A stretch of DNA of 64,000 nucleotides. It comes from an uncultured bacterium (GTDB lineage: Bacteria > Hydrothermota > UBA3072). A program made the translations under genes and the position numbers. How positions within the stretch are numbered: position 1 is the first letter of the stretch; every line of letters starts with the position of its first letter. The notes below the pieces were generated by a model, which ran no database searches, was not told the origin of the DNA, and saw only the letters and a list, made by a program, of their open reading frames with translations. The stretch spans positions 8,311-72,310 of the forward strand of contig CAZSEX010000004.1 in the NCBI GenBank assembly GCA_964606065.1, read 5' to 3'. Positions 1-64,000 of the stretch are shown one piece after another.

Positions 1-833
1 TCATTTAATATAAATGCTTTATAAGCTATTATTTCTTTCTTTTTTAATTTTTCACCCTTAAACGCTCTGCTGTGTATATCGGCAGCGATTTTACCCGACA
101 CCGGGAAAGAATAAGGTTTTTCCATTCCGTGATCGCTTGATATACAGCCGTGTTCGGAGAAATAGTCGTGTCTTTTTTTTAGAGCGGCCAAAAGTCCTTC
201 GAGCCGACCTGTATCTTCACCGGTTTTCTTTCCCAGTTCTTCAAGAGAATCTTTCCAGATGCCGTTTTCAATATTCATTACTTTATCGGGTCGCCAGGTG
301 GGAAGTATTACCGGTTTGTCGAGTTCTTCCTTTGCTTTTACATGATATTTTAAATCGGAAATAGGATCATCGGTTGTGCACATCAATTCTATTCGCATGT
401 ATTTCAATAAATTTTGAGGGGTCATGGATTCATCTTCTAAAAGCGCTGAAGTCTTTTCCCAGATTGCGTCTGAGGTTTGTTTGGAAATTAGTTCCTGTAT
501 TCCGAATCTTCTTCTTAAATCGAGGTGTATCCATTCATAAGTTGGATTACCTCCAAGCTCTGGAAAAATCTCGGCAAGAGCTGTCCACTTTTCTCTGTTT
601 GTCGCTTCCCCCGTGATTTTTTCTTCAGGTACACCTTTTCTTCGCATTAATTCCCAGACGTAATGATCTGTTTCCCCCTCGGCTTCCCAGATGTCTTTTG
701 CCGGTTTGTTGCGGACGATTTCCTCTATGTCGCTGTGACTGTGGAGGTCTATTATAGGTAAATCTTTTATTCTCGCGTAAAGTTCTATCGCGGCTGTGCT
801 TTCTAATAGATAATCATCATCTAAAAACCCCAT
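1..833 (-). CDS. uxaC: Glucuronate (uronate) isomerase, 3' end truncated by the window edge
   Basis: Not in the ORF track. Manual translation from ATG at 833 gives MGFLDDDYLLES...LPIIDLHSH...TDHYVWELMRRKGVPE...GNPTYEWIHLDLRRRFGI...MCTTDDP...LPTWRPDK...SDHG, the UxaC signature. The frame is open to base 1. Confidence 0.93.
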   Translation of the reverse strand, partial: MGFLDDDYLLESTAAIELYARIKDLPIIDLHSHSDIEEIVRNKPAKDIWEAEGETDHYVWELMRRKGVPEEKITGEATNREKWTALAEIFPELGGNPTYEWIHLDLRRRFGIQELISKQTSDAIWEKTSALLEDESMTPQNLLKYMRIELMCTTDDPISDLKYHVKAKEELDKPVILPTWRPDKVMNIENGIWKDSLEELGKKTGEDTGRLEGLLAALKKRHDYFSEHGCISSDHGMEKPYSFPVSGKIAADIHSRAFKGEKLKKKEIIAYKAFILN

Positions 834-886
834 ATTTTATCTCCGTGTTTTTAAAAAGTTTTAATTTTTTTATTGTAACCCCTGAT

Positions 887-923
887 TTGTTAACAAGGTA
901 ATGTGAATTTGTCGTTCTGTCAA
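887..923 (-). promoter_or_regulatory. Sigma70-type promoter of uxaC with an overlapping palindrome
   Basis: Minus strand TTGACA (923-918), N17, TACCTT (900-895). Palindrome TTGTTAACAA at 887-896. Confidence 0.55.
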
Positions 924-948
924 GTGTGTTCCGCCCTTCAACACCTAT

Positions 949-1091
949 TTTAACCACGAAACACACGAAAGACACTAAACCCAACAACCCTTTTTAAATT
1001 TGGGTTAAAAAAATACACGGAAAAACCGATTCTCACAAAGAAACACTGAGAGCACAGAGATTTTTTAATTCAACATTCAAAATTCACAATT
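949..1091. repeat. Left-facing cluster of short-period repeats (A: 949-979; cacagag-type 1017-1059; B: 7-mer type 1066-1091)
   Basis: A (tttaaccacgaaacacacgaaagacactaaa) is a 29/31 inverted match to 5124-5154. B (taattcaacattcaaaattcacaatt) matches the reverse complement of 5076-5109. Confidence 0.8.
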
Positions 1092-1158
1092 ATTTTCCTT
1101 CCTAACCTTCTAACATCCTAACTGCTTTTAAAACTATTTGACTATTAAGTTTTTTACA

Positions 1159-3414
1159 TTATCTTGTTAGAAGTGCTTTTTTTGTGATCGATCTATTCCC
1201 GGCTGTCATTCTCAAGAAATAAATGCCTGAAGATGTATTTTGAGCGTTCCATCTTACGCTATGGTGACCTGCATTCATTTTCCCGTTTACCAGTTTTGCC
1301 ACTTCCTGTCCCAGCATATTATATACTGATAATTTAACATGAGCGGGTTTAGATAATATGTAATCGATATTCGTTGTTAAGATAAACGGGTTGGGATAGT
1401 TTTGCTCCATGCTGAATCCGAGCGGAGACTTATCATATTCTTGGTATTCTACTATGCTTATGTTTCCCGGGTGGCGACCTGGATGAGAATAGCTGAGCCC
1501 GTCGTACCAGGTGCGGCAGATGTCGCCTGCTTCTATGCCTGCTCTACCGACCTTGATTGCTTCATCGTCGATGAAAACATTCAGGTTGTCATTGGTTTCT
1601 ATTACGACTCTTCCGAGATAAGCCTGGTAAAGAAAGGTATTACCCCCACCAGTCAATACTAATTCGCAATTATGATCTTTACTCATTACCTGTTTGCAAG
1701 CCATCTGCCTGAATATTTGCATATTATTGCTGTCGAGGCCCGCTTCTATTCGCCAGTCGTCTAAAGGGTTCGCCCAGAAGTTAGCCCATACGTCATAAGT
1801 TCCTTCTTCGATATCGGTTACCCGCGTTTTGATAACAGGCGCGTCTTCATATCCAATTTCGGCGGAAGTCAGTACGGAATTGCCATTTCCGTAAGAAGTC
1901 CTTATGTGCCACTGGTTGTCCGAAGGACCCGCATTATCATCCGGACCGGTTGTAATGAGAGTCGAACCATCTGCTAAAAATGTATTTTCTGTGGAAGCAT
2001 CCACATAACTCATCAGTACGGTAGAATCCGATGAGTTTTCTGTAATTCCTACAATAGCGGCGTCGTATTCCTGCGCTCTGAAATAAGTTCCCCTGAACCA
2101 CAGTAATGCAATATCGTTTTCGTTCCATTCTGGTATTATAGGTCGGAAATTATCACGTTCGGAATTTACAGTTATATCGGTCCATTCCCAGGTTGCTCCA
2201 TCGTCTGAGCTGACTCCTTTAAATATTTCGCGGGTGCCTAAAAATGTTGCATCGTTACTTGGATTATAAGGCGTCGAAACATAAATAATGTTGGGGTCGC
2301 TCGGATGTATCGCCGCAAGACCTACATAATCCTCTTCGGAAAAATACATTTTCTTACCTGCTTTGCACAGATATGTCGATGTCCAGCTCGAACCGTCGAA
2401 ACGGCAGTATATGAAAGCATGATCGGGGTCGCTCGAACTGCCGCCTGTTCTTGCCGATATTATCGCGGCGATTGTTCCGTCCTCGTATGTCTGCACATCT
2501 ATATTCCAGCAATTCGTCATCGTGTAACCATTTAATTCTGTATTTGCCGCAAAGACAGTTGTGAAATTATTTGTCGTGGGAATGAAAGATTTACTATATA
2601 TATCGGAATCGACCTCGGCATCGAAAGAATTGTATACTTTGCCGTCGTATATGTATGCGTGATATATGCTGGTGTTATAGTTACGGGGATGGGTTTCCGT
2701 GCAGATAAAATCTATCCGGTCGATTCCGTTTCCCCAGTATTTGTAATAACCTCTACTATACCCGCCCACAGTACCGGCTGATAACTGGCCTCCGTAAGAC
2801 CATCTATCCCCGCCATTATCGGAATACATGAAGTTGGGGGCTCCTCCGTCGTTACCCCGCGCGAAATTGAACATCCTGCCTTCATCAGAAAGGTAATATA
2901 AATTTGAATAAGTGGTCTGATAATCCGACCCTCCGGGTATCGAATCGTCCCAGCTAAATTCATATTCCGTGCTCCATACCCCTGCATCATATATTCTGAA
3001 AAACGAACTCTCCAGTCCGAAATGTGCTGCGTAAAATGCCGTATATTTACCGTCGGGTCTAATAAGAAGACCGGGTGCGTGGTGATCGTCACAGTAAAAT
3101 TGACCGCCGCCTTCTCTCAGAACGTATCTTCGCGGCGTCATCGATTGTAGGTCGAATATGACGGCTTCGACATCTCCGAAACGGGGAGCATTGCCGCAGC
3201 CGGAATCCGAGGCTATGGAACCTACAACTAATTTATTTCCTGTTGTGTCGATAACCGACCGTTCATCCTGATACCAGCACCAGGCGCCGTTGTCGGTGAA
3301 TTGAATTAAATTGCCGTTTACGATATCCTGTGTCTGACCAAAAGTGCTTATACAAAGTAGCATAAGTAAAATTACTGTATAAGAAAATCTATTAACGATA
3401 AATTTTTTGTCCAT
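1159..3414 (-). CDS. Secreted BNR-repeat (beta-propeller-like) protein with a T9SS-type C-terminal sorting domain
   Basis: N-terminal signal peptide. BNR-like SxDxGxTW motifs (SDNGGDRW, SSDDGATW) and a DNGAWCWYQDER...DDHHAP N-terminus of BNR_4-like proteins. C-terminal QNYPNPF...YNMLGQEVAKLV...SSGIYF...KK.LLTR. Confidence 0.75.
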   Translation of the reverse strand: MDKKFIVNRFSYTVILLMLLCISTFGQTQDIVNGNLIQFTDNGAWCWYQDERSVIDTTGNKLVVGSIASDSGCGNAPRFGDVEAVIFDLQSMTPRRYVLREGGGQFYCDDHHAPGLLIRPDGKYTAFYAAHFGLESSFFRIYDAGVWSTEYEFSWDDSIPGGSDYQTTYSNLYYLSDEGRMFNFARGNDGGAPNFMYSDNGGDRWSYGGQLSAGTVGGYSRGYYKYWGNGIDRIDFICTETHPRNYNTSIYHAYIYDGKVYNSFDAEVDSDIYSKSFIPTTNNFTTVFAANTELNGYTMTNCWNIDVQTYEDGTIAAIISARTGGSSSDPDHAFIYCRFDGSSWTSTYLCKAGKKMYFSEEDYVGLAAIHPSDPNIIYVSTPYNPSNDATFLGTREIFKGVSSDDGATWEWTDITVNSERDNFRPIIPEWNENDIALLWFRGTYFRAQEYDAAIVGITENSSDSTVLMSYVDASTENTFLADGSTLITTGPDDNAGPSDNQWHIRTSYGNGNSVLTSAEIGYEDAPVIKTRVTDIEEGTYDVWANFWANPLDDWRIEAGLDSNNMQIFRQMACKQVMSKDHNCELVLTGGGNTFLYQAYLGRVVIETNDNLNVFIDDEAIKVGRAGIEAGDICRTWYDGLSYSHPGRHPGNISIVEYQEYDKSPLGFSMEQNYPNPFILTTNIDYILSKPAHVKLSVYNMLGQEVAKLVNGKMNAGHHSVRWNAQNTSSGIYFLRMTAGNRSITKKALLTR

Positions 3415-3478
3415 TAAAAAAGCCTCCTTATGCTTTTTTTATCGAAAGAATTTATAAGGATGGTTAAGTTATTCTCTA

Positions 3479-3522
3479 TATTAATCGGCGATTAATACTA
3501 CTAAAATTTGTTCCTCTGTCAA
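3479..3522 (-). promoter_or_regulatory. Promoter of the BNR gene with a 19-bp palindromic operator candidate
   Basis: TTGACA (3522-3517), N16, TAGTAT. Palindrome TATTAATCG-G-CGATTAATA at 3479-3497 overlaps the -10/start region. Confidence 0.55.
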
Positions 3523-3527
3523 GCCTG

Positions 3528-4010
3528 AAGCCCATCCCGGCCCAATTTTTTAACATAGAGGACACAGAGAGAAGACAAAACACAGAGAACACGGAGAAAA
3601 CCCGTTGGGATTAGAAACAGTGTAATTGGTGGTATGTGATATGAGATAAGAGATAAGGGATAAGGGATAAGTGGTAAGTGTTTTTTCTTAATCCTTGCTC
3701 TTCTTTGATTTTGCTCATCTAATCCTTGATCCTCGCTCGACTTCCTTGCCGTTCTACTAATCCAAAATAATATCACACACAAAGCCACCCCCTATGGAAT
3801 AAAAGTCGTTATTCCATAGGGCAGGCAAAGGACACAAAGAAAAACAACAAAATTAATATCAATTATTAAAACCCTCATCCCTTACTAAAAATAGGAACAA
3901 CAAATTACACGAATATCACAAATGATTTTAATGTTTTTGTTTTTTGGCTAATGACTGGCGACTGGTGACTGATGACTAAGTTAGGCACAAAGAACACAAA
4001 GTTTATAACT
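3528..4010. repeat. Pile-up of several short-period repeat families plus a 13-bp hairpin between divergent promoters
   Basis: acacagaga-type (3553-3598), gataagg 7-mers (3640-3680), tccttgatcctcgctc (3723-3742), hairpin ccctatggaataa/ttattccataggg (3790-3821), acacgaat-type (3893-3922), gtgactg 7-mers (3948-3979), cacaaag-type (3985-4002). Confidence 0.75.
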
Positions 4011-4127
4011 GTTGGTCGGTGGGTCCTTTAGAATGTATTTTATCCCCCTTCCGCTTGACTAAAAGATAAAGAGTATATAATATATAATAATTAAAAAAAG
4101 GAAATTTTTAAATATTTAGGAGGTCTT

Positions 4128-5036
4128 ATGGAATTTTTTAGAAACAAAATAAAATACTATTCTCAATCATTTCTCTTTATTTTTATTGCTCTGGCTTTTC
4201 TTTTTTCCTGTAAAAATGACAGTACCGGTCCCTCTACAAGTACCTCCACCACTTCATCTGCCACCACTACTACTATTTATACTCCTCCTTCTCCTCAGAT
4301 AGAAAAAAAGGATACTTTAAATGAAGTTTCAATCAAGCTGAGTGGAGGAGCTTTTGAACTTTCAAATAACGCGTGGGGATATCCCTGTAATTCAGATGAG
4401 TGTTATCAGGCAATCATACTTTATACGGACGGTAGTTACGGCTGGGAGTGGTGTAGAGATACAACAAATGATACAGATCCAAATTATCCTGAAGTTATAT
4501 GCGGTACCAAGCCCTGGGGCACACAAACGGGGGTTTCAATTTTCCCGATACAGATTAAAGATATAAATTCTTGCGACGCTGAGATAGATATTGCGTTTGG
4601 TGTAGAGGGAAATAACTGGAATTTTGCTTTTGATTTCTGGTTGACTGCGCAGGAACCGGGAGGAACTGATGTTTCGGGCTCGATAACCGATGAAGTTATG
4701 ATATGGCTCGGCTGGGGATCTACCCACGATGGAGTTAGTATAGTAGAACAGGATGCAATTGCCGATGGGGAAAACATTTATGATTATGCGCAGTATTATT
4801 CTGTCGACTGGGATTACCATCAATTCAGGATTTCCGGTGAACAGAGAATTCCGTCTGCAATTGATTTAAAACTTTTTATAGATTACGTTAAAGATAGATA
4901 CAGTAAGAGTGATACGCTCTGGGTAGGCGGTATGGAATTGGGAAACGAATACTGGGATTTCACCGAAGGAGCATGTACGGTAAAAGTTCTGAATTATACG
5001 GTAAACGGAGTAACTGCTGTTAGCGGTTCGAACTGA
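4128..5036 (+). CDS. GH12 endoglucanase/xyloglucanase, lipoprotein with Ser/Thr linker
   Basis: Lipobox FLFSC, then a STSTSTTSSATTTT linker. GH12 motifs SNNAWG, YPEVICGTKPWG, FPIQI, NFAFDFW, DEVMIWL (nucleophile Glu) and GMELGNE (acid/base Glu). Confidence 0.85.
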   Translation: MEFFRNKIKYYSQSFLFIFIALAFLFSCKNDSTGPSTSTSTTSSATTTTIYTPPSPQIEKKDTLNEVSIKLSGGAFELSNNAWGYPCNSDECYQAIILYTDGSYGWEWCRDTTNDTDPNYPEVICGTKPWGTQTGVSIFPIQIKDINSCDAEIDIAFGVEGNNWNFAFDFWLTAQEPGGTDVSGSITDEVMIWLGWGSTHDGVSIVEQDAIADGENIYDYAQYYSVDWDYHQFRISGEQRIPSAIDLKLFIDYVKDRYSKSDTLWVGGMELGNEYWDFTEGACTVKVLNYTVNGVTAVSGSN

Positions 5037-5048
5037 GAGGATGCTGGT

Positions 5049-5154
5049 AGGCGAGTGAGGATTAAGGACGATAATAATTATGAGTTTTTAGTTTTGAATT
5101 ATGAATTAGAAACAACAAAAATATTTAGTGTGTTTCGTGTGTTTAGTGGTTAAA
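5049..5154. repeat. Right-facing repeat cluster (D' 5049-5068, B' 5076-5109, A' 5124-5154)
   Basis: Reverse-complement partners of 3723-3742 (17/20), 1066-1091 and 949-979 (29/31). Confidence 0.8.
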
Positions 5155-5168
5155 TAACTTTTTTGTAA

Positions 5169-7628
5169 TTATTCGGATTGAGTTAGCAAGTCATTCACAG
5201 CGTTTACGAGAAATATATACGACGCTCCTCCGCTGATGACGTATTCGTTTTCTCCCCAGAGGAAAGGCCAGTCTTCCTTGTTCTCCGGAAAATCGGGTTT
5301 AAGGATAATAACTCCCGGAACCACGCCTCCCGCGATGAATGAAAAATCTGCTCTGTTATTTCCGTATGCTACCATTTTTGAATCTGTGCCAACGCCCGAC
5401 ACAAAGGAGATATCCGAACCCGGGTGACATCCGTAAATAAAGTTTAATCCTTTAAAGACGTATTCTCGGTCGACTAATTCAGGGAAAGCTTTATGTGTAA
5501 AATAATTGGTGATAGAAAATAGCATAGCCCATCCGCTGCCGCCCCAGCCGGCGGTCGGAACAGGAACTCCGTAAGGATTTTGTTTCTCTAATTCTTCGAT
5601 AAACTTTATATTAGACTGTGCAAGTTTTTTCATTTCTTTTTCATACGCTTTATCCATGTGCGGTATAGCACGGATAAGAGGAGTAACAGAAAAAATTAAC
5701 CATTTCTCGTCTATTTCATTGATTAATTCCTTTATTCTGTTTTTATATTTATCATTTTTTGTACTTATTAAAAGCTCGACCGCGCACTTAAGCTCTTCTG
5801 CCGGGAGCAGTCCCCCTGTGGTGTTGCCTACCTTAAATGTATCCGGTTCGTGGCTGTGTTCTTCGGCCCAAACTTTTTTGGCTGTCGCAAGGCACTCTTC
5901 TGCAAGTTTGTCATTGTATCCCAAAAGGGCTCTCGAAGCTGCTGCGAGAGCCGCCGCGGAACCGTAATTTAAGGCACTTGATTTACTTGTGAAAGCCCAT
6001 CTGTCATCAGGTGTACCGATAACATTATCCGTTTTACTTTCCGCGTCTCCAAGATGTGTATATTGTGATAAATTAGATGAGATTATTCCCGGAATAGCAT
6101 GACCGACCGCTCTGTACTGCGCGATTAGCGCAAGCGTTCCGTGTTCTATCTGTTGAAGTATGTCCGGTATTCCGTCGGGATGGTGTATATCTACATATCG
6201 GTTTTCCTGGTTTATGGTTGTTTCGTCGCGCATCGGGCGAAAATTTTCCCAGGTTAGGACTAAATTTGTTATTACGGAATAATGTGTTTGCGTACGGATG
6301 TCGTAATCGCCTGCGTCGAACCAGCCGCCGATATTCAAGTCCGGAATATGTTTTCCTCCTTTATAAGGAGTGTCCGTTGTCGGTCCCTGAGCGTAAAGGT
6401 CGAAATGTTTGTGATTAACCGGAGCCTGAAGCGCATCATCTAAGTGAGGTGCTCCGTGCCAGACTCGATAGGCTTCGTTTACGAACATGTGATCCATCTG
6501 TACGGGGAAGAAAATATCCAGTGTCGGATGCCATGCGTCTTTGTAAATATCCCGCGCGATTCTGAAAGGTTTTGTGCGAACCTCTCCGTATTCTATCAGG
6601 TACAAACCCGGTTCTTTTACGTTTGTAAAATCGAAGGTAAAATAATTATATCTAAAAAATTTCCCCCATTTTTTTATTTGGCTTTGATGTTTTTGGACAA
6701 AATTTCCTTCTTCTGTTATTTTGAGCAAGCGCGCTGTCTTCAGCGGGTGGTCGTTTTTATCCAGTTCTATAACCGCGATCTTTTTTTGATTGGGGTGGTA
6801 TCCGAGCTGCGAATGACCGATAACAGGGGGGCGAATCCAGTCCGGTATCGTGTTAGCTTCTAAAAACCATTCTATAACTTTACCGGATTTACCTTTTGGA
6901 ATAAGACTGCGCAGAACATACCATCCGTTTTGAGCTTTGTTTCGACCGTCGTATAATAAAAGTTCGTTGTCCTTACTTTTTATAGTTACATGCCTTTCGG
7001 GATCTTCGGGCGCAAGAGTGATTTGTTTTCCTATGGCTATCGGTTTTGGTTCTGTTTCACCGGATTTTGTTTTTCTCATGGGTCCGGTGGGGTAGAGGGG
7101 AAAAGTACCGGTTTTTCCGTCCATTATATAAGCTTTTTCGAAATATGCTGACGGAAGAAATTCAAGGTTGAAGCCGGCTTTTCCTTCGAGTCCTTTCGGA
7201 AGAGGTTTTTCGAGGTGTATACTAAGAAGAATTCCGCCGTCTTTTGCGGTTGCTTTTATCAAGAAGTCGAAATCATAATCGGGGTATTCCAACAGCACTT
7301 CGATGCTGTTTTCTTTTTTGTTTATTTTTCTTTCTATTAGATTGGGAAACGGGTCCCACTGTCCGGGTGTAGGTTCCAGTCGAACGTCGCCGTTTGTGGC
7401 TGTCCTTACTTCGTGGTGAATTATTTCGATTCCGCTAATTTTTGAGTCGTCGAAGTTTTCGTTGTACAAGTTGCTGTAGACCAGTACATTTAATCCCTGT
7501 TTTTCGAAATATTCGAAATCGTTTAATTGAAGATTGTTCCCGGAAACATCTAATGAAAAGAGTAATTGCGCGCTTAAAAAGATTATTGTTGACAGTTTGA
7601 ATTTTAGACAGAAATCGGGCTTTTTCAT
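5169..7628 (-). CDS. GH9 glycoside hydrolase with N-terminal extension and Ig-like (CelD_N) domain
   Basis: GHSQLGYHPNQKK (CelD_N) and GGWFDAGDYD (GH9 catalytic Asps). Start revised from TTG 7673 to ATG 7628 because TTGACA(7669-7664)-N16-TATCCT lies within the upstream extension. Confidence 0.88.
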   Translation of the reverse strand: MKKPDFCLKFKLSTIIFLSAQLLFSLDVSGNNLQLNDFEYFEKQGLNVLVYSNLYNENFDDSKISGIEIIHHEVRTATNGDVRLEPTPGQWDPFPNLIERKINKKENSIEVLLEYPDYDFDFLIKATAKDGGILLSIHLEKPLPKGLEGKAGFNLEFLPSAYFEKAYIMDGKTGTFPLYPTGPMRKTKSGETEPKPIAIGKQITLAPEDPERHVTIKSKDNELLLYDGRNKAQNGWYVLRSLIPKGKSGKVIEWFLEANTIPDWIRPPVIGHSQLGYHPNQKKIAVIELDKNDHPLKTARLLKITEEGNFVQKHQSQIKKWGKFFRYNYFTFDFTNVKEPGLYLIEYGEVRTKPFRIARDIYKDAWHPTLDIFFPVQMDHMFVNEAYRVWHGAPHLDDALQAPVNHKHFDLYAQGPTTDTPYKGGKHIPDLNIGGWFDAGDYDIRTQTHYSVITNLVLTWENFRPMRDETTINQENRYVDIHHPDGIPDILQQIEHGTLALIAQYRAVGHAIPGIISSNLSQYTHLGDAESKTDNVIGTPDDRWAFTSKSSALNYGSAAALAAASRALLGYNDKLAEECLATAKKVWAEEHSHEPDTFKVGNTTGGLLPAEELKCAVELLISTKNDKYKNRIKELINEIDEKWLIFSVTPLIRAIPHMDKAYEKEMKKLAQSNIKFIEELEKQNPYGVPVPTAGWGGSGWAMLFSITNYFTHKAFPELVDREYVFKGLNFIYGCHPGSDISFVSGVGTDSKMVAYGNNRADFSFIAGGVVPGVIILKPDFPENKEDWPFLWGENEYVISGGASYIFLVNAVNDLLTQSE

Positions 7629-7810
7629 TTTATCTGTTTTTAGGATATGCTTTTTGTTAAATCTGTCAAGCAAATCAAACTAATCCTCTACAACCAACAT
7701 CTTTTATCACAGGACACACAGAATCCCTACAGCTCAACTACCCAAAAGTAATCGATTTTTATATGAGAGTATCTTTAAACCATTTACGAACATAAGGCTA
7801 AGAGGATTTT

Positions 7811-8167
7811 TTATTCTGTATTCTGCTTTTGCGAATCCTCTAAAATTTTTTCAATTAAAGATTTGATTTCAGGCAATCTTTTTTTTACTACTTCCCAGAC
7901 TATTTCATAATCAACCCCAAAGTAGAAATGTATGATTTTATCTCTCATTTTTGCCATATCAATCCAGGATAAATCTTTATATCTTTTACGGATTGACTCG
8001 GGTATATTCTTTGTCGCTTCTCCGATCACTTCGATCTCGCGTACTACCGCGCTTTTGGTTTTTTCATCCCGCATAAATTCATCAAAGCTATTATAACTTA
8101 TAAAATTCTCAATCTTATTTATGGATGTTAGAATATCCTTTATAAAAAGTTTATAATCCCTTTTCAT
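7811..8167 (-). CDS. HepT-like (DUF86/HEPN) RNase toxin
   Basis: 118 aa with EVIGEA and an intact R-x4-H motif (MRDKIIH) followed by YFGVDYEIVW. Overlaps the upstream nucleotidyltransferase gene. Confidence 0.88.
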   Translation of the reverse strand: MKRDYKLFIKDILTSINKIENFISYNSFDEFMRDEKTKSAVVREIEVIGEATKNIPESIRKRYKDLSWIDMAKMRDKIIHFYFGVDYEIVWEVVKKRLPEIKSLIEKILEDSQKQNTE

Positions 8168-8457
8168 ATCTCCACTGCTTCGCTTAATATTTGGTCTCTT
8201 AGCTCCATTCTTAAAACAGGTTTTCTTACTAAATCTACCTTTACTCCCAATATATTTTCAAGGTATCTTTCGATTTCAATGAACTTTAAAAGGTCCGGTG
8301 TTTCATGAAAATCTACAAGAATATCTACATCACTCTTTTTGTTCTGTTCATTTCTGACATAAGAGCCGAAGATGGCTATACTTTTTACTTTATATTCTTC
8401 TTCAAGTTTCTTTTTATGTTCATTGATAATTTTTTTTAACTCTTCTAACCTTTTCAT
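8164..8457 (-). CDS. MntA-like minimal nucleotidyltransferase antitoxin
   Basis: IFGSYVRNEQNKKSDVDILV (GS...DxD) and LGVKVDLV. Confidence 0.9.
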   Translation of the reverse strand: MKRLEELKKIINEHKKKLEEEYKVKSIAIFGSYVRNEQNKKSDVDILVDFHETPDLLKFIEIERYLENILGVKVDLVRKPVLRMELRDQILSEAVEI

Positions 8458-8735
8458 ATATACATTATCTCCAAAAATTTTTCAATATTGGTAAGGATAA
8501 GGGAAATGTCGTGAATAGTCAAGGGGATTGTTGCAGGGGATTTCGCAAAAAATAACAAATTGTGCTATTTATATGAATTGTTGTTTCTCTTTGTTATTTT
8601 TTTGTGTTTTTTAAACGGTTCAACGGACTAAACGACCCACAGACCAGCGTTTTAAAATCTCTGTATTCTCCGCGTTTCAAATGTGGGGTATAAGTTGATA
8701 TTCAATTATAAAAGGTTATATTCATTGAAACGGAT

Positions 8736-9173
8736 ATGGAAAATAAAATTTTGATAAAATACAATAAAAACAAGGATAATATAAGAGGGCTTTTTTCAAG
8801 AGAAGAGGTTGTAATCGCTTATATTTTTGGTTCTCTTGTAAAAAATAAAATTTCTTCTCTGAGCGATATAGACTTCGCGGTATATCTCGATGAGGGTTTA
8901 TCGGACAATAAGAAGTACAGTATTTACATGGAATTGCTGAATAGCTTAATATCTGTTTTAGGCGATAATATCGGTCTTGTATTGATGAATTCATCCGAGC
9001 TCCTTATGAATTTTAATATAATTAGAGAGGGAGAAATTATATTCGAGCGTTCGAAAACCGAGAAAGCTCTAATAGAATCAAAAATGATGAATAAATACTT
9101 AGATATAAACTACTATCACAAAAGACATATAAATATTCAGCTCAAGCGAATGGAGAAAGCGGGATTAAAGTGA
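8736..9173 (+). CDS. MntA-like nucleotidyltransferase antitoxin (second copy, longer type)
   Basis: YIFGSLVKNKISSLSDIDFAV motif. Its TGA stop overlaps the GTG of a HepT-like remnant. Confidence 0.85.
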   Translation: MENKILIKYNKNKDNIRGLFSREEVVIAYIFGSLVKNKISSLSDIDFAVYLDEGLSDNKKYSIYMELLNSLISVLGDNIGLVLMNSSELLMNFNIIREGEIIFERSKTEKALIESKMMNKYLDINYYHKRHINIQLKRMEKAGLK

Positions 9174-9377
9174 AAGAAGAAATCGCGAGGAAACTCGAAT
9201 ATTTAAAAAAATATGTTAAGCATTTAGAAAGTTTTAAAGGCAAAGATATTAAATATCTCAGCGATAATCCTATTGAGTTGGCTGCCATCGAAAGATTTTT
9301 TCATCTTTCTTAAAAAGAATTTAGAAGATTTTGATACTTTCGCGAAACAGATAGCGAAATACCTTAACAATCTTTAG
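9170..9377 (+). pseudogene. HepT/DUF86 toxin with an internal deletion
   Basis: GTG 9170 gives VKEEIARKLEYLKKYVKHLESF...LAAIERFFHLS, then stop at 9311-9313. A different frame continues LKKNLEDFDTFAKQIAKYLNNL to a stop at 9377, a typical DUF86 C-terminus. The central R-x4-H segment is absent. Confidence 0.72.
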
Positions 9378-9396
9378 TTAAAACAACATACCTTTT

Positions 9397-9473
9397 CTAC
9401 TGTGTTCTCCGTGTGAGTAAAAAAAGCTGACAGCCTCAGCCGACGGCAAAAAGTCTTTGTGTTCTCTGTGGTT
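9397..9473. repeat. Two right-facing 9-mer-period repeat halves
   Basis: ctactgtgttctccgtgtgag (9397-9417) and gtctttgtgttctctgtggtt (9453-9473), same family as the cacagag/cacaaag units at 7707-7724 and 3553-4002. Confidence 0.65.
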
Positions 9474-9484
9474 CATCTTCTTTT

Positions 9485-12061
9485 TTACCTCAAAAATATC
9501 GCCTTTTTTGAACTTGTAAACCCATCAGACGCTTTTATTTGATAAAAATACGTTCCGCTCGGGATTCTTTTGCCTTGTGAATTAGTTCCGTCCCATTCTG
9601 TGCTTTTAAGCCCGGTGGATTGATATTCGTCTACCAATATCTTTATTTCTCTGCCCAGGAGGTCGTAAATTGTAAGTTTAACATTTCCCGCTTGTAATAC
9701 AGTATAATTGATTCTCGTTGTACGAGTGAATGGATTTGGCTGGTTCTGTAAGAAAAATTTATTTTCATCGAGTCCTGAACCGTCTTTTGGTATACGATAT
9801 ATTCTAACCGCGTTTCTTTCCAGTACATCCGTAAAAACCCCATCATTTCCCGGGATTTCTCTTGCTTCTCTATCCTGTGGTGCGTAAGCTACCTGAACAA
9901 AACCTCCTCCTTGTGGTATTCCCTCGTCAAAGATTAAAGAAACTTCTCCCGTTTCATAATCGATACTACCTGATACTCCTTCCCAGGAATAAAGCGGAAC
10001 CACATTTCCGATACTATCGTCGTATCCGTATTTTAAGTTTCCCTGCATATCCAGGGTTGTCGGATATCCTTTTTCTGTCCACCTGTCGTAAAGAGAATCG
10101 GGGTCTCCGGCTTCCACCGGATTAATTACAGCGCTTACTATAAAATTGCCGGGTTCTATACTTCCTTCCGGCACAGTAAAATTGAATTCAGTTTGTCCTT
10201 CCGAAGCATCAAGTAACAGGTAATTCCAGCGGTATTTTTCCAATTCATCATAAACGATAGAAGAATTTACATCTGTATTTAATTGAAAGTTTATTGTTTC
10301 CGGCTCATAGACTTCGCTCCATTCGCTTTCCGGCTCGGTGATGCGTACCGCAAAAACATAAACGTCCGATTCATCTTCGTGAACCATAATGTCGACCCTG
10401 TTACCGCGTTCTGTGGCATTGTGGGTGACGACTTGTGATGAGGTTTCGGATAGTATAACTGGAGTTAGGGTTGTAACCGCTTCTTTAAATTCTGCCATCG
10501 CGCTCATGTTGTCGGCAGGTGTTGGGGCGAAAAATTCAAAATAGCCGATGAATTTCATGCCGTGAATGACGGCTCCCCACATCTGGGTTCGTATATCGCC
10601 GGGTGTGGGACCCGCGTCCCAATCGGTTAGATAGCTCGTTCCCGACATGCGCTGGTAGGAAGTGACGTTTTGAGTTTCTATATAAGTGCCCAGAGGTATT
10701 AGCCCACCTGAATTCAAGGTGAAATTATCTAAGTTCTCAAGCCACAGATCTATCGCGCCGCGGTCAGAGTAATCTAAAGATACATGTTCTTTATATTCGA
10801 TAGGATAAGCGTCGTGTGTTATGAAATCACCCAGGAAGTGTTTTTTCCCTCCGAATGAACTGGCGCTTCGCATGTAATCATAACCATTATCTCCTTCGAG
10901 AGGATTGTAATAGGGAAAATAATCGAAGCCGTAATACTGCTGGCTTGTAGGATGTTCCGAATCTATTTGTTGTGTTTGGTAATTCCAGCCAGCCAGCACG
11001 TGCGCCGGAACACGGAGGTATCTTCCGCCCATATTTGGTTCGTCGTCCCAGTTCCACCCAAGAAGACCCGGTGAATCCTTTGCCTGTTCGACATAAACAA
11101 CCAGGTCATCAGGATTCGAATTACGAGTATAAGGTGATTCTAAAAATCCTTCCCACCTCGAAGGACCGACTGACATCATGCCGTACGCGTTTCCCTGGCT
11201 GATGTAATCGAGCCAGGTACTTGAAGTATGATTTTCGTACCAGCCTTCTGTATGAAGAGTGTTGCTAACGTGTTGCCATAGAGGAATAAGTGGGACATTT
11301 AACATGTAAGGCGCTATAGGAAAGAAAAGTTCTTCTCCGTTCAGGATAAAAGCGTTGTTTTCGTTGATTCCGACTTCTGGAGCTCCGCCGTACGGCTTGG
11401 AAAATTTTTCGCGGATGGTACGCACATTCGTTTCACCATCTATTAATTCTGCTGTTAGAACGTAATCTCCCGAAGGTAAATCGGCGTTTACGAGTAAGAA
11501 TTTTTGCTTATCTTTTTCGTTGATACCTGTAAGTTCCTCCGAATATCCCCCTCCGGTTCTTTCGATTCTTACTGTTACCTGAGAGGGATTATAACCTTCA
11601 GGAACAATAGCATAAATATACTGCGCTGTACGCACGTGAAATGGAGCGTGCAAAAGCTCGAATCCGGCAAGCGGTGCTTCACCAGTAACGGTTATGTTGA
11701 CAGAATCCGACGCAAGTAGCGCCCCTCTTGTCGGTGGACTTGTCGACATGTCGAACAGGGAAACAGTTAGATTTACCTTAAAATCTCCCGGGTTCATAAA
11801 ATAATGAATCGCGCATAAACCGGTTTCAAACGGGTTTCCATCTTCATCGGCATACAAAGAGTACCCGTCGTTGAAGTCCCATTCGCATTGAATGCTGTCT
11901 CCGTAGATACTTGAATAATAGACTGCATCAAAATATATTTTTTCACCTACTTCGACGGTATCATCTGGTAACACGGTTATGTTTGTTTGCGAATACGCTT
12001 TTTTGAAAAATCCCGTTATTACAAAAAACATTATTAGGAATAATTGAAATCTGTTGAACAT
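9485..12061 (-). CDS. Secreted PKD-domain protein with a putative clan GH-A-like TIM barrel and T9SS/FlgD-Ig C-terminal domain
   Basis: Signal peptide. PKD-like EWDFNDG...HYFMNPGDFKVNLTV. Barrel motifs GWNWDDEP, HDAYP and TYIETQ. C-terminal QNQPNPF...YDLLGREIKILV...WDGTN...SGTYFY. Confidence 0.65.
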   Translation of the reverse strand: MFNRFQLFLIMFFVITGFFKKAYSQTNITVLPDDTVEVGEKIYFDAVYYSSIYGDSIQCEWDFNDGYSLYADEDGNPFETGLCAIHYFMNPGDFKVNLTVSLFDMSTSPPTRGALLASDSVNITVTGEAPLAGFELLHAPFHVRTAQYIYAIVPEGYNPSQVTVRIERTGGGYSEELTGINEKDKQKFLLVNADLPSGDYVLTAELIDGETNVRTIREKFSKPYGGAPEVGINENNAFILNGEELFFPIAPYMLNVPLIPLWQHVSNTLHTEGWYENHTSSTWLDYISQGNAYGMMSVGPSRWEGFLESPYTRNSNPDDLVVYVEQAKDSPGLLGWNWDDEPNMGGRYLRVPAHVLAGWNYQTQQIDSEHPTSQQYYGFDYFPYYNPLEGDNGYDYMRSASSFGGKKHFLGDFITHDAYPIEYKEHVSLDYSDRGAIDLWLENLDNFTLNSGGLIPLGTYIETQNVTSYQRMSGTSYLTDWDAGPTPGDIRTQMWGAVIHGMKFIGYFEFFAPTPADNMSAMAEFKEAVTTLTPVILSETSSQVVTHNATERGNRVDIMVHEDESDVYVFAVRITEPESEWSEVYEPETINFQLNTDVNSSIVYDELEKYRWNYLLLDASEGQTEFNFTVPEGSIEPGNFIVSAVINPVEAGDPDSLYDRWTEKGYPTTLDMQGNLKYGYDDSIGNVVPLYSWEGVSGSIDYETGEVSLIFDEGIPQGGGFVQVAYAPQDREAREIPGNDGVFTDVLERNAVRIYRIPKDGSGLDENKFFLQNQPNPFTRTTRINYTVLQAGNVKLTIYDLLGREIKILVDEYQSTGLKSTEWDGTNSQGKRIPSGTYFYQIKASDGFTSSKKAIFLR

Positions 12062-12147
12062 ATCTTATCTCCTTATTTAATTATCCCATCACTTTTGGAA
12101 TACCATATCCCCGGAGCCGAAAGCAATGTTATCCTATAGCCTATAAT

Positions 12148-12176
12148 ATAATAAGGAATAAGATTGGTTATGTCAA
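12148..12176 (-). promoter_or_regulatory. Sigma70-type promoter of the PKD protein gene
   Basis: TTGACA (12176-12171), N17, TATTAT (12153-12148). Confidence 0.6.
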
Positions 12177-12220
12177 GATGAAAAAAGGTCTTAGGTATCT
12201 GTTTTTAGGTGTAAGTAAAA

Positions 12221-12549
12221 AACTACAATCACTACATGTTCTACATGTGAGGGTCTAGTCATTAGTCGGTTGTCACTGGTCACTTGTCAAAAAAAGTAAA
12301 AAATTAGTGTAATTCGTGTGATTCGTTGTTCCTCGTTTTTTTGGTGGGATGATGGGATAAAATCCTGTAAATCTGCGCCCGATTATAAATCCTTTGGATT
12401 AGTTAAATGGTCAAATCGTTGAATGGCTGATTAGCAAAAACAAACAACTATAATTACTACATGTTCTACATGTGAATATTTGGGTTGGGAAAGGTTTTAA
12501 ATGACATAATATCTTTTTTCTTTGTGGTCTTTGAGAGCTCTGTGGTTAA
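12221..12549. repeat. Repeat cluster: 30-bp direct repeat pair plus right-facing halves of several families
   Basis: aactacaatcactacatgttctacatgtga (12221-12250) vs 12446-12475 (28/30). 12256-12288 is inverted to 3948-3979. 12312-12333 is inverted to 3893-3914 (20/22). ctttgtgg...ctctgtggttaa at 12520-12549. Confidence 0.75.
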
Positions 12550-12632
12550 TATTACGCGTTAGCGGTTTAACCGCGTTGTTGTTCAATAATGACCTTGACT
12601 TTTATCGCCTTTTCAGTATAAATGAAAATACT

Positions 12633-13898
12633 ATGAAAGTACTGGTTATAGGCGGAGGCGGAAGAGAACATACGATTGGGTGGATGCTTTCAAAAAGCCC
12701 TAAAGTATCGGGTCTCTATTTCGCGCCCGGTAACGGAGGAACTTCAGTTTTAGGTAAAAATATTAATTATTCCCGGCTTAAGGATATTCTCGATTTTGCA
12801 AAAAAAGAAAAAATAGATTTTACTGTCGTGGGACCCGAACAGCCATTAGTCGATGGCTTGGTGGATTTATTCGAAGCTGAAGGCTTAAAAATTTTCGGAC
12901 CAACAAAAGAAGCCGCGAGGCTCGAAGGGAGCAAGGCTTTTTCAAAAGAGATTATGGCGTCCGCGAATGTTCCCACCGCTTCATTCGAGGTTTTCAACGA
13001 TTTTAATGCCGCGAAAAGATATATAGAGAAAATAGGAGAATGCTCGGTTGTTAAGGCGAGCGGTCTTGCCGCGGGCAAGGGCGTTATTGTGTGTAATTGT
13101 AAAAGAAAAGCGATGGAAGCGCTCGAATCTATAATGGAAAAAAGAAGGTTCGGAGAAGCGGGTGATACCGTAGTGGTGGAGGAACTTTTAGTCGGAGAAG
13201 AAGTCTCTGTCTTAGCTATTATTTCAGGAGATAAAATTCTTCCGTTTCTTCCTTCTCAGGATCATAAGAGGGCGTATGATAACGATGAAGGTCCGAATAC
13301 CGGAGGTATGGGAGCTTACGCTCCAACACCTTTTTTGAAGGAACGTGATATGCCGGAGATCAGAGAAAAAGTATTCGAACCTGTTGTAGAACAGTTAAAG
13401 AAAAAGGGAATCGAATATAAAGGTGTTCTTTACGGCGGTTTGATAATTACAAAAGAAGGTCCAAAAGTTCTCGAGTTCAACGTCAGATTCGGTGACCCCG
13501 AAACACAGGTTATTCTTCCTTTGCTGGAAGATGATTTGCTGGAAGTTCTATTAAAAGCAAACGACTATGATTTGCCGGATGAGTTAAATTGCAGCAGTGA
13601 TTCTGCTCTGGCGGTTGTTATGGCTTCGAAGAGTTATCCCGGGAGTTACGAAAAAGGCTTCGAGATAAATATACCGGAATTGGAGTGTTCCGTTTTTCAC
13701 GCGGGGACTAAAACGGAAGAAGGGCATTTTTATACGAGCGGAGGAAGAGTTTTAGCCTGCGTTGGAGTTTCGAATGATTTAATTAGCGCGAAAGAAAAAA
13801 CTTATCGTTGTATCGAAAAAATTGAATGTTCGAATCTGTTTTACAGAAAAGATATAGGAGATAAAGGTATCAAATACCTGAAGCGGCAGAGCCGCTAA
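12633..13898 (+). CDS. purD: Phosphoribosylamine--glycine ligase
   Basis: MKVLVIGGGGREH, APGNGG, VVGPEQPL, KASGLAAGKGV, QDHKRAYDNDEGPNTGGMGAY, EFNVRFGDPETQ. The ORF-track extension from 12522 is repeat-derived. Confidence 0.97.
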   Translation: MKVLVIGGGGREHTIGWMLSKSPKVSGLYFAPGNGGTSVLGKNINYSRLKDILDFAKKEKIDFTVVGPEQPLVDGLVDLFEAEGLKIFGPTKEAARLEGSKAFSKEIMASANVPTASFEVFNDFNAAKRYIEKIGECSVVKASGLAAGKGVIVCNCKRKAMEALESIMEKRRFGEAGDTVVVEELLVGEEVSVLAIISGDKILPFLPSQDHKRAYDNDEGPNTGGMGAYAPTPFLKERDMPEIREKVFEPVVEQLKKKGIEYKGVLYGGLIITKEGPKVLEFNVRFGDPETQVILPLLEDDLLEVLLKANDYDLPDELNCSSDSALAVVMASKSYPGSYEKGFEINIPELECSVFHAGTKTEEGHFYTSGGRVLACVGVSNDLISAKEKTYRCIEKIECSNLFYRKDIGDKGIKYLKRQSR

Positions 13899-13984
13899 GA
13901 ATGCAAAAGTCAAGCGCTAAAAATAAGTTTAAAAAGAATGACGCAGAGAACCTGCTGCCCCGTCAATTGCTTACAACATTCAAA

Positions 13985-14159
13985 ATCCAGACGGAAGCGA
14001 AGGCTAACCATTCATCAGGAACACGGTCAATTTCCCCACCGAGGAAATTGCCGCTCGCTCTCAGCCTCACTCCTCTTGAAATAAAAATATTTCAAGAGAC
14101 CCTGGTCGCTCGGCTTCCGAGACGTCCTTCTGAACGATTAGCCTTCACTCCATTTGTGG
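13985..14159 (-). ncRNA. Candidate structured ncRNA (~175 nt; 6S-like possibility)
   Basis: Long closing helix GGAGUGAAGGCUAAUC/GGUUAGCCUUCGCUUC enclosing three hairpins: CUCGG-AAG-CCGAG, CUCUUGAAAUA-UUUU-UAUUUCAAGAG and CAAUUUCCUC-GGU-GGGGAAAUUG. Plus-strand C-A mismatches become G-U pairs on the minus strand. Confidence 0.5.
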
Positions 14160-14246
14160 GGGTTATATTTTTTTCAAAGGGCTTTAATGAGAAATTCTTG
14201 TTTATCTTTGTAAATCAGTGGCAATTATTTGAGGTGAGGTGGAGAG

Positions 14247-15545
14247 GTGGCTAATTTATTCGAAAGAGGAAAAGGGAATCCTCCTTTATCGTATCGCGTT
14301 AGACCTAAAACATTAGATGATTTTATAGGGCAGAAAGAAGTGGTGGGTGAGGGTTCTGTTCTGCGGAATTTTATAGAAACCGGGAATCTTCCTTCTTTGA
14401 TTTTCTGGGGTCCTCCGGGTTGTGGAAAAACCACTTTAGCCTATATAATTTCCAATAATATAAATGCGAATTTTGAGCGTCTTAGTGCCACTGAAAGCGG
14501 CGTAAAAGATGTTAGAGAAGTTATACAAAAAGCAAAATATCTTCTACAGGATAAAGATAAAAAGACCATATTATTTATAGACGAAATACACCGGTTCAAC
14601 AAAGCCCAGCAGGATGTGTTGCTTCCCTGGGTTGAGGACGGAACAATTATTTTAATCGGCGCGACCACTGAAAATCCTTCATTCGAAGTCATTTCCCCTT
14701 TACTTTCCAGGGTGAGAACTTATATCTTAAAACTTTTTTCTCCGGAAGACATTAAAAAGATTATCGATAGAGCTTCTAAAATCGACGAAGAAATTAAGAA
14801 AGTTAAGGTTAAAATAGATAATGAGGCTATAAATTATTTGACAAAAATTTCTTCAGGAGACGCGCGGGTTGCACTGGATGTTTTTGAAGCGAGTGTTAAA
14901 ATATCTTCCAAAGAAAAGCGTAAAGTCGATAAAAAGATTATCGCCGATGTTCTTCAGAGGCAGGTTATTTATGATAAATCGGGCGAAGAGCATTATAATC
15001 TCATATCCGCTTTTATAAAATCTGTTAGGGGGAGTGATCCCGATGCCGCACTTTACTGGATGGTACGGATGTTGAAGGGTGGAGAAGACCCTCTGTTTAT
15101 CGTCAGAAGAATGGTTGTTCTCGCGTCGGAAGATATAGGTAATGCCGATCCACGCGCGTTAGAGTTGGCGGCGGCTGCAATGGAAGCCGTTAAATTTGTA
15201 GGAATGCCCGAAGCGGGAATAATTCTTTCGCAAGCCGTAACCTATCTCGCTTCTGCTCCTAAAAGCAATGCTTCTTACATGGCTTATAATAAAGCAAAAA
15301 AGTTTTTAAAAGAGTATCCGAATGAGGGTGTACCCTTGCATCTTAGAAATGCCCCCACAGAGCTCATGAAAGAAGCCGGATATTCTGAAGGGTATAAGTA
15401 CCCTCATGATTATCCGGGGCATTATGTTGAGGAATCCTATTTTCCCGATGGAGTTAAGAAAAAGATTTTTTACGAACCCACCGAGCAGGGGTGGGAGAAG
15501 AAGATAAAAGAAAGACTGAAGAAGCTCCGTAAAGAGGGTTTTTAA
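14247..15545 (+). CDS. rarA: Replication-associated recombination protein A (AAA+ ATPase)
   Basis: PLSYRVRPKTLDDFIGQ, GPPGCGKTT, FIDEIHRFNKAQQD, GATTENPSFEV, KSVRGSDPDAALYW, ASEDIGNADP, VPLHLRNAP. Confidence 0.95.
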   Translation: MANLFERGKGNPPLSYRVRPKTLDDFIGQKEVVGEGSVLRNFIETGNLPSLIFWGPPGCGKTTLAYIISNNINANFERLSATESGVKDVREVIQKAKYLLQDKDKKTILFIDEIHRFNKAQQDVLLPWVEDGTIILIGATTENPSFEVISPLLSRVRTYILKLFSPEDIKKIIDRASKIDEEIKKVKVKIDNEAINYLTKISSGDARVALDVFEASVKISSKEKRKVDKKIIADVLQRQVIYDKSGEEHYNLISAFIKSVRGSDPDAALYWMVRMLKGGEDPLFIVRRMVVLASEDIGNADPRALELAAAAMEAVKFVGMPEAGIILSQAVTYLASAPKSNASYMAYNKAKKFLKEYPNEGVPLHLRNAPTELMKEAGYSEGYKYPHDYPGHYVEESYFPDGVKKKIFYEPTEQGWEKKIKERLKKLRKEGF

Positions 15546-15700
15546 CCACAAAGCACGCAAAGATCACAAAGATTTTATTTTTTTTAAAAAGAATTATCTT
15601 AATCCTGTTTAAATTTTTTGGGTGGTTAAGGTGGGGTGAAAAGAAATAATTAAAAGTGGGGTATGGGTGTGGCTTTGAGTACTTTGTGGTCTTTGTGTTT
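15544..15700. repeat. Empty inverted-repeat element between convergent genes
   Basis: aaccacaaagcacgcaaagatcacaaag (15544-15571) faces ctttgagtactttgtggtctttgtgttt (15673-15700) around a ~100 bp AT-rich core. Confidence 0.7.
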
Positions 15701-15709
15701 AATTCTTTC

Positions 15710-16753
15710 CTATTTGAGTTTTTCTAATTCTCCCTTCAGTTCTTCCACTTCCCGGGAAAGTTGAAGTATCCTTTCGGATAAAAATTTTTTTAATTGTTCT
15801 TTACTTTCTATGAATTTTTTTTGTGTAATTTTCTCGATTTTAAAATCAGAAGGACTTTCAGGTTTGTTGTTTTCTAATTCTCCTAATTTTACAGGAATCT
15901 CCATTTTGTTTTTGTCTCTTATGATTCTGAGAGTAACAGTATTACCGGGTTCTTCGATCAGAATCATTTCCTTGAGTCTTTCCAGGTGGGGAATATTGTT
16001 ACCGTTTAATGCGATTATAATATCTCCTTTTTTTATCCCGGCGGTTTCGGCAGGAGAGCCTTTTATGACTTCTTTTACTATTACCCCCAAGTTCAATGGC
16101 GCGTTATTTTCGATTATAACCCCCAGCCAGGCTCTTTTTACGGAGCCGACTTTTTTTATCTGTTCCACAGTGTTTAAGATGTAGTTGATTTTAATTACTT
16201 CGGCGAAGTTGGTATTGTCTTTAAAGGGATTTTGAGGGGATACACAACGATTAACGCAGCCTCCTACGATTCCCAGAAGCTTTCCTTCGGAATCAAAAAC
16301 CCCCGCTCCGTTATTACCAGGAGATAGTGGAATGGAAAGATTGAAAGATATTCCTTCGGGACTTTGAAGGAATCCAATTCCTGTAAGCCCAATTGAACCA
16401 TAAGAGTTACCGTAAATATAACAAATTTGTCCGTGTTTTATTTCCTTTTTAATCGGGGGGACCTCGAATTTTTTGTTTACTTTGATTAAATGGATTCCCG
16501 TGGATGGATCTCGACCGATAACTTCTCCTGTTGTAATTTTCTCGAATTGATCTTCTACTTGTACTTCCTGACCGATTTCGATAAATCCCACTGTTACAAT
16601 ATGGCTATTTTCTACGACTGTACCGGTCATTATTAGATTTTTTTCGCTTGTACGTAAAGAAACAACATAAGGAGAAATTTCCCTATCAAGAGTCAATACT
16701 TCCTGTTCTATTTTTGAAAGGTAAGTCGCGAGTAGAATCAGTATAAAACTCAT
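15710..16753 (-). CDS. HtrA/DegP-like trypsin-fold + PDZ protein lacking the catalytic triad, with a C-terminal coiled coil
   Basis: HtrA-like spacing, but TNxH becomes TVGF, DLALLK becomes GIHLIK and GNSGG becomes GNNGA. PDZ: RAWLGV...VIKGSPAETAGIKKGDII. Confidence 0.75.
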   Translation of the reverse strand: MSFILILLATYLSKIEQEVLTLDREISPYVVSLRTSEKNLIMTGTVVENSHIVTVGFIEIGQEVQVEDQFEKITTGEVIGRDPSTGIHLIKVNKKFEVPPIKKEIKHGQICYIYGNSYGSIGLTGIGFLQSPEGISFNLSIPLSPGNNGAGVFDSEGKLLGIVGGCVNRCVSPQNPFKDNTNFAEVIKINYILNTVEQIKKVGSVKRAWLGVIIENNAPLNLGVIVKEVIKGSPAETAGIKKGDIIIALNGNNIPHLERLKEMILIEEPGNTVTLRIIRDKNKMEIPVKLGELENNKPESPSDFKIEKITQKKFIESKEQLKKFLSERILQLSREVEELKGELEKLK

Positions 16754-16778
16754 GATTAATAATGCCTCAGATTTTTAC

Positions 16779-17210
16779 TTAGAAGCTCCCTCCCGAGTAA
16801 TTTGTTAAAACAAAATTGCCGTCTCTTTCGTAATAAACTTCAGAGTATGGGTTTTTTTCATCCTTTAAAATGTAATATTTTTTTGGGTTTTCCTGTGTTA
16901 CATTTTCTCCAGTTCTGAAGAAAGGTATAATAAGCACTCCCATTATTATAAACAGAGAAGCGCCAACAGCGAGTTTTCGCAGTCGATAGATATTTCTCCT
17001 CGGAAATAGAATAAGGCGTTTGAGCACTTTTTCGGAAGGTTTTGGAATTTCTATACTTCTGATGCTTAAACTGATGTTCTGATAGCTGTTAAGAATATCC
17101 CTGCACTTTTTACATTGTTCAATGTGTTCCTCAACCTTAAGAATATCGGTTCTTTCTAATTCCGCGTCTATATACGCTGATAATAATTCTTTAAAGGATT
17201 CACAATTCAT
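16779..17210 (-). CDS. Zinc-binding anti-sigma factor (zf-HC2) with one TM helix
   Basis: CxxxxxLLSAYIDAEL...HIEQCKKC motif and a single hydrophobic segment LAVGASLFIIMGVLIIPFF. Coupled to the ECF sigma gene. Confidence 0.85.
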   Translation of the reverse strand: MNCESFKELLSAYIDAELERTDILKVEEHIEQCKKCRDILNSYQNISLSIRSIEIPKPSEKVLKRLILFPRRNIYRLRKLAVGASLFIIMGVLIIPFFRTGENVTQENPKKYYILKDEKNPYSEVYYERDGNFVLTNYSGGSF

Positions 17211-17662
17211 TTGTTATACTCCAAAAAATTTTTTAATTCTTCTCTGGCTCTGCTAAGCCTTGATTTAACAGTGCCTTTTTCAATTCCAAGAACATCCGCT
17301 ATTTCTCGATATTCCATTTTATTTATTTCTCTTAAAATTAATACCTCCTTTAATTTTGGCGATAGATTTTTTATTCCTTTTTCTATGTCAAGCTTTAATT
17401 CAATATCTCTCTCTTTTGTTTTTAATTTTAAAAAATCCAGATTCAATTTACTTTTTCTTTTTCTCCAATGATCGTATACCGTATTTCTTGCTATTGTTAA
17501 AAGGTAACTCTTCCAGTTCCTGATGTCTTTGTTAGATGCTTTCATTACTTTTATAAAGGTATCCTGTAATAAATCTTCAGCCTCTGCTCTATTTTGCACC
17601 ATTCCATAAATATATTTAAAAACATAATCGTTGTATTCTCGAAAAATTTTTTCAATATTCAT
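17207..17662 (-). CDS. ECF RNA polymerase sigma factor
   Basis: AEDLLQDTF, YLLTIARN (region 2), and Y.EIA..LG...GTVKSRLSRAR (region 4). Confidence 0.92.
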   Translation of the reverse strand: MNIEKIFREYNDYVFKYIYGMVQNRAEAEDLLQDTFIKVMKASNKDIRNWKSYLLTIARNTVYDHWRKRKSKLNLDFLKLKTKERDIELKLDIEKGIKNLSPKLKEVLILREINKMEYREIADVLGIEKGTVKSRLSRAREELKNFLEYNK

Positions 17663-17667
17663 AACTA

Positions 17668-17695
17668 AAGACGCGAAAGCTCTTCTATATGTTCC
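17668..17695 (-). promoter_or_regulatory. ECF-type autoregulatory promoter
   Basis: Minus strand GGAAC (17695-17691), N17, CGTCTT (17673-17668), ending 5 nt before the sigma ATG. Confidence 0.6.
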
Positions 17696-17719
17696 GTAGT
17701 TCTGTTTTTTGGTGTGAAA

Positions 17720-18913
17720 TTAATTAAGACGCAAAACATTTTTCAATAGTTCGGAGTATTCGATTCCCAAATTTTTCCAGGAGTAAGTTGAATAGTCGGA
17801 AATAGGTTTAAACAAATGAGGTTGTTCAATGATTTTTAGTATAGAATGAGCAAAAGATTCGGGTTCGGGATCGCAAATCAATCCTGAGGAACCTATTAGA
17901 TTTTTTATTTCTTTATTTTTTGTTATTGCTATGATAGGTATTCCGGTACGCAGATATTGGTAAAGTTTTCCGGGTACCAGCCATTGGTCTTCTCTTTCGG
18001 TTCCTCCTATGAGGATTAACAAGTCCGATTTCATGAGTTCGGATATGGCGTCTCTATGTGGCAAGTATCCGGTTGTAGTAAAGTTTATCAATCCGATTTC
18101 GTTTGCTCTTTTTTTTAAGTTTTCTATTATTGAAGGTCCTATATATTTAAGGACGATTCTTTTGCGAAGCGCGGGTTTTTCTGAAAAAAGCTTTTCCAAA
18201 CCATCGAAAATCGGATCCGGATCGAAGGTATTATTAAAAGAACCCATGTAAGTTAAAGTAAACTTATCTGTCTTATCTCTTTTTATATATTTCGGGAAAA
18301 GTTTTTCGTCGAAGCCATTTCGTATTAAATGAATTTTATTTTTGCTCGCGGGATATTGAGTTTTCAGGTAGTTACCTATTTTTTCTGTTACGGTTACCAC
18401 CGCATCAGCTTTGTCCAAATATTTTTTTTCGATTTTTTTAGCGAGGTTTTCTTCGGCTTTAAAAAAGTATTCTCCGAGGTAACTGCCTGTCCATTGATCT
18501 CTGTAATCTATAACGCAGGGGGTTTTTTTATTTATGAATGATGTTAATGCGGTAGAGAAGGGAGGACATGAAATCACAATTATGTCAGCTTTTTTTAATT
18601 TTTTCCATAAAAAGGGCAGCCAGAAGACTTTGTTGTCGGGAAAGGAGAAACAATCGCGTTTCCCCGCTCCCGGCGGTGAAATTCTTCCGGGCAGTATATG
18701 AAGAGGATCGGGACAAAAGGATCTTATAATGTTTAAATTATACGGTTTAAAAGATTCCGTGTCTTTGGGATAATTGTAAGGCGAATAAGGCGCATAAATA
18801 TCGACATCCCACCCGAGTTCTTTTAAAACTTTTGGGATATTATATAACCTTTGTACCCCCCCCATTCCCATAGGAGGAAAGTAGTATGTGACCCAGCAAA
18901 CTTTTCGTTTTAC
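17720..18913 (-). CDS. Glycosyltransferase family 4
   Basis: The in-frame region upstream of ATG 18871 encodes KRKVCWVTYYFPPMGMGGVQR, the GT4 N-terminus. DYRDQW, NGFD and PGKLYQYL motifs. The start is uncertain (candidate GTA at 18913). Confidence 0.82.
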   Translation of the reverse strand, partial: VKRKVCWVTYYFPPMGMGGVQRLYNIPKVLKELGWDVDIYAPYSPYNYPKDTESFKPYNLNIIRSFCPDPLHILPGRISPPGAGKRDCFSFPDNKVFWLPFLWKKLKKADIIVISCPPFSTALTSFINKKTPCVIDYRDQWTGSYLGEYFFKAEENLAKKIEKKYLDKADAVVTVTEKIGNYLKTQYPASKNKIHLIRNGFDEKLFPKYIKRDKTDKFTLTYMGSFNNTFDPDPIFDGLEKLFSEKPALRKRIVLKYIGPSIIENLKKRANEIGLINFTTTGYLPHRDAISELMKSDLLILIGGTEREDQWLVPGKLYQYLRTGIPIIAITKNKEIKNLIGSSGLICDPEPESFAHSILKIIEQPHLFKPISDYSTYSWKNLGIEYSELLKNVLRLN

Positions 18914-18938
18914 TGCTCTATCTCCTGTTTACCTATTT

Positions 18939-19733
18939 TTAATCTTTTTCTATTGATTTCTCCGGAGATATGTTTGTTTCTCCGCCTTTTATTAAATTAA
19001 GAAAAGGCTTAAAAAGATCCATAGGTATAGGGAATACGGTTGTCGAGTTATTTTCGGCGGCGATATCGTTTAATGTTTGAAGGTATCGCAACTGCAGCGT
19101 AATCGGAGATTGCTCCATTAGTTTCGCGGCTTCGACCAGTTTTTCCGCGGCTTGATATTCGCCCATGGCGTTGATTATCTTCGCTCTTCTGTCTCTTTCG
19201 GATTCCGCCTGACGCGCCATCGCTCTTTGCATATCTTGAGGTAAATCGACGTGTTTTATCTCCACGGTGCTTACCTTTATTCCCCATGGGTCTGTTTCTT
19301 TGTCGATGACATTCTGAAGCTCCTTGTTGAGTTTTTCTCTTTCGGATAAGAGTTCATCTAATTCCGCGCCGCCTACAACACTTCTGAGAGTTGTTTGTGA
19401 AATCTGCGACGTGGCAAACTTATAATTTTCGATTTCGATTATTGCCTTCTCGGGATCCATAACTCTGAAATAAACAACCGCGTTAACTTTCACGGAGACG
19501 TTGTCTCTGGTTATTACATCCTGAGCCGGAACATCATGAGTGACGACCCGCAGGCTGACGCGAGCGATTTTCTCGAAACCCGGAATAATAAGAACGAATC
19601 CCGGTCCTCTTACTCCTACGAATCTTCCGAGTCGAAAGACGACGCCTCTTTCATATTCCTGGAGTATGTTTATCGCGTTAGCTAAAATTATTAATACAAC
19701 AACTGCTATTCCTATTATCAAACCACTGCCCAA
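18939..19733 (-). CDS. SPFH/stomatin (slipin) family membrane protein
   Basis: [59 protein letters not shown]. Confidence 0.93.
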
Positions 19734-19734
19734 T

Positions 19735-21003
19735 TTATACCTCCTTTTTTTTGACTTTTAATCTTAATCCATTAACTTCTACAACTTCTATTTCTGTGCC
19801 GTTTTTTATTTTTTTATCGGATACCGCGTTCCAGTATTCACCTCTTATAAACACCTTTCCGCCTTTCGAGTTTATATCGCTGACAGCTTTCCCTGTTTTT
19901 TCGGTTAATCCTTCCTTCCCGCTTGTGGGTTTTGCCCTCATCGCTTTTACTGCGGCGCCTAACGCGAATATAAGGAAAGCGGCAGTTGTTCCCACCACTG
20001 CAAAAATTAAAGGTTTGGAAATTTGCAGGAACGGAAGGTCGGAATTTATTAGCATCATCGAGCCTATGGACATCGATACAATACCTCCTATAGTTAAAGG
20101 TCCGTATGTGGGAGTTAAAACTTCCATAACAAACATTGCAATGCCGAGTATTATTAAAGCTACACCCGCGTAATTTATAGGAAGAGTTTGAAATGAGTAG
20201 AAAGCCAGAATTAAACAGAGTGCGCCTAAAAGACCGGGAATTATTGCTCCCGGACTTCTTATTTCGAATATCAGACCGTATACTCCGACGATGAACAAGA
20301 TATAAGCAATATTTGGGTTTGAAATTAATTTTAGAAATTCTTCTCTGAAGTTCATAGGTATATTTTCCCTTTCTGCATCTTTTGTAACTAATTGTTTCAC
20401 ACCTCCGGGTAATTCTACTTTTGTACCGTGAATTTTTTCCAGTAATTCGTCGACCGATGAAGCAAGAAAATCGATTATACCTAATTCCAGAGCCTCTTCA
20501 GCTGTCGCGGAGACGGATTCTCTGACTGCTTTTTCCGCCCATTCTATGTTTCTATTTCTTTTTTTTGCTATTCCTCGTAAGTAAGCAGCCGCGTCTTCAG
20601 TAGCTTTTTCCATCATTGTATCATCCGGTTTTTTTTCTTCGCCCCCTCCTATGCCTTGAGGCGATATTGCCACCGGGTGAGCCGCCCCTAAATTTGTTCC
20701 CGGAGTCATTGCCGCTATGTGAGCCGCGTAGGTTAAAAAAACTCCTGCTGAAGCATCGCTTGCTCCTGAAGGATGTACATAGATAACTATCGGAACGTTG
20801 GAGTTTAATTCGTCTTTAACGATTTCTCGCATAGCATCCATAAGTCCGCCGGGTGTATCAAGTAAGAAAACTATTGCTTCGGCATTTGTATCTCCGGCTT
20901 TTTCTATAACTCTTTCCACATAACTTGCAGTTATGGGGCTTATAACCCCTTCAATATTACCTATAATAACGGTACTGCTGAAAAGCCATAATATTAAATT
21001 CAT
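19735..21003 (-). CDS. nfeD: NfeD long-form membrane-bound serine protease
   Basis: [28 protein letters not shown] bundle, C-terminal OB-fold [12 protein letters not shown]. Classic pairing with stomatin. Confidence 0.9.
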
Positions 21004-21103
21004 AAAACTATAATACTAAAATCGAATATGTAAGTCAACCCTGTTTCGTTTTGACCTTAATTCGATTTGTTATATTTGTTAGGGGAGTGTGGAAAATGAA
21101 GTC

Positions 21104-21340
21104 TCAAAATTAATCGAAATTTAAAAATCAAATATCAAAATAGAAAATTACAAATCAAAGTTCAAAAAGAAAATTTGCCGCGGATTAACACGGATATACA
21201 CAGATAAAAAAATTAAAATTTTCTTTGTTGTTTAAAAAAAATTATATTATGAGGGGGTGGAAAAATCCGTGAATATCTGTGCGAATCTGTGGCTAAAAAA
21301 AATATTTTGCTTTTTAATTTTTGGCATTTAATTTGTATTC
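21104..21340. repeat. Empty nested inverted-repeat element (G-H-core-H'-G')
   Basis: Outer tcaaaat-type 7-mers (21104-21167 and 21304-21340). Inner gccgcggattaacacggatatacacagat (21177-21205) vs 21265-21293 (22/29 inverted). Confidence 0.75.
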
Positions 21341-21379
21341 GTACTTGACATCTGAAAAAGATTTCCTATTATAAATTTT

Positions 21380-22414
21380 ATGACGGATAAACAGTGGGAT
21401 TTATTGGTTGATATTATAAACGGAAAGAAAGTAGAACCTTTACCGGTGGGTTTTATTATAGACAGTCCATGGTTGCCGAACTGGTTTGGAATTTCTATAC
21501 TTGACTATTATACGAATGATAATTTATGGTTTGACGCGAATATGAAAGCTATAAATGAATTTTCCGATACAATTTTTCTGCCGGGTTTCTGGTCGGAATA
21601 TGGTATGTGTACCGAACCATCCGCTTTTGGTACAAAGTGTATATTTCCACAAAACGCGTTTCCCAATCCTTTAAAAATTATAAAGTCTTCGGATGAAATT
21701 AGCGACCTTGAGATTCCGGATCCAGAAAAAGATGGACTTCTTCCGTTTATGCTAAATAGGCTAAAATTGGCTCAACCAAGAATCGAAGACGCGGGACATA
21801 AAATAAAATTTTCTGTTTCCCGCGGACCTTTAAATATAGCAGGCTTCTTAATGGGAATGACAGAGTTTCTTATGTCTATAAAAACGGAGCCCGAAAAGGC
21901 GCATTCCTTACTAAATAAAATTACAGAGTATTTAAAAAAATGGCATCAGCTTCAAAGAGAAACTTTCCCTTCAATAGATGGTATTCTTATTTTGGATGAT
22001 ATAATTGGTTTTATAGGAGAGGAGGATTTTAAAACTTTCGGCCTTCCTTATTTTAAAGAACTCTACCATGCTGATATGATAGTAAAATTTCTTCATAATG
22101 ACGCTACTTACAAGTCATCTGTTAAGTATTTAAATGAAATGGGTATCAATCTCTTCAATATGGATTTTAATTCGGATATGAATGAATTAAAAGAGAAAAC
22201 AGGCAACAAAGTCACCATGCTTGGTAATATTCCACCAAGGGATGTTCTCGCGAAGGGAAATCCTGATGATGTAAAAGAATCCGTAAAAAAATTACTGGAT
22301 TCCCTTGAGGATAAAACAAGGGTAATCGTTTCCTGCGGAGGCGGCGTGCCGCCGGAGGTGCCGACGGAAAACATTAAAGCGTTTGTGAAAACCGTTAAAT
22401 CATATAAACTGTAA
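21380..22414 (+). CDS. Uroporphyrinogen-decarboxylase-fold protein, probable corrinoid methyltransferase component
   Basis: URO-D-like TIM barrel (GFIIDSPWLP, RGPLNIA, GNIPPRDVLAKG, SCGGGVPP). Adjacent to a corrinoid protein gene. Confidence 0.75.
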   Translation: MTDKQWDLLVDIINGKKVEPLPVGFIIDSPWLPNWFGISILDYYTNDNLWFDANMKAINEFSDTIFLPGFWSEYGMCTEPSAFGTKCIFPQNAFPNPLKIIKSSDEISDLEIPDPEKDGLLPFMLNRLKLAQPRIEDAGHKIKFSVSRGPLNIAGFLMGMTEFLMSIKTEPEKAHSLLNKITEYLKKWHQLQRETFPSIDGILILDDIIGFIGEEDFKTFGLPYFKELYHADMIVKFLHNDATYKSSVKYLNEMGINLFNMDFNSDMNELKEKTGNKVTMLGNIPPRDVLAKGNPDDVKESVKKLLDSLEDKTRVIVSCGGGVPPEVPTENIKAFVKTVKSYKL

Positions 22415-22429
22415 ATAGAATTAATTAAA

Positions 22430-22495
22430 GTTTCGAGTTCCGAGTAAAAAAACAGAAATAAAAACTTTGTGGTCTTTGTGTCTTTGTGTGAGAAT
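22430..22495. repeat. Solo right-facing repeat halves inside the methyltransferase cluster
   Basis: agtttcgagttccgagt 7-mers and ctttgtggtctttgtgtctttgtgtgagaat (22465-22495). Confidence 0.6.
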
Positions 22496-22626
22496 ATTTT
22501 TTGGTGATGCGGGTTCATAACAGTCATTGACAAAACTAAGAAAAGCAGTAGTTTTATTTTGATTGATAATAAGGAGCACTTGGAAATTATTATTGTAAAT
22601 CATATTTAATTTGAAGAGGAGGAGTC

Positions 22627-23268
22627 GTGTCTGTACTGGAAAAATTAAAGGAAAGCGTAATTGCCGGCGATGAGGCTAAAGCTGTCGAATATACAAAACA
22701 AGCTCTTGATGAAGGTATTGATGTAGAAAAAATATTGAATGACGGATTTATACCCGGGATGGATGTTGTGGGCGATTTGTTTCAAGCTAATGAAATTTAT
22801 GTTCCCGAGATGTTGATTTCCGCGAAAGCTATGAAAGCGGGTATGAAAATATTGGAGCCACTGTTGACCAAAGCGGGTGTTAAACGTGTAGGAAAGGTTG
22901 TTATAGGAACGGTAAAAGGCGATTTACACGATATAGGAAAGAACCTTGTAGCAATGATGCTGGAAGGTGGTGGGTTTGAAGTAATAGACGCGGGAGTCGA
23001 TGTTTCGTCACAAAAATTTATTGACCTGGTTAAAGAAAACGAACCCGACATTCTCTGCCTTTCTGCTTTGCTAACTACAACAATGGGTGAAATGAAAAAT
23101 GTGGTAGACAACTTTAAAGAGAAAGGGTTGCGGGATGATATTAAGATAATGGTCGGTGGTGCTCCGTTAAGTGAGGAGTACGCAAGAGAAATTGGTGCTG
23201 ATGGTTACTCAACCGACGCAGCTTCCGCGGTTCGTTTGGCGAAAAAATTGGTAGGCATGCAGGCGTGA
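22627..23268 (+). CDS. Corrinoid (B12-binding) protein of a methyltransferase system
   Basis: Four-helix cap (EIYVPEMLISAKAMK) plus the base-off/His-on motif TVKGDLHDIGKNLV, LSALLTTTM and MVGGAP. Confidence 0.93.
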   Translation: MSVLEKLKESVIAGDEAKAVEYTKQALDEGIDVEKILNDGFIPGMDVVGDLFQANEIYVPEMLISAKAMKAGMKILEPLLTKAGVKRVGKVVIGTVKGDLHDIGKNLVAMMLEGGGFEVIDAGVDVSSQKFIDLVKENEPDILCLSALLTTTMGEMKNVVDNFKEKGLRDDIKIMVGGAPLSEEYAREIGADGYSTDAASAVRLAKKLVGMQA

Positions 23269-24290
23269 AAAGACTCATAGATTTAGCAAAAAGTTTATAT
23301 TCTGAGAATAGTCGTTTGGTTGCTCCTTTGCTTGGCTTTCCGGGTGTTAAAATGGCTCGTTCGAGTATAAAACTCGCTCAGCAGAATTATGAAGAGCATT
23401 TTAAAGTGGTTAGTGCTCTGGTTGATAGTTTTAAACCGGATATGCAGTTTGTTCTTATGGATCTTTCGGTAGAGGCGAATGCCCTGGGGCTTGATACTCT
23501 TTTTCCCCCGAATGATTCGGCCACCGTTATGAAAAAACATGGTGAATTTGGTATGGATGAGTTGACTTCGCTCAAGAATATTAAGTTCGGTAGTGATAGC
23601 AGGCTGTTGGGTTATGTTAAGACTGTCGAATTAATGAAACAAAACTTCCCATCGGATGTAAAAGTCGGAGCTTATGTTACGGGTCCTTTTACTCTCGCCG
23701 GTCTTATAATCGGCGCTGAGGAGGCGGGTCTAATGGCTGTTAGAGATCCGGAAAAACTCGGAGAGATTTGCGCCTTTACAACCGAATGTATAATAAAATA
23801 TGCCAAACTTCTTCTTTCTGCGGGAGCTTTTGCGATTTGTGTGTTAGAACCGAGTGGGGTAATGCTCGGTCCTTCTCATTTTGAGAGATTTTCTTCGGTG
23901 AATGTAAAGAAAATCGCTGGAGTTTGTCACAATGCTGATGCAAATTGCGTATATCATGTTTGCGGTAACAGTATGCACCTTATAGAAAAAATGGCGGATT
24001 CGGAAGTGGACGGTTTAAGTCTCGATTCTAAGGATGTCGGAGTGAACCTTACGGAGGTTGCCGGAAAAATACCTGATGACGTAGTTATAATTGGCAATAT
24101 GAGCCCAACAAAGACAATCCTTTACGGCAGTCCAGAAGAAGTGAAAGAAGAGGTAAAAGATTTGCTTTATTCCATGAATCCATTCCCCAATTATGTTTTG
24201 AGCACAGGTTGCGACCTTCCATCGGAAACCCCGCTTGATAATATATCGGTTTTTATGGAAACCGGACGCAATTATGTTATTTGTGGTTAA
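23265..24290 (+). CDS. MtaA/CmuA-like (URO-D fold) methylcobamide methyltransferase
   Basis: DLSVEANALG, GPFTLAG, Zn-ligand-type motifs YHVCG and STGCDLP, GNMSP. Confidence 0.8.
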   Translation: MKRLIDLAKSLYSENSRLVAPLLGFPGVKMARSSIKLAQQNYEEHFKVVSALVDSFKPDMQFVLMDLSVEANALGLDTLFPPNDSATVMKKHGEFGMDELTSLKNIKFGSDSRLLGYVKTVELMKQNFPSDVKVGAYVTGPFTLAGLIIGAEEAGLMAVRDPEKLGEICAFTTECIIKYAKLLLSAGAFAICVLEPSGVMLGPSHFERFSSVNVKKIAGVCHNADANCVYHVCGNSMHLIEKMADSEVDGLSLDSKDVGVNLTEVAGKIPDDVVIIGNMSPTKTILYGSPEEVKEEVKDLLYSMNPFPNYVLSTGCDLPSETPLDNISVFMETGRNYVICG

Positions 24291-24494
24291 AGGGTTAATC
24301 CTTATATATATATAGGTTCAATATTCTGGAACAATACGGTTTCCGAATTCCAAAACAGGAAAATTGATGTTTTTTTGATAATATATGAGGCAATCTCTTT
24401 TGTAAAATAAAAAAAACGATAATAGGGTTGGGGGGATGGGTAATCTTGTGTTTTACAACTGTAATCTGACAATAAAAAAATAAAAATTTTACCC

Positions 24495-24523
24495 TTGACA
24501 ATTATTCTGTAACTTATTATAAT
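24495..24523 (+). promoter_or_regulatory. Perfect consensus sigma70 promoter for TBDR module 1
   Basis: TTGACA (24495-24500), N17, TATAAT (24518-24523). Confidence 0.75.
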
Positions 24524-24703
24524 AAAACCTATGAGGGCATGTAAATTAAATATTTCGAGGAATTCATCTGTTTTAATACATGGTTTACAATCCATCCAAA
24601 AACTGATAATAAAATACGGAAAAGAGCAATTGACGAGGTTGTAAGATTGTATATATTTTTTACCCTGTAAATTAATGAGTTCACTGGAATTAAGGAGGTA
24701 GTA

Positions 24704-24835
24704 ATAAGGATTAGAGGGAAACCGGAGTTTAAAGTATTTTCGGCAAAAATAAAACTGTTTGTCAGGCAATATTTACTTCAAGCAACTTTTTTAGTCTATT
24801 GTTTTGTAAACCTTAATGGAAGGAGGTTTTTATGA
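24704..24835 (+). CDS. Possible small leader ORF overlapping the TBDR1 start (non-canonical start)
   Basis: Frame open 24671-24835, TGA overlaps the TBDR ATG, AAGGAGG at 24692, peptide similar to the leader ORF at 46602. No ATG/GTG/TTG start. Confidence 0.25.
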   Translation: MRIRGKPEFKVFSAKIKLFVRQYLLQATFLVYCFVNLNGRRFL

Positions 24836-27800
24836 AAAGAGCAGGGAGAAAATTGCTGTTCAGGTGTTTTTTGTTTAGCTTGCTCGGATTTGTGTCTTTT
24901 TTTGCGGTTGTCCAGGAAATGGAAGCTGCTGTTACCGGAAAGGTTGCCGGTATAGTTGTCGACGCGAACACAGGCGAGCCTTTGCCCGGTGCCAACGTTA
25001 TAGTTGAAGGTACCGAGAGGGGAGCTGCCTGTGATGTGGATGGTTATTATTTTATAACGAGATTGGGTCCTGGTTCTTATAATGTGCAGGCAAGAATGAT
25101 GGGTTACAAAAGTGTTACAATTGCCGGTGTTAGAGTTATATCGGGGCATACAACTCCTGTAGACTTCGAGCTGGAAACAACGGTTGTAAGGGGTGAGGGA
25201 GTGACTGTGCAGGCTCAAAGAGAGATTATTAAAGTTGATCTTTCTTCGAGTTCCATAACTGCCGATAAAACTGATATAGAGGCAGTGCCTCTGATTTCCG
25301 ACGTTTCGGAATATCTTAACTTGCAGGCTGGAATAGATGGTTGGAGTGTGAGGGGTAGTGGTCTTGAGGACACAAAGTTGATGGCGGACGGCTTAATACT
25401 TGTTGACCAGAGAGTTAACGAGCCAATCCTTATGCCAAATATCAGCGAAATAAAAGAGGTGAGTTTGATAAAGGGAGGAATGAACGCCGAATTTTCGAAT
25501 GTTAGAGCAGGTGTTATTAATGTTGTAACCAGAGAAGGTTCTCCCGATAAATACGAGGGTTCATTCGAATTCAGATATACACCGGGTTATCAAAAGCATA
25601 ATGGACCATCTATCTTTGATCCCGACAATTATTATAATGAAATATATTTTCATAATGAGGTAGATACCGGTGTCCAGTGGAATGTAGACTTTTTTACAGA
25701 CGAGACTCTTGGACTTGACACAGTTGTCAGATTAGATAGCGTGTGTTGGAAAGGTCCGAATTATGTTTGGGGAAATCCTGAAAGCCCGTTTTATGATACA
25801 ATCAAGTGGAAAGACAGTTACAATCCCGATTGGAAGGGATGGGAGTATGAAGCTGAGGGCAAGCCGATAACAGCTGAGGGTTTTAGGGATCTGTTGCTCT
25901 GGAGACGCAGGATTAATACCGGTGGAGATACTTTACTGACTAATCCGGAAGAAATGTTTTCTATCTACAGCAACGATTCTATGTATGTTCCGATATGGGA
26001 TATAACAGTGGAAGGTGGCGATACAACTTATGAGTTGACAGGTTTTACCAGAGAGCCTTATACAATACCTGAAGACCAACCGAGGATAGGCAGCTACGGT
26101 GATATTCCGGATTGGACACTGGACGCGGGCTTTGGAGGTCCTGTTCCCATATTGAGTCAGTATTTAGGTGATATGACTTTTTACACTTCATATCGTGACC
26201 ACAATGAGGCGTTTCCACTTCCCGATAGCAGAGATTATTATCGTGAGCGTCAGGTGAGTTTGAAACTAACGTCTCGTTTTTATGATGGCAATGTAAAGGT
26301 TAATGCCATAGGGCGATACGGAATAACCAATACTCTTGCTCCTTGGGCTACCGGCGAAATAGTTGGTTCTTCCACGGTGGCGGATATCGGACAGGTTTAC
26401 CTTAGAGATGCTTTTGATATGATTTCGCCAAGAGGAGAATGGGATGGAATATATCATGGGAGTGATAAACTCAGGTCGAGAAACATCTCGAATGTTTGGA
26501 ATTTATATTCTTTAACTCCTTTTGATGTTATCTCGAGGATGTACGGTTTATCCATTCAGCACGCGTTGAGTGAAAACACATTTTATGATGTGAGGTTGAC
26601 TTATGTGAGGAGCCAAAATGAAGCTGATTTCTATTATGATGTTCCGGGAAGAATGAACGATACGGTTTTGGTATGGTTTGGTGAAAAGTTTAATGCCGAG
26701 GGAAATTATATTACAGATAGAAGCTTCTTGGCTGATTATACGGGTGATAATATTCCGTTTGGATTTCCTGACCCGGACTTTGAAATTGCCCGTATTGTTG
26801 GATCGGATTTAACGGAATGGGGTCCGGCTCACATGCAGGGGAGCTTTAACCACTCCTGGTCTCAAACTTATAACGCCCGTATCGATTTGACTTCCCAGAT
26901 AAATAAGTACAACGAGATAAAGACGGGTCTTGAAATTAACTATGATAAAATACATGAAAATTATGTAATAAATGAAGGTTTTTCATGGTCTGAGCCGGGT
27001 AAGGAAAAAGAAGGGAATGTTTATGTGACTGAATATGATGCGTATCCGATTTTAGCCGGCGCTTATATTCAGGACAAGATTGAATACGAAGGGATGTTCG
27101 CGAATATAGGTTTAAGGTTTGATTATTCGGATCCGAATAACAAATGGCCAAGCAGAGACAATCCTTATTCCTCCTTTTACACAGCCGGGTCAAAAAACCA
27201 GCTTTTTGATCAGGATTCTATAATAGAAGATGTGCCGGCTCTCTTGAAACTGAGTCCCCGTGTTGGGATTTCTTTTCCCATATTGGAGAGAAGTAAGCTC
27301 TTCTTTAATTATGGGCATTTTTACTCCCTTGCTCCGAACAAGAACCGCTTTATGATTGGCTGGGGAAGGCCCTCTCAACCTATTAAATACTTGGGAAATC
27401 CATACCTGGATATGTCCAGGACGATTTCCTATGAAGTGGGCTTTGAGAGCAATATTGCCAATCAGTTCCTGGCCAGAGTTACCGGTTACTATAAGGATAT
27501 GGATAACGAGTTTACTGAGGTTGGATATGCAAATGAGCTGGGTTCTGTCGATCTTAATTATACGACGTATGAAAATTTAAGATATAGTGATACAAGAGGT
27601 TTTGAGTTAGAGTTACGAAAACAACATGGAAGATTTTTTACCGGTTGGGTTATTTATGATTATAGAGTAACAAGTACGGGGTATCTCGGGAAACGGGATC
27701 ATTATTTTGTTATAAAAGATGAATTGACATCGGGTTTTAATGATCCCGAACAAACAGAACCCGTGCCTCAACCTGTATGGAGGGCGCAAGCGACCTTTAA

Positions 27801-28296
27801 GACACCTCTGGATTGGGGAATGTTTTTTGGAGGTTATAGTCTTTCCTTATTATATAGCTGGAGAGCGGGTAGATATGAAACATGGAATCCTTTCCCGGGA
27901 CAGACAGGTTTAGTTCAATATCAGGTGCAGAACAATATTCAATGGCAGGATGAAAAAAACATGGATTTGAGTCTCAGCAAGAATATTTCGGTTGCGGGAA
28001 CCGCCATCACTTTGTTTATGGATATTCACAATGTTTTTGATTGGCAAGAACTTTCTTCACAGGCTTTCGATGGCGATAGAGATAAATATATTAAGTCACT
28101 TCATCTTGAGATATTCGGGGAAGAACCTTATAAGAGCGCGGGAATAGGTATTCCACCCGAGGAGGGTGAAGACCCTGATGTTCTTGGGGTGGATTTCAGA
28201 AGCGATAAGAAACAATATATAAATGACCCAAATAGAACTTTTATGTATTATCTGGATCCTAGATACGTGCAGTTTGGCATAAGGTTCTCTTTTTAG
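24832..28296 (+). CDS. TonB-dependent receptor 1 (N-terminal carboxypeptidase-regulatory-like domain, plug, barrel)
   Basis: Signal peptide, GKVAGIVVDANTGEPLPGANV, plug GGMNAEFSNVRAGVINVVT, SPRVGISFPI, C-terminal PRYVQFGIRFSF. Confidence 0.9.
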   Translation: MKRAGRKLLFRCFLFSLLGFVSFFAVVQEMEAAVTGKVAGIVVDANTGEPLPGANVIVEGTERGAACDVDGYYFITRLGPGSYNVQARMMGYKSVTIAGVRVISGHTTPVDFELETTVVRGEGVTVQAQREIIKVDLSSSSITADKTDIEAVPLISDVSEYLNLQAGIDGWSVRGSGLEDTKLMADGLILVDQRVNEPILMPNISEIKEVSLIKGGMNAEFSNVRAGVINVVTREGSPDKYEGSFEFRYTPGYQKHNGPSIFDPDNYYNEIYFHNEVDTGVQWNVDFFTDETLGLDTVVRLDSVCWKGPNYVWGNPESPFYDTIKWKDSYNPDWKGWEYEAEGKPITAEGFRDLLLWRRRINTGGDTLLTNPEEMFSIYSNDSMYVPIWDITVEGGDTTYELTGFTREPYTIPEDQPRIGSYGDIPDWTLDAGFGGPVPILSQYLGDMTFYTSYRDHNEAFPLPDSRDYYRERQVSLKLTSRFYDGNVKVNAIGRYGITNTLAPWATGEIVGSSTVADIGQVYLRDAFDMISPRGEWDGIYHGSDKLRSRNISNVWNLYSLTPFDVISRMYGLSIQHALSENTFYDVRLTYVRSQNEADFYYDVPGRMNDTVLVWFGEKFNAEGNYITDRSFLADYTGDNIPFGFPDPDFEIARIVGSDLTEWGPAHMQGSFNHSWSQTYNARIDLTSQINKYNEIKTGLEINYDKIHENYVINEGFSWSEPGKEKEGNVYVTEYDAYPILAGAYIQDKIEYEGMFANIGLRFDYSDPNNKWPSRDNPYSSFYTAGSKNQLFDQDSIIEDVPALLKLSPRVGISFPILERSKLFFNYGHFYSLAPNKNRFMIGWGRPSQPIKYLGNPYLDMSRTISYEVGFESNIANQFLARVTGYYKDMDNEFTEVGYANELGSVDLNYTTYENLRYSDTRGFELELRKQHGRFFTGWVIYDYRVTSTGYLGKRDHYFVIKDELTSGFNDPEQTEPVPQPVWRAQATFKTPLDWGMFFGGYSLSLLYSWRAGRYETWNPFPGQTGLVQYQVQNNIQWQDEKNMDLSLSKNISVAGTAITLFMDIHNVFDWQELSSQAFDGDRDKYIKSLHLEIFGEEPYKSAGIGIPPEEGEDPDVLGVDFRSDKKQYINDPNRTFMYYLDPRYVQFGIRFSF

Positions 28297-28314
28297 GAAA
28301 GGAGGTTATTTAAA

Positions 28315-30651
28315 ATGAAGCAAAGAAAGTTGATTGTATTCTTACTTTTGTTGTTTGTCGCAAATATCGCTTATGCGGCGAATATGAAGAGAATTGATGT
28401 GGGTAAACTACAGGCAAAAATTTTTGATGATGGTATTCAGAGTGCTACCAATCTTTTAATGAGTCACTGCATGTATAAAAGAGGTTACTTTAATGCGGAC
28501 TGGGATGATTTATTGACAACCACTTATTATCCAGGTGGATTTCTCCGCCAGGCTGGAATTCTTGTGGGAAATAGAAACTGGAAAGATGCGACCGGTAAAT
28601 TCTGGCCTTATCATGTTACGGGGCATTGTCCCGGTTCTTCTACCTTGAGTGATAACCCTTTTCAATTTAATATACCGGATGAAGATGGGGTTTCCATAAA
28701 AAGGATTTTTTCTTATCCTCCACCGCAAATAATAATTAATGGAATGCATTGCGAACCGGCATGGGGTGCGCTTGGAGATGAGGTAGCTCCGGACAAAGTA
28801 TGGGGTACTGCCGATGTAATGATTGAATGCCACTGGAGACTTTCCAATGGTATGGATGTTTACCAGAGGAATCTCGCCTGGAGCCAGCCTTTACTCGATG
28901 ATTTTGTTATCTGGGATTTAACATTTGTAAATACCGGTAATACGGATAGAGATGAGAAGATTGAACGACCAGGGCAAACTTTAGATTCGGTTGTTATTTT
29001 TAGACATTACGACGCTATGCCTAACGGAGGGCTTTATCCTTTTGCTTCCTGGGCAGGGGTAACGGAAAATAATTATCGGCATCTCGGCACTCTGGGGCAC
29101 GATTCTCTCAGGATCAATTATCTTGCTCTTGCAAGAAAAGCAGATCATGAACATGACTCCTACGGTGACAAATGTGAGAAAGATTGGGGGGGGGATGTGA
29201 ACCTCGAGGACGGGTGCGGTTGGACAGGACATGTAATTTTATTTGCTCCGAAAAACACGCAGGTTCCGCAGACGTATCCTATTGCGGACGTTGCTGCAAG
29301 TAATGACCCCGCTCAGCCAAGTATGCACAGCACGATAGAAGGTGGTTATGCCTGTTCAGATGTGGAAAATTTGCTGGATACTGCCGATCACAGGGAAACT
29401 TACAGGATTATGAGGATGGGGATTCACGGTTATGAGGATACGACAGTCTCGGAATGCCAGAATGTTTACGATATGAGCAGAATGTATAATGTATACGATA
29501 CCACCGCTACTGGTGCTAGTACTTATTATGACCAGCCTCAGGATAGGATGGGAGAGTTGGAGATAACTCGCGGAGAAATTTATCCCAGAGATTGGGATTA
29601 TTACACTTTCTCTACCACCCCGAAATTCTCCATAGGTCCCTACAATATGGAGTATTTAGATACTTTAAGAATCGTTTTCGCGATTGTAGCAGGTGCTGTA
29701 GATCGAAAGACTACCTACGTCCTAAGCGAGATGAGGGCAAATGGAGAGGCGCGTGATTTTCAGTGGGTTTCAGAAATGGATTCCGCAACGATTCGGAAAG
29801 AATATGAGAGAAGAGACCGTATAGCTAAATTATTTGGAGACAAGGTGTATATGGATGGTGGATTAAATGAAATTGCCACGGATTATGTGATTTCGACCGG
29901 TAAGGATTCACTATTTGAAAACGGAATGTCGGCTCGACGGGCTTTTAATTTAAATTATGATATTCCCGCTTCACCTGCTCCTCCTTCGGAGTTTGTGGTT
30001 GAGTCGCGAGACGATATGATTAAACTGAGCTGGAGTTATGAGAGTGAGGCGTACGGTGACTATACGCCTTCAGACCTTGCGGGTTTTAATATCTACCGGA
30101 CTGTAGGCGCAACACTTTACGAGAAAGCAGGAGAAGCAGTTAAAGGTGATTGGGAACTGGTCGATTCTGTGGGTCCTGATGAAAGGACTTTTGCCGACAC
30201 GGAGGGACTTGTACGAGGTTATGATTATTACTACAGTATTACAGCGGTGAGTACTGCTGGAGTCGAAAGCGGGAGATGGATGACGATGACCGTTGAACCG
30301 TTTAAGGCGACTTTGTTAGACCCGGTAGAAGTGACTCTTGATTCGTGCCGTGTTGTTCCTAATCCTTTGAATATTAGGGATCCAAGGCAGCAGTTGGATG
30401 AGCCGAATAAAATAGGATTTCGCCGGTTAACAGAAAAATGCACAATCAGGATTTTTACCGAATCTGGAGAGTTGATAAAAACTCTGAAACATGATGGTGG
30501 TGGGAGTGAAGACTGGCAGATAATAGAAGAGGGTGGAAATTATACGACTACGGTTAACAACCAGAGACCGGCAAGTGGTCTTTATATAGCTCATATACAG
30601 GATGAATCATCAGGTAAAAGCGTTTTCCGTAAGTTCGTAATTATTAGATAA
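28315..30651 (+). CDS. Secreted TBDR partner protein with Fn3-like and T9SS-type C-terminal domains
   Basis: Signal peptide without a lipobox. PASPAPP...IKLSW...GFNIYR...YYYSITAV (Fn3-like). VVPNP...CTIRIFTESGELIKTL...ASGLYIAHI...KFVIIR. Confidence 0.72.
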   Translation: MKQRKLIVFLLLLFVANIAYAANMKRIDVGKLQAKIFDDGIQSATNLLMSHCMYKRGYFNADWDDLLTTTYYPGGFLRQAGILVGNRNWKDATGKFWPYHVTGHCPGSSTLSDNPFQFNIPDEDGVSIKRIFSYPPPQIIINGMHCEPAWGALGDEVAPDKVWGTADVMIECHWRLSNGMDVYQRNLAWSQPLLDDFVIWDLTFVNTGNTDRDEKIERPGQTLDSVVIFRHYDAMPNGGLYPFASWAGVTENNYRHLGTLGHDSLRINYLALARKADHEHDSYGDKCEKDWGGDVNLEDGCGWTGHVILFAPKNTQVPQTYPIADVAASNDPAQPSMHSTIEGGYACSDVENLLDTADHRETYRIMRMGIHGYEDTTVSECQNVYDMSRMYNVYDTTATGASTYYDQPQDRMGELEITRGEIYPRDWDYYTFSTTPKFSIGPYNMEYLDTLRIVFAIVAGAVDRKTTYVLSEMRANGEARDFQWVSEMDSATIRKEYERRDRIAKLFGDKVYMDGGLNEIATDYVISTGKDSLFENGMSARRAFNLNYDIPASPAPPSEFVVESRDDMIKLSWSYESEAYGDYTPSDLAGFNIYRTVGATLYEKAGEAVKGDWELVDSVGPDERTFADTEGLVRGYDYYYSITAVSTAGVESGRWMTMTVEPFKATLLDPVEVTLDSCRVVPNPLNIRDPRQQLDEPNKIGFRRLTEKCTIRIFTESGELIKTLKHDGGGSEDWQIIEEGGNYTTTVNNQRPASGLYIAHIQDESSGKSVFRKFVIIR

Positions 30652-30664
30652 GGGGGCGAGAGAA

Positions 30665-31639
30665 ATGAAGAAATTTATTGTTTTTATATCTTTAATAATG
30701 TTTGTTTTTTCGGTTGCTTCTTACTCTCAGGATAAAGTTGCCCAGACAGGTATTAAAATGCTTGACGTAGGCGCGGGAGCTCGTGCCTGCGGAATGGGAG
30801 AAGCTTATACTGTGATAGGGCAGGATGCTGACGCTCTTTTCTACAATCCCTCCGGCATAGGTGAAATCGACGACAATTTTGATTTATCAGTAGGTATGAC
30901 ACAGTGGTTTGCCGACATTAATTATGGTTATATGTCGATGGTTGTTAATGGTGGAGTGTGGGGGAATTTCGGAATTAGTGCTATTGTACCTGATTATGGA
31001 GAAATTTATGGTACGGAGGTTGATACTACTGCACCATTAGATTTTGTAAATACCGGTCAGGTAGATGTAAACTCATATTGTTTAGGGGTTGCCTACGCAA
31101 GAGAATTTACCGATAAGTTTACGGTCGGAGCTCAGGTTAAATATATTATGCAGAAACTGGGAGAAAGTTCGGATCCCCAAAATCCTGAGTTAATGAGAGA
31201 TAATGTTATTAATACTCTCTCTTATGATTTTGGTCTACTTTTTTATCCTGGTTTTAAGAGTTTTGCATTCGGAATGTCTGTGCGTAATTTTTCTCCCAGA
31301 GTAAAATATGAAATGATTGGGTTTGAGTTGCCTTTGACTTTTGCGCTTGGCGTAGGCTTGGATTTAATGGATTTTCTGGGAGATAATCCCGATTATTCGT
31401 TTAATATCGGTGCCGAAATGCTGCACCCCCGTGATTGGCAGGAACAGTTTCATCTGGGAGGAGAATTTGGAATCTGGGATATGCTCTTCTTACGGCTTGG
31501 ATATAAATTCAGATATTCCCAGGAGGGTTTAAACGCCGGGGTCGGTTTTACTTATGGAGGAGTCAGGATAGATTATTCCTACAGTGAATTTGAGCTGTTC
31601 GATATGATAAACAGAGTTTCTGTGGGAATGGTCTTTTAG
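30665..31639 (+). CDS. PorV/PorQ-family outer-membrane beta-barrel
   Basis: KVAQTG...GAGARACGMGEAY...ALFYNPSG, alternating beta-strand pattern, C-terminal Phe. Confidence 0.82.
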   Translation: MKKFIVFISLIMFVFSVASYSQDKVAQTGIKMLDVGAGARACGMGEAYTVIGQDADALFYNPSGIGEIDDNFDLSVGMTQWFADINYGYMSMVVNGGVWGNFGISAIVPDYGEIYGTEVDTTAPLDFVNTGQVDVNSYCLGVAYAREFTDKFTVGAQVKYIMQKLGESSDPQNPELMRDNVINTLSYDFGLLFYPGFKSFAFGMSVRNFSPRVKYEMIGFELPLTFALGVGLDLMDFLGDNPDYSFNIGAEMLHPRDWQEQFHLGGEFGIWDMLFLRLGYKFRYSQEGLNAGVGFTYGGVRIDYSYSEFELFDMINRVSVGMVF

Positions 31640-31741
31640 CGGAGTTTAATCAATAGTCTGAAGAAATATAGCGAGTTAAGAATGGAGATTGTTCTTCAAG
31701 AGTAGGGTTGGATTTTTTTTAAAAACTATAAGGAGTAAGGC

Positions 31742-33169
31742 ATGGATTCTGAGACACGGGATATATCGCTAACTGAGAAAATTGGCTATAGTCTGGGTGA
31801 TACGGCGTCCAATCTGATTTTTCAGACCATTCTCTTTTTTATAACCTACTTTTACACCGATGTTTTCGGTATCGCGCCCGCGACACTGGCGACGATGTTC
31901 TTGATTACGCGAATCTGGGACGCGGTTAACGACCCCATAATGGGCGCTATCGCGGACCGTACCAATACCCGCTGGGGTAAGTTCAGACCTTATCTTCTAT
32001 GGGTGGCGATTCCGTTCGGCTTGGTAGGCGTGGCGGTCTTTACCACGCCTGATTTAAGTATGACCGGAAAGATAATATACGCTTACGTCACATACATTCT
32101 GCTGGATTTTGTTTACACTGCTATAAATGTGCCGTATTCGGCTCTGATGGGTGTTATGACGTCTAATGCGAGGGTAAGAACCATTCTATCTCAATTTCGT
32201 TTTGCGGCTGCTTTTTTAGGCGGGCTGATTATTCAGTACTCTGTTCTTAAACTTGTCAGAATATTAGGAAAAGGAAATGAAGCTCTGGGCTGGCAGCTCA
32301 CCATGGTTGTCCTCTCAATACTGGCAATCATTATGTTCTTTATTACTTTTATAACGACTAAAGAAAGAGTTAAACCTCCCAAGGAACAAAAAACTTTTTT
32401 AAAGGAAGACCTGCGCGATTTGTTCAGAAATAAACCCTGGCTGTTGGTAGCTGGGGGGACAGTATTTCAGCTTACTTATATCACTATTAGAAACGGCAGT
32501 ATAATATACTATTTTAAGTATTTTGTGGGTGACCAGGAATTGATGCTTTTTGGAAACACTTATATGTTCTCCAGTGATAATATGACATCCACCTTTCTTA
32601 TTTCGGGTACGCTCGCGACAATTCTGGGTATTGTTTTAACCGGATGGTTCAGCAAAGTTTTTGGCAAAAGAAATTGTTATGTTGGATTTCTGGCAGTAAC
32701 CGGAATATTCACGGCGGTTTTCTATTTATTTAACCCGATAAATATTATTCCTATGTTTATTATGCAGCTTTTCGCGTCCTTTACATTCGGTCCTGTGTCT
32801 GTGCTGCAGTGGGCAATGTACACGGATACGGCGGATTATTCCGAATGGAAAAATCGTCGACGTGCCACGGCGCTCCTCATGGCTGCTTCGTTGTTCGCGC
32901 TTAAGCTGGGAGTAGCTCTGGGTGGTGCTCTTCTCGCGGGCCTTTTAGCTTTTCATGGTTATAATCCCGGTGTCGAACAGACCGCGGGAGGATTACTCGG
33001 AGTAAAGCTGGTAATGAGTTTATATCCTGCTATCCCCGCGATTATCGGCGCCGCTATTATGTTGTTTTATCCGTTAACCAACCAGATGATGGTGGATATT
33101 GAAAAAGATTTAAATGAGAGAAGGCGTGACTCCGGGGACCAGGAACCGGATAGCCTGAGTGGGTTATAA
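31742..33169 (+). CDS. Glycoside-pentoside-hexuronide (GPH) MFS symporter 1
   Basis: [56 protein letters not shown]. Confidence 0.92.
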
Positions 33170-33327
33170 TAAATATATTAATGATTAAATATTTATAAGA
33201 TTTGTTGATGATGGGAATATTAGGTGAAAAATGACTGCTTTAAATCGGATGTTAATGTCCGTTGTTTATTCCCCGGTATGATTTTAATTGTTTGTTAAAG
33301 CGCTCAAAATTAGAAAAGGAGTGAAAT

Positions 33328-34752
33328 ATGGATGTTAAAGCTGCAAAGTTATCTATAAAGGAAAAAGTAGGTTACAGTCTCGGCGATACCGCATACAATT
33401 TCTATTTCCAAATGGCGATGATTTTTATGTTATTCTTTTATACCGATGTATTCGGTATTTCCGCTGCGGTCGTCGGAACTATGTTTCTTGTTTCTCGTAT
33501 ATGGGACGCGGTAAACGACCCCATGATTGGAGCCTTTGCCGATCGAACGGAAACAAGATGGGGAAAATTTCGCCCCTGGATATTGTTTTCCGCTTTTCCT
33601 CTTGCTATATCCGGTATATTAGCTTTTACCACTGTGGATCTAAGTACAGTCGGTAAAATTGTGTGGGCTTATGTAACCTACAATTTGATGATGATGTCTT
33701 ATACAGCGGGTAACGTTCCTTACTCTTCTTTAATGGGTGTGATGACAGCCGATTCGGATGAAAGAGTGGGTCTTAATGTGTGGCGCTTTACCTTCGCAAA
33801 TGGGGCAATGCTTATAGTACAGGGATTGACTTTGCCTCTTGTGGGATTTCTCGGTAAGGGAGACGACGCAAAAGGCTTTATGCTTACCATGGTGTTTTTC
33901 TCCGCCATGGCTATAGTATTCTTGACAACTACTTTTTTGAGCACTAAAGAAAGAATTAAACCCGACCCGAGACAGAAGACTTCGATAAAGCAGGACCTTG
34001 CCGATCTCTTCACCAATCGTCCCTGGGTTATTATATTTATTATGACCGTTTTTGTGTTTGTTTATTGGTCTTTGAAGGGTAGTATCGGACTCTACTACAC
34101 TAAATATTTTGTAGACCATGCGAGTCTTAGAGCTTTCCTGCAGAATTTCGGTCTGGCAAAAAATCCGGCCGCGGATGTGGTAAAAGTAGGGTTCACCTTT
34201 TACAGCACCACCGGAGTTATCGCTATGTTAATAGGGATTCTCTTTGCTAAGATGCTTGCTGTAAGGTTTGGGAAAAGAGATGTGTTCCGAGTGTGTCTCT
34301 TTTTAGCGGCGGTTTGTACATTCGTGTACGTGTTTTTAAAGCCGGAACAGGTCTTACTGCAATACATCTTTAACATTCTCATACAATTCTTCTATGGATT
34401 TACAGTTCCTTTGCTCTGGGCTATGGTCGCCGATGTGGCAGATTTTACCGAATGGAAGACTCGCCGTCGAGCAACAGCTATGACCTTTGCCGGTATTTTG
34501 TTCGCTCTTAAATTGGGTCTCAGTGTTGGCGGAGCATTTGCCGGAAAGCTTCTCAGTTTTTATAATTATACACCGAATGTAGAGCAAACCGCGGAAACAT
34601 TAAAAGGTATTCGTTATATGATGAGTGTATATCCCGCGATTTTATTTTTTGCCGGTGTCGGAGCGCTTCTCTTTTATAGAATAGACAGAAAAACGGAACG
34701 CGAGATGGAGCAGGCTCTGATAGAAAGGCGTAAAGAATATCAGGAGAGTTGA
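33328..34752 (+). CDS. GPH MFS symporter 2
   Basis: Same GPH motifs ([33 protein letters not shown]). Close paralogue of the next gene. Confidence 0.92.
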   Translation: MDVKAAKLSIKEKVGYSLGDTAYNFYFQMAMIFMLFFYTDVFGISAAVVGTMFLVSRIWDAVNDPMIGAFADRTETRWGKFRPWILFSAFPLAISGILAFTTVDLSTVGKIVWAYVTYNLMMMSYTAGNVPYSSLMGVMTADSDERVGLNVWRFTFANGAMLIVQGLTLPLVGFLGKGDDAKGFMLTMVFFSAMAIVFLTTTFLSTKERIKPDPRQKTSIKQDLADLFTNRPWVIIFIMTVFVFVYWSLKGSIGLYYTKYFVDHASLRAFLQNFGLAKNPAADVVKVGFTFYSTTGVIAMLIGILFAKMLAVRFGKRDVFRVCLFLAAVCTFVYVFLKPEQVLLQYIFNILIQFFYGFTVPLLWAMVADVADFTEWKTRRRATAMTFAGILFALKLGLSVGGAFAGKLLSFYNYTPNVEQTAETLKGIRYMMSVYPAILFFAGVGALLFYRIDRKTEREMEQALIERRKEYQES

Positions 34753-34870
34753 CGGAGCGGATCAGAAAACTGTCGATGAATTAGATAAAGTTTTAGAAAA
34801 ACAGGTTTTATTGGAAAGAGTATTTTACTCTTAGAAGAGGAGAAACTAATAGTAAGGAGGTATAAAATAT

Positions 34871-36295
34871 ATGATCCCTGAAGCGACAAAATTGTCTATA
34901 AAGGAGAAAATAGGATTCGGTCTGGGTGATACTGCTTATAATTTCTATTTCCAGGCGGCTATGTTTTATATGTTGATCTTCTATACGGATATATTTGGTA
35001 TCCCTGCCGCGGTTGTCGGGACAATGTTTCTGGTTTCTAAAGTGTGGGACGCGATAAATGACCCATTAATGGCTGCCCTGGCTGATCGTACTAAAAGCCG
35101 CTGGGGAAAATACCGTCCGTGGATACTCTTTACCGCTTTTCCTTTTGCTATAGCAGGTATACTATGTTTTACAAATTTGGACTTAAGCAAGGTGGGGAAA
35201 ATTGTGTGGGCTTATGTGACCTATAATTTGCTCATGATGTCTTATACGGCGGGCAATGTTCCTTATTCGTCTTTGATGGGTGTAATGACAGCCGATTCGG
35301 GTGAACGTACCGGTCTTAATCAAATTCGCTTTATCTTCGCGAATTTCGCGATGCTCATAGTACAGGGAGCAACCTTGCCTCTTGTGGAGAAACTCGGCAG
35401 GGGTGATGACGCGAAAGGTTTTATGCTCACCATGGTATTTTTTGCTATAATGACTGTGATAATGTTGACGATCACTTTCATGACCACCAGGGAGAGAATA
35501 AAACCCGAACCCGGGCAAAAGACTTCAATAAAACAGGACCTTTCCGATCTCATTAAAAACAGACCCTGGGTTATTATGTTTATTATGACTCTTTTCGTGT
35601 TTATTTATTGGTCCATGAAGAACAGTATCTCAATATTTTACTTTGAATACTTCGTAAACCATGAGAGTCTTCGGGCTTTCCTGCAGAATTTCGGTATGGC
35701 TCGGAACCCCGCCGCGGATGTCGTAAATATAGGATTCCCAATTTTTAATACCAGCGGACTTATCGCTCAATTAATAGGTATTCTCTTTTCAAAATTTTTC
35801 GCTGTCAGGTTTGGAAAAAGAGATGTATTTCGGTTTTTTCTGTTTTTGGCGACATGTTTTACGTTCGTGTATGTGTTTTTAAAACCGGAACAGATTTTCT
35901 TGATATTTATCTCTAACATTCTTATCCAGTTCTTTTATGGGTTTACCGTACCTTTGCTCTGGGCTATGGTCGCGGATGTGGCAGATTTTACCGAATGGAA
36001 AACTCACAGACGTGCTACAGCCATGACATTTGCCGGAGTTTTATTCGCTCTGAAATTAGGTTTTAGTTTTGGGAGCACGATTGCCGCGAAGCTTCTTAGT
36101 TTTTATAATTATGTACCGAATGTAGAACAGACCGCGGAAACATTGAAAGGTATTCGTTATATGATGAGTGTCTATCCCGCGATTTTATGGTTACTTGGTG
36201 TGGGAGCTCTTTTATTTTATAGAATAGATAGAAGCACGGAACTCGAAATGGAGAAAGAATTAATAAAGAGAAGAGAGGGGTATCAGCAGGATTGA
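34871..36295 (+). CDS. GPH MFS symporter 3
   Basis: Same GPH motifs. Long identical stretches with symporter 2 (e.g. SLRAFLQNFG.A.NPAADVV, FYGFTVPLLWAMVADVADFTEWKT). Confidence 0.92.
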   Translation: MIPEATKLSIKEKIGFGLGDTAYNFYFQAAMFYMLIFYTDIFGIPAAVVGTMFLVSKVWDAINDPLMAALADRTKSRWGKYRPWILFTAFPFAIAGILCFTNLDLSKVGKIVWAYVTYNLLMMSYTAGNVPYSSLMGVMTADSGERTGLNQIRFIFANFAMLIVQGATLPLVEKLGRGDDAKGFMLTMVFFAIMTVIMLTITFMTTRERIKPEPGQKTSIKQDLSDLIKNRPWVIMFIMTLFVFIYWSMKNSISIFYFEYFVNHESLRAFLQNFGMARNPAADVVNIGFPIFNTSGLIAQLIGILFSKFFAVRFGKRDVFRFFLFLATCFTFVYVFLKPEQIFLIFISNILIQFFYGFTVPLLWAMVADVADFTEWKTHRRATAMTFAGVLFALKLGFSFGSTIAAKLLSFYNYVPNVEQTAETLKGIRYMMSVYPAILWLLGVGALLFYRIDRSTELEMEKELIKRREGYQQD

Positions 36296-36331
36296 CGAAA
36301 AATGTTTGCCGATTATTAGGAGGTAAGATTA

Positions 36332-37936
36332 ATGAATAGAATTAGCATATTGCTTTTAATAATATCATTTTTATCTTTGCTTTTTTTGACGCAGTGTTCT
36401 GTTGAATACAATGAAACATATACGAATCCGGTTATTCCCGGAGGTTTTCCCGATCCCAGTATCTGCAAAGTTGGCGATGATTACTATACAGTGCACAGTT
36501 CATTCGAGTATTTTCCGGGTGTACCGGTTTTTCACAGTAAGGACCTCGTACACTGGAAATTGATCGGTTACTGTTTGACCAGAGAGAGTCAGTTGCCTCT
36601 TAAAAACATGAGATATTCCGGAGGTATTTACGCTCCCACCATTCGCTATCACGACGGTTTATTTTATATGATTACCACGAATGTGGATGGGGGCGGAAAT
36701 TTCTATGTGACCGCTGAGGATCCCGCCGGTCCCTGGTCCGAACCTGTATGGCTGGATAGAGAGGGGATAGATCCTTCTTTATTTTTCGATGATGACGGCA
36801 GGGTTTATTACACTCGTCATGAAGGTGAGGCAGACGGTCACATCGTTCAGTGTTTAATAAATATAGAAGAAGGTAAACTTGAAGGAGATTTGAAAAAGAT
36901 ATGGGGAGGTACGGGTGGTATATGGCCTGAAGGTCCTCATCTGTATAAAATAAACGGTAAGTATTATTTGATGATTTCGGAGGGGGGTACGAGTTACGGG
37001 CATATGATTACAATAGCCAGAAGTGATTCTCCCTGGGGTCCCTTCGAGTCCAATCCGGACAATCCCATTCTTACGCATAAAGATAGAGAGAGACATCAAT
37101 TCCGGGCTCTGGGACACGGAGATTTAGTTGAAACTCCCGATGGTTGGTGGATTGTTTTTCTGGGGATTCGACCCAAGGGTGGTCATTACAATCATCTTGG
37201 CAGAGAGATGTTTTTAGCTCCGGTTGAGTGGAATGGAAAAGGGTGGCCGGTTGTCAATGAAAATAAACCCATAGAAGATACGATGCCTGCTCCGAAGTTG
37301 CCTAAGTATAAATTCAGAGAAGAACCTGATAGGGATAATTTTAACGGTTGTGATATTGCTCTTTGCTGGAATTATTTACGAAATCCATATATGGAAAATT
37401 ATTCCTTAACCGAGCGTCCGGGTTATTTGAGACTCCGGGGTACTGCGGTTACTATGGGCGATCAAGATTCGCCTACTTTTATCGGAAGGCGGCAGACCGC
37501 CATGGAATGTAAAATCGCGGCGAAACTCGATTTTAACCCTGAAAGAGAGGGAGAAGAGGCGGGTCTGGTTATAAGAGGAAACGAGGTCAACAGGGCTGAA
37601 ATAGGAGTTACGCTGAAAGACGGGAAGCGGCATGCGTTTTTTACGAATATGGTTAAAGGCAAATTGGTGGAGCCGGTTCGGTATGAGGAAATCGGTGAAG
37701 GCGAAGTAATCCTGTCTATAGAAGCAAAGCCTTTGTATTATGAACTATTCTATCAGATAAACGGCGGAACTCCTGTGAGTATGGGAAAAGTGGAAACCAA
37801 ATATCTGACTTTTGAAGAAGTGGTAGGATATCTCTTTACAGGAGTATATTTCGGTATGTACGCTACGGGTAACGGAGAAAAAAGCACCGTACCGGCTGAT
37901 TTTGATTGGTTCGAGTTTGTGAAGCATAAGAAATAG
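36332..37936 (+). CDS. GH43 beta-xylosidase/alpha-arabinofuranosidase with C-terminal ConA-like domain, probable lipoprotein
   Basis: NPVIPGGFPDPSIC, SSFEYFPGVP, APTIRYHDG, GIDPSLFFDDDG, PEGPHLYK, GHGDLVETPDG. N-terminal LFLTQC. Confidence 0.92.
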   Translation: MNRISILLLIISFLSLLFLTQCSVEYNETYTNPVIPGGFPDPSICKVGDDYYTVHSSFEYFPGVPVFHSKDLVHWKLIGYCLTRESQLPLKNMRYSGGIYAPTIRYHDGLFYMITTNVDGGGNFYVTAEDPAGPWSEPVWLDREGIDPSLFFDDDGRVYYTRHEGEADGHIVQCLINIEEGKLEGDLKKIWGGTGGIWPEGPHLYKINGKYYLMISEGGTSYGHMITIARSDSPWGPFESNPDNPILTHKDRERHQFRALGHGDLVETPDGWWIVFLGIRPKGGHYNHLGREMFLAPVEWNGKGWPVVNENKPIEDTMPAPKLPKYKFREEPDRDNFNGCDIALCWNYLRNPYMENYSLTERPGYLRLRGTAVTMGDQDSPTFIGRRQTAMECKIAAKLDFNPEREGEEAGLVIRGNEVNRAEIGVTLKDGKRHAFFTNMVKGKLVEPVRYEEIGEGEVILSIEAKPLYYELFYQINGGTPVSMGKVETKYLTFEEVVGYLFTGVYFGMYATGNGEKSTVPADFDWFEFVKHKK

Positions 37937-37951
37937 GGTTAGGAGTAGAAG

Positions 37952-39037
37952 ATGAAAGATAACCAAAACATAAAGAATGAACCCTCGTTAAAAGAAATAT
38001 TTAAGGATGACTTTTATATCGGAGCTGCGCTTAATCTGGATCAAATCGAGGGTAAAGATACCGATGGAATAGCTGTTGTAGAGAAGCACTTTAACAGTAT
38101 CGTTGCTGAAAATATTTTAAAGTGGGAAGAAATACATCCTGAAATAGATAGGTATAATTTTGAACCGGCTGATAAGTACGCGGCTTTCGGAGAAAAAAAT
38201 AAGATGTTTGTGGTTGGGCATACCCTTGTATGGTTTTATCAAACTCCCGATTGGGTGTTTGAAGATGATTCCGGAAAAGCGCTCAGCAGAGAAGCGTTGC
38301 TCGCCCGGATGAAAAACCACATCTTCACGGTAATGGGCCGTTATAAAGGTAAAATACACGGCTGGGACGTTGTAAACGAGGTGGTTGTCGAAGATGGTTC
38401 TTTTAGAAAATGCAAGTGGTGTGAGATTATCGGGGAAGATTATGTACAGAAGGCATTCGAGTACGCGCGTGAGGCTGACCCGAACGCGGAACTTTATTAC
38501 AACGATTTTGATTATTATAAGAAACCTAAACGAGATGGTATTATTAAGCTGATAGAAAATTTAAAGTCGAAGGGCGTTCGAATAGACGGAATCGGCATAC
38601 AGGCGCACTGGTTTCTCGAACATCCTGAAATAGCTGAAATCGAGAAGTTTGTTGTAGAGCTGGGTAAGTTAGAGGTCAAGATTATGATTACGGAAATGGA
38701 TGTTGGGGTTACTCCTTTTTATCCCTGTGATACACCCGCGAGAGATTTATCGTCTTTTGACCCTGAAACACAGAAAAAATTAAATCCTTATACCGAAGGT
38801 GTTCCGGATTCGGTTCTTAAAGAACAGGCGGACAGGTACGCGGAGTTGTTTTCATTGTTTTTAAAACACCGTGACAAGTTTAGCAGAATAACATTCTGGG
38901 CGGTTCACGACAAACAATCCTGGCGCAGTTATTTACCTATAAGAGGCAGGACCGAATACCCGATGTTGTTCGATCGTGATTGTAAACCCAAACCGGCTTT
39001 CTATGCCGTTGTGGAAACAGGTCAAAGTAGATGGTAA
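37952..39037 (+). CDS. GH10 endo-1,4-beta-xylanase, no signal peptide
   Basis: AENILKWE, GHTLVW, WDVVNEV (acid/base), YYNDF, GIGIQAH, ITEMDV (nucleophile), ITFWAVHD. Confidence 0.95.
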   Translation: MKDNQNIKNEPSLKEIFKDDFYIGAALNLDQIEGKDTDGIAVVEKHFNSIVAENILKWEEIHPEIDRYNFEPADKYAAFGEKNKMFVVGHTLVWFYQTPDWVFEDDSGKALSREALLARMKNHIFTVMGRYKGKIHGWDVVNEVVVEDGSFRKCKWCEIIGEDYVQKAFEYAREADPNAELYYNDFDYYKKPKRDGIIKLIENLKSKGVRIDGIGIQAHWFLEHPEIAEIEKFVVELGKLEVKIMITEMDVGVTPFYPCDTPARDLSSFDPETQKKLNPYTEGVPDSVLKEQADRYAELFSLFLKHRDKFSRITFWAVHDKQSWRSYLPIRGRTEYPMLFDRDCKPKPAFYAVVETGQSRW

Positions 39038-39064
39038 TAGGAGATAACAGACAAAGTGCTGCAC

Positions 39065-39090
39065 TTGACATAGATAAATGGTGATATAAT
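39065..39090 (+). promoter_or_regulatory. Internal promoter for the pfkB-GH3-GH116-ASKHA genes
   Basis: TTGACA (39065-39070) and extended -10 TGATATAAT (39082-39090). The spacing to TATAAT is short (14 nt). Confidence 0.45.
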
Positions 39091-39123
39091 ATACTTCAAA
39101 ATTAACACACAAGGAGCTTAAAA

Positions 39124-40341
39124 ATGACAGATGAAAAAGATCTTGAAATTGTAGCTGCAGGTCATACCTGCCTTGATTTAATACCGGCTTTCACAATCGA
39201 GGGGACAGTTGATAGGATGACTGATGTCCTTGTACCCGGTAAAATGATAGACATGGGTGAATGTGTGGTTGTGGGAGGTGGCCCTGTCACCAACGCCGGA
39301 GTATCTATAAGGAGACTCGGTGTCAAGACTGAACTAATAGGCAAAATTGGTGACGATGATTTTGGAAAACAGATTCTTCGGTGGTATGAAGAACATGAAG
39401 GGCATTTTAAAGGAATTAAAATGGTCGAAGGTGAATCTACATCTTATACAATAGCGATTTGTATTCCCGGAATAGACCGTTTTTATCTTCATCATTGCGG
39501 AGCCAATGATACTTTTGGCTATGAAGATATGGATTTTGATATCGTGGAACGTTCAAAACTTATGCTTTTCGGATATCCGCCGTGGATGAAGAAACTTTAC
39601 AGCAACACAGGAGCGGAATTGACTAAAATACTTAAAAAGACAAGAGAATTAGGAACAACGATAGCTCTGGACCTTTCTCTTCCTGATGTCGACGGTTACG
39701 CCGAAAATATAGATTGGTTTTCTATTATGGAAAATTGGATTCCTCTTTCTGATATTATGGTACCCAGCGCGGAAGAGATTTTTTACTTTTTATACAAAGA
39801 TAAGTTCCTTGAAAAGAGGAGAAGTCTAAAAGAGAGAGAAACGGTTCTCGACAATATGAGTGTGAAAGAGATTTCTGACATTGGTAAAGATTTAATTAAA
39901 ATGGGTACGGCAATAGCGATGGTAAAATGCGGGCACAGAGGATTGTATGTGCGAACCGCCGGCAAGGAACGTCTGAGCAAATTAGGAGCGGCAGGATGTT
40001 CAGACCTCGATAACTGGGCTAACCGTGAACTCTGGTTTCCTGTTTACGAAGAGGAAAAATTCGTGGGTGCTCTCGGTTCAGGCGATTCCGCTATTGCAGG
40101 ATTCCTTTCCGCTTTTGTGTGGAATCATTCAGTCGAATCCTGTTTAAGGTATGCTAACGCTGCCGGCAGCATGAATGTTACCGTCCCCGATGGTCTTACC
40201 TGGAATAAAGGATTTGAAGATCTTACGAGGCGAATCGAAGCGGGCTGGAAGACAAGAGAATTGAAAATCGATGAAGATGGTTGGAAATTTGAAAAAGGGT
40301 TCTGGGTGGGACCTGATAACAGCGGTAAATGGGAATCATAA
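39124..40341 (+). CDS. PfkB/ribokinase-family carbohydrate kinase
   Basis: GGGPVTNAG...RRLG...GKIGDDDFG and C-terminal GALGSGDSAIAGFL. Confidence 0.88.
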   Translation: MTDEKDLEIVAAGHTCLDLIPAFTIEGTVDRMTDVLVPGKMIDMGECVVVGGGPVTNAGVSIRRLGVKTELIGKIGDDDFGKQILRWYEEHEGHFKGIKMVEGESTSYTIAICIPGIDRFYLHHCGANDTFGYEDMDFDIVERSKLMLFGYPPWMKKLYSNTGAELTKILKKTRELGTTIALDLSLPDVDGYAENIDWFSIMENWIPLSDIMVPSAEEIFYFLYKDKFLEKRRSLKERETVLDNMSVKEISDIGKDLIKMGTAIAMVKCGHRGLYVRTAGKERLSKLGAAGCSDLDNWANRELWFPVYEEEKFVGALGSGDSAIAGFLSAFVWNHSVESCLRYANAAGSMNVTVPDGLTWNKGFEDLTRRIEAGWKTRELKIDEDGWKFEKGFWVGPDNSGKWES

Positions 40342-40363
40342 AATACTAAATGAGGAGGTAAGA

Positions 40364-42187
40364 ATGTCAAAAAAAGAGAGAGTTAAATTTATAAGTAAGC
40401 AGATTTCAAAAATGACTCTTGAGGAAAAAGTCGGACAGGTTTTAACTTTCACGTGGAGGGGTACGGTGTTTACTCCCAGCGGAATCGAACAGGTTACGAA
40501 ATTGCACTGCGGCGGACTTTGTCTCGAGCCGTACGCTGTGGAAACATGTAAGAACCTGTATTGGGGTAATTCCCAGATAGATACGACTTTTAAGAAACCG
40601 AAAGATTATTTCAAAATAGCCGAGACTTATTTCGCGGGTTCAGATTTTGGGATCAGCATAACCCCGGAAGAATACGCGAAGAGACTTAAAAGATGGCAGA
40701 AAATAGCCATGGATCGTCCTTCTGGAGTTCCTCTGCATATCACAGTCGATTTTGAAGGCGATTTCAAAAATGATTATATGGCGGGGGGAATAAGACAGTT
40801 TCCCGCTCCCATGGGTATGGCTGCGATAGGTGATAAAAAAATAACTTATAAAATCGGTGAGATTATCGGCAAAATGTTATCGGCTATGGGTGTTACACAG
40901 ATGTATTCACCGGTCTGTGACGTGAATACAAATCCCAAGAATCCTGAAATAGGAGTTCGATCTTTCAGTGATGATCCGCAAACTTGCGCGGATCACGCGG
41001 TAGCTTTGATTAAAGGTTTACAGGATAATGGTATAGCAACCACTGCCAAACATTTCCCGGGAAGAGGCAGCTCGGATACCGATGCTCACGATGTCCTGGA
41101 AGTGTTAAACTTAAGTAAGCAGAGGATGCACGAAGTCGATCTGGTTCCTTTTAAAGCCGCTATCGAGGCGGGTACAAAAGCTATTATGACCGGGCATTCC
41201 GTTTATCCGGCTTATGATAAAAAATATCCCACGACTTTATCCGAAAACATACTGACTGGTTTATTAAGAGAAGAGCTTCAATTTAAAGGGGTAATTGTTT
41301 CGGACGCTATCGGTATGGCTGCCATACTTAAGAAATGGCCTCTTCCGCAGGCCTGTGTAATGGCTTTAAAAGCGGGAGTCGATACGATACTTCTGAAAGC
41401 CGACGATGAATCCAGGTCTCAGACTTTCTTTGGGATTAAACGAGCTGTGGAAAATGGCGAGTTATCCGAAGAAAGGTTAGATGAGGCGGTTACTCGTCTC
41501 CTGCGAATGAAGTATGACCAGGGCCTATATAAAACGGCTCCCAAAATTAGTCCTGAGAAAACTTACAAGATCACCACAGATAAAAAAGTTATAGATTTTT
41601 CCTGGGATATAGCGAAGAAAGCTCAAATTATAATGAGAGATGATAAGAAATTACTGCCGCTCAATGATAAAAAGAAGATACTTGTAATAGAACAGCGTAT
41701 TCCCTATGAGTTCTGCGGTAAAGATCCTTATATGCATATGCATATGTTCTGTGAAAGAATGGTCGATCATTCCACGAATTTGATTCTTGTTGATACGGAA
41801 TTTTCAGCATTCGAAGAAGAAATTAAAGAATGTATGGAACTCGCGAAGCAGGCGGACCTTGTGGTGATGACCAATTATTACGCGCGAATAGTTAAATCCG
41901 GTAACAATCAACTTTTAGCTAAGAAACTGAAAAAAGCCGGGAAAGATATCGTCGTTGTTACCAATAGCCCGTATGTCGAGGGCACGACCGATGTTGCCGA
42001 TGCTGCTATTTGCAACTTCAGCGCTACGCCCGATTCTATCAGGGCTTCCGCGGATTTACTTTTTGGTAAGTTTAAACCGCGCGCTGCCACAAAAGTACCC
42101 GTAGATATCGGAAAGCAAAAATCTACTCCCCAGAAAAAACTGAAGGCCAAAAAGAAATCAAAAAAGCTGGATTTATCGTATTGTTAA
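40364..42187 (+). CDS. GH3 glycoside hydrolase, NagZ-like subfamily (possibly a phosphorylase)
   Basis: MTLEEKVGQ, VDFEG, SPVCDVNTNPKNPEIGVRSFSDDP, KHFPGRG...DAH, IVSDAIGM. SD GAGGAGG supports ATG 40364. No signal peptide. Confidence 0.88.
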   Translation: MSKKERVKFISKQISKMTLEEKVGQVLTFTWRGTVFTPSGIEQVTKLHCGGLCLEPYAVETCKNLYWGNSQIDTTFKKPKDYFKIAETYFAGSDFGISITPEEYAKRLKRWQKIAMDRPSGVPLHITVDFEGDFKNDYMAGGIRQFPAPMGMAAIGDKKITYKIGEIIGKMLSAMGVTQMYSPVCDVNTNPKNPEIGVRSFSDDPQTCADHAVALIKGLQDNGIATTAKHFPGRGSSDTDAHDVLEVLNLSKQRMHEVDLVPFKAAIEAGTKAIMTGHSVYPAYDKKYPTTLSENILTGLLREELQFKGVIVSDAIGMAAILKKWPLPQACVMALKAGVDTILLKADDESRSQTFFGIKRAVENGELSEERLDEAVTRLLRMKYDQGLYKTAPKISPEKTYKITTDKKVIDFSWDIAKKAQIIMRDDKKLLPLNDKKKILVIEQRIPYEFCGKDPYMHMHMFCERMVDHSTNLILVDTEFSAFEEEIKECMELAKQADLVVMTNYYARIVKSGNNQLLAKKLKKAGKDIVVVTNSPYVEGTTDVADAAICNFSATPDSIRASADLLFGKFKPRAATKVPVDIGKQKSTPQKKLKAKKKSKKLDLSYC

Positions 42188-42199
42188 GGAGGATATTAT

Positions 42200-44782
42200 A
42201 TGCCAAAATCTTCTGGTATAGAAATAAAAGACGTTTTTACTATTAAAGGGAAGAAGATATCAAAAATTTATGACGATAACTACATGTCCGTTCATTTTCA
42301 GGGAATGTCGAAAACTCTTCAGTTCCCTCACACTATAGCTCTTCAGGGTGCTCCTACCTGTTCTATAGGTTTATCTCCCGATGGTTTATACAACAGGCTT
42401 AACAACGCGGGCAGGCTGATTTTGTTGAATCAAAACGCGATTCAATTTGCTTCTGCTCCGTTTATTCGTATCAGGGGAGAAAAGGAGGAGGAGGAAGAGG
42501 AAGAGGAAGAGATTTTAGTGGAAGAAGATACTTTTATGCTTACCAGAAGGGATCCGGAGAAGGTAGAGGAAATCGATGATGTACCGGCATTGAAGAATTA
42601 TTATCATAAACCGCTTCCCGAGAAAGATATCACTATTTCGATTGCCACACCTCTCCTGGAAATGGCATATAAAATCGATAAAGTCAGTGTTAAAAGACGT
42701 CTGGTTTCTCCCTTATTTGCTGAGAGAGATCAGGCTTTAATGCCCCTTGGCGTCGAGGAATATGAGATTATTAATAACAGTGACGAGGAAAAAGAAATTA
42801 CCCTGGTGTTGCCCAGACCCTCTCTTGTCAATCTTCAGGAAAAAGAGCTGAAGCCGACGGATCAGGATACAGTTTATATATGTTCCGCGCCGGTTAAAGG
42901 TCATGTTCATAAAGAATTTGAATCGTCGGGTATGGAGGGAGTGGTTATGGGTAGTAAGGAATGTAAAGATAGAATGGTAATTGCCGTACCGAAGCTGAAA
43001 GATGTAAATATTGACACAAACCCCTATTTCTGCCTGAATTACCTGAAACAGGATTTGTTGTTGAATGATGACGGTAGTTTTTATCGGAAAAGAGAGCCTC
43101 TTGTCAAACAGGATTATGGCGCGGCGATAAGTTTATCGTTTACATTGAAATCTGAATCATCAATGAAAATACCTTTTGCTGTCGGTCTGGATTTTCCCGT
43201 GCAAACTTATATCGATGGTAAAAAATTCGATCGGAAATATATAAAGAGTTTCAAAAACGAAAAAACCCGTACGGTCGATATGGCAAAAGTCGCTCTGGAT
43301 AATTACAAGGATTGGTTCGACAGAACGATGGCTATCCAGAGTAAGATATACGATTTAATAAGGAAAAATCCGGCTTATAAAAATGATAAAGCCGGGGCAT
43401 TAAGGTTAACCAGACTGATTCTTAATGAGTTTAGTTTTCCCCTGTCGAATGCCGCGGTCTGGGTTGAAGATAAAGACAGCAGCCAGAGAGCGAGATTCTT
43501 AGAGTGTTTTGATTACGCTTACATAGATCCTTCCGATGTGGATTGGTATTCCATGGTGCTTATGATACTTTTTCCGGATATAGAAAGGGAACTCTGTCAG
43601 AGTTTTGTGGATTCTATCAACAGAGAAAACAAAAATAAACGTTTTTATCATTTGCACGCGTCTTTTGTTGAAGCCAGAAAGCACTTCAAGGATTATCCTG
43701 AAGAGTATGAGGGTCAATCACTGACACAGATATATGATCAAATTAAGATTAAAGGTGCCGTTTCTCATGATGTCGGCGCTTTACCCAAAGGGCATCCATT
43801 GCGTAACGTCAGTGACTATGCCTGGTACAATGACAACTATTGGGTAGACCTTTTTCCCAAACTTGCCACAAGAGTGCTGCGCAATGTTAAATTTATGAAA
43901 GATAAGGACTTTTTGAAGAAAAATTGGGAAACTCTGAAATTCGGGTTCAAGCATCTTCAGACTCATGATCATGACGGTGACGGAATACCCGAAGGTAATC
44001 CCGGTGAAGTAAAAAATACTTTCGATAATTTGACTCTGTTTGGAGTGGATGCTTATGATGCCACTATTTTTATGGCCGGCTGTCGAGCCATGATTGTAAT
44101 GGCGGATATGATGAAAGACAAAGAAGCGAAAAAGGAATACGAGAAAGCCTTTGAAAAAGCTCAGACGGAGTTCGAAAAATTGTGGAGAGAGAAAGAAAAC
44201 AAAAAAGGCGAGAAGTTGGAATATTATATAACCTGCTATGACCAGGATACAGGTGAAGAAAATACCGATGTATGGCTTAATCAACTGGATGCGATATGGG
44301 CGTTAATAGCGATCGGAGAAGAGCCTTTTATTCCTGAGAAAAGAGTTAAAAAGATTCTCAAGACGATTTATAAAAACAACAGAACTTTCATGGGTTGGGC
44401 TATGTGCCGGACTGAAGACGGAGGAAAAGTCGAATCGGAGCAGGGTCAGGATGTATATACCACTTCAAATTATGTTTTCGCGGAGCTTCTCGACTATTAC
44501 GGTCTTAGGAAAGAAAGCAAGGAAGTTTATAAAGCCATGGATAAGGTTATTTTCGATTACGCGAACTCGTTAATCTCTCCGGATAACCTGAGAGCTGAAT
44601 TGGAAATAGAAGCAGGAGAAACTGTTCCAACCCCGCATTATATCGTAGCTGCTTATCCCAGACCGGGAGCTGTAATGACGCAACTGGTTCTTCAGTATAT
44701 TAAAGAACTTCAGAAGGAAAAAGGCAAAGCAAAGGTAAACTCCGGGCAATTGAAATCCTTTATAAGTGTTTTAATGAAGTAA
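42200..44782 (+). CDS. GH116 (GBA2-type) glycoside hydrolase
   Basis: RFLECFDY (nucleophile Glu), HDVGALP, W.DLFPKLA, HDHDGDGIPEG...NTFD (acid/base Asp), NQLDA.W. No signal peptide. Confidence 0.8.
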   Translation: MPKSSGIEIKDVFTIKGKKISKIYDDNYMSVHFQGMSKTLQFPHTIALQGAPTCSIGLSPDGLYNRLNNAGRLILLNQNAIQFASAPFIRIRGEKEEEEEEEEEILVEEDTFMLTRRDPEKVEEIDDVPALKNYYHKPLPEKDITISIATPLLEMAYKIDKVSVKRRLVSPLFAERDQALMPLGVEEYEIINNSDEEKEITLVLPRPSLVNLQEKELKPTDQDTVYICSAPVKGHVHKEFESSGMEGVVMGSKECKDRMVIAVPKLKDVNIDTNPYFCLNYLKQDLLLNDDGSFYRKREPLVKQDYGAAISLSFTLKSESSMKIPFAVGLDFPVQTYIDGKKFDRKYIKSFKNEKTRTVDMAKVALDNYKDWFDRTMAIQSKIYDLIRKNPAYKNDKAGALRLTRLILNEFSFPLSNAAVWVEDKDSSQRARFLECFDYAYIDPSDVDWYSMVLMILFPDIERELCQSFVDSINRENKNKRFYHLHASFVEARKHFKDYPEEYEGQSLTQIYDQIKIKGAVSHDVGALPKGHPLRNVSDYAWYNDNYWVDLFPKLATRVLRNVKFMKDKDFLKKNWETLKFGFKHLQTHDHDGDGIPEGNPGEVKNTFDNLTLFGVDAYDATIFMAGCRAMIVMADMMKDKEAKKEYEKAFEKAQTEFEKLWREKENKKGEKLEYYITCYDQDTGEENTDVWLNQLDAIWALIAIGEEPFIPEKRVKKILKTIYKNNRTFMGWAMCRTEDGGKVESEQGQDVYTTSNYVFAELLDYYGLRKESKEVYKAMDKVIFDYANSLISPDNLRAELEIEAGETVPTPHYIVAAYPRPGAVMTQLVLQYIKELQKEKGKAKVNSGQLKSFISVLMK

Positions 44783-44822
44783 AGATCGCACCTGGTTTTG
44801 AAAAACATAGAGGATTTAGAAA

Positions 44823-46409
44823 ATCGGTCGAATATACTTTCCGCAATTTAATAAAAGCAAAGTAATAGAACCCGGTAAAATCGTTCTGGAGTATGCACGG
44901 GAATTGGGTGTGCCTATAAATATTGGTTACGGTAGATTGGGAATTCGTAAGGAATGTAGAATCAAAGTAGAAGAAGGTTCTGAGGCTTTAAATAAAAGAA
45001 CTAAAGCAGAGAAAGGATTAGGCAAAGAGGAAAGATTAGCTTCACAAGTTGTAACTGAAAACGGCGAACATGATGTATATGTGAGTTTTACGCAGAGTGG
45101 TTTTATAACCAATATCCTGACGCACGCGTCAAAAACAAGAAAATTTTTTTTAAATCCCCTGATTCAAAAAAAAGGCAATAAGGTTTGTTCAGAAGGAAAT
45201 GAAATTGATGATTACCGCAATGGCGTATTTGGGATTGCTGCTGACATTGGGACAACGACTGTTGTACTACATTTAATGGATTTAGAAAAAGGCGATATTA
45301 TCCACACTTCCGCGTTCGAAAATCCTCAAAAAAGGATTGATGGAGGTAATGTAATAAGCAGGATTCTATTTGACGGTAAGAATCCCGGCAAATTGCATAA
45401 TATTTTGACAAAAAAAATAAATGAAGAAATAAAGAAAATGCCTGTAGATAGTCGAGAAATATATGATTTTGTGGTCGTGGGAAACAGCACAATGAGAGAT
45501 TTGTTTTTCGGACTCGATGTGCAGAGTCTCGGAGTTAGCCCCTATCAATCCATTACGGAAAGAGAGAAGGGAAGAACTTTCATGAGAGTGAAGGCTCCTG
45601 AACTCGGTCTAAGATTAAACAAAAGCGCTGAAGTTTATGGTCCTCCTTTGATCGGCTCCCATATTGGATCCGACGCTCTCGCAGTTTCTCTTTCCTGCGG
45701 AATTTTCGACGACACCGAGGAAATTGCGATGTGCATCGATATTGGTACTAATGGTGAGATTGTTCTGAAGTACGAAAAGGGAATTATCGCGACTTCCTGT
45801 GCGGCAGGTCCGGCTTTAGAGCCTATGCCCGCATTATCCGGGGCGATTGACAGGTTCAGTATAAAAGGTGGTAAAATAAGCTGGCAAACTATAGGAGATA
45901 TCGAACCGATTGGCATTTGTGGTTCCGGTATAATCGATGTTATGGGAGAGTTAAGAAAAAACAATATGATGGATGAAGATGGGTATCTTAAAAACGGCAA
46001 AGTTTTTAAGATAACAGATAACATTCAGATAACTCAAACCGATATAAAAGGAACGAAAGGATTTTTGTTTGGCAAAGCAGCTATATCCCTGGGGATAAAA
46101 GCTCTGTTAGAAGAGAAAAATTTAACCACGGCCGAATTAGACAAAGTGTATATCGCAGGTTCCTTTGGCACCTATATAGATATAGAGAATGCCAGGATAA
46201 TTGGTCTCGTTCCGGATATCCCTTCCGAAAAGATTATCCAGGTCGGTAATGCCGCGGCTCTCGGAGCCCAGGAAATATTATTGAGTTCAGAAATGAGAAA
46301 AACAGCTGAGAACGCGGTAAATAAAATAGAGCATATTGGTCTGGAACTTCTTCCCAATTATGGGGAGAGATTGATGCTGATCGAGCAGAAATTTAAGAAA
46401 TTTTGTTAG
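44823..46409 (+). CDS. RACo/RamA-like ASKHA corrinoid reductive activator with a degenerate N-terminal 2Fe-2S domain
   Basis: ADIGTTTVV, NPQ...GGNVISRI, GNSTM, HIGSDALA, DIGTNGEI, SCAAGPALE, GICGSG, AGSFG, GNAAALGA. The frame is open upstream to 44820. The start is uncertain (ORF track TTG 44904; ATC 44823 has an SD). Confidence 0.8.
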   Translation: MGRIYFPQFNKSKVIEPGKIVLEYARELGVPINIGYGRLGIRKECRIKVEEGSEALNKRTKAEKGLGKEERLASQVVTENGEHDVYVSFTQSGFITNILTHASKTRKFFLNPLIQKKGNKVCSEGNEIDDYRNGVFGIAADIGTTTVVLHLMDLEKGDIIHTSAFENPQKRIDGGNVISRILFDGKNPGKLHNILTKKINEEIKKMPVDSREIYDFVVVGNSTMRDLFFGLDVQSLGVSPYQSITEREKGRTFMRVKAPELGLRLNKSAEVYGPPLIGSHIGSDALAVSLSCGIFDDTEEIAMCIDIGTNGEIVLKYEKGIIATSCAAGPALEPMPALSGAIDRFSIKGGKISWQTIGDIEPIGICGSGIIDVMGELRKNNMMDEDGYLKNGKVFKITDNIQITQTDIKGTKGFLFGKAAISLGIKALLEEKNLTTAELDKVYIAGSFGTYIDIENARIIGLVPDIPSEKIIQVGNAAALGAQEILLSSEMRKTAENAVNKIEHIGLELLPNYGERLMLIEQKFKKFC

Positions 46410-46488
46410 TCATATGGTTAAGGTGCCCCAAGGTTGATAATGATGTTATATCATCCATTAGCTTACGAAAAAATAAGGAAAATAGCAC

Positions 46489-46517
46489 TTGACATTATTG
46501 TTTGTTTTTCATATAAT
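46489..46517 (+). promoter_or_regulatory. Perfect consensus sigma70 promoter for TBDR module 2
   Basis: TTGACA (46489-46494), N17, TATAAT (46512-46517). Confidence 0.75.
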
Positions 46518-46601
46518 ACTGAATACGAATGAGGAATCTTTAGTTTTAAAGATGTGTAATGTTTTATAGGAATTGCGGAGAAAGGAGGAAAAACAGTAAC
46601 A

Positions 46602-46706
46602 GTGAATTTTAAGGCATTTTTAAGAACGTTCGGAAATGGTTTTTTGTTATGTAAAATTGTTTTAACTTATTGTTTTTTAACCCTTAATAAAAGGAGGTTT
46701 TCATGA
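46602..46706 (+). CDS. Possible 34-aa leader ORF overlapping the TBDR2 start
   Basis: GTG start, VNFKAFLRTFGNGFLLCKIVLTYCFLTLNKRRFS, TGA overlaps the TBDR ATG (ATGA), AAAGGAGG at 46581. Confidence 0.3.
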   Translation: MNFKAFLRTFGNGFLLCKIVLTYCFLTLNKRRFS

Positions 46707-49700
46707 AAAGAGCGGGAAGAGAATTGTCGTTCAGGTGGATTTTGTTTAGCTTGCTTTGGTTTGCAGCTTTTTTTATGGTTATCCAGAATGCGGAAGCAGC
46801 AATTACCGGAAAAATTGCTGGTGTCGTTGTGGATGAGAGAACAGGTGAACCGTTACCCGGTGCCAACGTTATAGTTGAGGGTACTGACAGAGGAGCTGCC
46901 TGTGACGCTGACGGTTATTATTACATAATAAGATTGGAACCGGGAACCTATAACGTTCAGGCGAGGATGATGGGATATACCAGCGTTACAAAGGCGGGTG
47001 TTAGAGTCATTTCCGATCATACCACTCCGCTTGATTTTAAATTGACGCCGACGGTAGTGGAAGGAGAAGGAGTGACGATTCAAGCTGAAAGGGAAGTTAT
47101 CAAGATGGATCTTTCTTCCAGTTCTTTCGCTGCGGATAAAAGTGAAATAGAGGCTGTCCCTCTTATCGAAGACGTGAAACAATATTTGAACTTTCAGGCC
47201 GGAATAGCAGGCTGGAGTGTTAGGGGCGGCAGTCAAGGTGAGACCAAATTGCTGGCTGATGGTTTGCTTCTTGTCGACCAGAGATCAAATGAACCTATCA
47301 TGATGCCCAATCTGAGCGAGATAAAAGAGGTTCGTGTGATGAAAGGAGGCTTTAACGCGGAATACGCGAATGTTCGTTCGGGTATTATAAACGTTGTAAC
47401 CAGAGAAGGTTCTCCCGATAAATACGAAGGTTCATTCGAGTTCAGATATACTCCGGGTTATCAAAAGCATAAAGGTAGAACGATCTTTGACCCCGATAAT
47501 TATCATAACGCATTGTATTTATGGAACAAGTTAGATACTGGTTATTTGAATCCTATATTAGATACGTCAGGTAATATTATTTCATATGAAGATACGGTTG
47601 TTGGATATGACAGCGTTTGCTGGAAAGGCTCCGGCAAGGTATGGGGAGATCCAACCAGTCCGTTTTACGATACGGTTAAATATAACAATTATGGAGAGTT
47701 CAGAGGATGGATACGGCTGGTAGGAAGAGACACGACTACTACTCCTGAAATGCAGCGTGATAAATTTCTGTGGATGCGCCGTATTAATACACCAAGAACA
47801 GATTCTCTCTTATTGATTTATAATGGTGGTGATTCCATATACGTCCCGGTTTATGAGAATGATTCATTAACCGGATATAAAAAGGTTGCTTATGATTTTA
47901 GTGATCAAGACAGGACCGGCGAATACGGTCAACTGCCGGATTGGACACTGGACGCCGGCTTTGGTGGTCCCATTCCTATTATTAGCAGTTATTTGGGTGA
48001 TATGACATTTTATACTTCTTACAGGGATCATAATGAAACATTCGCTATCCCGGACAGCAGGGATTATTACAGGGAACGCCAGACGAGTTTAAAGTTGACT
48101 TCTCGTTTTGGCGATTTAAAGGCGAGTATTAAGGGTGTCTACTCGATTATTAATTCCCTCTCTCCGTTCGGCGAGGGTCACAGGTGGGAAGGGGAATATT
48201 CCCAGGGGTTAACCGGACAGGTATACCTCCGAGACGGTTCGGATATGCTATTTGGAATCGGGGATTATGATGGAAGATGGCACGGCAGTAATAAATTGAG
48301 CCTTGATCAGCTGTACAAAGCAAATGCGTTAACCCCGTTCGATATTACTTCCAGAATGTACGGTCTCGCGCTTCAGCATGCGTTGAGCGAGAATACTTTT
48401 TATGATCTGCATTTGACTTATATACGCAGTGGGAATGACGCTAAATACAATTTTGATGTGCCGACTCGTATGATGGGAGATACAGTAGTACTTTGGTTTT
48501 CAGATATTGTTGGACAAACCGAACATGCTGTGGATGATGTCCCATTTGGATGGGCCGACCCTCGATATGAAAACAACTATGGATATGATGAGACTGGCGA
48601 AGCACAATTTGGGTTTTCTCATCAATGCGGAACCTGGAATACTTCCTGGTCGCAGACCTATAGCGCGAGGTTTGATATGAGTTCGCAGATAAATAAGTAC
48701 AACCTGATAAAAGGCGGTCTTTCGTTTCAATATGATAAACTGCACGAGTTTTATATCACCAATGAGGGATGGTTCTGGCCGGAACCCGGAGAAAGAGACC
48801 ATAGTGAGGGATATTATTTTAACTATGACGCGTATCCTATCCTTGCGGGTGGTTATATTCAGGATAAAATTGAATTCGAAGGGATGTTTGGAAATATTGG
48901 TATGAGGTTTGATTACTCGGACCCGAATACCGAATGGCCGACGACTGAAGACAGATATTCGATGTTTTTCTCCAAATATCTTAAAGATTCTTTGTTTACT
49001 CAGGGTCCTGTAGAAGACGTAAGTCCTCACTTTGCGATAAGTCCACGACTCGGAATTTCATTCCCGATATTGGAAAGAAGCAAGTTGTTCTTCAATTACG
49101 GACATTTTTACTCCCTGCCGAACAACGAGGACAGGTATAAAATCGACTGGGGTAAGGAGACTGAAAATATTCATTTCCTGGGGAATCCGCGTCTTGAGAT
49201 GGAGAGAACTGTTTCTTATGAGGTGGGTCTTGAAAGCGGTATAGCCAACACTTATATGGCAAGGGTTTCAGGTTACTATAAAGATGTAGATAATGAAGCT
49301 GGTGAGATTGGATATTATGGGCTTGAAGGTTTATATGTTGATTATACGACGATGGAAAATACCGGCTACGGTGATATAAGGGGTTTTGAAATTGAGTTCA
49401 GGAAAGACCATGGAAGGTTTTTTACAGGATGGATAAATTATGATTACATGGTGCACACATCAGGAAACATCGGGATAACGCAGCATTATGAGGAACCGCT
49501 TTTAGAGTCAAGAGAAACAGAGGTGGACCCAAAGGAAGATAGTCCCGTTCCGAGACCCGTTTTCAGGACTTTACTCACATTAAAGACGCCTCAGGATTGG
49601 GGAATATTTTTGGGCGGTTATAATCTTTCATTCTTATATCAATGGAGAGCGGGATATTATGATACCCATAATCCTTATGGAGACGATTTGGAAGATGCGT

Positions 49701-50089
49701 TGCAGAACAATATCCAGTGGCCTTCTACGCGCATTCTTGATATGAGTATAAACAAGAGTCTTTCGGTCGGGGGTATTACAGCCAATCTGTTTGTGGAAGT
49801 GCACAATGTTTTTGACTGGCAGACTTTAAATTCTCAGGGTTTTGACCCCACGATACCTAAGAATGGGGACCGGGTTGCATATTTAAATTCACTTCATCTC
49901 GAGATTTATGATAAAGAACCTTTTCTGGCAGATGAGTCGATGAAGGGTCCTGAAGAACTTGGAGTTGAGCCGGATCACATTGGAGATTTGCGAAGCGAAG
50001 ATAAACCGTATATAAATAATCCGAATAGAGAATTTCTGTATTACCTTGATCCCAGATATGTGCAGTTTGGAATAAGGTTCTCTTTTTAG
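46703..50089 (+). CDS. TonB-dependent receptor 2 (paralogue of TBDR1)
   Basis: Same architecture and C-terminus PRYVQFGIRFSF. Confidence 0.9.
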   Translation: MKRAGRELSFRWILFSLLWFAAFFMVIQNAEAAITGKIAGVVVDERTGEPLPGANVIVEGTDRGAACDADGYYYIIRLEPGTYNVQARMMGYTSVTKAGVRVISDHTTPLDFKLTPTVVEGEGVTIQAEREVIKMDLSSSSFAADKSEIEAVPLIEDVKQYLNFQAGIAGWSVRGGSQGETKLLADGLLLVDQRSNEPIMMPNLSEIKEVRVMKGGFNAEYANVRSGIINVVTREGSPDKYEGSFEFRYTPGYQKHKGRTIFDPDNYHNALYLWNKLDTGYLNPILDTSGNIISYEDTVVGYDSVCWKGSGKVWGDPTSPFYDTVKYNNYGEFRGWIRLVGRDTTTTPEMQRDKFLWMRRINTPRTDSLLLIYNGGDSIYVPVYENDSLTGYKKVAYDFSDQDRTGEYGQLPDWTLDAGFGGPIPIISSYLGDMTFYTSYRDHNETFAIPDSRDYYRERQTSLKLTSRFGDLKASIKGVYSIINSLSPFGEGHRWEGEYSQGLTGQVYLRDGSDMLFGIGDYDGRWHGSNKLSLDQLYKANALTPFDITSRMYGLALQHALSENTFYDLHLTYIRSGNDAKYNFDVPTRMMGDTVVLWFSDIVGQTEHAVDDVPFGWADPRYENNYGYDETGEAQFGFSHQCGTWNTSWSQTYSARFDMSSQINKYNLIKGGLSFQYDKLHEFYITNEGWFWPEPGERDHSEGYYFNYDAYPILAGGYIQDKIEFEGMFGNIGMRFDYSDPNTEWPTTEDRYSMFFSKYLKDSLFTQGPVEDVSPHFAISPRLGISFPILERSKLFFNYGHFYSLPNNEDRYKIDWGKETENIHFLGNPRLEMERTVSYEVGLESGIANTYMARVSGYYKDVDNEAGEIGYYGLEGLYVDYTTMENTGYGDIRGFEIEFRKDHGRFFTGWINYDYMVHTSGNIGITQHYEEPLLESRETEVDPKEDSPVPRPVFRTLLTLKTPQDWGIFLGGYNLSFLYQWRAGYYDTHNPYGDDLEDALQNNIQWPSTRILDMSINKSLSVGGITANLFVEVHNVFDWQTLNSQGFDPTIPKNGDRVAYLNSLHLEIYDKEPFLADESMKGPEELGVEPDHIGDLRSEDKPYINNPNREFLYYLDPRYVQFGIRFSF

Positions 50090-50112
50090 AAGGTAAAGGA
50101 GGTTATTGAAAA

Positions 50113-52458
50113 ATGAAACAGAGGAAGTTATTAATATTAATTTTTCTTCTGGCTTTTTTCTGGGTGAGTGGTGTTCATGCTCAGATTGCTACAATGGTCA
50201 AAGTGGGAAAAATGGAAGCCAGGATATTTGACCACGGCTGTCAGAGCAATGATCTTTATCAAAATGGTATGATTCGCTACTTTAGAGGTAGTTACATTAG
50301 AGAGGAGGATGCGTTTGAAAGCCCGTATCAACAGCAGATTCTTGGGGATGCCGGAATGCTTTTTGGTGCTCGAAACTGGGTGGATGCAACCGGACATAAA
50401 TGGGACGCTTTTGTCACTGGACATGGTGCTCGTTTACGTGGAGAGGAAAGCGAATCTTATCAATTTGCCGTTCCGGATGAAGAAGGGTATTCCGTACGAA
50501 GATATATGAGATATCCTCTTCCAAAGATATTTGTAGATGGAGTAGAAACCGGAGATCCGTTTCCTATGTCGGGAGATGATGTGGCGCCCGAGAAAGTATG
50601 GGGAACCGCCGATATAATGGTTGAGTCCAATGTCAGATTTAATATCGGTGTGGATGCCAAACAGAGGGTGTTAGCCTGGAGTCAGCCGGGGCATGATGAT
50701 TATGTAATATGGGATTGGACATTTGTAAACACGGGAAATGTCAATTTAGATGATAATATCGAGCTTCCGGAGCAGGCATTGGAGGATGTTTATATTAACA
50801 GAATTACCGAGACTATGGTAAACGGGACCGGGGATAATAAAGTATTTCCTACTTTTTCAGGAACAACAGAAGATCAGGACACAAGGCTTTCCTATCCCCA
50901 GGATGATGACTCTCTTCGGATTGATTATGTCACTCCTCTTAGAACAGATGAGACGAGTGATACTTACGGTCTCAACCCTTCAGTTGGTGTGTCGAATATT
51001 TTGACCGGATCTCGTTTTGCGGGTTCAGCGACTTTGTTTGCCCCTAAATCATGCGATGTTCCGCAGTTACCAAATACTCCTGCCAGTAATGACCCGGCTC
51101 AGCCGTCTATGCATACGAGTCTCTTAGCTGAGCCCAGCTGGATGTTGTTGCACAATGGGATATTGGCTGATTTTCCCGCAATGACACCCCAGGAATTCGT
51201 TGATGCTTATGAAATTATGAAGAAGGGTGTATTTGGTATTGATCCGGAAGAAGTTAACTATCAGAAAACTTATCCTATGGATAGTGTTTATGATGTTTAC
51301 GATACTACCGCCAGCGGTGCACCCACTTATTATGAACAACCCGTGGATAGATGGGGAGAGTTGGACCCGGATAGGGGATACAGATATGCCTCGGAAATTC
51401 CTTCTACCATTATCAGGTGGGACCAGCAGTGTCATTTTTCCATAGGTCCATACCAGATGGAATTCGGAGACACTCTGAGGTTTGTATATGCTTATGTGGC
51501 TGGTGCCATAAATAGGAAAGCTTCATATCTCGCCGGTGAGGCCTGGAATAATGGTAACGCTGCTTCTTACGGCTGGCTGGCAGAGATGGATTCGGCTGAA
51601 ATGGTTGAAGAGTTAAAGAAAAGGGATCCTATATTCGATGTTTTTTTTGATATCGGAGAGTTAACTCCCGTATCTTCGCTTAATGATATAGCGAAAGACC
51701 TGTTGGTGGCAACAGGGAGAGATTCTCTCTTCAATAACGGCATGAACGCGCAGAGAAACTTTAATATGGATTATGACATACCCGAATCTCCCGCGCCTCC
51801 TTCCGTTTTTAATGTTACTTCACGTCCCGATATGATAAAGCTGACATGGAGTTATCAGTCTGATTTTGGTAATTATAAACCTTCGAATCTTGCAAAGTTT
51901 AGAATCTACAGAGCTTTAGGAGGTTATGTATATGAAAAACAGGGAGAGATTGTTACGGGTGACTGGCAAGTGATCGACTCTGTCGGTGCGAACGATACCT
52001 TATATGAGGATACGAGTGTTACTCCGACTGTTGATTATTACTACGCGATTACAGCTGTAAGCAATTCGGGAGTTGAAAGCGGAATGTTTTTAACAATGAC
52101 CAAATTAGCGGCGAATTTACAAAGTCATCCAGGTACCGATCTCAATGCCGTTAGAGTTGTTCCAAATCCTTTAAATGTAAATTCTTCGGCACGTACGAGA
52201 TACAGCGAGGGAGGGGGATTAAAATTAGCCTTTGTCAAACTGCCTGGTGAATGCACAATTACTATATTGACAGAATCGGGAAATCTGGTGACCACCATTG
52301 AGCATAAAAACGGAAGCGGAACAGAAACGTGGGAACCAAAGAATCAACAATTTCTTCTTACGGATTCCGATCAGCTGCCTGCGAGTGGAATTTATATTGC
52401 TCATATAACGACTCCTGAGGGCAAACATGTTTCTCGCAAGTTCGTAATAATAAGATAA
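50113..52458 (+). CDS. Secreted TBDR partner protein 2 with Fn3-like and T9SS-type C-terminal domains
   Basis: Paralogue of 28315-30651, ending ASGIYIAHI...KFVIIR. Confidence 0.72.
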   Translation: MKQRKLLILIFLLAFFWVSGVHAQIATMVKVGKMEARIFDHGCQSNDLYQNGMIRYFRGSYIREEDAFESPYQQQILGDAGMLFGARNWVDATGHKWDAFVTGHGARLRGEESESYQFAVPDEEGYSVRRYMRYPLPKIFVDGVETGDPFPMSGDDVAPEKVWGTADIMVESNVRFNIGVDAKQRVLAWSQPGHDDYVIWDWTFVNTGNVNLDDNIELPEQALEDVYINRITETMVNGTGDNKVFPTFSGTTEDQDTRLSYPQDDDSLRIDYVTPLRTDETSDTYGLNPSVGVSNILTGSRFAGSATLFAPKSCDVPQLPNTPASNDPAQPSMHTSLLAEPSWMLLHNGILADFPAMTPQEFVDAYEIMKKGVFGIDPEEVNYQKTYPMDSVYDVYDTTASGAPTYYEQPVDRWGELDPDRGYRYASEIPSTIIRWDQQCHFSIGPYQMEFGDTLRFVYAYVAGAINRKASYLAGEAWNNGNAASYGWLAEMDSAEMVEELKKRDPIFDVFFDIGELTPVSSLNDIAKDLLVATGRDSLFNNGMNAQRNFNMDYDIPESPAPPSVFNVTSRPDMIKLTWSYQSDFGNYKPSNLAKFRIYRALGGYVYEKQGEIVTGDWQVIDSVGANDTLYEDTSVTPTVDYYYAITAVSNSGVESGMFLTMTKLAANLQSHPGTDLNAVRVVPNPLNVNSSARTRYSEGGGLKLAFVKLPGECTITILTESGNLVTTIEHKNGSGTETWEPKNQQFLLTDSDQLPASGIYIAHITTPEGKHVSRKFVIIR

Positions 52459-52471
52459 AGGGGAGGAAAGA

Positions 52472-53449
52472 ATGAAGAAATTTTTTATTATAGCTCTATT
52501 AACTGTTTTTTCGATTAATGCTTACTCGAGCAAAAAAGTCGCCCAGACAGGAGGCGGGTTTTTGGATGTTGGTGAGGGAGCACGGGCTTGCGGAATGGGA
52601 GAAGCATTTACTGTATTAGGGCAAGATGCTACCTCTCTTTTCTATAATCCCGCGGGTATAGGAGAAATCGATGCCGGTTTTGATTTGTCGACCGGCGGAA
52701 CGCAGTGGATAGCAGATATTCAGTATCTTTATCTATCTGGGGTTTTAAATGCAGGGGTGTGGGGAAATTTCGGTTTTAGCCTTATAGCTCCCGATTATGG
52801 TGATTTTTACGGCACCATAGTTACTGAAGGCGGAGCAGGCTATGCGGAGACTGATACCTTTGGTGTTAAGGCGTTTTGCGGGGGTGTAGCTTACGCCAGA
52901 GAATTCACCGACAAATTTACGGTAGGTCTTCAAGTTAAATATGTTTCCCAGTATCTGGGACAAAATGAAAAAGGAGATAGTATAGGGGGTTATTATAAGG
53001 AAGACAACTATGTTTGGACCCTTGCTTATGATTTCGGTTTGCTTTTCGCCCCCGGCTTTAAAAGTTTTGCTTTCGGTATGTCCGTTAGAAATTTCTCCCC
53101 CAGGGTGACTTACGAATTAGTGGGTTTTGAATTGCCTTTAACCTTTGCTCTTGGCGTGGGTATGGATGTTCTGGATCTTTTCGGGGAATATGAAGATTAT
53201 TCGTTTAATATAGGCGCCGAAATGCTGCATCCGCGTGACTGGGACGAACAGTATCATGTGGGAGGAGAACTCTCGTTTAAAAATATGCTTTTTCTGCGAG
53301 CTGGTTATAAATTCAACTATTTCGCGGAGGGTTTAAACGCCGGGGTTGGCATTAGTGTTGGGGGAGTGAAAATCGATTATTCTTACAGTGAATTCGATTT
53401 AACGGGTATAGACATGGTTAATAGAGTCTCCGCCGGATTCGCTTTTTAG
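52472..53449 (+). CDS. PorV/PorQ-family outer-membrane beta-barrel 2
   Basis: KVAQTG...GARACGMGEAF...LFYNPAG, C-terminal Phe. Paralogue of 30665-31639. Confidence 0.82.
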   Translation: MKKFFIIALLTVFSINAYSSKKVAQTGGGFLDVGEGARACGMGEAFTVLGQDATSLFYNPAGIGEIDAGFDLSTGGTQWIADIQYLYLSGVLNAGVWGNFGFSLIAPDYGDFYGTIVTEGGAGYAETDTFGVKAFCGGVAYAREFTDKFTVGLQVKYVSQYLGQNEKGDSIGGYYKEDNYVWTLAYDFGLLFAPGFKSFAFGMSVRNFSPRVTYELVGFELPLTFALGVGMDVLDLFGEYEDYSFNIGAEMLHPRDWDEQYHVGGELSFKNMLFLRAGYKFNYFAEGLNAGVGISVGGVKIDYSYSEFDLTGIDMVNRVSAGFAF

Positions 53450-53467
53450 AGAGACAGCTGAGTAAGT

Positions 53468-53512
53468 AAATAAAACAGGTCACGGTTATTAAAATCGTGA
53501 CCTGTTTTATTT
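53468..53512. terminator. Bidirectional intrinsic terminator
   Basis: Perfect 17-bp stem aaataaaacaggtcacg/cgtgacctgttttattt between convergent genes. Confidence 0.8.
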
Positions 53513-53540
53513 TGAGTTATGAGTTTTGAATTTTGGATTT
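53511..53540. repeat. Solo 7-mer-period repeat half
   Basis: tttgagttatgagttttgaattttggattt, same family as 5076-5109. Confidence 0.55.
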
Positions 53541-53568
53541 TTTACTAGAAAAACCTAATAACAGATAC

Positions 53569-55839
53569 CTAAGACCGATATTCCTTTCTTAGTTCTTCTG
53601 CCGCTTCTACCATATTCCGAAGCGAGGGAATGACTTCTTCCCAATTTCTGGTTTTTAACCCGCAGTCGGGATTTACCCAGAGGTTTTTTAAAGGGATTAC
53701 TTCTATCGCTTTTTTAATTAGGTTTTTTATCTCTTCCTTAGAGGGTATTCGGGGGCTGTGAATGTCGTAAACTCCGGGTCCTATCTGATTCGGATATTGG
53801 AAATCTTTGAAAGCTTTCAAGAGTTCCATTTTTGAACGACTCGCTTCGATACTTATTACATCCGCATCCATTTTAGCTATCCATTCTATAATATCGTTGA
53901 ATTCACTGTAACACATGTGAGTGTGCATTTGAGTTTCGTCTTTAACGCTGGATGTCGCGAGACGGAAGCAATCGATTGCCCATCGTAAATATGTTTTCCA
54001 ATCTTTTTTTCTTAAAGGGAGACCTTCTCTCATCGCGGGTTCATCCACCTGGATTATTTTTATCCCGTTTTCTTCCAATTCCGCGATTTCTTCTCTTAAA
54101 ACAAGCGAGATCTGCTTGCAGGTTTCGCTTTTGGGTTGGTCGTCGCGGACAAAACTCCAGCAGAGAACTGTTACCGGACCGGTCAACATTCCTTTCATTG
54201 GTTTTTTTGTTAAGGACTGTGCGTATTTTATCCAATCTACTGTCATTGGTTTCGGGCGCGTTACATCACCGTAAAGAATTGGTGGTTTTACACAGCGTGT
54301 TCCATAACTCTGTACCCAGCCGTTTTTTGTGAAGCAAAAACCTTTTAACTGTTCACCGAAGTATTCCACCATATCGTTTCTTTCAGGTTCGCCGTGAACA
54401 AGAACGTCCAGTTCGAGTTTTTCCTGCTTATCTACAATTTCCTTTATAAAGTTTTTCATGTTTCTCTTGTAGTCTTCTTCTGAAATTTGCGTTTTTTTGA
54501 ATTCTGAGCGTACTTTTCGAATTTCTTTTGTTTGTGGGAAAGAACCGATAGTTGTTGTCGGCAGTAAAGGTAATTTTAAATTTTCATTCTGCTTTTTTAT
54601 GCGTTCCCTAAATGGCGATTTTCTTGTAAACATTTCTTTTGATACGTTTTTTAAACTATTTTGAACATTTCTGTTTGTAACTAAAGGGCTTTCTTTTCTC
54701 GATTGTAGAGCTTCTTTATTTAGCTTTAATTCATTTGAAATATCTTTTCCGATAGCAGCGTCGCGGATTATTTCTAATTCCTGGCATTTTTGTTTCGCGA
54801 AAGCCATCCAGTTTTTTATTTCAGGGTTCAGTCCGGTTTCTTCATCCAGGTCGACAGGTACATGTAGAAGAGAACAGGATGGAGCCACCATTGTACGTTC
54901 ATTACCGACTGCTTTTGTCGCTTTTCCTACGATATTCGCAGCTTTCTCGAGATTTGTTTTCCATATGTTTCTTCCGTTTACTACCCCCAGAGAAAGTATT
55001 TTATCCGGACCAGTATTTGCCAGTACCGAGTCCAACTGTTGAGGAGTTCTGACTAAATCCAGATGTATTCCGGATACAGGCAGGGAGAAAACGAGATCTT
55101 CGTTAAAACCGAGTTCTCCGAAATAAGTGGCAAGAAGTATTTTCAAATGTCCCGCTGCTCCTTTTAATCTATAATAAGTTTCTTTGAAATGATTTTTAAT
55201 TTCTACGCTCAGGTCGAGAACCAGTATGGGTTCATCCAGCTGTATCCAATCACAAGAGCTTGAAAGACGGGATAGGATTTCTTCATAAACTTTCAATACC
55301 GAATCTAAATGTTCAAAACGATCGAATACTTCTTCGGTTTCTTTTCCAAGGAATATGTACGTTAGGGGTCCCACAAGTACAGGCTTTACGTTAAACCCTT
55401 CATCGATCGCTTCTTTTGTTTCTTCGAAAATCTTTTCGCTTGAAAGTTTAAAAGTTTGATCGGGTGAGAATTCCGGAACTATGTAATGATAATTTGTGTC
55501 GAACCACTTGGTCATTTCCATCGCACCGGCGCTTCCTTTTCCTCTTGCCATGGCGAAATAGGTCTCTAAGTCGACTTTTTCTCCTTCAAAATTAAAACGT
55601 TCGGGTACCGCTCCTAAAGTCGCTGTCATATCGAGAATATGATCGTAAAACGAAAAATCTCCAGCGGGAACGAGATCGATACCATTTTCTTTCTGTAATT
55701 GCCAGTGACGTATTCTTAAATCTTTTGCAACACTCCGAAGTTCTTCTTCGGAAACTGTTCCTTTCCAGTAACCTTCGATTGCCGTTTTTAATTCTCTTTT
55801 AACACCTATTCTCGGGAATCCTAACGTATGAGTAATCAT
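53569..55839 (-). CDS. metE: Cobalamin-independent methionine synthase
   Basis: HTLGFPRIG..RELK, EMTKWFDTNYHY, PTTTIGSFPQT, HGEPERNDMVEYF, HTHMCYSEF, WVNPDCGLKTR. Confidence 0.97.
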   Translation of the reverse strand: MITHTLGFPRIGVKRELKTAIEGYWKGTVSEEELRSVAKDLRIRHWQLQKENGIDLVPAGDFSFYDHILDMTATLGAVPERFNFEGEKVDLETYFAMARGKGSAGAMEMTKWFDTNYHYIVPEFSPDQTFKLSSEKIFEETKEAIDEGFNVKPVLVGPLTYIFLGKETEEVFDRFEHLDSVLKVYEEILSRLSSSCDWIQLDEPILVLDLSVEIKNHFKETYYRLKGAAGHLKILLATYFGELGFNEDLVFSLPVSGIHLDLVRTPQQLDSVLANTGPDKILSLGVVNGRNIWKTNLEKAANIVGKATKAVGNERTMVAPSCSLLHVPVDLDEETGLNPEIKNWMAFAKQKCQELEIIRDAAIGKDISNELKLNKEALQSRKESPLVTNRNVQNSLKNVSKEMFTRKSPFRERIKKQNENLKLPLLPTTTIGSFPQTKEIRKVRSEFKKTQISEEDYKRNMKNFIKEIVDKQEKLELDVLVHGEPERNDMVEYFGEQLKGFCFTKNGWVQSYGTRCVKPPILYGDVTRPKPMTVDWIKYAQSLTKKPMKGMLTGPVTVLCWSFVRDDQPKSETCKQISLVLREEIAELEENGIKIIQVDEPAMREGLPLRKKDWKTYLRWAIDCFRLATSSVKDETQMHTHMCYSEFNDIIEWIAKMDADVISIEASRSKMELLKAFKDFQYPNQIGPGVYDIHSPRIPSKEEIKNLIKKAIEVIPLKNLWVNPDCGLKTRNWEEVIPSLRNMVEAAEELRKEYRS

Positions 55840-55906
55840 TTATTTTGCGCTCCTTTTTTATCAGGGATAATAAGATATTTAAAATAAAAGTCAAGGTGCC
55901 GGGTTT

Positions 55907-56118
55907 ACCGCAAAGACGCAGAGAACGCGAAGCCCATCCCATAAAAATTATTGTTTTTTGTCTTTCAAGCCCTATTACTAAATCAAAATTCTGAGAAGAT
56001 GTAAAAAAAACGAAACGCTCGCTTATTATACGCCGTATGTAATCTTGCGGTTCCTTTTTCGGTGTGGGGATGGGTTTAAATAATAATTTTTTCTTTGCGT
56101 ACTCTGCGTCTCTGCGGT
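55907..56118. repeat. Empty nested inverted-repeat element (J-K-core-K'-J')
   Basis: accgcaaagacgcagagaacgcgaag (55907-55932) vs 56093-56118 (23/26 inverted). Inner aagcccatccc (55930-55940) vs gggatgggttt (56067-56077). Confidence 0.8.
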
Positions 56119-56181
56119 CGAAAACCTTGACAAAGGAGATAAGATAGCTATTATACTTTTTGCAAAAAGGAGGCGATTTTA

Positions 56182-57297
56182 ATGTTTAGAGTAGGTTTTG
56201 TGGGTTGGAGGGGAATGGTTGGGTCTGTTTTGATGCAAAGAATGAAAGAAGAAGATGCTTTTAAAGGGTTCGAACCTTTATTTTTTTCTACTTCACAGGT
56301 AGGCCAGGATGGTCCTGAAATAGGTCTTGAAATACCAAAACTTCAGGATGCTTTTGATTTAAGTATTCTTTCTGAATTGGATATTATTGTAAGCTGCCAG
56401 GGTGGTGATTATACCGGTAAGGTTTATCCGGAACTGCGAAAAAACAGCTGGCAGGGTTACTGGATAGATTCATCCTCGAAACTCCGAATGGACGAAAATT
56501 CCGTTATAGTGCTCGACCCTGTGAACAGGAAAGTTATAGATAATGCCCTTTCTTCGGGAATACGTTCTTATATAGGCGGTAATTGTACTGTTAGTCTTAT
56601 GCTTATGGCTCTTTCCGGTCTTTTTGAAAACGATTGTGTAGAATGGATTTCTTCTATGACCTATCAGGCAGCTTCGGGTGCGGGAGCTAAAAAAATGATA
56701 GAACTTGTAAAACAGATCGTTTCGTTGAGCGATTCCGTAAAGGATTTAATCGAAAATCCTGCGATTGCCGCGCTCGAACTGGATTCCGTTATGGCCCGGA
56801 AATTGCGTAAAGATGATTTACCTGTAGATGAGTTTAAGGTTCCTCTTGCTGCCAGTTTAATACCCTGGATAGATTCCGCCAGAAGTAATGGTCAAACCAG
56901 AGAGGAATGGAAAGGTATGGCAGAGGCCAATAAAATATTGCGGACCGAGAAAAAGATTCCCATAGATGGTATCTGTGTCCGTATTGGTGCCATGAGATGT
57001 CACTCGCAGGCTTTTACTATTAAATTAAGCAGGGATATTCCTCTGGATGAAATAGAGGGTATGCTGGGTGAGGCTCATCAGTGGGTAAAGGCAATACCAA
57101 ATACTTATGAAGACACCATTTCAGAACTTACTCCGGCTGCGGTATCGGGTGGTTTAATTGTTCCTGTGGGTCGTATAAGGAAGATGAACATCGGTCCCGA
57201 GTACCTCACCTGCTTTAGTGTGGGTGACCAGCTTCTGTGGGGTGCTGCGGAGCCCATCTGGCGAATGCTCAGAATCGTTCTCGAATATCTTGGGTAG
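56182..57297 (+). CDS. asd: Aspartate-semialdehyde dehydrogenase
   Basis: VGFVGWRGMVGSVLMQRM, GNCTVSLMLM, MTYQAASGAGA, GICVRIGAMRCHSQA, VGDQLLWGAAEP. Confidence 0.96.
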   Translation: MFRVGFVGWRGMVGSVLMQRMKEEDAFKGFEPLFFSTSQVGQDGPEIGLEIPKLQDAFDLSILSELDIIVSCQGGDYTGKVYPELRKNSWQGYWIDSSSKLRMDENSVIVLDPVNRKVIDNALSSGIRSYIGGNCTVSLMLMALSGLFENDCVEWISSMTYQAASGAGAKKMIELVKQIVSLSDSVKDLIENPAIAALELDSVMARKLRKDDLPVDEFKVPLAASLIPWIDSARSNGQTREEWKGMAEANKILRTEKKIPIDGICVRIGAMRCHSQAFTIKLSRDIPLDEIEGMLGEAHQWVKAIPNTYEDTISELTPAAVSGGLIVPVGRIRKMNIGPEYLTCFSVGDQLLWGAAEPIWRMLRIVLEYLG

Positions 57298-57353
57298 GTA
57301 ACTGTTAAACAGAAAAAATTTAAACCCCCATCGGATTAATTCACATACAAGGA

Positions 57354-58316
57354 TCACTTTGCTTTTTGAATCTCGAGTTTTTTGCGGTTTTCGCGTGAGA
57401 GGAATATGAAAACAATACCCCCTATGCAGCTCGTTATAACGGAGGAGAAAAAGAAAACGAGAGACAACGACATAGCCTGTCCTTCATTTATACCGGTGGA
57501 AGAAAGGAAATAAACGTAAGCCGCTTCTCTTAAACCTAAACCGTTAATGGTTAAAGGAATCAAGCTTATCACAGTTATAATGGGTATATATGTAATCAAA
57601 GCGAAGATAGGGATCGAGTTTGATAATCCTCTGGCTATGAGGTAATTAATTATGATTATAATCGTCTGAACAAGGACCGAGTAGCCTATTCCAATCAATA
57701 ATATTCTTTTTTTGTTTTTATATATTTTAAACGCTCTATAAAATTTCCTCATGGAATCGCCTAAATTGAAAAGTTTGATTGATAATAATTTTTCTTTTAA
57801 CCATGCGATTTTTAAAGAAATGAAGAAATAATATATCATTATGGTTATTAAAATTAGTCCTGTATAAAGAATAGAAAATTTTGCAAACTTTACTTGTCCC
57901 GAAAATACAGCTAAAATTCCTATTGTCATCATTCCTATCATTCCGAGAATCCTCTCCATTATGGATGTACCCAGCGCTTTTTCAAAATTTTCTTTTCCAC
58001 CAGCATATGCAGACCGGACCAAATCCATTCCCAAACCGCTTGGCAGGAAATTATTAAAGAAAAAGGAAACAAGTATGTATAAATAGCTCTTAGAACGGGA
58101 AATGTCTATTTTTTGAGCTTTAAGCAGGAAATTCCAGCGCAATGAAAAGATTAAATAATAAAGAAGAAAAAAAAGGATGATTATAATAAAGTAAAAAATA
58201 TTTAAGTTTTTTATATTCTGTATTACTTCATTTAGGGGTACTTTTGTTTTAAAAAGATAATAGAAAAGTCCGATTGTTATCAGAAGTTTCAGGGTTTCTA
58301 CGCTTATTTTTTTCAT
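57354..58316 (-). CDS. Lysylphosphatidylglycerol-synthase-TM / flippase-like (UPF0104) membrane protein
   Basis: SLRWNFLL, FFNNFLPSGLGMDLVR, ERILG, SLIPLTINGLGLREAA. Confidence 0.85.
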   Translation of the reverse strand: MKKISVETLKLLITIGLFYYLFKTKVPLNEVIQNIKNLNIFYFIIIILFFLLYYLIFSLRWNFLLKAQKIDISRSKSYLYILVSFFFNNFLPSGLGMDLVRSAYAGGKENFEKALGTSIMERILGMIGMMTIGILAVFSGQVKFAKFSILYTGLILITIMIYYFFISLKIAWLKEKLLSIKLFNLGDSMRKFYRAFKIYKNKKRILLIGIGYSVLVQTIIIIINYLIARGLSNSIPIFALITYIPIITVISLIPLTINGLGLREAAYVYFLSSTGINEGQAMSLSLVFFFSSVITSCIGGIVFIFLSRENRKKLEIQKAK

Positions 58317-58407
58317 ATCTTTAAGATATTAATATGGGTGAGAATGTCAAGATTTTAAACTCTTGACAATTAAGAGGTTTGTTGATAATTTAATAATAGA
58401 TAAACGA

Positions 58408-61400
58408 ATGGAAGCGAACGATACGGTTAAAGAATATATAGATAAATTAGAGAATTTATCTAAAGATACGATATCTCTTTGGAATCGGCTTTCAAGCAAA
58501 CAGATAGAATCAGCTGAAAAGTTAACGGAGATAAGGAAAATGTTAAAGAACTTATACGCTTCCATGTATGTTATTTACGAAGGCTCGGATTCTTTCAGGA
58601 CAACCGTTAGGAAAAGTGAAGAATTATTGTCTTTTGGGCTTAGTTTAATAAATGAGGTTATGAATAGAATTCACTTATTCAATGACAGTACGGTTACTTT
58701 GAGCCAAAAATTGGATGATTTAATAAGTAAAAAGGAAGAAATCAACGCGATTGTTTCAAATCTACAGGAACTTAATGAAACTTCAGGAAATACTGCCCGA
58801 AACGCCGAAATTAAAGCTTATCAAGCCGGAACTTCAGGTAAAGGCTTTGAAGTCGTAGCCGAGGAGTTAGGTCGCTTAACAGGAAAATCGTTGGAAATTG
58901 TCGGTGAGATGGTAAAGAGACTTGAGTCTCTCAAGGAACGATCGAAAGAAGCCACGGATAGATTTAAAAACATTAGAGAAAACCTTTCTAATTTTATCGG
59001 AAACGCAGATGATTTAAAACAAAGTTCTGACGGAGTGCGAGATAAAATTTCTCTCGTTATGGAAATTTCCGATAAGTTATTGAATTTACTTGACGATATC
59101 GACATCAAGAGACGCGATGTTGAGGAAACAGCCAGCTTTTTACTTTCTTTCTCCAGAAATACTCTTTTGAAGTTAGGAGAAATAGACCTTCTCCTTGATC
59201 AAAGGGAAACCATGATAGAAATTTTAAAAAACCACATCGATATTTTTAATTTCCTGGCAGAAAATGGTATGGGTTTTTTGCCTGAAAATATTTCGCAGAT
59301 AGATTTTTCTTTGAAGAAAGTTGGCGACCTCGATCGATATAGCCAGCTTGGTGTCTTAACGTTAAATTCCGCTCCGATCCGTAGCAATTTTGATTTATCA
59401 GAATTAGATGGCATGAGAAAAATGTTGGGTATGATAGGAAGAGAGATCGAGGGAGTAAAGGAAATTATTAAAGAAACCCGGTATCAGGCAAATCTATGTT
59501 TAAACAATATTAAGAATGTTCAAACTTTTATAGAAAAAGAAGCAAAAGGTATAGAAGAAGTAACAAATATGCAAGTAAATTTATCGAGGATTTCTTCTGG
59601 ATTAGGTAGATTGGTTGAAAATGCGGTAGATTTTGCCGAGCAGTTGCGGGTAATTTCTCTTTACGGAAAAATAGAAGCCTCCAGAGTGCCGCGTGATATT
59701 AAAGGTCTTTCGGCAATTGTTGATGAAATGCGAAGTCTTTCCAGTGATTATTCTAAATTGGGCGATAAGTTGTGGCGGTTTTTTAAACCGGTCAATGATA
59801 ATATCGAAGATTTAAGAAGGACGACACTGGCAATTAGTAATACTACAAGCAGATTGATGGATATTGTTAACGAGAGCCAAGTTGCGTTCCAGGAGAACAA
59901 AGATCAAATTGAAACACTGACGGACGTTTCTTCCGGTATTCGTCCCTTTATTGATAAACAGGAAGATGTTGTAGGGGAAATAAATAATTCCTTTAAATCT
60001 GTAATAGAAGCCTTGAAAGATTACAAAAAAGTAACTGATGAACTTGAAAAGAGACTTGATAGAGAGAGAAACCTGACTGAAAATCTCATGCAGGATCATA
60101 ATTGGAAAGATTTGAACAATTTTGAAATTGTAAAAAAGGAAGAGGAGTCGATTTTAACTGTGTATTCCCGGGAAATTCCACGTTCTTTACATCCTTGTGG
60201 ATTTGGAGAACCGGATGCGAGTGAAATTGTTTACCTTATGCATAGAGGACTTTTTGATTCGGATTTTTCGGGACGAGTTTATCCTTTAATAACGGAAAGA
60301 TGGGAATTATCGGAAGATGCCAGAAATTGGGATTTTACGATAAGAAATGATGTTAAAAATCATAAAGGGAAGAAAATAGAATGCGAGGATATTAAATTTA
60401 CACTTGAAAACTTGAAGGAAAAGGATAAAATAAAAGATTTATTGATGATTGATGAAATAGATATTAAGGGTAAATATTCCTTGTCTGTTAAATTAAACGG
60501 AATTAATATGTCCTTTCTTTCTAATTTAGCCAGAGTCACTTCATCGGTACTTACTAAAGATTACGACGAAGAAGGTATAGTTGGTATAGGACCATTTAAG
60601 TTGAAGAACATGGAAAAGGGAGAAAAAATAGTGGTAGAATCTTATCCGGATTATTTTGCCGGTAAACCTTATTTATCGAAAGTTATCTTTAGAACCGGGA
60701 CGGATCCCGTAGAAGAGTTCAGAAACGGTTTAGTCGATGTGGCGAGAGTTTCCCCGGATAATATTTCCGCTATTAAAACTGACAGGGACCTGAGTAAAGA
60801 TTTGTTTTCATCCCTTGGTTTAAATGTTAATTACCTCGGTTTCAACTTCAATATGAATGATCTTCCTTTTATGGATAAAAAAGTTCGGCAGGCGTTAAAT
60901 TACGCGGTAGATAGAGAAGCTATTATAGATGAGACTTCTTCGGGTTTTGGTGAAATCTTAAAAGGAATATTTCCAACAGGATTTGACACATATAAATCTA
61001 CAGTAGAAAGGTATGAATATAGTAAGGATATAGCAAAGAGATTGCTGTCCGAAGCGGGTTTTGACGGAGGTTTGCCCGGAACATACACTATTTCTGTTTA
61101 TGATGCTCCTTGTATGGTTAAAAGAGCCGAGGTAATAAAGGAGACTTTTTCTCGTGTAGGTGTTAACTTGAAAATCGAAAAAAATCCCTGGGACAGGTTC
61201 ATAAAGAAGGTTCGGGGAGGAAAGGTACAATTGTTCCTTACAAAATATTTTCCCGAAAGCACCGAAGTGGCTGACTATTTATATAATCTTTTTCATAGTT
61301 CTCGAGCCGGTAAGGAAAATCTAACGTTTTATTCAAACAAAGCTCTTGATGGCAAACTAAAAGAGGGACTTGAGGAAACGAATCCCATCAGAAGAAAGAA

Positions 61401-61554
61401 AATATATCAGGAAACTGAGAATTTAATATTGGAAGATGCCCCGCTGATTTTTTTGGTTCAGGATTTCAATTTTTTGTTGGTTAGTGATAGGGTTTTTGGT
61501 TTTAAAATGGGTCCGATGAATCGTTTTCATTATGAGTGGATTGGAGTTAAATAA
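58408..61554 (+). CDS. Soluble chemoreceptor: two MCP signalling domains fused to a C-terminal family-5 solute-binding domain
   Basis: Hairpin tips NAEIKAYQAGTSGKGFEVVAEELGRL and YGKIEASRV...GLSAIVDEMRSLS. SBP5 motifs GIGPFKL, YFAGKPYL..VIF, YLGFN, KKVRQALNYAVDRE. No TM segment seen. TTG 58363 is part of a TTGACA promoter, so ATG 58408 is preferred. Confidence 0.8.
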   Translation: MEANDTVKEYIDKLENLSKDTISLWNRLSSKQIESAEKLTEIRKMLKNLYASMYVIYEGSDSFRTTVRKSEELLSFGLSLINEVMNRIHLFNDSTVTLSQKLDDLISKKEEINAIVSNLQELNETSGNTARNAEIKAYQAGTSGKGFEVVAEELGRLTGKSLEIVGEMVKRLESLKERSKEATDRFKNIRENLSNFIGNADDLKQSSDGVRDKISLVMEISDKLLNLLDDIDIKRRDVEETASFLLSFSRNTLLKLGEIDLLLDQRETMIEILKNHIDIFNFLAENGMGFLPENISQIDFSLKKVGDLDRYSQLGVLTLNSAPIRSNFDLSELDGMRKMLGMIGREIEGVKEIIKETRYQANLCLNNIKNVQTFIEKEAKGIEEVTNMQVNLSRISSGLGRLVENAVDFAEQLRVISLYGKIEASRVPRDIKGLSAIVDEMRSLSSDYSKLGDKLWRFFKPVNDNIEDLRRTTLAISNTTSRLMDIVNESQVAFQENKDQIETLTDVSSGIRPFIDKQEDVVGEINNSFKSVIEALKDYKKVTDELEKRLDRERNLTENLMQDHNWKDLNNFEIVKKEEESILTVYSREIPRSLHPCGFGEPDASEIVYLMHRGLFDSDFSGRVYPLITERWELSEDARNWDFTIRNDVKNHKGKKIECEDIKFTLENLKEKDKIKDLLMIDEIDIKGKYSLSVKLNGINMSFLSNLARVTSSVLTKDYDEEGIVGIGPFKLKNMEKGEKIVVESYPDYFAGKPYLSKVIFRTGTDPVEEFRNGLVDVARVSPDNISAIKTDRDLSKDLFSSLGLNVNYLGFNFNMNDLPFMDKKVRQALNYAVDREAIIDETSSGFGEILKGIFPTGFDTYKSTVERYEYSKDIAKRLLSEAGFDGGLPGTYTISVYDAPCMVKRAEVIKETFSRVGVNLKIEKNPWDRFIKKVRGGKVQLFLTKYFPESTEVADYLYNLFHSSRAGKENLTFYSNKALDGKLKEGLEETNPIRRKKIYQETENLILEDAPLIFLVQDFNFLLVSDRVFGFKMGPMNRFHYEWIGVK

Positions 61555-61955
61555 TGGAATTTTTGAGTTTTACTTTAGAAGATAAATTTTTTGGAGTACC
61601 GTTGGAAAATGTCAAAGAAATTGTTGAAGAAACGGGAATAACTCCAGTACCTTTGTCTGATGATTGTCTTGAAGGAGTAATGAACCTCCGTGGAGAGCCA
61701 GTTCCTGTGATAAATCTAAGAAAAAAAATACGACTGAAAGGTGCTTCGACATCAAGAGAAATTATACTCTGTCTGATAAATGGCGTGAAAATAGGTTTGA
61801 GACCTGATAGAGTTCTGGATATTCACCAGATTTCCGATCCGGAAATTAAAAAGGTGCCTTCCGGTTTAAAAGGAGAAATAGAATCGAAATATATGAAAGG
61901 AATTGTAAAATTGAAAGAAAAGTATATAATTATTGATATAAAAGAATTAATTTGA
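61554..61955 (+). CDS. cheW: Chemotaxis coupling protein
   Basis: FFGVPLENVKEI...PVPLS...GVMNLRGEPVPVINLR, GL.PDRV.DI. Confidence 0.92.
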   Translation: MEFLSFTLEDKFFGVPLENVKEIVEETGITPVPLSDDCLEGVMNLRGEPVPVINLRKKIRLKGASTSREIILCLINGVKIGLRPDRVLDIHQISDPEIKKVPSGLKGEIESKYMKGIVKLKEKYIIIDIKELI

Positions 61956-61970
61956 TGTAAGGAGGAAAAA

Positions 61971-62336
61971 ATGAGCGCAAGGATTTTAGTAGTAGATGAT
62001 GCAATATTTATGCGAAAGATGTTGGCGGACATACTTCAAAAAGGTGGTTATGAGATTTGTGATGAGGCGGGTAACGGTAATGAAGCTGTTCAGAAATACG
62101 AGAAGAATAAACCGGATCTTGTTACAATGGATATAATAATGCCTGATATGAGCGGAATAGAGGCAATTAAAAAGATAAAAGAGTTAGATTCGGACGCTAA
62201 AATTGTTGTTGTAAGTGCGATGGGTCACCAGAGTCTGGTGGTCGAAGCTATCCAGGCCGGAGCAAAAGACTACGTAGTTAAACCTTTTCAACCTTCACGA
62301 GTTATAGAAGCGGTTCAGAGGGTTTTAAAATTGTAG
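61971..62336 (+). CDS. cheY: Chemotaxis response regulator
   Basis: ILVVDDAIFMR, PDLVTMDIIMP, SAMG, DYVVKPF. Confidence 0.95.
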   Translation: MSARILVVDDAIFMRKMLADILQKGGYEICDEAGNGNEAVQKYEKNKPDLVTMDIIMPDMSGIEAIKKIKELDSDAKIVVVSAMGHQSLVVEAIQAGAKDYVVKPFQPSRVIEAVQRVLKL

Positions 62337-62345
62337 AATTGTTTT

Positions 62346-64000
62346 ATGGATGAACAGAGAAAAGAGTATATAAAACTATTTAAAGAAGAGAGCAGCGAAT
62401 ACTTAGATAAACTGAATAAAATAATAGTTGAACTCGAGAAAAATCCTGGTAACAAGAAAATAATTGCGGAGGTTTACAGGATTTTTCACACTTTGAAAGG
62501 AATGGCAGCTTCACTTGGTTATACTGAAATAGAAACCATTTCGCATGACCTTGAAGGAAAAATGGAAATTTTCAAAGAGGAGGAAAAAAGAAGTGTCGAT
62601 TCGGAAGTCATCGATGAGGTTTTTAAGAGTATAGACAAAATAGAGAGTCTTTTAGAGGCACTGGAGATTTCAGGGGAAATCGGGGACAAGACGAAAGTGG
62701 AAGTTGGCAGCATTCCTTATGTCGAAATTTTGCTTAAAGAGGATGTATCTCTTCCGGCTGCGAGAGCGGCCGTGATTATTCAAAGGATAGAAGAAAAGAC
62801 AAAAATTAAGGGGCTGGATCCAACCTATGAGGAGATAAAATCCGGTAATATCGGAAGAATATTAAAGGTTCGTTGTTCCGAACCTGAAAAGATTATAGAT
62901 TTAGTTGGTTCGTTTGACGAAGTTGAGGAGGTAAAACTCGCGGATAAAAAAAGCTCAGAAAAAACATCTTCAGCTGGTATAGAAGGGATAAGAGTCAACG
63001 TGAATATGCTGGACAGAATGCAGAATCTCGTGGGTGAATTGGTGGTTACCACCTCTCAATTGTCGGAAATTATCAGAAGTTTTGGTGAGGAAAAATTTGA
63101 AGGGGTTCTTGACCTTCACAATAGAAGCGTAAAAGAGTTACAGGAAGTTATTACCAAAGTAAGATTGGTTCCTCTATCGTTGATTTTCGATAAGTTTCCT
63201 CGATATGCCAGAGATTTAAGCAGAAAATTGGGGAAAGAAGTAAATATTGAGATTTTCGGAGCGGATATAGAAGTTGATCGATCTCTTCTTGAGGGTATCA
63301 GTGATCCATTGATTCATCTTATTAGAAATTCGATTTCGCATGGCATTGAATTGCCGGAGGAAAGGGAGAAAATAGGTAAACACAGAGAAGGGAAAATAAC
63401 TGTTTCGGCGAAAAGCATAAAGGGCGATATATTGATACAAATAAGTGATGACGGGAAGGGGATTGACGAAAAGGAAGTACTACTCGTTGCTTTCAAGAGA
63501 GGTTTGGTTGAGGAAGAAGAAATGGAATCACTTTCTAAAGCTGAAATACTAAGATTTTTATTTACGCCGGGATTTACCACTAAAGAAAAAGCGGATAAGG
63601 TTTCCGGACGGGGTGTCGGTCTGGATGTGGTCAGAAAACTTGTTCGCTCCGTAGGAGGGAGTGTAAATATAAACACAGAAAAAAACAGAGGTACTACAGT
63701 ATCGATGAAGATGCCTCTTTCGATGTCGATAATTAAAGTTTATCTGCTCGGTTTAAATAACCAATTGTTTGCATTACCGATGACTTTTGTGGATGAGACG
63801 TTAACAATTTCAAGAAATAGTATTTCATATCTTATGGGAAAAGAAGTAATGTTGCTTAGGAGAGAAATACTTCCGGTTTATCATCTTGCTCATATTCTGG
63901 GACAACCTTCTTCAAGTAACGGGAATCAGAATTCGCCGTGTGTTGTTATTGAGGTTGAGAATGATCGTTTCGCAATTGTAGGTGGAACTTTCAAAGGAAG
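62346..64000 (+). CDS. cheA: Chemotaxis histidine kinase, truncated by the window edge
   Basis: Not in the ORF track. Manual reading gives MDEQRKEYIKLFKEES...FHTLKGMA (Hpt), HLIRNSISHGIE, DDGKGID, FTPGFTTKE...SGRGVGLDVV. Confidence 0.93.
   Translation, partial: MDEQRKEYIKLFKEESSEYLDKLNKIIVELEKNPGNKKIIAEVYRIFHTLKGMAASLGYTEIETISHDLEGKMEIFKEEEKRSVDSEVIDEVFKSIDKIESLLEALEISGEIGDKTKVEVGSIPYVEILLKEDVSLPAARAAVIIQRIEEKTKIKGLDPTYEEIKSGNIGRILKVRCSEPEKIIDLVGSFDEVEEVKLADKKSSEKTSSAGIEGIRVNVNMLDRMQNLVGELVVTTSQLSEIIRSFGEEKFEGVLDLHNRSVKELQEVITKVRLVPLSLIFDKFPRYARDLSRKLGKEVNIEIFGADIEVDRSLLEGISDPLIHLIRNSISHGIELPEEREKIGKHREGKITVSAKSIKGDILIQISDDGKGIDEKEVLLVAFKRGLVEEEEMESLSKAEILRFLFTPGFTTKEKADKVSGRGVGLDVVRKLVRSVGGSVNINTEKNRGTTVSMKMPLSMSIIKVYLLGLNNQLFALPMTFVDETLTISRNSISYLMGKEVMLLRREILPVYHLAHILGQPSSSNGNQNSPCVVIEVENDRFAIVGGTFKG

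Follow-up and report, generated by a model that had tools for sequence, protein, structure and literature searches.

Between the genes of a 64,000-nucleotide stretch of DNA from an uncultured bacterium, hereafter called the window, lie many runs of short tandem units, and the question is what kind of element they belong to. An earlier note on this DNA had described them as nested inverted pairs, some of them empty and some bracketing genes, and had taken them for the ends of a cassette-like or MITE-like system. The arrays were followed up in the window itself, in its relatives and across bacterial phyla.

Arrays and hairpins in the window

A 9-mer array was defined strictly as two or more units of C[AG]C[AGT][AG]A[GA]N1-3, the unit consensus being CRCNRAGRN. 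The 6.8 kb of intergenic DNA contains 11 such arrays, where 200 dinucleotide shuffles average 0.06 (maximum 1), and the 57 kb of coding DNA gives 3 weak matches of the CGC type. Strict period-7 arrays number 4, with 0 expected. With TRF also reporting them, the arrays are indeed present where they had been described, far above chance. On reading, arrays were recognised in 12 intergenic regions: 836-1158, 3415-4127, 5037-5168, 7674-7810, 8458-8735, 9174-9484, 12062-12599, 15546-15709, 21004-21379, 22415-22626, 53450-53568 and 55840-56181. When seven relatives are added to the window, 43 arrays are counted in 19 kb of intergenic DNA and 5 in 172 kb of coding DNA. The features of the window are as follows.

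949..980, + strand: forward 9-mer array CCACGAAACA CACGAAAGA CACTAAAC, outer end TTTAACCAC; reciprocal best partner 5124-5154
1034..1063, + strand: orphan forward 9-mer array CACAAAGAA ACACTGAGAG CACAGAGAT
1067..1125, + strand: 7-mer array of AATTCAA type (1067-1091), then 8-mer array TCCTAACN (1096-1125)
3552..3600, + strand: forward 9-mer array CACAGAGAA / CACGGAGAA, 30 nt outside the -35 box of a 751-aa gene
3636..3765, + strand: G-rich 7-mer array GATAAGG (3636-3680) and a degenerate pyrimidine-rich partner; homologous to 12640-12760 of relative L262, there turned the other way with respect to the 751-aa gene
3826..3925, + strand: two degenerate forward 9-mer arrays, GGACACAAAGAAAAACAACAA and CAAATTACACGAATATCACAAATG, the second of which reappears in the loops of 7-mer elements of relatives
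3951..4005, + strand: GTGACTG-type 7-mers (3951-3977), then forward 9-mers CACAAAGAA (3986-4005); a GH12-like gene with a TTGACT promoter follows
5040..5154, + strand: composite 3' of the stop codon of the GH12-like gene, with G-rich 8-mers (5040-5075), 7-mers TGAGTTT/TGAATTA (5076-5108) and reverse 9-mers (5124-5154, ...GTGGTTAAA)
7705..7727, + strand: weak forward 9-mer-like array TCACAGGACACACAGAATCC, without a specific partner
8585..8680, + strand: degenerate reverse 9-mer arrays between two HepT/MNT toxin-antitoxin modules
9397..9476, + strand: two reverse 9-mer arrays, CTGTGTTCTCCGTGTG and TCTTTGTGTTCTCTGTGGTT, 3' of the decayed second toxin-antitoxin module
12217..12540, + strand: mosaic in a divergent spacer, with a 34-nt direct repeat CTACATGTT present twice (12217-12250, 12442-12475), C-type 7-mers (12256-12290) and reverse 9-mers (12298-12336, 12515-12540)
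15546..15700, no strand: empty hairpin of 9-mer arms where a rarA-like and an HtrA-like gene converge; arms 15546-15575 (forward, CACAAAGAT) and 15668-15700 (reverse)
21106..21340, no strand: nested element with outer A-rich/T-rich 7-mer arms (21106-21168, 21304-21340) and an inner 9-mer hairpin (21183-21210 CACGGATAT / 21262-21292)
22457..22490, + strand: orphan reverse 9-mers CTTTGTGG TCTTTGTG TCTTTGTG, flanked by co-directional genes
53509..53541, + strand: 7-mer array TTTTGAG TTATGAG TTTTGAA TTTTGGA, immediately 3' of a canonical intrinsic terminator
55901..56124, no strand: empty 9-mer hairpin, the metE and asd promoters pointing away from it on either side; arms GGGTTTACCGCAAAGACGCAGAGAACGCGAAGCCCATCCC and GGGGATGGG...CTTTGCGTACTCTGCGTCTCTGCGGTCGAAAACC
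7-mer arrays (tandem 7-nt units, intergenic, several unit families): 1067-1091, 3636-3680, 3951-3977, 5076-5108, 12256-12290, 21106-21168, 53509-53541

Gene-less and orphan arms of both the 9-mer and the 7-mer class are thus held in the window. Two unit families are multi-copy, CACAAAG (3986, 12515, 15547, 15670, 22457) and CACGAAT (949, 3897, 5124, 12302). The placement beside -35 boxes and stop codons that had been pointed out earlier holds, as the arrays stop 30-50 nt outside TTGACA-type -35 boxes (3522, 7669, 12176, 4055) and the one at 15546 starts directly 3' of a stop codon. The absence of transposases and integrases was also borne out among the 41 window proteins scanned.

Specific inverted pairing is seen at three tight pairs (15546-15700, 21183-21292 and 55905-56120, the last with arms at 55905/56090) and at one distant pair, 949/5124. 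The partners in each of these four are reciprocal best matches within the window, and each pair has its own unit. The tight pairs, reported to enclose AT-rich DNA, are real. The stretch 55898-56128 is the best folder in the window (-41.8 kcal/mol vs -23.8 in shuffles, z -5.7), followed by 15540-15706 (z -2.4) and 21100-21345 (z -1.4), in whose centroid structure both the inner 9-mer and the outer 7-mer arms are paired. Among the three pairs that were said to enclose genes, 949-5154 stands as a pair (949-979 and 5124-5154 are complementary at 94% over 31 nt), but 3723/5068 and 7707/9473 do not; their scores are those of unrelated arrays, and they fall outside the 25 longest inverted pairs listed. 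No hairpin fold is found at 3630-3770 (z +2), and the 7-mer 'pair' 1067/5076 has a polarity opposite to that of the canonical elements. Since many arrays are orphan or belong to multi-copy unit families, long-range 'bracketing' is indistinguishable from independent solo arms. Orphans are common and sometimes serial in one orientation (16345-16900 of relative L259), which a simple model of two ends of one element does not predict. A clean excision footprint was not found.

Turnover among relatives

In relatives at 77-87% nucleotide identity, the genes and promoters are kept, and the arrays in the matching spacers are entirely different. Array-free, 'empty' and 'filled' alleles occur, the last with toxin-antitoxin genes or an HNH nuclease gene, so that the presence/absence polymorphism expected under the earlier reading is seen at orthologous loci. 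In the rarA/htrA spacer, the window has an empty 9-mer hairpin, L182 has 7-mers only, and in L181 matching forward and reverse arrays enclose 1.1 kb with DUF4258-toxin, zinc-finger and membrane ORFs. In the purD/rarA spacer, L179/L180 carry an empty 7-mer hairpin, and L262 has those 7-mer arms together with 9-mer arms and the HNH nuclease gene. HNH genes of this family have no flanking 9-mer arms in other taxa, so some cargo is incidental. At the divergent spacer 12217..12540, a wholly different array set is carried by L001/L180.

Modules that include non-repetitive sequence are common to the window and its relatives and are placed at different loci. The module 1098-1146 is found at the 3' end of another gene in L258/L260 (92% over 49 nt), and the outer 21106 element has copies at no fewer than six other loci (88-100%). 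Identical modules at different loci indicate that the elements are dispersed and turn over fast. Gradual drift of the unit can be followed along one array, L182 13002-13065 (GTTAGGA TATAGGA TTTGGGG TTTGGGA TTTAGTT). The elements of this lineage are dispersed, mutually nested and fully different between relatives spacer by spacer, sometimes with selfish cargo. Accessory genes may be captured or deleted by them, and the window repeats may be mobilised in trans, as the earlier note supposed.

The proposal that 949-5154 brackets a captured gene did not survive the comparison. The 751-aa gene within it is in place in all four covering relatives, even in L260 and L262, where the flanking spacer is free of arrays, and it is therefore not captured cargo. 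In these two relatives, the spacers orthologous to array sites have a plain terminator instead. The 4.1-kb segment 949-5124 is inverted in none of the four.

Small genes between the arms

According to the earlier note, similar repeats flank small GxxExxY and four-helix-bundle genes in other anaerobe genomes. This link is real, and it is sharper than the note had it: 9-mers go with GxxExxY genes and 7-mers with four-helix-bundle genes. The GxxExxY set consisted of 80 independent genes picked by protein pattern alone, with TIGR04256 membership confirmed. A 9-mer array lies on at least one side of 69 of these, 41 of the 80 have a forward array upstream and a reverse one downstream, and no period-7 array in their flanks exceeds the periodicity threshold. 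The second set comprised 80 genes of TIGR02436, the family of the 23S IVS protein, and 9-mer arrays were found beside none of them (0/80). Their flanks are dominated by period 7 (25 upstream, 30 downstream, 3 inside genes), and most of the 80 are flanked by inverted 7-mer arrays. The inverted complementarity of a gene's own flanks has a median of 14, vs 7 for permuted pairs, and 70% of 79 genes lie above the 95th percentile. The 9-mer arms (class 1) thus tightly surround genes for GxxExxY proteins, which are small PD-(D/E)XK nucleases, in many phyla, and the 7-mer arms (class 2) surround genes for four-helix bundles of the family of the 23S intervening-sequence protein S23p and Avd. The gaps are only 12-19 nt upstream of the start codon and 10-14 nt downstream of the stop, leaving scant space for a promoter of the gene's own between arm and gene.

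Across 120 cross-phylum loci, 90 neighbour pairs run forward-then-reverse, 76 of them within 250 nt; for reverse-then-forward pairs, the figure within 250 nt is 16 of 44. Gene-less hairpins are far commoner than filled ones, and 47 empty loops contain no GxxExxY remnants. For a GxxExxY pair within one contig, the common sequence begins exactly at TTAACCAC; a cultured Bacteroides offers a clean example. The phage collection contains no GxxExxY genes and plasmids seldom carry them, and none of the 160 fetched loci of both gene sets lies within 23S rRNA. Searches of the window and of roughly 190 kb from the lineage turned up neither gene (phmmer for GxxExxY).

A set of 141 hairpins has the outer consensus TTNAC|CRC...GYG|GTNAA. 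At unit position 1, the arms pair as A:T in 102, as G:C in 28 and are mismatched in 11; at position 4, G:C (87) prevails over A:T (34). Target-site duplications, which the earlier reading would lead one to look for, are not seen in this set. Positions -1 to -5 are complementary between the sides and are not direct repeats, the flank being part of the palindrome. A near-identical 9-mer with the outer end TTNACCAC extends from Cyanobacteria through Planctomycetes to Bacteroides.

Known repeats and the nature of the elements

The link between genes and arms appears to be undescribed in the searchable literature, with partial prior art in Geobacter, in the heptamers of Xanthomonas and cyanobacteria, and in the 23S IVS. 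In Geobacter metallireducens, 'class 2 predicted global regulator binding sites' consist of three tandem TCTCCGTS[Y] units; they lie between conserved genes and are absent from a sister species, and 8-mer and 7-mer classes are also listed (Aklujkar et al. 2009, PMC2700814). The unit is the reverse complement of CACGGAGA, and the element is the same as the 9-mer hairpins of the window, where 3581-3598 (CACAGAGAACACGGAGAA) matches it and other loci carry variants. Both form intergenic opposite-strand pairs at variable distance (in the window 15546/15668, 21183/21262, 55905/56090 and 949/5124). The Geobacter sites differ in being described from one genome and read as IHF/HU or regulator sites, and that paper draws no link to GxxExxY, hairpins, mobility or other phyla. 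The copies in the window are gene-less, with no TIGR04256 gene between the arms.

The 23S IVS of Leptospira, Coxiella and Salmonella contain an S23p ORF or none, have terminal inverted repeats with a stem of about 28 bp, and show a patchy distribution that suggests horizontal transfer (PMC4990558). Their protein family, TIGR02436/PF05635, is the one found between 7-mer arms, and long-stem hairpins without an ORF occur in the window as well. IVS, however, are found within 23S rRNA, in helices 25/45, and RNase III cuts them out, whereas the window elements are intergenic and carry no RNA-specific signal; Rfam finds no rRNA in the window, and all elements lie between protein-coding genes. Cyanobacterial heptamer tandem repeats, the STRR, were reportedly described by Mazel in 1990. 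Others are GGGAATC in Xanthomonas (PMC4692102) and TAACTGA in Beggiatoaceae (PMC4679880). In these taxa too, arrays of 7-nt units lie between genes and are scattered patchily over the phylogeny, and the 70-75 convergent pairs of Xanthomonas have the G-rich strand first, which is the polarity of the four-helix-bundle arms (5' arm 9% C). Heptamers have instead been read as sites of translational regulation, as products of slippage or as sequences that form G-quadruplexes; they were reported to be unassociated with mobile elements, and no link to four-helix bundles was drawn.

REP/REPIN sequences are likewise short extragenic palindromes, often arranged as inverted doublets that fold into a hairpin some 100 nt long, and their hundreds of gene-less copies supposedly owe their movement to a single-copy, repeat-flanked gene acting in trans (RAYT). 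They have, however, a conserved GTAG head and a species-specific, non-tandem sequence, and their partner is a Y1 HUH transposase, whereas the present elements have a small PD-(D/E)XK nuclease or a four-helix bundle as partner and nearly the same unit across phyla. REP/REPIN-RAYT was rejected, as the 5' GTAG on an imperfect palindrome of 20-40 nt is missing (the 141 hairpins give TTNACCRC), the arms are tandem arrays and a Y1 (IS200/IS605-like) transposase domain is found in 0 of 41 window proteins. MITEs (Correia/NEMIS, Nezha, ERIC) are also non-autonomous, intergenic, nestable and foldable as RNA, with terminal inverted repeats. What sets them apart is a target-site duplication, an interior that is conserved and a parent IS encoding a transposase; none of the three was found here, and the filled versions hold the GxxExxY nuclease and no known transposase. 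Integron attC/CALIN sites resemble the arrays as variable self-complementary sites near small accessory and toxin-antitoxin genes. They were rejected, since the core sites RYYYAAC...GTTRRRY (a 57-141 nt imperfect palindrome 3' of the cassette ORF) are missing, the cargo lies inside the arms, the neighbours are housekeeping genes, each with a conserved promoter of its own, and the window has no integrase.

Taken together, the repeats of the window are probably the arms, paired or orphan, of two related classes of palindromic elements, which would be selfish or near-neutral and spread in trans by a matching small protein. Each arm, in both classes, is a short tandem array. A class 1 element has a left arm of 2-4 units of the 9-mer CRCNRAGRN (e.g. 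CACAGAGAA), a right arm of the complementary TTCTCTGTG and outer ends TTNACCAC...GTGGTNAA, and class 2 is arranged alike with 7-mer arrays. Such DNA would fill every unconstrained base from a stop codon to the next promoter, the window copies being presumably non-autonomous and dependent, for each class of arm, on its matching protein. In the case of class 1, the proposal is that the nuclease cleaves hairpins or cruciforms that are empty, after which a filled or sister copy serves for repair and the register-tolerant tandem arms provide short homology. Slippage within arms and correction between them may let the unit of each copy drift while self-complementarity is kept. Against this reading, neither a 120-aa nuclease nor a four-helix bundle is known as a mobility enzyme, and neither gene turned up in the window or the lineage DNA searched.

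The hairpins might act instead as RNA, their pairing being selected because the stems are RNase III sites that free a promoter-less small gene from a read-through transcript, or because they act as terminators or stabilisers. RNase III readily cleaves stems of about 32-35 bp, start codons lie only 12-19 nt beyond the arm, and 15546-15700 begins at a stop codon between convergent genes. The 23S IVS elements with TIGR02436 four-helix-bundle genes also have a 28-bp terminal stem cut by RNase III (PMC4990558). Mismatches between arms on the sense strand, however, show no excess of G:U over A:C (70 vs 80 for four-helix-bundle, 64 vs 75 for GxxExxY genes), nor is there a G:U excess in the 141 hairpins. 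Of the three tight window hairpins, two separate divergent promoters and should not be transcribed, the orthologous spacers of L260/L262 manage with a plain terminator, array orientation has no consistent relation to transcription in the window and seven relatives, and no hairpin matches Rfam, all of which makes an RNA role rather unlikely. In-place polymerase slippage, with inverted partners made by fold-back or template switching and the small genes met incidentally in permissive spacers, would account for the unit drift in L182, for the own unit at each locus and for the lack of target-site duplications; heptamers, the commonest long simple-sequence repeats in bacteria, have been ascribed to it (Mrazek 2007, as quoted in PMC4679880). 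It is improbable in view of the composite modules at different loci (1098-1146, the 21106 element) and of the 9-mer with its outer end that recurs from Cyanobacteria to Bacteroides, and the strict pairing of each array class with its own gene leaves permissive spacers as no explanation.

That the arrays are paired sites of IHF/HU or another global regulator, which would loop or bend DNA and regulate the neighbours, seems quite improbable. The 21 opposite-strand pairs of three tandem units in Geobacter were so annotated (PMC2700814), several arrays of the window are placed 30-50 nt ahead of -35 boxes, and cooperative binding typically uses tandem units. The units, however, vary by locus within the genome (CACAAAGAT, CGCAGAGAA, CACGGATAT, CACGAAACA), so a single regulator could not read them all. 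The same promoter has other units or none in the 77-87% identical relatives, the sites are missing at conserved gene pairs of G. sulfurreducens, and arrays are found equally after stop codons and around selfish genes. A cassette system served by a site-specific recombinase encoded elsewhere, after the attC or the Xer-dependent dif model, is most improbable. Variable yet self-complementary sites, some of them bracketing toxin-antitoxin or small accessory genes, do recall attC and pdif modules, and one hairpin-like module is oppositely oriented in the window and L262. Yet the outer consensus is not that of attC, the cargo lies between the arms and not beside a compact site, co-oriented arrays of promoter-less cassettes are not seen, the window proteins include neither an integrase nor an Xer-type protein, and the segment 949-5124 is uninverted in its four covering relatives.

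Beyond the two classes of trans-spread palindromic elements preferred for the window, it is possible, and is advanced only tentatively, that paired 9-mer and paired or solo 7-mer arrays across bacteria are arms or footprints of two sister families of hairpin-embedded selfish genes, each protein acting on its own class of arm. The gene partners would be the GxxExxY nuclease and the S23p/Avd-like four-helix bundle, and gene-less hairpins of the window type would be propagated in trans. This would cover STRR, the GGGAATC repeats of Xanthomonas, the 'regulator sites' of Geobacter and perhaps the stems of 23S intervening sequences. If true, these families would be an unrecognised kind of mobile element without a transposase, and several unexplained repeat classes and the rRNA intervening sequences would have a single origin.

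Short-period arrays and their inverted pairs

The window (64 kb, ~40% G+C) codes for type IX secretion-sorted proteins, glycoside hydrolases (GH9, GH10, GH43, GH3 and GH116), purD, a rarA-like ATPase, an HtrA-like protease, metE, asd and chemotaxis genes. No transposase, integrase or Y1 transposase was found among the 41 window proteins scanned, which bears out the earlier note's statement that the window lacks a transposase and an integrase. Its nearest relatives in public data are MAG or metagenome contigs, whose shared genes are 77-87% identical at the nucleotide level.

On reading the spacers, arrays of 2-5 units with a period of 9-10 nt are seen. Their forward units are CACAGAGAA, CACGGAGAA, CACAAAGAT, CGCAGAGAA, CACGGATAT and CACGAAACA, and the complement on the opposite strand is termed reverse. 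Arrays of period 7-8 (AATTCAA, GATAAGG, GTGACTG, TCCTAACN) can be read as well. With a strict 9-mer pattern, 11 arrays were counted in 6.8 kb of intergenic DNA, as against a mean of 0.06 and a maximum of 1 in 200 dinucleotide-preserving shuffles; the 57 kb of coding DNA gave 3 weak matches. When seven relatives were added, 43 arrays fell in 19 kb of spacer and 5 in 172 kb of coding DNA. The short-period intergenic repeats proposed from the sequence are thus real. All 12 array-bearing spacers lie within 0.8-22.6 kb and 53.4-56.2 kb, and the closely packed operons in between carry none. The orientation of the arrays relative to transcription appeared consistent by eye, but the count was 6 vs 10 and the idea was rejected.

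Three tight inverted pairs (15546-15700, 21183-21292 and 55905-56120) are specific, each having its own unit and arms that are reciprocal best matches. The folding energy of 55898-56128 is -41.8 kcal/mol vs -23.8 in shuffles (z -5.7), while 15540-15706 and 21100-21345 give z -2.4 and -1.4. In the centroid structure of the last, both sets of arms pair, inner 9-mer and outer 7-mer, and it is therefore truly nested. Among distant arms, 949-979 and 5124-5154 are 94% complementary over 31 nt. Thus, the pairing claimed earlier holds for the three tight pairs and for 949/5124, whereas the other two of the three proposed gene-bracketing pairs, 7707/9473 and 3723/5068, do not rise above background. A 7-mer 'pair' at 1067/5076 has a polarity opposite to that of all canonical elements, and hairpin folding is lost in the region 3630-3770. 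As several unit types are multi-copy within the window, long-range partners are ambiguous.

G-rich boxes (GGGATGGG or GGGGTGG, and their complements) recur beside or within the 9-mer hairpins:
15620-15665, G-rich box
55935-55945, G-rich box
56062-56076, G-rich box
3530-3545, G-rich box
Such boxes make the inner stem of 55901-56124. The box at 3530-3545 belongs to a promoter-proximal block conserved in the relative L259, and similar boxes occur in the locus L065. A 34-nt direct repeat (91% identical, core CTACATGTTCTACATGTGA) at 12217-12250 and 12442-12475 brackets ~190 nt of array mosaic; in the relative L179, the corresponding position holds a single copy.

A search of Rfam over the window gave no family at the gathering threshold or E <= 0.5, except a chance-level match to cow-rumen-4 RNA. 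The latter (3417-3481, minus strand; 32.5 bits vs a gathering score of 48.5, E 0.18) lies in the 5' leader of a gene for a 751-aa secreted protein and is probably due to chance. For the hairpins of 18 canonical loci no family was found either, SRP RNA and tRNA being the only matches there.

Other features of the window were also recorded. Two paralogous three-gene clusters (24832-31639 and 46703-53449) each code for a CarboxypepD_reg/beta-barrel outer-membrane protein (1154/1128 aa), a 778/781-aa protein lacking a family match and a 324/325-aa protein, of which the 324-aa one is weakly PorV-like and the 325-aa one has no family match. Xylan-degradation genes (GH43, GH10, GH3, GH116) lie between the two clusters, as do three tandem MFS_2 transporter paralogues (31742-36295), and arrays are absent throughout this block. 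Two URO-D-like methyltransferases, a B12-binding corrinoid protein and a RACo-type reductive activator (21380-24290 and 44904-46409) suggest a corrinoid-dependent methyl-transfer system. Two HepT/MNT (HEPN nuclease/nucleotidyltransferase) toxin-antitoxin modules stand back to back at 7811-8457 and 8736-9380; in the second, MNT is intact and the HepT-like frame past 9160 has stop codons. At the equivalent place, L259 has one module and the relatives L260 and L262 have none; L260 carries a PemK module elsewhere.

Replacement of spacers among relatives

In the relatives, genes are conserved, and so are the promoter blocks, which run from the start codon out to ~20 nt upstream of the -35 box; the spacer DNA between them is wholly replaced. 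Upstream of purD, the relative L001/L180 carries three copies of TTTTTGTGT just before TTGACT instead of the window's mosaic. The rarA/htrA spacer exists in four states.

States of the rarA/htrA spacer in the window and three relatives
Window: empty CACAAAGAT hairpin
L179: 7-mers and one orphan reverse array
L182: drifting 7-mers only
L181: forward and matching reverse arrays (CACGAATAACACAAA arm, 15/15 nt) enclosing 1.1 kb

The 1.1-kb insert in L181 codes for a DUF4258 toxin, a zinc-finger ORF and a membrane ORF. In the purD/rarA spacer, a different 340-nt element is found in the window, L181 and L182, and an empty 7-mer hairpin in L179 and L180. Within 7-mer arms of this latter type, L262 has 9-mer arms and, inside them, an HNH endonuclease gene. 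Both filled and empty alleles, the check proposed in the earlier note, are thus present at orthologous spacers. Following the 751-aa gene, the window has two reverse arrays and L259 at least seven; L260 and L262 have a plain terminator devoid of arrays. A GH12-like gene (4128-5036) is present in L258, L259 and L260 and absent from L262 and L263. Copies of the 21106 element, with 88-100% identity, are carried by at least six other loci in the relatives, and the module 1098-1146, which is partly non-repetitive, lies 3' of another gene in L258 and L260. Such comparisons argue against any locus-specific function and support dispersal, nesting and rapid turnover of the elements in this lineage.

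A called 117-aa ORF in the purD-rarA spacer (13899-14246) has no family match and looks non-coding from its sequence. Internal repeats (GCCCG.TC..CTCCGAGG..TTT) occur within it, and 14139-14165 resembles a terminator hairpin. L181/L182 conserve the sequence (11293-11719), and parts of it are repeated at different loci in relatives (L259 13436-13719, reversed; L258 1845-1922); it could be either a small RNA or one more dispersed element.

The HNH gene of L262 (1453-2073, 206 aa) has at least 795 homologues (proteins P0121-P0240 listed), 63-81% identical, including one assigned to Candidatus Methanoperedens (archaea) and one to Poribacteria. It is typically wedged amid housekeeping genes, and the family's distribution suggests a widely transferred selfish gene. 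The HNH nuclease was considered as the mobiliser of this lineage and rejected, as homologues in four other taxa lack 9-mer arms; for the same reason, the L262 gene is taken as incidental cargo.

Two arm classes and two small-gene families

An exact search for CACRGAGAACACRGAGAA, with one genome per species, gave at least 120 loci. This count is close to the chance expectation (~70, our own estimate for 596 Gb); the context is non-random. Among the matches listed, the typical context is a left arm of ACCACAGAGN-CACAGAGAA-CACAGAGAA, a loop, and then TTCTCTGTG-NNCTCTGTG-NCTCTGTGGT. These matches come from Planctomycetota, Acidobacteriota, Chloroflexota, Nitrospirota, Chlamydiota, Cyanobacteria, Proteobacteria, Leptospira, Bacteroidota, Cloacimonadota, Verrucomicrobiota and Firmicutes. 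Among them, the order of neighbouring arrays is forward then reverse in 90 cases, of which 76 lie within 250 nt, and reverse then forward in 44, of which 16 do. The arms covary in 141 hairpins: A:T 102, G:C 28 and mismatch 11 at unit position 1, and G:C 87 and A:T 34 at position 4. The palindrome reaches three bases beyond the arrays (TTNAC|CRC). Target-site duplications had been thought of earlier; no candidate direct repeat flanks the 141 hairpins.

The few long-loop array pairs held ORFs of the small nuclease family GxxExxY (TIGR04256, E 9e-44). An independent set of 80 GxxExxY genes was fetched by protein pattern alone, and by the strict array pattern 41 have a forward array upstream and a reverse one downstream, while 69 have at least one; most of the rest show variant units by eye. 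For the four-helix-bundle (23S intervening-sequence protein) family, a consensus probe validated as TIGR02436 (135 bits) was used to fetch 80 genes. None of these has 9-mer arrays nearby. Their flanks are mostly period-7 (25 upstream and 30 downstream vs 3 inside genes), and each gene's own flanks are inverted, with a median score of 14 vs 7 when permuted and 70% above the 95th percentile. No period-7 array in the GxxExxY flanks exceeded the threshold used for the four-helix-bundle flanks. Thus, there are two arm classes with one small-gene family each, and the coupling is strict. The link to both families, which the earlier note gave as unverified, is thereby confirmed.

The arms are ~32-35 nt long, with gaps of 12-19 nt from arm to start codon and 10-14 nt from stop codon to arm. 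Read on either strand, the 5' arm is rich in purines, with 9% C in the 7-mer class. For two GxxExxY copies on one Omnitrophota contig, the alignment starts exactly at TTAACCAC. A cultured organism offers a clean example: on a Bacteroides finegoldii plasmid, TTCACCACAGAGGACGCAGAGGACACGGAGGA ... AACTCTGTGACCTCTGTGTCCTCTGTGGTGAA enclose an annotated GxxExxY gene, situated between radA and the gene that follows. Gene-less hairpins are far more numerous than filled ones; that they are decayed GxxExxY genes was rejected, as 47 loops hold no remnants. Sequence search found no solved structure related to GxxExxY, and the phage collection contained no member. None of the 160 fetched gene loci lies in 23S rRNA. 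The one 23S match, a Sumerlaeota gene (L136 475-771) with an insertion of ~295 nt at E. coli position 1931/1932, was rejected as a link because the insertion is unrelated and lacks tandem-array arms; it could be an intron.

Origin of the elements and its implications

The elements are best read, we infer, as selfish palindromic elements acted on by a matching small protein, the window's copies being non-autonomous. Each protein would act on its own arm class. The GxxExxY nuclease would cut empty hairpins or cruciforms, and the tandem arms would then provide register-tolerant short homology for repair. Slippage and arm-to-arm correction would let the copies drift while self-complementarity is kept. 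Dispersal and filled and empty alleles are evident in the window's lineage; movement itself we infer. The weak points are the many orphan arms and the absence of any GxxExxY or four-helix-bundle gene from ~190 kb of the lineage's DNA. We know of no mobility chemistry for either protein.

If the hairpins acted only as RNA, mismatches should reflect it, yet there is no sense-strand excess of G:U over A:C (70 vs 80 for four-helix-bundle, 64 vs 75 for GxxExxY loci), and divergent promoters stand on both sides of two of the three tight window hairpins. Arrays serving as regulator sites are hard to reconcile with a unit that changes between loci and is absent in relatives. Pure slippage in place is argued against by identical composite modules at different loci, by units and ends that are near-identical across phyla, and by the strict coupling of gene family and arm class. 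The reading as selfish palindromic elements is therefore preferred.

The elements behave like REPIN/RAYT and MITE systems, yet fail the defining tests of both, and they fail those of integron attC sites too. Of the MITE-like origin proposed earlier, dispersal and filled/empty alleles stand, and the MITE-defining features do not. The 9-mer pairs were already annotated in 2009, in Geobacter metallireducens: three TCTCCGTS[Y] units per site, with 21 pairs of sites on opposite strands, taken for binding sites of IHF/HU or of a global regulator. G. sulfurreducens lacks them (PMC2700814). Xanthomonas GGGAATC heptamers form 70-75 convergent pairs, discussed as G-quadruplex formers and unlinked to mobile elements (PMC4692102), and TAACTGA heptamers occur in Beggiatoaceae, Cyanobacteria and Bacteroidetes in an unexplained horizontal pattern (PMC4679880). 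RNase III cuts the 28-bp inverted repeats that surround an S23p four-helix-bundle ORF in 23S rRNA intervening sequences, which have no established origin (PMC4990558). No paper joining the arrays to the two families was found in the literature searched, the coverage of which is incomplete, and an earlier description may exist elsewhere. The elements are palindromic intergenic repeats of unusual architecture, whose strict link to two enigmatic small-gene families is apparently undescribed.

The arrays break metagenome assemblies: the contig L178, 100% identical to window 12429-15894, has its edge inside the repeat mosaic upstream of purD. Contigs with the L262-type HNH gene are mostly only 1-5 kb, and short-read assemblies seem to break up at the arrays and selfish genes. 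The arrays also yield spurious ORF calls and are hotspots of spacer turnover beside promoters. To our knowledge, the cyanobacterial and Xanthomonas heptamers, the Geobacter 'regulator sites' and the 23S intervening sequences have stood for 15-35 years with neither origin nor mechanism, and the GxxExxY and four-helix-bundle families are among the commonest multi-copy small genes of bacteria to lack an explanation. The arm-class coupling and the excess of gene-less hairpins link the heptamers, the Geobacter sites and the 23S intervening sequences in one testable hypothesis, for which Bacteroides, Geobacter, Nostoc and Xanthomonas are tractable hosts.

Follow-up and report, generated by a model that had tools for sequence, protein, structure and literature searches.

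The window, that is, the whole stretch of 64,000 nucleotides analysed here, is best explained as encoding a putative cytoplasmic corrinoid-dependent methyl-transfer system within a locus for the uptake and hydrolysis of xylo-oligosaccharides (Table 1). We lean, moderately, towards an O-demethylation that depends on B12 and acts on a methoxy compound derived from xylan, 4-O-methyl-glucuronate being the likeliest; the methyl group would be passed on to a thiol. The family of the first URO-D-fold protein, designated URO-D #1 or UROD1, adjoins glucuronoxylan side-chain genes in many phyla and is thus a strong candidate for the missing anaerobic demethylase of 4-O-methyl-glucuronic acid. We found no prior description of a UROD1/glucuronoxylan methyl-transfer system in the literature.

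Table 1. Features of the methyl-transfer and xylan locus, in window coordinates
Feature	Position	Strand	Evidence and remarks
uxaC (glucuronate isomerase), partial	3–836	−	PF02614, 2.6e-90; N-terminal 278 aa
Candidate sigma-70-like promoter, TTGACA-16-TATTAT	21345–21372	+	Directly upstream of URO-D #1; consensus scan 11/12, pattern match only
URO-D #1 (UROD1)	21380–22414	+	344 aa; PF01208, 3.8e-41
Corrinoid (cobamide) carrier protein CorP, base-off/His-on	22627–23268	+	PF02607 (B12-binding_2), 2.9e-27; PF02310 (B12-binding), 5.4e-30
URO-D #2 (UROD2), predicted MtaA-like Zn-thiolate methyltransferase	23265–24290	+	341 aa; PF01208, 1.1e-54
Candidate sigma-70-like promoter, perfect	24495–24523	+	Upstream of TBDR module 1; 12/12 consensus, pattern match only
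Outer-membrane uptake module 1	24832–31639	+	Pfam and NCBIfam
Module 1 TBDR-like protein	24832–28296	+	Pfam/NCBIfam; signal peptide
Module 1 778-aa protein	28315–30651	+	No Pfam match; signal peptide
Module 1 PorV/PorQ-family protein	30665–31639	+	Pfam/NCBIfam; signal peptide
Three GPH/MFS_2 glycoside-pentoside-hexuronide symporters	31742–33169, 33328–34752, 34871–36295	+	PF13347, 1e-88 to 1e-98
GH43 beta-xylosidase/arabinofuranosidase	36332–37936	+	PF04616 + PF17851; lipoprotein-type signal, N-terminus ...LFLTQC
GH10 xylanase, cytoplasmic	37952–39037	+	PF00331, 5e-101; no signal peptide
PfkB-family sugar/keto-deoxy-acid kinase	39124–40341	+	PF00294
GH3, cytoplasmic	40271–42187	+	Pfam; no signal peptide
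GH116, cytoplasmic	42200–44782	+	Pfam; no signal peptide
RACo/RamA-like ASKHA corrinoid activase	44820–46409	+	PF17651 (Raco_middle), 1.3e-36; PF14574 (RACo_C_ter), 1.3e-55
Perfect promoter-like site of module 2	46489–46517		Pattern match
Outer-membrane uptake module 2 (TBDR-like, 781-aa and PorV-like proteins)	46703–53449	+	Paralog of module 1
metE (cobalamin-independent methionine synthase)	53569–55839	−	PF01717 + PF08267; context gene

By gene content, the component set for corrinoid methyl transfer appears complete: an ASKHA activase and a pair of URO-D-fold proteins accompany a DxHxxG B12-binding protein. URO-D #1, CorP and URO-D #2 form one operon, with the start of URO-D #2 overlapping the stop of CorP by 4 nt. 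URO-D #1 is cytoplasmic, and none of the methyl-transfer proteins of the window has a signal peptide. CorP carries the signature motifs DxHxxG (as D-L-H-D-I-G), SxL (as S-A-L) and G-G, and its top NCBIfam matches, MtgC-like and TIGR02370, are both under cut-off. The first-pass annotation had placed this triad before TBDR module 1 and the RACo-like gene at the end of the PfkB-GH3-GH116 run, so that the components bracket the GPH, GH43 and GH10 genes; Pfam matches and motifs (triad at 21380–24290) and the gene coordinates bear this out. It had also noted that a pterin-binding methyltransferase is absent, and tblastn and a Pfam search of all ORFs indeed found no pterin-binding (PF00809), homocysteine methyltransferase (PF02574) or MetH-activation homolog in the window.

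HemE identity was considered for the two URO-D proteins and rejected, since they score 65 and 87 bits against TIGR01464 (cut-off 303). The URO-D N-terminus, PVGFIIDSPWLPNW, is without the RQAGR-type motif that we take to be the N-terminal substrate-binding Arg motif of uroporphyrinogen decarboxylase (HemE). The closest PDB match of URO-D #2 is MtaA (4AY7, 1.7e-17), on whose zinc ligands its H-V-C and G-C (G-C-D) align, so that His-Cys-Cys is kept; its orthologs conserve YH[VIT]C and S-x-G-C-D-L-P. Against the NCBIfam models TIGR01463 and NF040654 (MtaA/MtbA/CmuA; cut-offs 235 and 400), URO-D #2 scores 119 and 126 bits, and URO-D #1 92 and 71 bits. At the MtaA His-x-Cys zinc site, URO-D #1 reads His-Asn-Asp-Ala, with Asp replacing the first Cys; the third ligand position is Gly, with a Cys two residues upstream of it, and no complete MtaA-type His-x-Cys...Cys site was found in this protein. 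H239-N-D241-A is invariant in the family (77/77 aligned sequences), and S-C319-G-G-G is kept in 75/77. A Cys-to-carboxylate change of this kind is reported to be typical of O- rather than S-methyltransferases in the superfamily (Kountz & Balskus, PMC10418091). The AF2 model of URO-D #1 is a (ba)8 barrel (pLDDT 84) to which UroD and MtaA are equally near. Its gene context makes URO-D #1 a candidate substrate:corrinoid methyltransferase, predicted to act on the donor side. Trp, Asp, Asn and Arg are common among the invariant residues of the family, as they are in sugar-binding sites, which is weak evidence against a phenolic substrate.

The RACo-like gene had been proposed to encode the matching activator, a role that its Raco_middle and RACo_C_ter domains support and its vestigial ferredoxin domain does not. 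The gene closes the cytoplasmic run that begins with GH10; its frame is open from 44820, with the first canonical start, TTG, at 44904. The ancestral start codon is gone, and a TAG stands in place of the ancestral ATG region. Only one of the four [2Fe-2S] Cys ligands remains (GYGRLGIRKEC...RLASQ versus GCGGLGICGEC...RLACQ in relatives). PF00111 (Fer2) is found in every RACo relative of 71% identity or less and is absent from the window protein and its 89–99% identical relatives, to which the loss is confined. The dN/dS of the gene versus that of L087 is about 0.1, and its product scores 244 bits against AcsV (NF040756, cut-off 800) and 148 bits against RamA (TIGR04270, cut-off 500). In split MetH, a Fer2+DUF4445 protein takes the place of the PF02965 activation domain (PMC5764234). 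Having lost its own [2Fe-2S] ligands, the RACo-like ATPase would need an external electron donor, and this loss counts against our explanation.

The three proteins of uptake modules 1 and 2 are 57, 44 and 66% identical, respectively, and the three GPH symporters 45–76% pairwise. On the uronate side, the window contains uxaC and the PfkB kinase. The former had been listed as a window gene, but only its N-terminal 278 codons are present and the gene extends past the left edge; the latter has weak NCBIfam matches to IolC and KDG-kinase, all under cut-off. A tblastn search of the 64 kb for alpha-glucuronidase (GH115/GH67), UxuA, UxuB and HcyMT found none of them, which counts against our explanation; near the triad, Pfam on window ORFs showed no genes of selenium or sulfur metabolism. 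In relatives L003 and L088–L090, the triad has the chromosomal position that it has in the window, the order GH43-GH10-PfkB-GH3-GH116-RACo-TBDR is kept in L087 and L094–L096, and metE is also adjacent in L094; this conserved synteny argues that the arrangement of triad and xylan genes is no chance juxtaposition. In the window's lineage, housekeeping genes upstream anchor the triad, and the hemicellulase genes downstream vary.

UROD1 has at least 7,903 relatives, none of which bears a more specific name than 'uroporphyrinogen decarboxylase family'. Its GTDB species loci number at least 557 and are spread over about ten phyla. Among 80 sampled loci, each from a different species, 24 contain an alpha-glucuronidase (GH115/GH67), 32 xylan genes, 22 uronate genes and 25 a corrinoid/C1 module, so that the check for linkage to CAZyme, GPH and uronate genes, which the first-pass annotation had suggested for both URO-D proteins, came out clearly positive for URO-D #1. 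Unbiased clustering of the neighbours, counted in loci, gave CorP (23), GH43 (19), GH115 (17, plus 4 fragments), SDR (14), GH88/105 (13), HcyMT (13), MetH activation domain (13), GH10 (12), GH8 (8), five loci each for GH30, GH67, XylA/B, UxuA and pterin-MT, and CE15 (3). Common direct neighbours are GH115, GH43, SDR, GH88/105 and XylA.

Many relatives have UROD1 at the end of a compact operon, after CorP, a homocysteine methyltransferase (HcyMT) and the MetH activation domain; this holds for at least 25 loci, where no other methyl-donor module occurs. From its gene content, this operon appears to be a split methionine synthase in which UROD1 replaces the folate module. In Melioribacter sp. OK-6-Me (L036), the order is GH115-GH43-CorP-HcyMT-MetH_act-UROD1 with gaps of 5–7 nt, and the same order is found in Rosettibacter firmus (L091). 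Variants are UROD1-pterinMT-MTHFR-CorP (L052, L057, L069) and UROD1-CorP-MtaB (L004, L005), the latter with MtaB in the slot of URO-D #2; the partners thus vary, and UROD1 is constant. A second sample comprised 80 HcyMT-centred loci. CorP adjoins HcyMT in 61 of them, most of which also have a URO-D protein, while a pterin-binding module (PF00809) does so in one only; URO-D proteins are therefore the probable methyl-donor modules of HcyMT, whose Zn triad (N-C-G, G-G-C-C-G-T) is invariant in the UROD1-linked relatives. Alpha-glucuronidase is present in 12/23 HcyMT loci with a true UROD1 versus 1/57 without (Fisher p=2.5e-7, an optimistic value, as species-level loci are phylogenetically non-independent), and xylan genes occur in 0/29 loci having only other URO-D classes. 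This internal control shows that it is URO-D #1, rather than the corrinoid core, that the xylan link tracks. Together with the positive neighbourhood analysis, it makes a tie between B12-dependent methyl transfer and glucuronoxylan use well supported at the level of gene linkage.

What we observe are the genes, their motifs and fold, the synteny kept in relatives and the statistical linkage; the catalysis described next, with its substrate and its acceptor, is inferred throughout. Substituted xylo-oligosaccharides would be imported via the TBDR modules and GPH symporters and trimmed by the cytoplasmic GH10, GH3 and GH116. URO-D #1, with its His-Asp-type metal site, would bind a methyl ether that stems from xylan (4-O-methyl-D-glucuronate is the most probable, free or on an aldouronate), and the cob(I)amide of His-on CorP would take the methyl group, freeing the uronate for the UxaC/UxuB/UxuA/KDG-kinase route. 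Methyl-Co(III) CorP would then be discharged onto a thiol, and the RACo-like ATPase would rescue oxidised Co(II). The methyl acceptor had previously been left open; relatives now point to homocysteine, through the MetH-type HcyMT that would yield methionine in most of them, or to tetrahydrofolate, through the pterin-binding methyltransferase and MTHFR that may discharge the methyl group in some. The only in-cis candidate for the discharge in the window is URO-D #2, whose MtaA-like His-Cys-Cys site suggests a thiol acceptor. However, URO-D #2 is found together with HcyMT in relatives and may thus be a second donor-side enzyme, not an acceptor-side one. As for the earlier proposal of anaerobic B12-dependent demethylation of imported sugars, the glucuronoxylan linkage favours it, but the window has no alpha-glucuronidase, and ferulate or another methoxy substrate is possible; methyl addition to sugars, raised at the same time, is unlikely given the catabolic context.

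Several points count against sugar demethylation. No cob(I)amide is known to demethylate an alkyl (sugar) methyl ether; aryl ethers and methanol are the known substrates of such systems. By our estimate, homocysteine is a small methyl sink relative to the methyl content of glucuronoxylan. Some UROD1 subclades lie elsewhere, in LacI-UROD1-GH2 or UROD1-DUF6807-GFO oxidoreductase arrangements. The main rival substrate is ferulate: the donor to the same machinery could be a methoxylated phenolic of the ferulate, sinapate or vanillate type, set free from xylan or from lignin-carbohydrate complexes, with a conventional aryl-methyl-ether O-demethylase sitting in a hemicellulose locus. This would require no novel chemistry, aryl methyl ethers being established corrinoid O-demethylase substrates, and its small methyl flux would suit a homocysteine sink; PF00756 esterases (possible feruloyl esterases) and CE15 glucuronoyl esterases occur in 7/80 and 3 UROD1 loci, respectively. 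We nevertheless consider it unlikely, as alpha-glucuronidase and uronate genes are far commoner than these esterases, the direct neighbours are of the kinds given above, no aromatic-catabolism genes are among the recurrent neighbour clusters and, weakly, the invariant residues resemble sugar-binding sites. The hemicellulases could also be incidental to a general C1 or methyl-sulfur/selenium system acting on methanol, methanethiol/DMS or methylselenide (type-1 MGC-like), with no sugar substrate. The His-Cys-Cys site of URO-D #2 is typical of S/Se methyltransferases, MtaB takes its place in two loci, the triad is tied to housekeeping genes, and type-1 mlp clusters also occur without a folate methyltransferase (PMC10418091). 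This reading is rather improbable: URO-D #1 has no His-Cys-Cys, selenium/sulfur genes were not seen near the triad, and the cross-phylum GH115/GH67/GH43/UxuA linkage and the internal control would be left unexplained.

In about two-thirds of the UROD1 loci, CorP is absent within 10 kb, which counts against corrinoid-dependent demethylation and favours a corrinoid-independent (methyl)uronate enzyme. URO-D #1 might, for example, be a Zn-assisted eliminase converting 4-O-methyl-glucuronate to methanol and a 4,5-unsaturated uronate that GH88/105 and an SDR resembling KduD would process further; the corrinoid genes would handle the methanol or be unrelated. The SDR-UROD1-GH88/105 arrangement recurs (L006, L025, L047, L050, L061), and MtaB adjoins UROD1-CorP in L004 and L005. 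We judge this very improbable, because no eliminase activity is known for the URO-D fold, CorP-linked and unlinked genes are interspersed in the UROD1 tree, the CorP-HcyMT module lies in trans on another contig in two UROD1 genomes (L015/L126, L073/L171), and the tight operons ending in UROD1 would otherwise be without a methyl-donor module. A role of URO-D #1 on the acceptor side seems the most remote of these. The protein would either use methyl-THF or methanol to methylate a nucleophile such as a sugar, or be the folate-binding component, non-orthologous to the usual one, of a methionine synthase in four parts. The characterised URO-D-fold relatives MtaA and MetE do work acceptor-side, MetE binding methylfolate, and where UROD1 is paired with pterin-MT + MTHFR or with MtaB, these might be taken for donor modules that supply it. 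However, the commonest architecture already holds the acceptor HcyMT and no other donor module, the context is catabolic, and pterin-MT stands beside UROD1 in some loci, so that UROD1 is presumably not the folate module there. We also expect O-methylation from methyl-cobamide to be thermodynamically unattractive.

Among known systems, the three-component corrinoid O-demethylases (Odm/Vdm of Acetobacterium dehalogenans, Mtv of Moorella, and those of Desulfitobacterium) consist of a substrate-specific methyltransferase, a His-on B12 carrier, a further methyltransferase and an activase of the RACE/RACo type that depends on ATP. The window resembles them in its carrier and its activase and has, in URO-D #1 and URO-D #2, candidates for the two methyltransferases; the UroD superfamily includes some MT-I enzymes (PMC10418091). 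These O-demethylases differ in acting on aryl methyl ethers with a pterin-binding (THF) acceptor module, whereas the context of the window points to a sugar ether, the window has no pterin module, and UROD1 systems have putative HcyMT or MtaA-like acceptor modules. Their hosts are acetogens, while UROD1 systems occur in polysaccharide-degrading FCB/PVC-group bacteria. Split cobalamin-dependent methionine synthase shares with UROD1 relatives the separate HcyMT (PF02574), corrinoid and reactivation proteins. In MtgBCD of Phaeobacter and Ruegeria, a dual methionine synthase/glycine-betaine demethylase, a substrate-specific methyltransferase likewise shares the corrinoid protein with methionine synthesis (PMC12478193; PMC5764234). 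The donor module is of the URO-D fold in UROD1 systems, and MttB-family MtgB or a pterin domain in these two; the window is without HcyMT and linked to xylan catabolism, MtgBCD to osmolyte catabolism.

The methanol:CoM methyltransferase MtaABC is approached by URO-D #2 and by the MtaC/MtgC-like CorP; however, the NCBIfam scores of the window proteins (119–137 bits) are far under the cut-offs (235–400), and URO-D #1 lacks the Cys ligands. To our knowledge, a CoM pathway is not to be expected in these bacteria. Type 1 Mlps are almost invariably His-Cys-Cys proteins linked to sulfur/selenium genes, mostly in Firmicutes (Kountz & Balskus, PMC10418091), and differ from URO-D #1, which has His-Asn-Asp and a glucuronoxylan link. 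A functional analogue is found in marine Bacteroidota, whose cytochrome P450 6-O-methyl-D-galactose demethylase, a polysaccharide-locus enzyme, removes a methyl ether that blocks sugar catabolism (PMC6292453). This P450, which has no homology to the window proteins, is an oxidative monooxygenase that needs O2 and gives off formaldehyde; the window system, by comparison, would work without O2 and retain the methyl group.

The first-pass annotation had described a corrinoid methyl-transfer system interwoven with a xylan utilization locus, and an ORF listing combined with Pfam and NCBIfam scans yielded the same gene map, with every gene between 21380 and 53449 on the plus strand. The two URO-D-fold proteins are here called UROD1 (344 aa, a predicted substrate:corrinoid methyltransferase) and UROD2 (341 aa, MtaA-like). 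The corrinoid protein (CorP) carries DxHxxG, SxL, and GG in its sequence, so it had been correctly labeled as "His-on". The uxaC gene that had been reported is present, but only as a fragment. As had also been noted, the window encodes no homolog of a pterin-binding methyltransferase, and searches of the window for homologs of homocysteine methyltransferase (HcyMT, PF02574), the MetH activation domain (MetH_act, PF02965), GH115, GH67, UxuA, UxuB, GH88, and SDR proteins likewise returned none. Strong promoter-like sites (pattern match only) upstream of UROD1 and of both outer-membrane uptake modules (TBDR1 and TBDR2) suggest three transcription units, the second of which would be closed by the gene for the RACo-like corrinoid activase. 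When the whole window was scanned with Rfam, nothing exceeded the gathering score, neither a cobalamin or SAM riboswitch nor any other RNA, and by-eye inspection of the three promoter regions revealed no obvious common operator motif.

Features of the window, with positions and strands
Feature	Position	Strand	Remarks
uxaC fragment	3-836	-	278 codons
UROD1	21380-22414	+	Pfam/NCBIfam
CorP	22627-23268	+	B12-binding_2 + B12-binding; Pfam/NCBIfam
UROD2	23265-24290	+	overlaps preceding CorP gene by 4 nt
TBDR1 module	24832-31639	+	TBDR-like, 778-aa, and PorV-family proteins
GPH symporters (three)	31742-36295	+
GH43	36332-37936	+
GH10	37952-39037	+
PfkB	39124-40341	+
GH3	40271-42187	+
GH116	42200-44782	+
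RACo-like protein	44904-46409	+	Raco_middle + RACo_C_ter
TBDR2 module	46703-53449	+	second TBDR module
metE	53569-55839	-	cobalamin-independent methionine synthase
MCP/SBP_bac_5 protein	58363-61554		1063 aa

The two TBDR modules are paralogs (57/44/66% identical) composed of a TBDR-like protein with a CarboxypepD_reg N-terminus, a protein of ~780 aa without a Pfam family, and a PorV/PorQ-family protein. Each is preceded by a perfect TTGACA-17-TATAAT site, and together they resemble an uptake system of a non-SusC/D kind. As listed, the ORFs for PfkB and GH3 overlap by 71 nt; given that GH3 is 638 aa in the window and 606-607 aa in relatives, its real start is probably an internal ATG.

UROD1 and UROD2 are predicted to be different enzymes. 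UROD2 matched Methanosarcina MtaA (PDB 4AY7) at 1.7e-17 and retained the MtaA zinc ligands in both segments, with H-V-C aligned to H-I-C and G-C to G-C, whereas the similarity of UROD1 to MtaA was barely detectable (E 0.0065) and its L-H-N-D occupies the MtaA H-x-C position. Among 77 UROD1 orthologs, H-N-D-A was invariant and S-C-G-G-G was found in 75. In the URO-D superfamily, His-Cys-Cys is a mark of S/Se-methyltransferases, and replacement of Cys by carboxylates is a mark of O-methyltransferases (Kountz & Balskus, PMC10418091). An hhalign placement of the UROD1 HNDA on an upstream "HNADANC" of UROD2 was rejected, since MAFFT and UroD/MtaA-anchored alignments instead support placing it without gaps on H-x-C. 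The AlphaFold model of UROD1 is a (beta-alpha)8 barrel (pLDDT 84, pTM 0.87) with H239 and C319 at C-terminal strand ends. It is equally close to UroD and MtaA (TM about 0.75-0.77), and a PDB fold search with this model found no characterized structure closer than these two. Neither protein reached the NCBIfam cut-offs for MtaA/CmuA or HemE, and a heme-biosynthetic UroD identity was rejected because the HemE cut-off was not reached.

The UROD1 family is very large, comprising at least 7,903 clusters at 90% identity, all named just "uroporphyrinogen decarboxylase (family protein)". Relatives are encoded at no fewer than 557 loci in GTDB species genomes, the best 80 being 59-81% identical, and the hosts include Ignavibacteriota/Melioribacteraceae, Bacteroidota, KSB1, Calditrichota, Marinimicrobia/Fidelibacterota, Spirochaetales, Chitinispirillaceae/Fibrobacterota, Pontiella, and Verrucomicrobiota. 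We called ORFs in these best 80 loci and clustered all neighbors by all-against-all BLASTP blind to the window; clusters that recurred were assigned names from Pfam. An alpha-glucuronidase gene was found in 24/80 loci, a xylan gene in 32/80, and a uronate gene in 22/80, counts that are lower bounds like those in the table.

Recurrent neighbors within 10 kb of UROD1 in the best 80 of at least 557 loci (lower bounds, because many contigs end early)
Neighbor	Loci
Corrinoid protein	23
GH43	19
GH115 alpha-glucuronidase	17 (+4 fragments)
SDR	14
LacI	14
GH88/105	13
PF02574 homocysteine S-methyltransferase	13
PF02965 MetH activation domain	13
GH10	12
GH8	8
PF00756 esterase	7
GH30	5
GH67 alpha-glucuronidase	5
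XylA/XylB	5
UxuA	5
Pterin-binding methyltransferase	5
CE15 glucuronoyl esterase	3

An unsaturated-uronyl hydrolase (PF07470, GH88/GH105) often lies directly 3' of UROD1 (loci L006, L010, L019, L025, L047, L050, L056, L061, and L067), frequently with an SDR gene just upstream; the pathway proposed below gives no account of an unsaturated-uronate step.

UROD1 appears to be the constant part of a modular methyl-transfer system. Its commonest setting is a tight operon, GH115-GH43-CorP-HcyMT-MetH_act-UROD1, with gaps of 5-7 nt in Melioribacter sp. OK-6-Me (L036) and the same order in a Melioribacter roseus MAG (L021) and Rosettibacter firmus (L091). Variants are UROD1-pterinMT-MTHFR_C-MTHFR-CorP (L052, L057, and L069), HcyMT-UROD1-pterinMT-CorP-GPH-GPH-GH43-GH10 (L049), UROD1-CorP-UROD2 (the window, L003, and L088-L090), and UROD1-CorP-MtaB (L004 and L005; PF12176, 4e-161). 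The occurrence of UROD1 alongside a pterin-binding methyltransferase led us to reject UROD1 as a folate module. In L004 (11958-13325) and L005 (2340-3707), whose UROD1 proteins are 76-78% identical to that of the window, a full methanol:cobalamin methyltransferase stands where UROD2 does in the window; MtaB also lies near CorP in L142 and L171, and its presence in non-acetogenic FCB-group bacteria is unexpected.

To find the module that feeds HcyMT, genomes were scanned with an HcyMT alignment in which the Zn triad is invariant, and at least 595 relatives were recovered. Among the 80 best of these loci, 61 had CorP next to HcyMT and 36 had MetH_act there; most had an adjacent URO-D-family protein, and one had a pterin module, a distribution pointing to a split, folate-independent MetH-like core with URO-D proteins as methyl-donor modules. 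Several URO-D classes distinguished by metal-site motifs adjoin HcyMT, true UROD1 (LHNDAP / SCGGGMP) being one of them. The HcyMT-centered loci also provide an internal control. Alpha-glucuronidase genes occurred in 12/23 HcyMT-centered loci with true UROD1 versus 1/57 without it (Fisher p=2.5e-7), and any xylan gene in 14/23 versus 5/57 (p=3e-6), these p-values being optimistic because the loci, one per GTDB species, are phylogenetically non-independent. Where other URO-D classes occurred alone (29 loci), no xylan gene was present. The link to glucuronoxylan thus belongs to UROD1, not to the corrinoid core. The other classes, which include a ~540-aa class with F-F-V-C-G-H / A-P-G-C-D-L-P and classes with L-H-I-C-G-D and Q-H-C-C-G-K motifs, are paired with the CorP-HcyMT(-MetH_act) core in Prolixibacteraceae, Mariniphaga, Draconibacterium, Maribellus, and Cyclobacteriaceae (L116, L119, L121, L131, L133, L136, L138, L141, L143, L147, L148, L150, L157, L160, and L169-L174). 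No xylan genes lie near these loci, which look like further uncharacterized methyl-donor:homocysteine systems.

Signal peptides were predicted on the TBDR, 778-aa, and PorV-like proteins and a lipoprotein signal on GH43, whereas GH10, PfkB, GH3, GH116, RACo, UROD1, UROD2, and CorP had none. This pattern suggests that oligosaccharides would enter via TBDR and then GPH proteins and be finished in the cytoplasm, where the methyl-transfer proteins would also reside. There, UROD1 would transfer to CorP a methyl group from a methyl ether derived from xylan, for which 4-O-methyl-glucuronate (MeGlcA) is the best candidate, given that the most specific UROD1 neighbors (GH115, GH67, CE15, UxuA, a UxuB/KduD-like SDR, and GH88/105) all handle (Me)GlcA. 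The methyl group would then pass to a thiol, which would be homocysteine in most relatives; UROD2 is the sole candidate for this step encoded in cis in the window. All catalytic steps of this scheme are inferred. We consider it possible, with somewhat less than even confidence, that the URO-D family carrying the HNDA motif represents the first carbohydrate (alkyl) methyl-ether demethylase to depend on a corrinoid, removing the 4-O-methyl group from glucuronoxylan-derived glucuronate without O2, and that in most hosts the methyl group passes to homocysteine via a folate-independent split MetH-like core, so that xylan methyls become methionine/SAM methyls in widespread anaerobes that degrade polysaccharides (Ignavibacteriota, Bacteroidota, Fibrobacterota, KSB1, Marinimicrobia, Kiritimatiellia, and others).

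In the main competing reading, the substrate is an ordinary aryl ether, for example ferulate freed by esterases. Esterases do recur beside UROD1, but they are rarer neighbors (7/80) than alpha-glucuronidases (24/80) among the best 80 loci, and no aromatic-catabolism genes recur there. Sugar-ether cleavage has weak points of its own: we know of no precedent for an alkyl (sugar) ether being cleaved in a cob(I)-dependent reaction; methanol is cleaved by MtaB with zinc assistance. By our own estimate, glucuronoxylan carries more methyl groups than homocysteine seems able to take up, and the window itself lacks alpha-glucuronidase, UxuA/B, and HcyMT genes. The acceptor role of UROD2 also has an alternative, since UROD2 orthologs co-occur with HcyMT (L012, L032, L036, L108, L123, L125, L132, and L175) and MtaB takes the UROD2 slot in L004 and L005: UROD2 may be a second donor-side enzyme, the true acceptor module being encoded elsewhere.

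Two further weak points concern the distribution of UROD1. CorP is missing nearby in two-thirds of the best 80 UROD1 loci. CorP-linked and unlinked UROD1 genes are intermixed in a neighbor-joining tree, and in two MAGs, CAZJWE01 (L015 and L126) and CAYGFI01 (L073 and L171), UROD1 lies in a sugar locus, with a CorP-HcyMT-MetH_act module present on a different contig, which suggests that the corrinoid protein can act in trans. Basal UROD1 subclades occur in other, conserved contexts, namely UROD1-DUF6807-GFO/IDH/MocA-Oxidoreduct_C and LacI-UROD1-GH2 (L027, L046, L055, L062, L063, L071, and L077, and L011, L013, L015, and L016), so related enzymes may act on other, perhaps methylated, sugars.

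In L087, L094, L095, and L096, as in the window, the RACo gene lies between GH116 and the second TBDR module. RACo relatives at ≤71% identity all have a PF00111 ferredoxin domain with GCGGLGICGEC...RLACQ, whereas the window protein and its relatives P0241 (99%), P0242, and P0243 (both 89%) have GYGRLGIRKEC...RLAS[QYH]; three of the four [2Fe-2S] cysteine ligands are gone, in the 89-99% identical relatives as well. In the window, an in-frame TAG at 44817-44819 replaces the ancestral ATG region, the first canonical start being the TTG at 44904; these changes fall within 44817-45060, and a Cys-less "ferredoxin" domain is retained on the activase. The gene is still under purifying selection (pN 0.17, pS 0.70), so the ligand loss is predicted to be an inherited one that is tolerated. 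Either an external electron donor would be needed, or the protein may keep just its ATP-dependent role. In split MetH systems, a Fer2+DUF4445 protein replaces the PF02965 activation domain, as shown by genetics (Price et al., PMC5764234), which favors the view that RACo in the window and MetH_act in the relatives meet one need in different ways.

The window system would work like the three-component corrinoid O-demethylases, while those of the relatives resemble split MetH and MtgBCD, in which a substrate methyltransferase shares its corrinoid protein with methionine synthesis (PMC12478193). In the searchable literature, an O2-dependent P450 acting on 6-O-methyl-galactose (PMC6292453) is the only sugar O-demethylase on record, and we found there no enzyme that disposes of the xylan 4-O-methyl group in anaerobes. 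NCBIfam and motif tests placed the system outside the MtaA/MtbA, HemE, and AcsV/RamA families and the type-1 mlp clusters. Among open-access papers and preprints, we found no description of the window's methyl-transfer system or of a split MetH-like core with URO-D donor modules, and none linking methylglucuronic acid with a corrinoid system or demethylase. The machinery is known; the donor-module family, the predicted substrate class, the coupling, and the ecological setting are new here.

Glucuronoxylan ranks with the most abundant biopolymers, and its glucuronate side chains mostly bear the 4-O-methyl ether; we know of no settled account of the anaerobic fate of the methyl group. If true, the proposed demethylation would give a function to a very large family whose present annotation is uroporphyrinogen decarboxylase, widen corrinoid O-demethylation from aryl ethers and methanol to sugar ethers, and open a folate-independent path from plant-cell-wall methyl groups to methionine. 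It would also tie hemicellulose turnover in sediments, digesters, and guts to vitamin B12 availability and offer an oxygen-free demethylase for biomass conversion. Since cultured hosts, Melioribacter (L036) and Rosettibacter firmus (L091), carry the full operon, the hypothesis and the fate of the xylan methyl group are directly testable.

Directly after the xylan cluster lies metE, as in the relative L094, and the Rfam scan gave no cobalamin or SAM riboswitch in front of it. Along the co-directional 32-kb cluster (22000-54000), GC skew stays strongly positive throughout, and it is near zero or negative in the flanks. Further downstream, the 1063-aa protein combines an MCP signaling domain with an SBP_bac_5 solute-binding domain, an unusual chemoreceptor architecture, and is followed by CheW, CheY, and a partial CheA.

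Follow-up and report, generated by a model that had tools for sequence, protein, structure and literature searches.

A soluble chemoreceptor with two MCP hairpins and a C-terminal family-5 solute-binding domain at the head of a cheW-cheY-cheA operon

Organization of the locus

The window, by which is meant the whole 64,000-nucleotide stretch of DNA that was analysed, ends within a chemotaxis operon whose leading gene encodes, in a single unbroken open reading frame of 1048 amino acids closed by a TAA stop codon, a protein in which two MCP signalling hairpins are followed by a linker and a family-5 solute-binding protein (SBP) domain. The genes and features of the locus are as follows.

58317..58407, no strand assigned: divergent intergenic region, the presumed operon promoter region, between an LPG-synthase-like gene (57354-58316, minus strand) and the receptor gene
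58408..61554, plus strand: receptor gene, two MCP hairpins, linker and family-5 SBP (open reading frame, Pfam, full-length homologues, independent contigs)
61554..61955, plus strand: cheW, 133 amino acids, single CheW domain, its start overlapping the receptor stop by 1 nt
61971..62336, plus strand: cheY, 121 amino acids, receiver domain only (Pfam)
62346..64000, plus strand: cheA, Hpt-P2-dimerisation-HATPase-CheW, cut by the window end (domain search)

An alternative TTG start is present at 58363, and the ATG at 58408 corresponds to the start of most homologues (MEANDTVKEY...). The gene order read in the window bears out an earlier note on this DNA, which had placed the receptor first in a cheW-cheY-cheA operon and had described its stop as overlapping the cheW start: the TAA at 61552-61554 and the ATG at 61554-61556 share one base (TAATG), and the receptor gene is predicted to be translationally coupled to cheW. 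A promoter scan of the intergenic region returned weak sigma-70-like matches only, no plus-strand terminator-like site was found between 58200 and 62500, and neither an Rfam match nor a tRNA was found in the window.

The earlier note had named a stop or frameshift between the MCP and SBP parts as a test of its reading; the frame is continuous there in the independent assemblies and in about 50 homologues. An independent contig of depth 35 that spans 58300-61937 shows 0 differences and 0 gaps relative to the window, a contig from a second run crosses the MCP/SBP junction and is identical at that point, and the receptor gene is present without differences in two independent salt-marsh assemblies. 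Because these independent assemblies agree, and because the same uninterrupted full-length architecture recurs in approximately 50 protein clusters, the receptor fusion is not an assembly artefact.

Those clusters, which derive from WOR-3 and Edwardsbacteria, share the architecture at identities from 76% down to approximately 25%; they comprise about 35 clusters at 90% identity and about 15 more distant ones at 50%, and all of them encode proteins of 1040-1140 amino acids with two MCPsignal domains and an SBP_bac_5 domain. To judge from this conservation, the fusion is under selection. Literature searches found no description of an MCP-SBP_bac_5 fusion, and the literature on motility in WOR-3 was uninformative. 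Genes of the family are currently annotated 'ABC transporter substrate-binding protein', a label that calls for caution in annotation.

The window stops inside cheA, and the operon genes beyond it are taken from relatives whose receptors are 26-76% identical (in one such locus, L004, the full-length CheA is 601 amino acids long). In these relatives the order is receptor-CheW-CheY-CheA-CheC/X-TPR-PATAN-TPR/Roadblock-Roadblock-Roadblock, and it is strictly kept, down to 26% receptor identity, wherever a locus has enough sequence to show it; the distant Edwardsbacteria member P0171 has no che genes beside it. Neither CheB nor CheR was found in the cluster at any locus examined, and neither the window nor the retrieved loci of the receptor family contain a further MCP. 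The continuation of the operon into CheC/X, TPR, PATAN and three Roadblock/LC7 proteins changes the likely output, and suggests a non-flagellar polarity or motility system.

Signalling hairpins and their tips

The receptor itself can be divided into the following parts.

58411..59265, plus strand: signalling hairpin 1, residues 2-286, helices 2-139 and 141-286 (AF2 DSSP, MCPsignal 40.7 bits, profile match)
58783..58866, plus strand: tip 1, residues 126-153, S..ARNAEI....AG..G.GF..VA.E (invariant columns, tip comparison)
59266..59442, plus strand: inter-hairpin junction, residues 287-345, variable, with Gly/Pro and helix breaks at 287-290 and 322-330 (AF2 DSSP)
59278..60093, plus strand: signalling hairpin 2, residues 291-562, helices 291-321, 331-425 and 434-562 (AF2 DSSP, TM1143 match, internal homology)
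59647..59742, plus strand: tip 2, residues 414-445, R..SLYGKIEASR.......L..IV.EM..LS (tip comparison)
60094..60150, plus strand: linker between hairpin 2 and the SBP, residues 563-581 (19 amino acids), mean column identity 0.47 against 0.65-0.86 elsewhere
60151..61551, plus strand: complete family-5 (cluster C) SBP domain, residues 582-1048 (Pfam, Foldseek, residue mapping)

An AlphaFold (AF2) model of the receptor (pLDDT 85.8, pTM 0.70) places helices at residues 2-139/141-286 and 291-425/434-562, ahead of an alpha/beta domain at 582-1048, and this model, together with the invariant tip residues, displays the long antiparallel helical hairpins and conserved U-turn of an MCP. Against MCPsignal (PF00015, cut-off 34.6), the complete protein reaches 59.1 bits; when the hairpins are scored alone, the first matches at residues 100-220 and the second at approximately 379-532, the latter with 32.1 bits and thus slightly below the cut-off. 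Despite that sub-threshold score, the second hairpin is shown to be real by a family-profile match of hairpin 2 to Thermotoga maritima TM1143 (2ch7) over 207 ungapped residues (78 bits, E~1e-21), and by an hhalign comparison of the two halves of the receptor (92.5%, E 5e-7), which brings the tips into register. Where TM1143 has its IEEQN site, the receptor has IDKQE, and hairpin 1 is matched by the family profile to Tsr (1qu7) and PcaY (6s18). Conservation in the inter-hairpin junction (0.59) is the lowest among the helical parts.

The two tips are the best-conserved segments of the protein, with mean column identities of 0.86 and 0.76, and they depart from the canonical tip in complementary ways throughout the family. 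Tip 1 keeps the C-arm half, including the Phe of G-x-G-F; tip 2 keeps the N-arm half, with its IEA.R motif, and carries KGL in place of GRGF. The residues that are invariant in the family are S126, A130-I135, A140, G141, G144, G146, F147, V150, A151 and E153 in tip 1, and L418, Y419, I422, E423, R426, I437, V438, L444 and S445 in tip 2. Against the canonical consensus QTNLLALNAAIEAARAGE.GRGFAVVA.EVR.LA, as against the TM1143 tip, tip 1 matches at 17 of 40 positions and tip 2 at 13 of 40, whereas a DosM-like protein has 32/40 and 24/40 identities to the TM1143 tip and proteins of that kind retain both halves in both tips. In solved complexes, the N-arm helix of the canonical tip is the helix that binds CheW and P5. 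Kinase control by the receptor tips is here assumed from the operon context only, and the tips deviate from the CheW/CheA-binding consensus.

A solute-binding domain on the cytoplasmic side

The C-terminal domain matches SBP_bac_5 (PF00496) at residues 624-968 with 228 bits, covering 366 of 368 model positions, and in the AF2 model it can be overlaid on solved family-5 SBPs over their full length, with TM scores, normalised to the target, of 0.80-0.86 (Foldseek). It resembles the closed form of such proteins, with an rmsd of 2.7-2.8 A to liganded GbpA and DppA versus 4.5-5.0 A to open DppA and MppA. Within the pocket, the W/Y947-x-x-D/E950 motif is retained: the equivalents of DppA Trp405 and Asp408 are Trp and Asp/Glu, respectively, each in 46 of 49 family members. 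In DppA, this Trp-x-x-Asp/Glu motif binds the amino group of the peptide. The carboxylate-binding Arg355 of DppA is replaced by Asp or Asn in the family (D899 in the receptor), so the classical dipeptide binding mode does not appear to be conserved.

Assignment of a specific ligand was rejected, as the ligands of the best structural matches range over glutathione, peptides, nickel-histidine, opines and sugars. The closest stand-alone SBPs, 27-31% identical in a search confined to SBP-only homologues, are generically annotated and give no ligand inference, and the family as a whole shows no clear preference for a ligand (PMC10443332). No ABC permease or ATPase partner genes were found around the gene in the window or in the syntenic loci. 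In NCBIfam the domain scores 163 bits as Opp4A, 135 bits as DppA and 24 bits as SgrR; neither Pfam nor NCBIfam detected an HTH or other DNA-binding domain in the receptor, whose N-terminus consists of the MCP hairpins. The linker that joins the SBP to the hairpins is the least conserved segment of the family alignment and contains insertions and deletions, which favours tethered docking over rigid piston coupling.

Hydropathy and sequence scans of the receptor found no TM helix, signal peptide or lipobox; the highest 19-residue Kyte-Doolittle value is 1.45 and lies within the SBP core, and 48 of 49 family members likewise have neither TM segment nor signal peptide. The SBP sits behind 580 residues of cytoplasmic coiled coil, an arrangement unlike that of an extracytoplasmic SBP with its signal peptide or lipobox, and the receptor is predicted to be cytoplasmic. 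The earlier note's picture of the protein holds in each of its testable parts: two separate MCP hairpins, on which Pfam, the TM1143 profile, hhalign and the AF2 helices agree; divergence of both tips; a complete DppA/OppA/NikA-type domain at the C-terminus; and a soluble protein, for which that note had treated the presence of a TM or export signal as a second test. The SgrR/DsvR precedent and the retained acidic pocket residue make ligand sensing by this SBP in the cytoplasm plausible.

Proposed mechanism and alternative readings

The reading that we favour, by a modest balance of probability, is that of a cytoplasmic receptor whose tethered SBP senses a ligand and controls CheA in a Che-type phosphorelay, a design that would probably let the cell steer by a molecule inside its own cytoplasm. 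We infer ligand binding and ligand class, coupling mechanism, array geometry and output together as one model. The receptor would be the dedicated and sole cluster-encoded input of the relay, with two MCP hairpins of approximately 20 nm each serving as its CheW/CheA-binding and kinase-control part, and with a family-5 SBP, normally a periplasmic transporter component, serving as the sensor on a flexible linker of about 19 residues after the last helix. The SBP would close on a cytoplasmic small molecule, most likely one with a free amino group (a peptide or amine), and the closed domain would then dock on, or release, the adjacent helical bundle and so alter CheA autophosphorylation, much as ligand-loaded DppA acts on Tap but within one molecule. 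CheY~P would be reset by the CheC/X phosphatase, with no CheB/CheR methylation adaptation in the cluster, and its target would be the co-encoded TPR, PATAN and Roadblock/LC7 proteins, a module for polarity or surface motility, instead of a flagellar switch.

A more specific proposal, which we hold only tentatively, is that the two hairpins, rather than being arranged end to end as in DosM, double back on one another within the single chain and pack as a pseudo-dimeric four-helix bundle that bears the SBP at its distal end. It rests on the complementary loss of tip halves, AG..GxGF.VVA.E with the Phe switch surviving in tip 1 and AEQ..L..IEA.R in tip 2; the two tips together might restore a canonical face alongside a specialised one, and the SBP would occupy the usual position of a sensor domain. 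If this were true, the receptor 'dimer' would be encoded as a single asymmetric polypeptide, with an internalised transporter SBP driving it, and would feed a Che-to-PATAN/Roadblock polarity module, in effect a new chemosensory class, in a phylum without cultured members.

The same double-hairpin architecture could instead belong to a DosM-like scaffold, a rod that bridges two CheA/CheW baseplates, in which the SBP would mediate protein-protein contacts (docking the TPR or PATAN proteins, for example) or set the lattice spacing instead of sensing a small molecule, and the signals would come from receptors encoded elsewhere in the genome. DosM (V. cholerae VC1403) spans two baseplates and is required for array formation (PMC7534058), and its homologues are mostly sensor-less, 98% of them being reported as pure scaffolds (PMC9321776). 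The N-terminal 580 residues of the receptor are collinear over both hairpins with DosM-like double-MCPsignal proteins of approximately 630-655 amino acids, of which P0183 lies in an F9-type cluster (Azospirillum) with a 519-residue CheW; the tip-to-tip spacing is 290 residues versus exactly 300 in nine of those proteins; and the loss of the Arg355 equivalent from the DppA-type pocket would likewise fit a scaffold. A complete two-lobed SBP of about 470 residues, kept together with its Trp-x-x-Asp/Glu motif down to approximately 25% identity, is nevertheless hard to explain as a spacer. The receptor is also the only MCP in its cluster, from which the F9 hallmarks CheW3, CheB and CheR are absent, and its half-lost tips and its Gly/Pro-broken junction differ from the canonical tips of DosM and from the junction of DosM-like proteins, so that a scaffold seems to us unlikely.

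Considerably less probable is a degenerate coiled-coil adaptor that exerts no control on CheA and merely tethers an SBP-like domain at some location, with CheA regulated otherwise. The low tip identities, the second MCPsignal match that alone falls under the Pfam cut-off, and a cluster devoid of CheB and CheR would all fit such a protein, but it would have to accommodate tips that are the most conserved parts of the chain and invariant in the family, a gene that is coupled to cheW and keeps its place beside cheW-cheY-cheA in every context examined except one, and the retention of the tip 1 Phe and the tip 2 IEA.R motif. That separate MCP and SBP genes were joined by error, or that the protein is exported and its SBP periplasmic, is refuted at the level of sequence and carries a negligible probability: no point in its favour was found, the junction reads identically in contigs from two runs, the same uninterrupted architecture recurs in homologous clusters of many assemblies, export and membrane signals are all absent, and the MCP hairpins must meet a cytoplasmic CheA and CheW.

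Under the favoured reading of a ligand-sensing receptor, the family unites two ideas. SBPs usually stimulate chemoreceptors indirectly and across the periplasm, and double receptors of the DosM type are taken to be scaffolds without sensors; here, a double-hairpin cytoplasmic receptor carries a complete SBP of its own. As a single soluble protein encoded in a compact operon, it is tractable, and may serve as a model for the control of an MCP bundle by a Venus-flytrap domain, for taxis on an internal metabolite, and for the linking of Che systems to PATAN/Roadblock polarity modules, as well as offering a functional handle on the behaviour of WOR-3 and related uncultured saccharolytic bacteria.

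Relationship to known systems

Tandem MCP domains are an already known type, represented by DosM of the F9 systems, which like the receptor carries two MCP signalling domains in one chain without a TM region. A word-indexed search with the N-terminal 580 residues yielded no more than two partial members of the family and a single weak MCP; an exhaustive profile search was needed to reach the DosM-like proteins. A CheC-type phosphatase is common to the receptor's cluster and the F9-type cluster examined. Unlike DosM, the receptor bears a C-terminal SBP sensor of 470 residues, its tips are complementarily degenerate rather than both canonical, and its inter-hairpin junction contains Gly/Pro breaks where that of DosM-like proteins is helix-compatible; its cluster encodes the 133-residue single-domain CheW instead of the triple-domain CheW3, lacks CheB, CheR and HEAT genes, and runs on into TPR, PATAN and Roadblock genes.

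In Escherichia coli, ligand-loaded DppA stimulates the chemoreceptor Tap (PMC8050422), and in both systems a family-5 SBP feeds a chemoreceptor, DppA being among the closest solved structures; the likely common logic is that the closed SBP acts on the receptor bundle. Tar-MBP and Trg-GBP/RBP are related cases of receptors stimulated by ligand-loaded SBPs. While the SBP of the Tap/DppA system is a separate periplasmic protein that also serves an ABC transporter and docks onto a four-helix-bundle domain in the periplasm, that of the receptor is covalently fused, cytoplasmic and C-terminal, with no transporter genes nearby.

The use of the family-5 fold as a cytoplasmic C-terminal sensor is shared with SgrR/DsvR (HTH plus C-terminal SBP_bac_5), and is reflected in a weak NCBIfam match to SgrR; the output of those proteins is DNA binding, whereas the output part of the receptor is a chemoreceptor hairpin. 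The receptor SBP is far closer to transporter SBPs (Opp4A, DppA) than to SgrR, which argues for an independent recruitment. Finally, TlpD of Helicobacter pylori is likewise a cytoplasmic MCP with a sensor module placed after the signalling domain, but it combines one hairpin with a small zinc-binding CZB domain and has no SBP fold, whereas the receptor combines two hairpins with an SBP.

Integrity and distribution of the receptor

The reading frame proposed in the earlier note is present on the forward strand, and its claimed position ahead of cheW-cheY-cheA, with a stop that overlaps the cheW start, is likewise confirmed (the TAA at 61552-61554 and the cheW ATG share one base, the A, in the sequence TAATG). 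Most homologues begin at the equivalent of the ATG at 58408, which yields a product of 1048 residues. A scan of the forward strand from 58200 to 62500 revealed no terminator-like site.

Genes at the receptor locus, with the basis of each call
58363 (TTG) or 58408 (ATG) to 61554, +: receptor (open reading frame call)
Upstream of the receptor, divergent: LPG-synthase-like membrane protein (domain match)
Downstream: CheW, 133 residues, single domain (Pfam domains)
Downstream: CheY, 121 residues (Pfam domains)
Downstream, cut by the window end: CheA, Hpt-P2-dimerisation-HATPase-CheW (domain match)

A salt-marsh metagenome contig (depth 35) covers 58300-61937 with no differences and no gaps, leaving the frame uninterrupted, and a contig from a second metagenome run spans the junction between the chemoreceptor (MCP) and solute-binding protein (SBP) parts. 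The highest 19-residue hydropathy of the receptor is 1.45, inside the SBP core; none of 49 family members has an N-terminal hydrophobic segment, and a segment above 1.7 occurs in only one of the 49, where it lies in the variable junction. The two objections that the earlier note had foreseen, a stop or frameshift separating MCP from SBP and a transmembrane or export signal, are thus ruled out by the identical independent contigs, by homologues of the same architecture and by the hydropathy results. The receptor is not an assembly artefact, and is predicted to be cytoplasmic.

Approximately 35 clusters at 90% identity share the ~1048-residue architecture, with identities to the receptor that range from 76% to 26%, and an exhaustive profile search added about 15 more distant clusters (1048-1137 residues), in six of which Pfam confirms two MCPsignal domains and SBP_bac_5. 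Named sources are candidate division WOR-3 and Candidatus Edwardsbacteria, and the database labels read 'ABC transporter substrate-binding protein' or 'hypothetical'. One Edwardsbacteria homologue of the same architecture (P0171; locus L019, 3203-6616, 1137 residues) is an orphan: the genes after it are RNase PH and FtsY-like, and it adjoins no che gene. No description of an MCP-SBP_bac_5 fusion was found in the searchable literature. The receptor is real, conserved and uncharacterised, and its design is testable and somewhat surprising.

Tandem signalling hairpins

Pfam places one MCPsignal match at residues 100-220 (40.7 bits alone) and a second at approximately 379-532 (32.1 bits alone, marginally below the 34.6 cut-off). 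A family profile, built from the N-terminal 580 residues of eight members, matches the cytoplasmic domain of the Thermotoga maritima MCP TM1143 (2ch7/3ja6) in an ungapped stretch of 207 residues (78-80 bits, E~1e-21), so that the second domain is no longer doubtful; hairpin 1 matches Tsr (1qu7), PcaY and Aer in the same comparison with solved structures. The two halves of the MCP part are mutually homologous, and their tips coincide in the alignment (hhalign probability 92.5%, E 5e-7, 214 columns), and an AlphaFold2 model (34 homologues, mean pLDDT 85.8, pTM 0.70) contains both of the signalling hairpins that had been proposed.

Segments of the AlphaFold2 model (receptor residues)
2-139 and 141-286: helices of hairpin 1
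287-290: short break between hairpins
291-321, 331-425 and 434-562: helices of hairpin 2
426-433: tip 2 loop
582-1048: alpha/beta domain

Tandem signalling domains are of an already known type. DosM, from the F9 chemosensory system of Vibrio cholerae, carries two, and cryo-ET shows it as an elongated rod whose two tips each sit in a separate CheA/CheW baseplate (PMC7534058). F9 systems are recognised by DosM together with a triple-domain CheW, and 98% of DosM homologues have no sensor of any kind (PMC9321776). Many double-MCPsignal proteins of ~630-655 residues align collinearly with both receptor hairpins in profile searches (for example, profile 78-562 against residues 119-616), and one from Azospirillum soli lies in an F9-type cluster (CheY-CheC-[double MCP]-CheW of 519 residues-CheB-HEAT-CheR-CheY-CheA). 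Nine DosM-like proteins have their tips exactly 300 residues apart; the distance is 290 in the receptor and 288-307 in the family members examined except P0171 (327). This collinearity and similar spacing identify the N-terminal part of the receptor as the DosM type. In contrast to DosM systems, however, its CheW is a 133-residue single domain, and CheB and CheR are absent from its cluster in every locus; the receptor is DosM-like in architecture, yet its cluster is not of the F9 kind.

The tips, encoded at 58783-58866 and 59647-59742, differ as well. Both are divergent, as the earlier note had claimed: tip 1 retains 17/40 identities to the TM1143 tip, mostly in the C-arm half (AG..GxGF.VVA.E, with the G-x-G-F Phe kept), and tip 2 retains 13/40, mostly in the N-arm half (AEQ..L..IEA.R), whereas the tips of a DosM-like protein hold 32/40 and 24/40, with both halves kept in both. 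This complementary half-loss is family-wide (homologues P0019-P0255). Because the tips are the most conserved parts of the receptor (mean identity 0.86 and 0.76) and hold most of its invariant residues, they are constrained rather than decaying. Among the helical segments, conservation is lowest in the inter-hairpin junction (mean column identity 0.59), which contains Gly/Pro, unlike the helix-compatible DosM-like junction. The complementary loss suggests either sub-functionalisation or a fold-back pseudo-dimer. By analogy to DosM, the receptor could form an extended rod across two baseplates; alternatively, as the complementary tips and hinge-like junction suggest, it could fold back as a single-chain pseudo-dimer.

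The binding domain

SBP_bac_5 matches residues 624-968 at 228 bits, and residues 582-1048 superpose on whole solved family-5 SBPs with target-normalised TM values of 0.80-0.86 (5u4o, GbpA 3m8u, DppA, AppA, NikZ, AgaA), so the DppA/OppA/NikA-type domain is complete, as had been proposed. The receptor belongs to the family-5 SBP fold family, and the context typical of SBPs is absent, with neither an export signal nor transporter partners. The nearest stand-alone relatives are 27-31% identical and generically annotated; the nearest solved structures by sequence are GbpA/HbpA, a Bacillus anthracis SBP, DppA and AgaA. The model is nearer to closed, liganded structures (rmsd 2.7-2.8 A) than to open ones (4.5-5.0 A). 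Conservation is lowest of all (0.47) in the 19-residue linker that follows the last helix, and indels occur there.

In DppA, Asp408 holds the peptide amino group and Arg355 the carboxylate, and a cryo-EM entry on record for the charge-swap mutant R383D+D436R (precursor numbering) is consistent with the importance of both. On alignment to Escherichia coli DppA (mature numbering), Asp408 corresponds to E950 (D/E in 46/49 members), Trp405 to Y947 (W in 46/49) and Arg355 to D899 (D/N in most). With the acidic residue at 950 conserved and the Arg355 equivalent lost, the predicted pocket would keep one feature typical of peptide or amine binders without the classical dipeptide mode. The naming of a ligand was rejected, since family-5 SBPs as a whole display no clear ligand preference (PMC10443332).

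The operon and its probable output

In relatives, the order receptor-CheW-CheY-CheA-CheC/CheX-type phosphatase (205 residues)-~880-residue TPR-PATAN (DUF4388)-TPR+Roadblock-two small Roadblock/LC7-like proteins is kept strictly wherever the downstream sequence is long enough, namely in loci L001, L003-L009, L016, L017 and, as far as sequence reaches, L020, down to 26% receptor identity.

Continuation after cheA in a related locus (L004)
15726-21496: CheC/X, TPR, PATAN, TPR+Roadblock, two Roadblock/LC7-like

In the two loci with an annotated gene after the cluster, that gene is TamB. No further MCP is encoded in the cluster, and the relatives' clusters showed no MglA-like GTPase gene. The receptor belongs to the MCP signalling-domain family with one caveat: a search of the cluster revealed no methylation adaptation, the feature from which MCPs take their name. 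Among close loci (L001-L009 against L004) the receptor is the fastest-evolving cluster gene (68-80% identity), whereas CheY (95-98%) and CheC/X (93-99%) are nearly fixed; the sensor evolves much faster than the relay.

MglB-type Roadblock proteins act as GAPs on MglA, a polarity GTPase. Proteins with a PATAN domain repeatedly adjoin MglA/MglB genes (PMC4316618), and those of Synechocystis are reported to target the motor of type IV pili (bioRxiv 2021.06.11.447907). Given the Roadblock and PATAN partners, and with flagellar genes absent elsewhere in the window, the most economical inference is a non-flagellar output to polarity or surface motility.

Other features of the window
1159-3414 (-) and 9485-12061 (-): two large proteins with type IX C-terminal sorting domains (Por_Secre_tail/CHU_C)
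5169-7673 (-): GH9 with CelD_N domain
21380-24290 and 44904-46409: corrinoid-dependent methyltransferase set; B12-binding protein flanked by two URO-D-like (MtaA/MtbA-type) genes, and a RACo-type reductive activator ~20 kb off
24832-31639 and 46703-53449: two paralogous triads, each of a ~1130-1150-residue outer-membrane protein with CarboxypepD_reg, a ~780-residue protein without Pfam match and a ~325-residue PorV-like protein
31742-44782: glycan utilisation island; three tandem MFS_2 sugar transporter paralogues (475/474/474 residues), GH43 beta-xylosidase-like, GH10 xylanase, PfkB kinase, GH3 and GH116

The source organism is, judging from its genes, saccharolytic, and the sorting-domain proteins indicate type IX secretion cargo; the triads may be a SusC/D-like uptake unit of the lineage. 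No Rfam family at gathering score and no tRNA gene was found in the whole 64-kb window (1-64000), not even upstream of the MetE-like gene (53569-55839, -), a place where one might have looked for a riboswitch.

Proposed mechanism and comparison with known systems

The main rival explanation, a DosM-like scaffold in which the SBP serves as a protein-binding or spacing module, is disfavoured: the SBP is complete with its retained pocket motif conserved, the cluster contains neither other receptors nor F9 hallmarks, and the tip pattern also speaks against it. The evidence best supports a cytoplasmic ligand-sensing chemoreceptor, in which the tethered SBP would close on an internal metabolite and then engage or release the neighbouring helical bundle, altering control of CheA, while CheC/X would reset CheY~P in a cluster without methylation adaptation. 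The same logic is found in Tap with DppA, although the receptor's version would be intramolecular and inside the cell. SgrR/DsvR similarly employ SBP_bac_5 as a cytoplasmic sensor, and TlpD carries its sensor after the signalling domain, as the receptor would.
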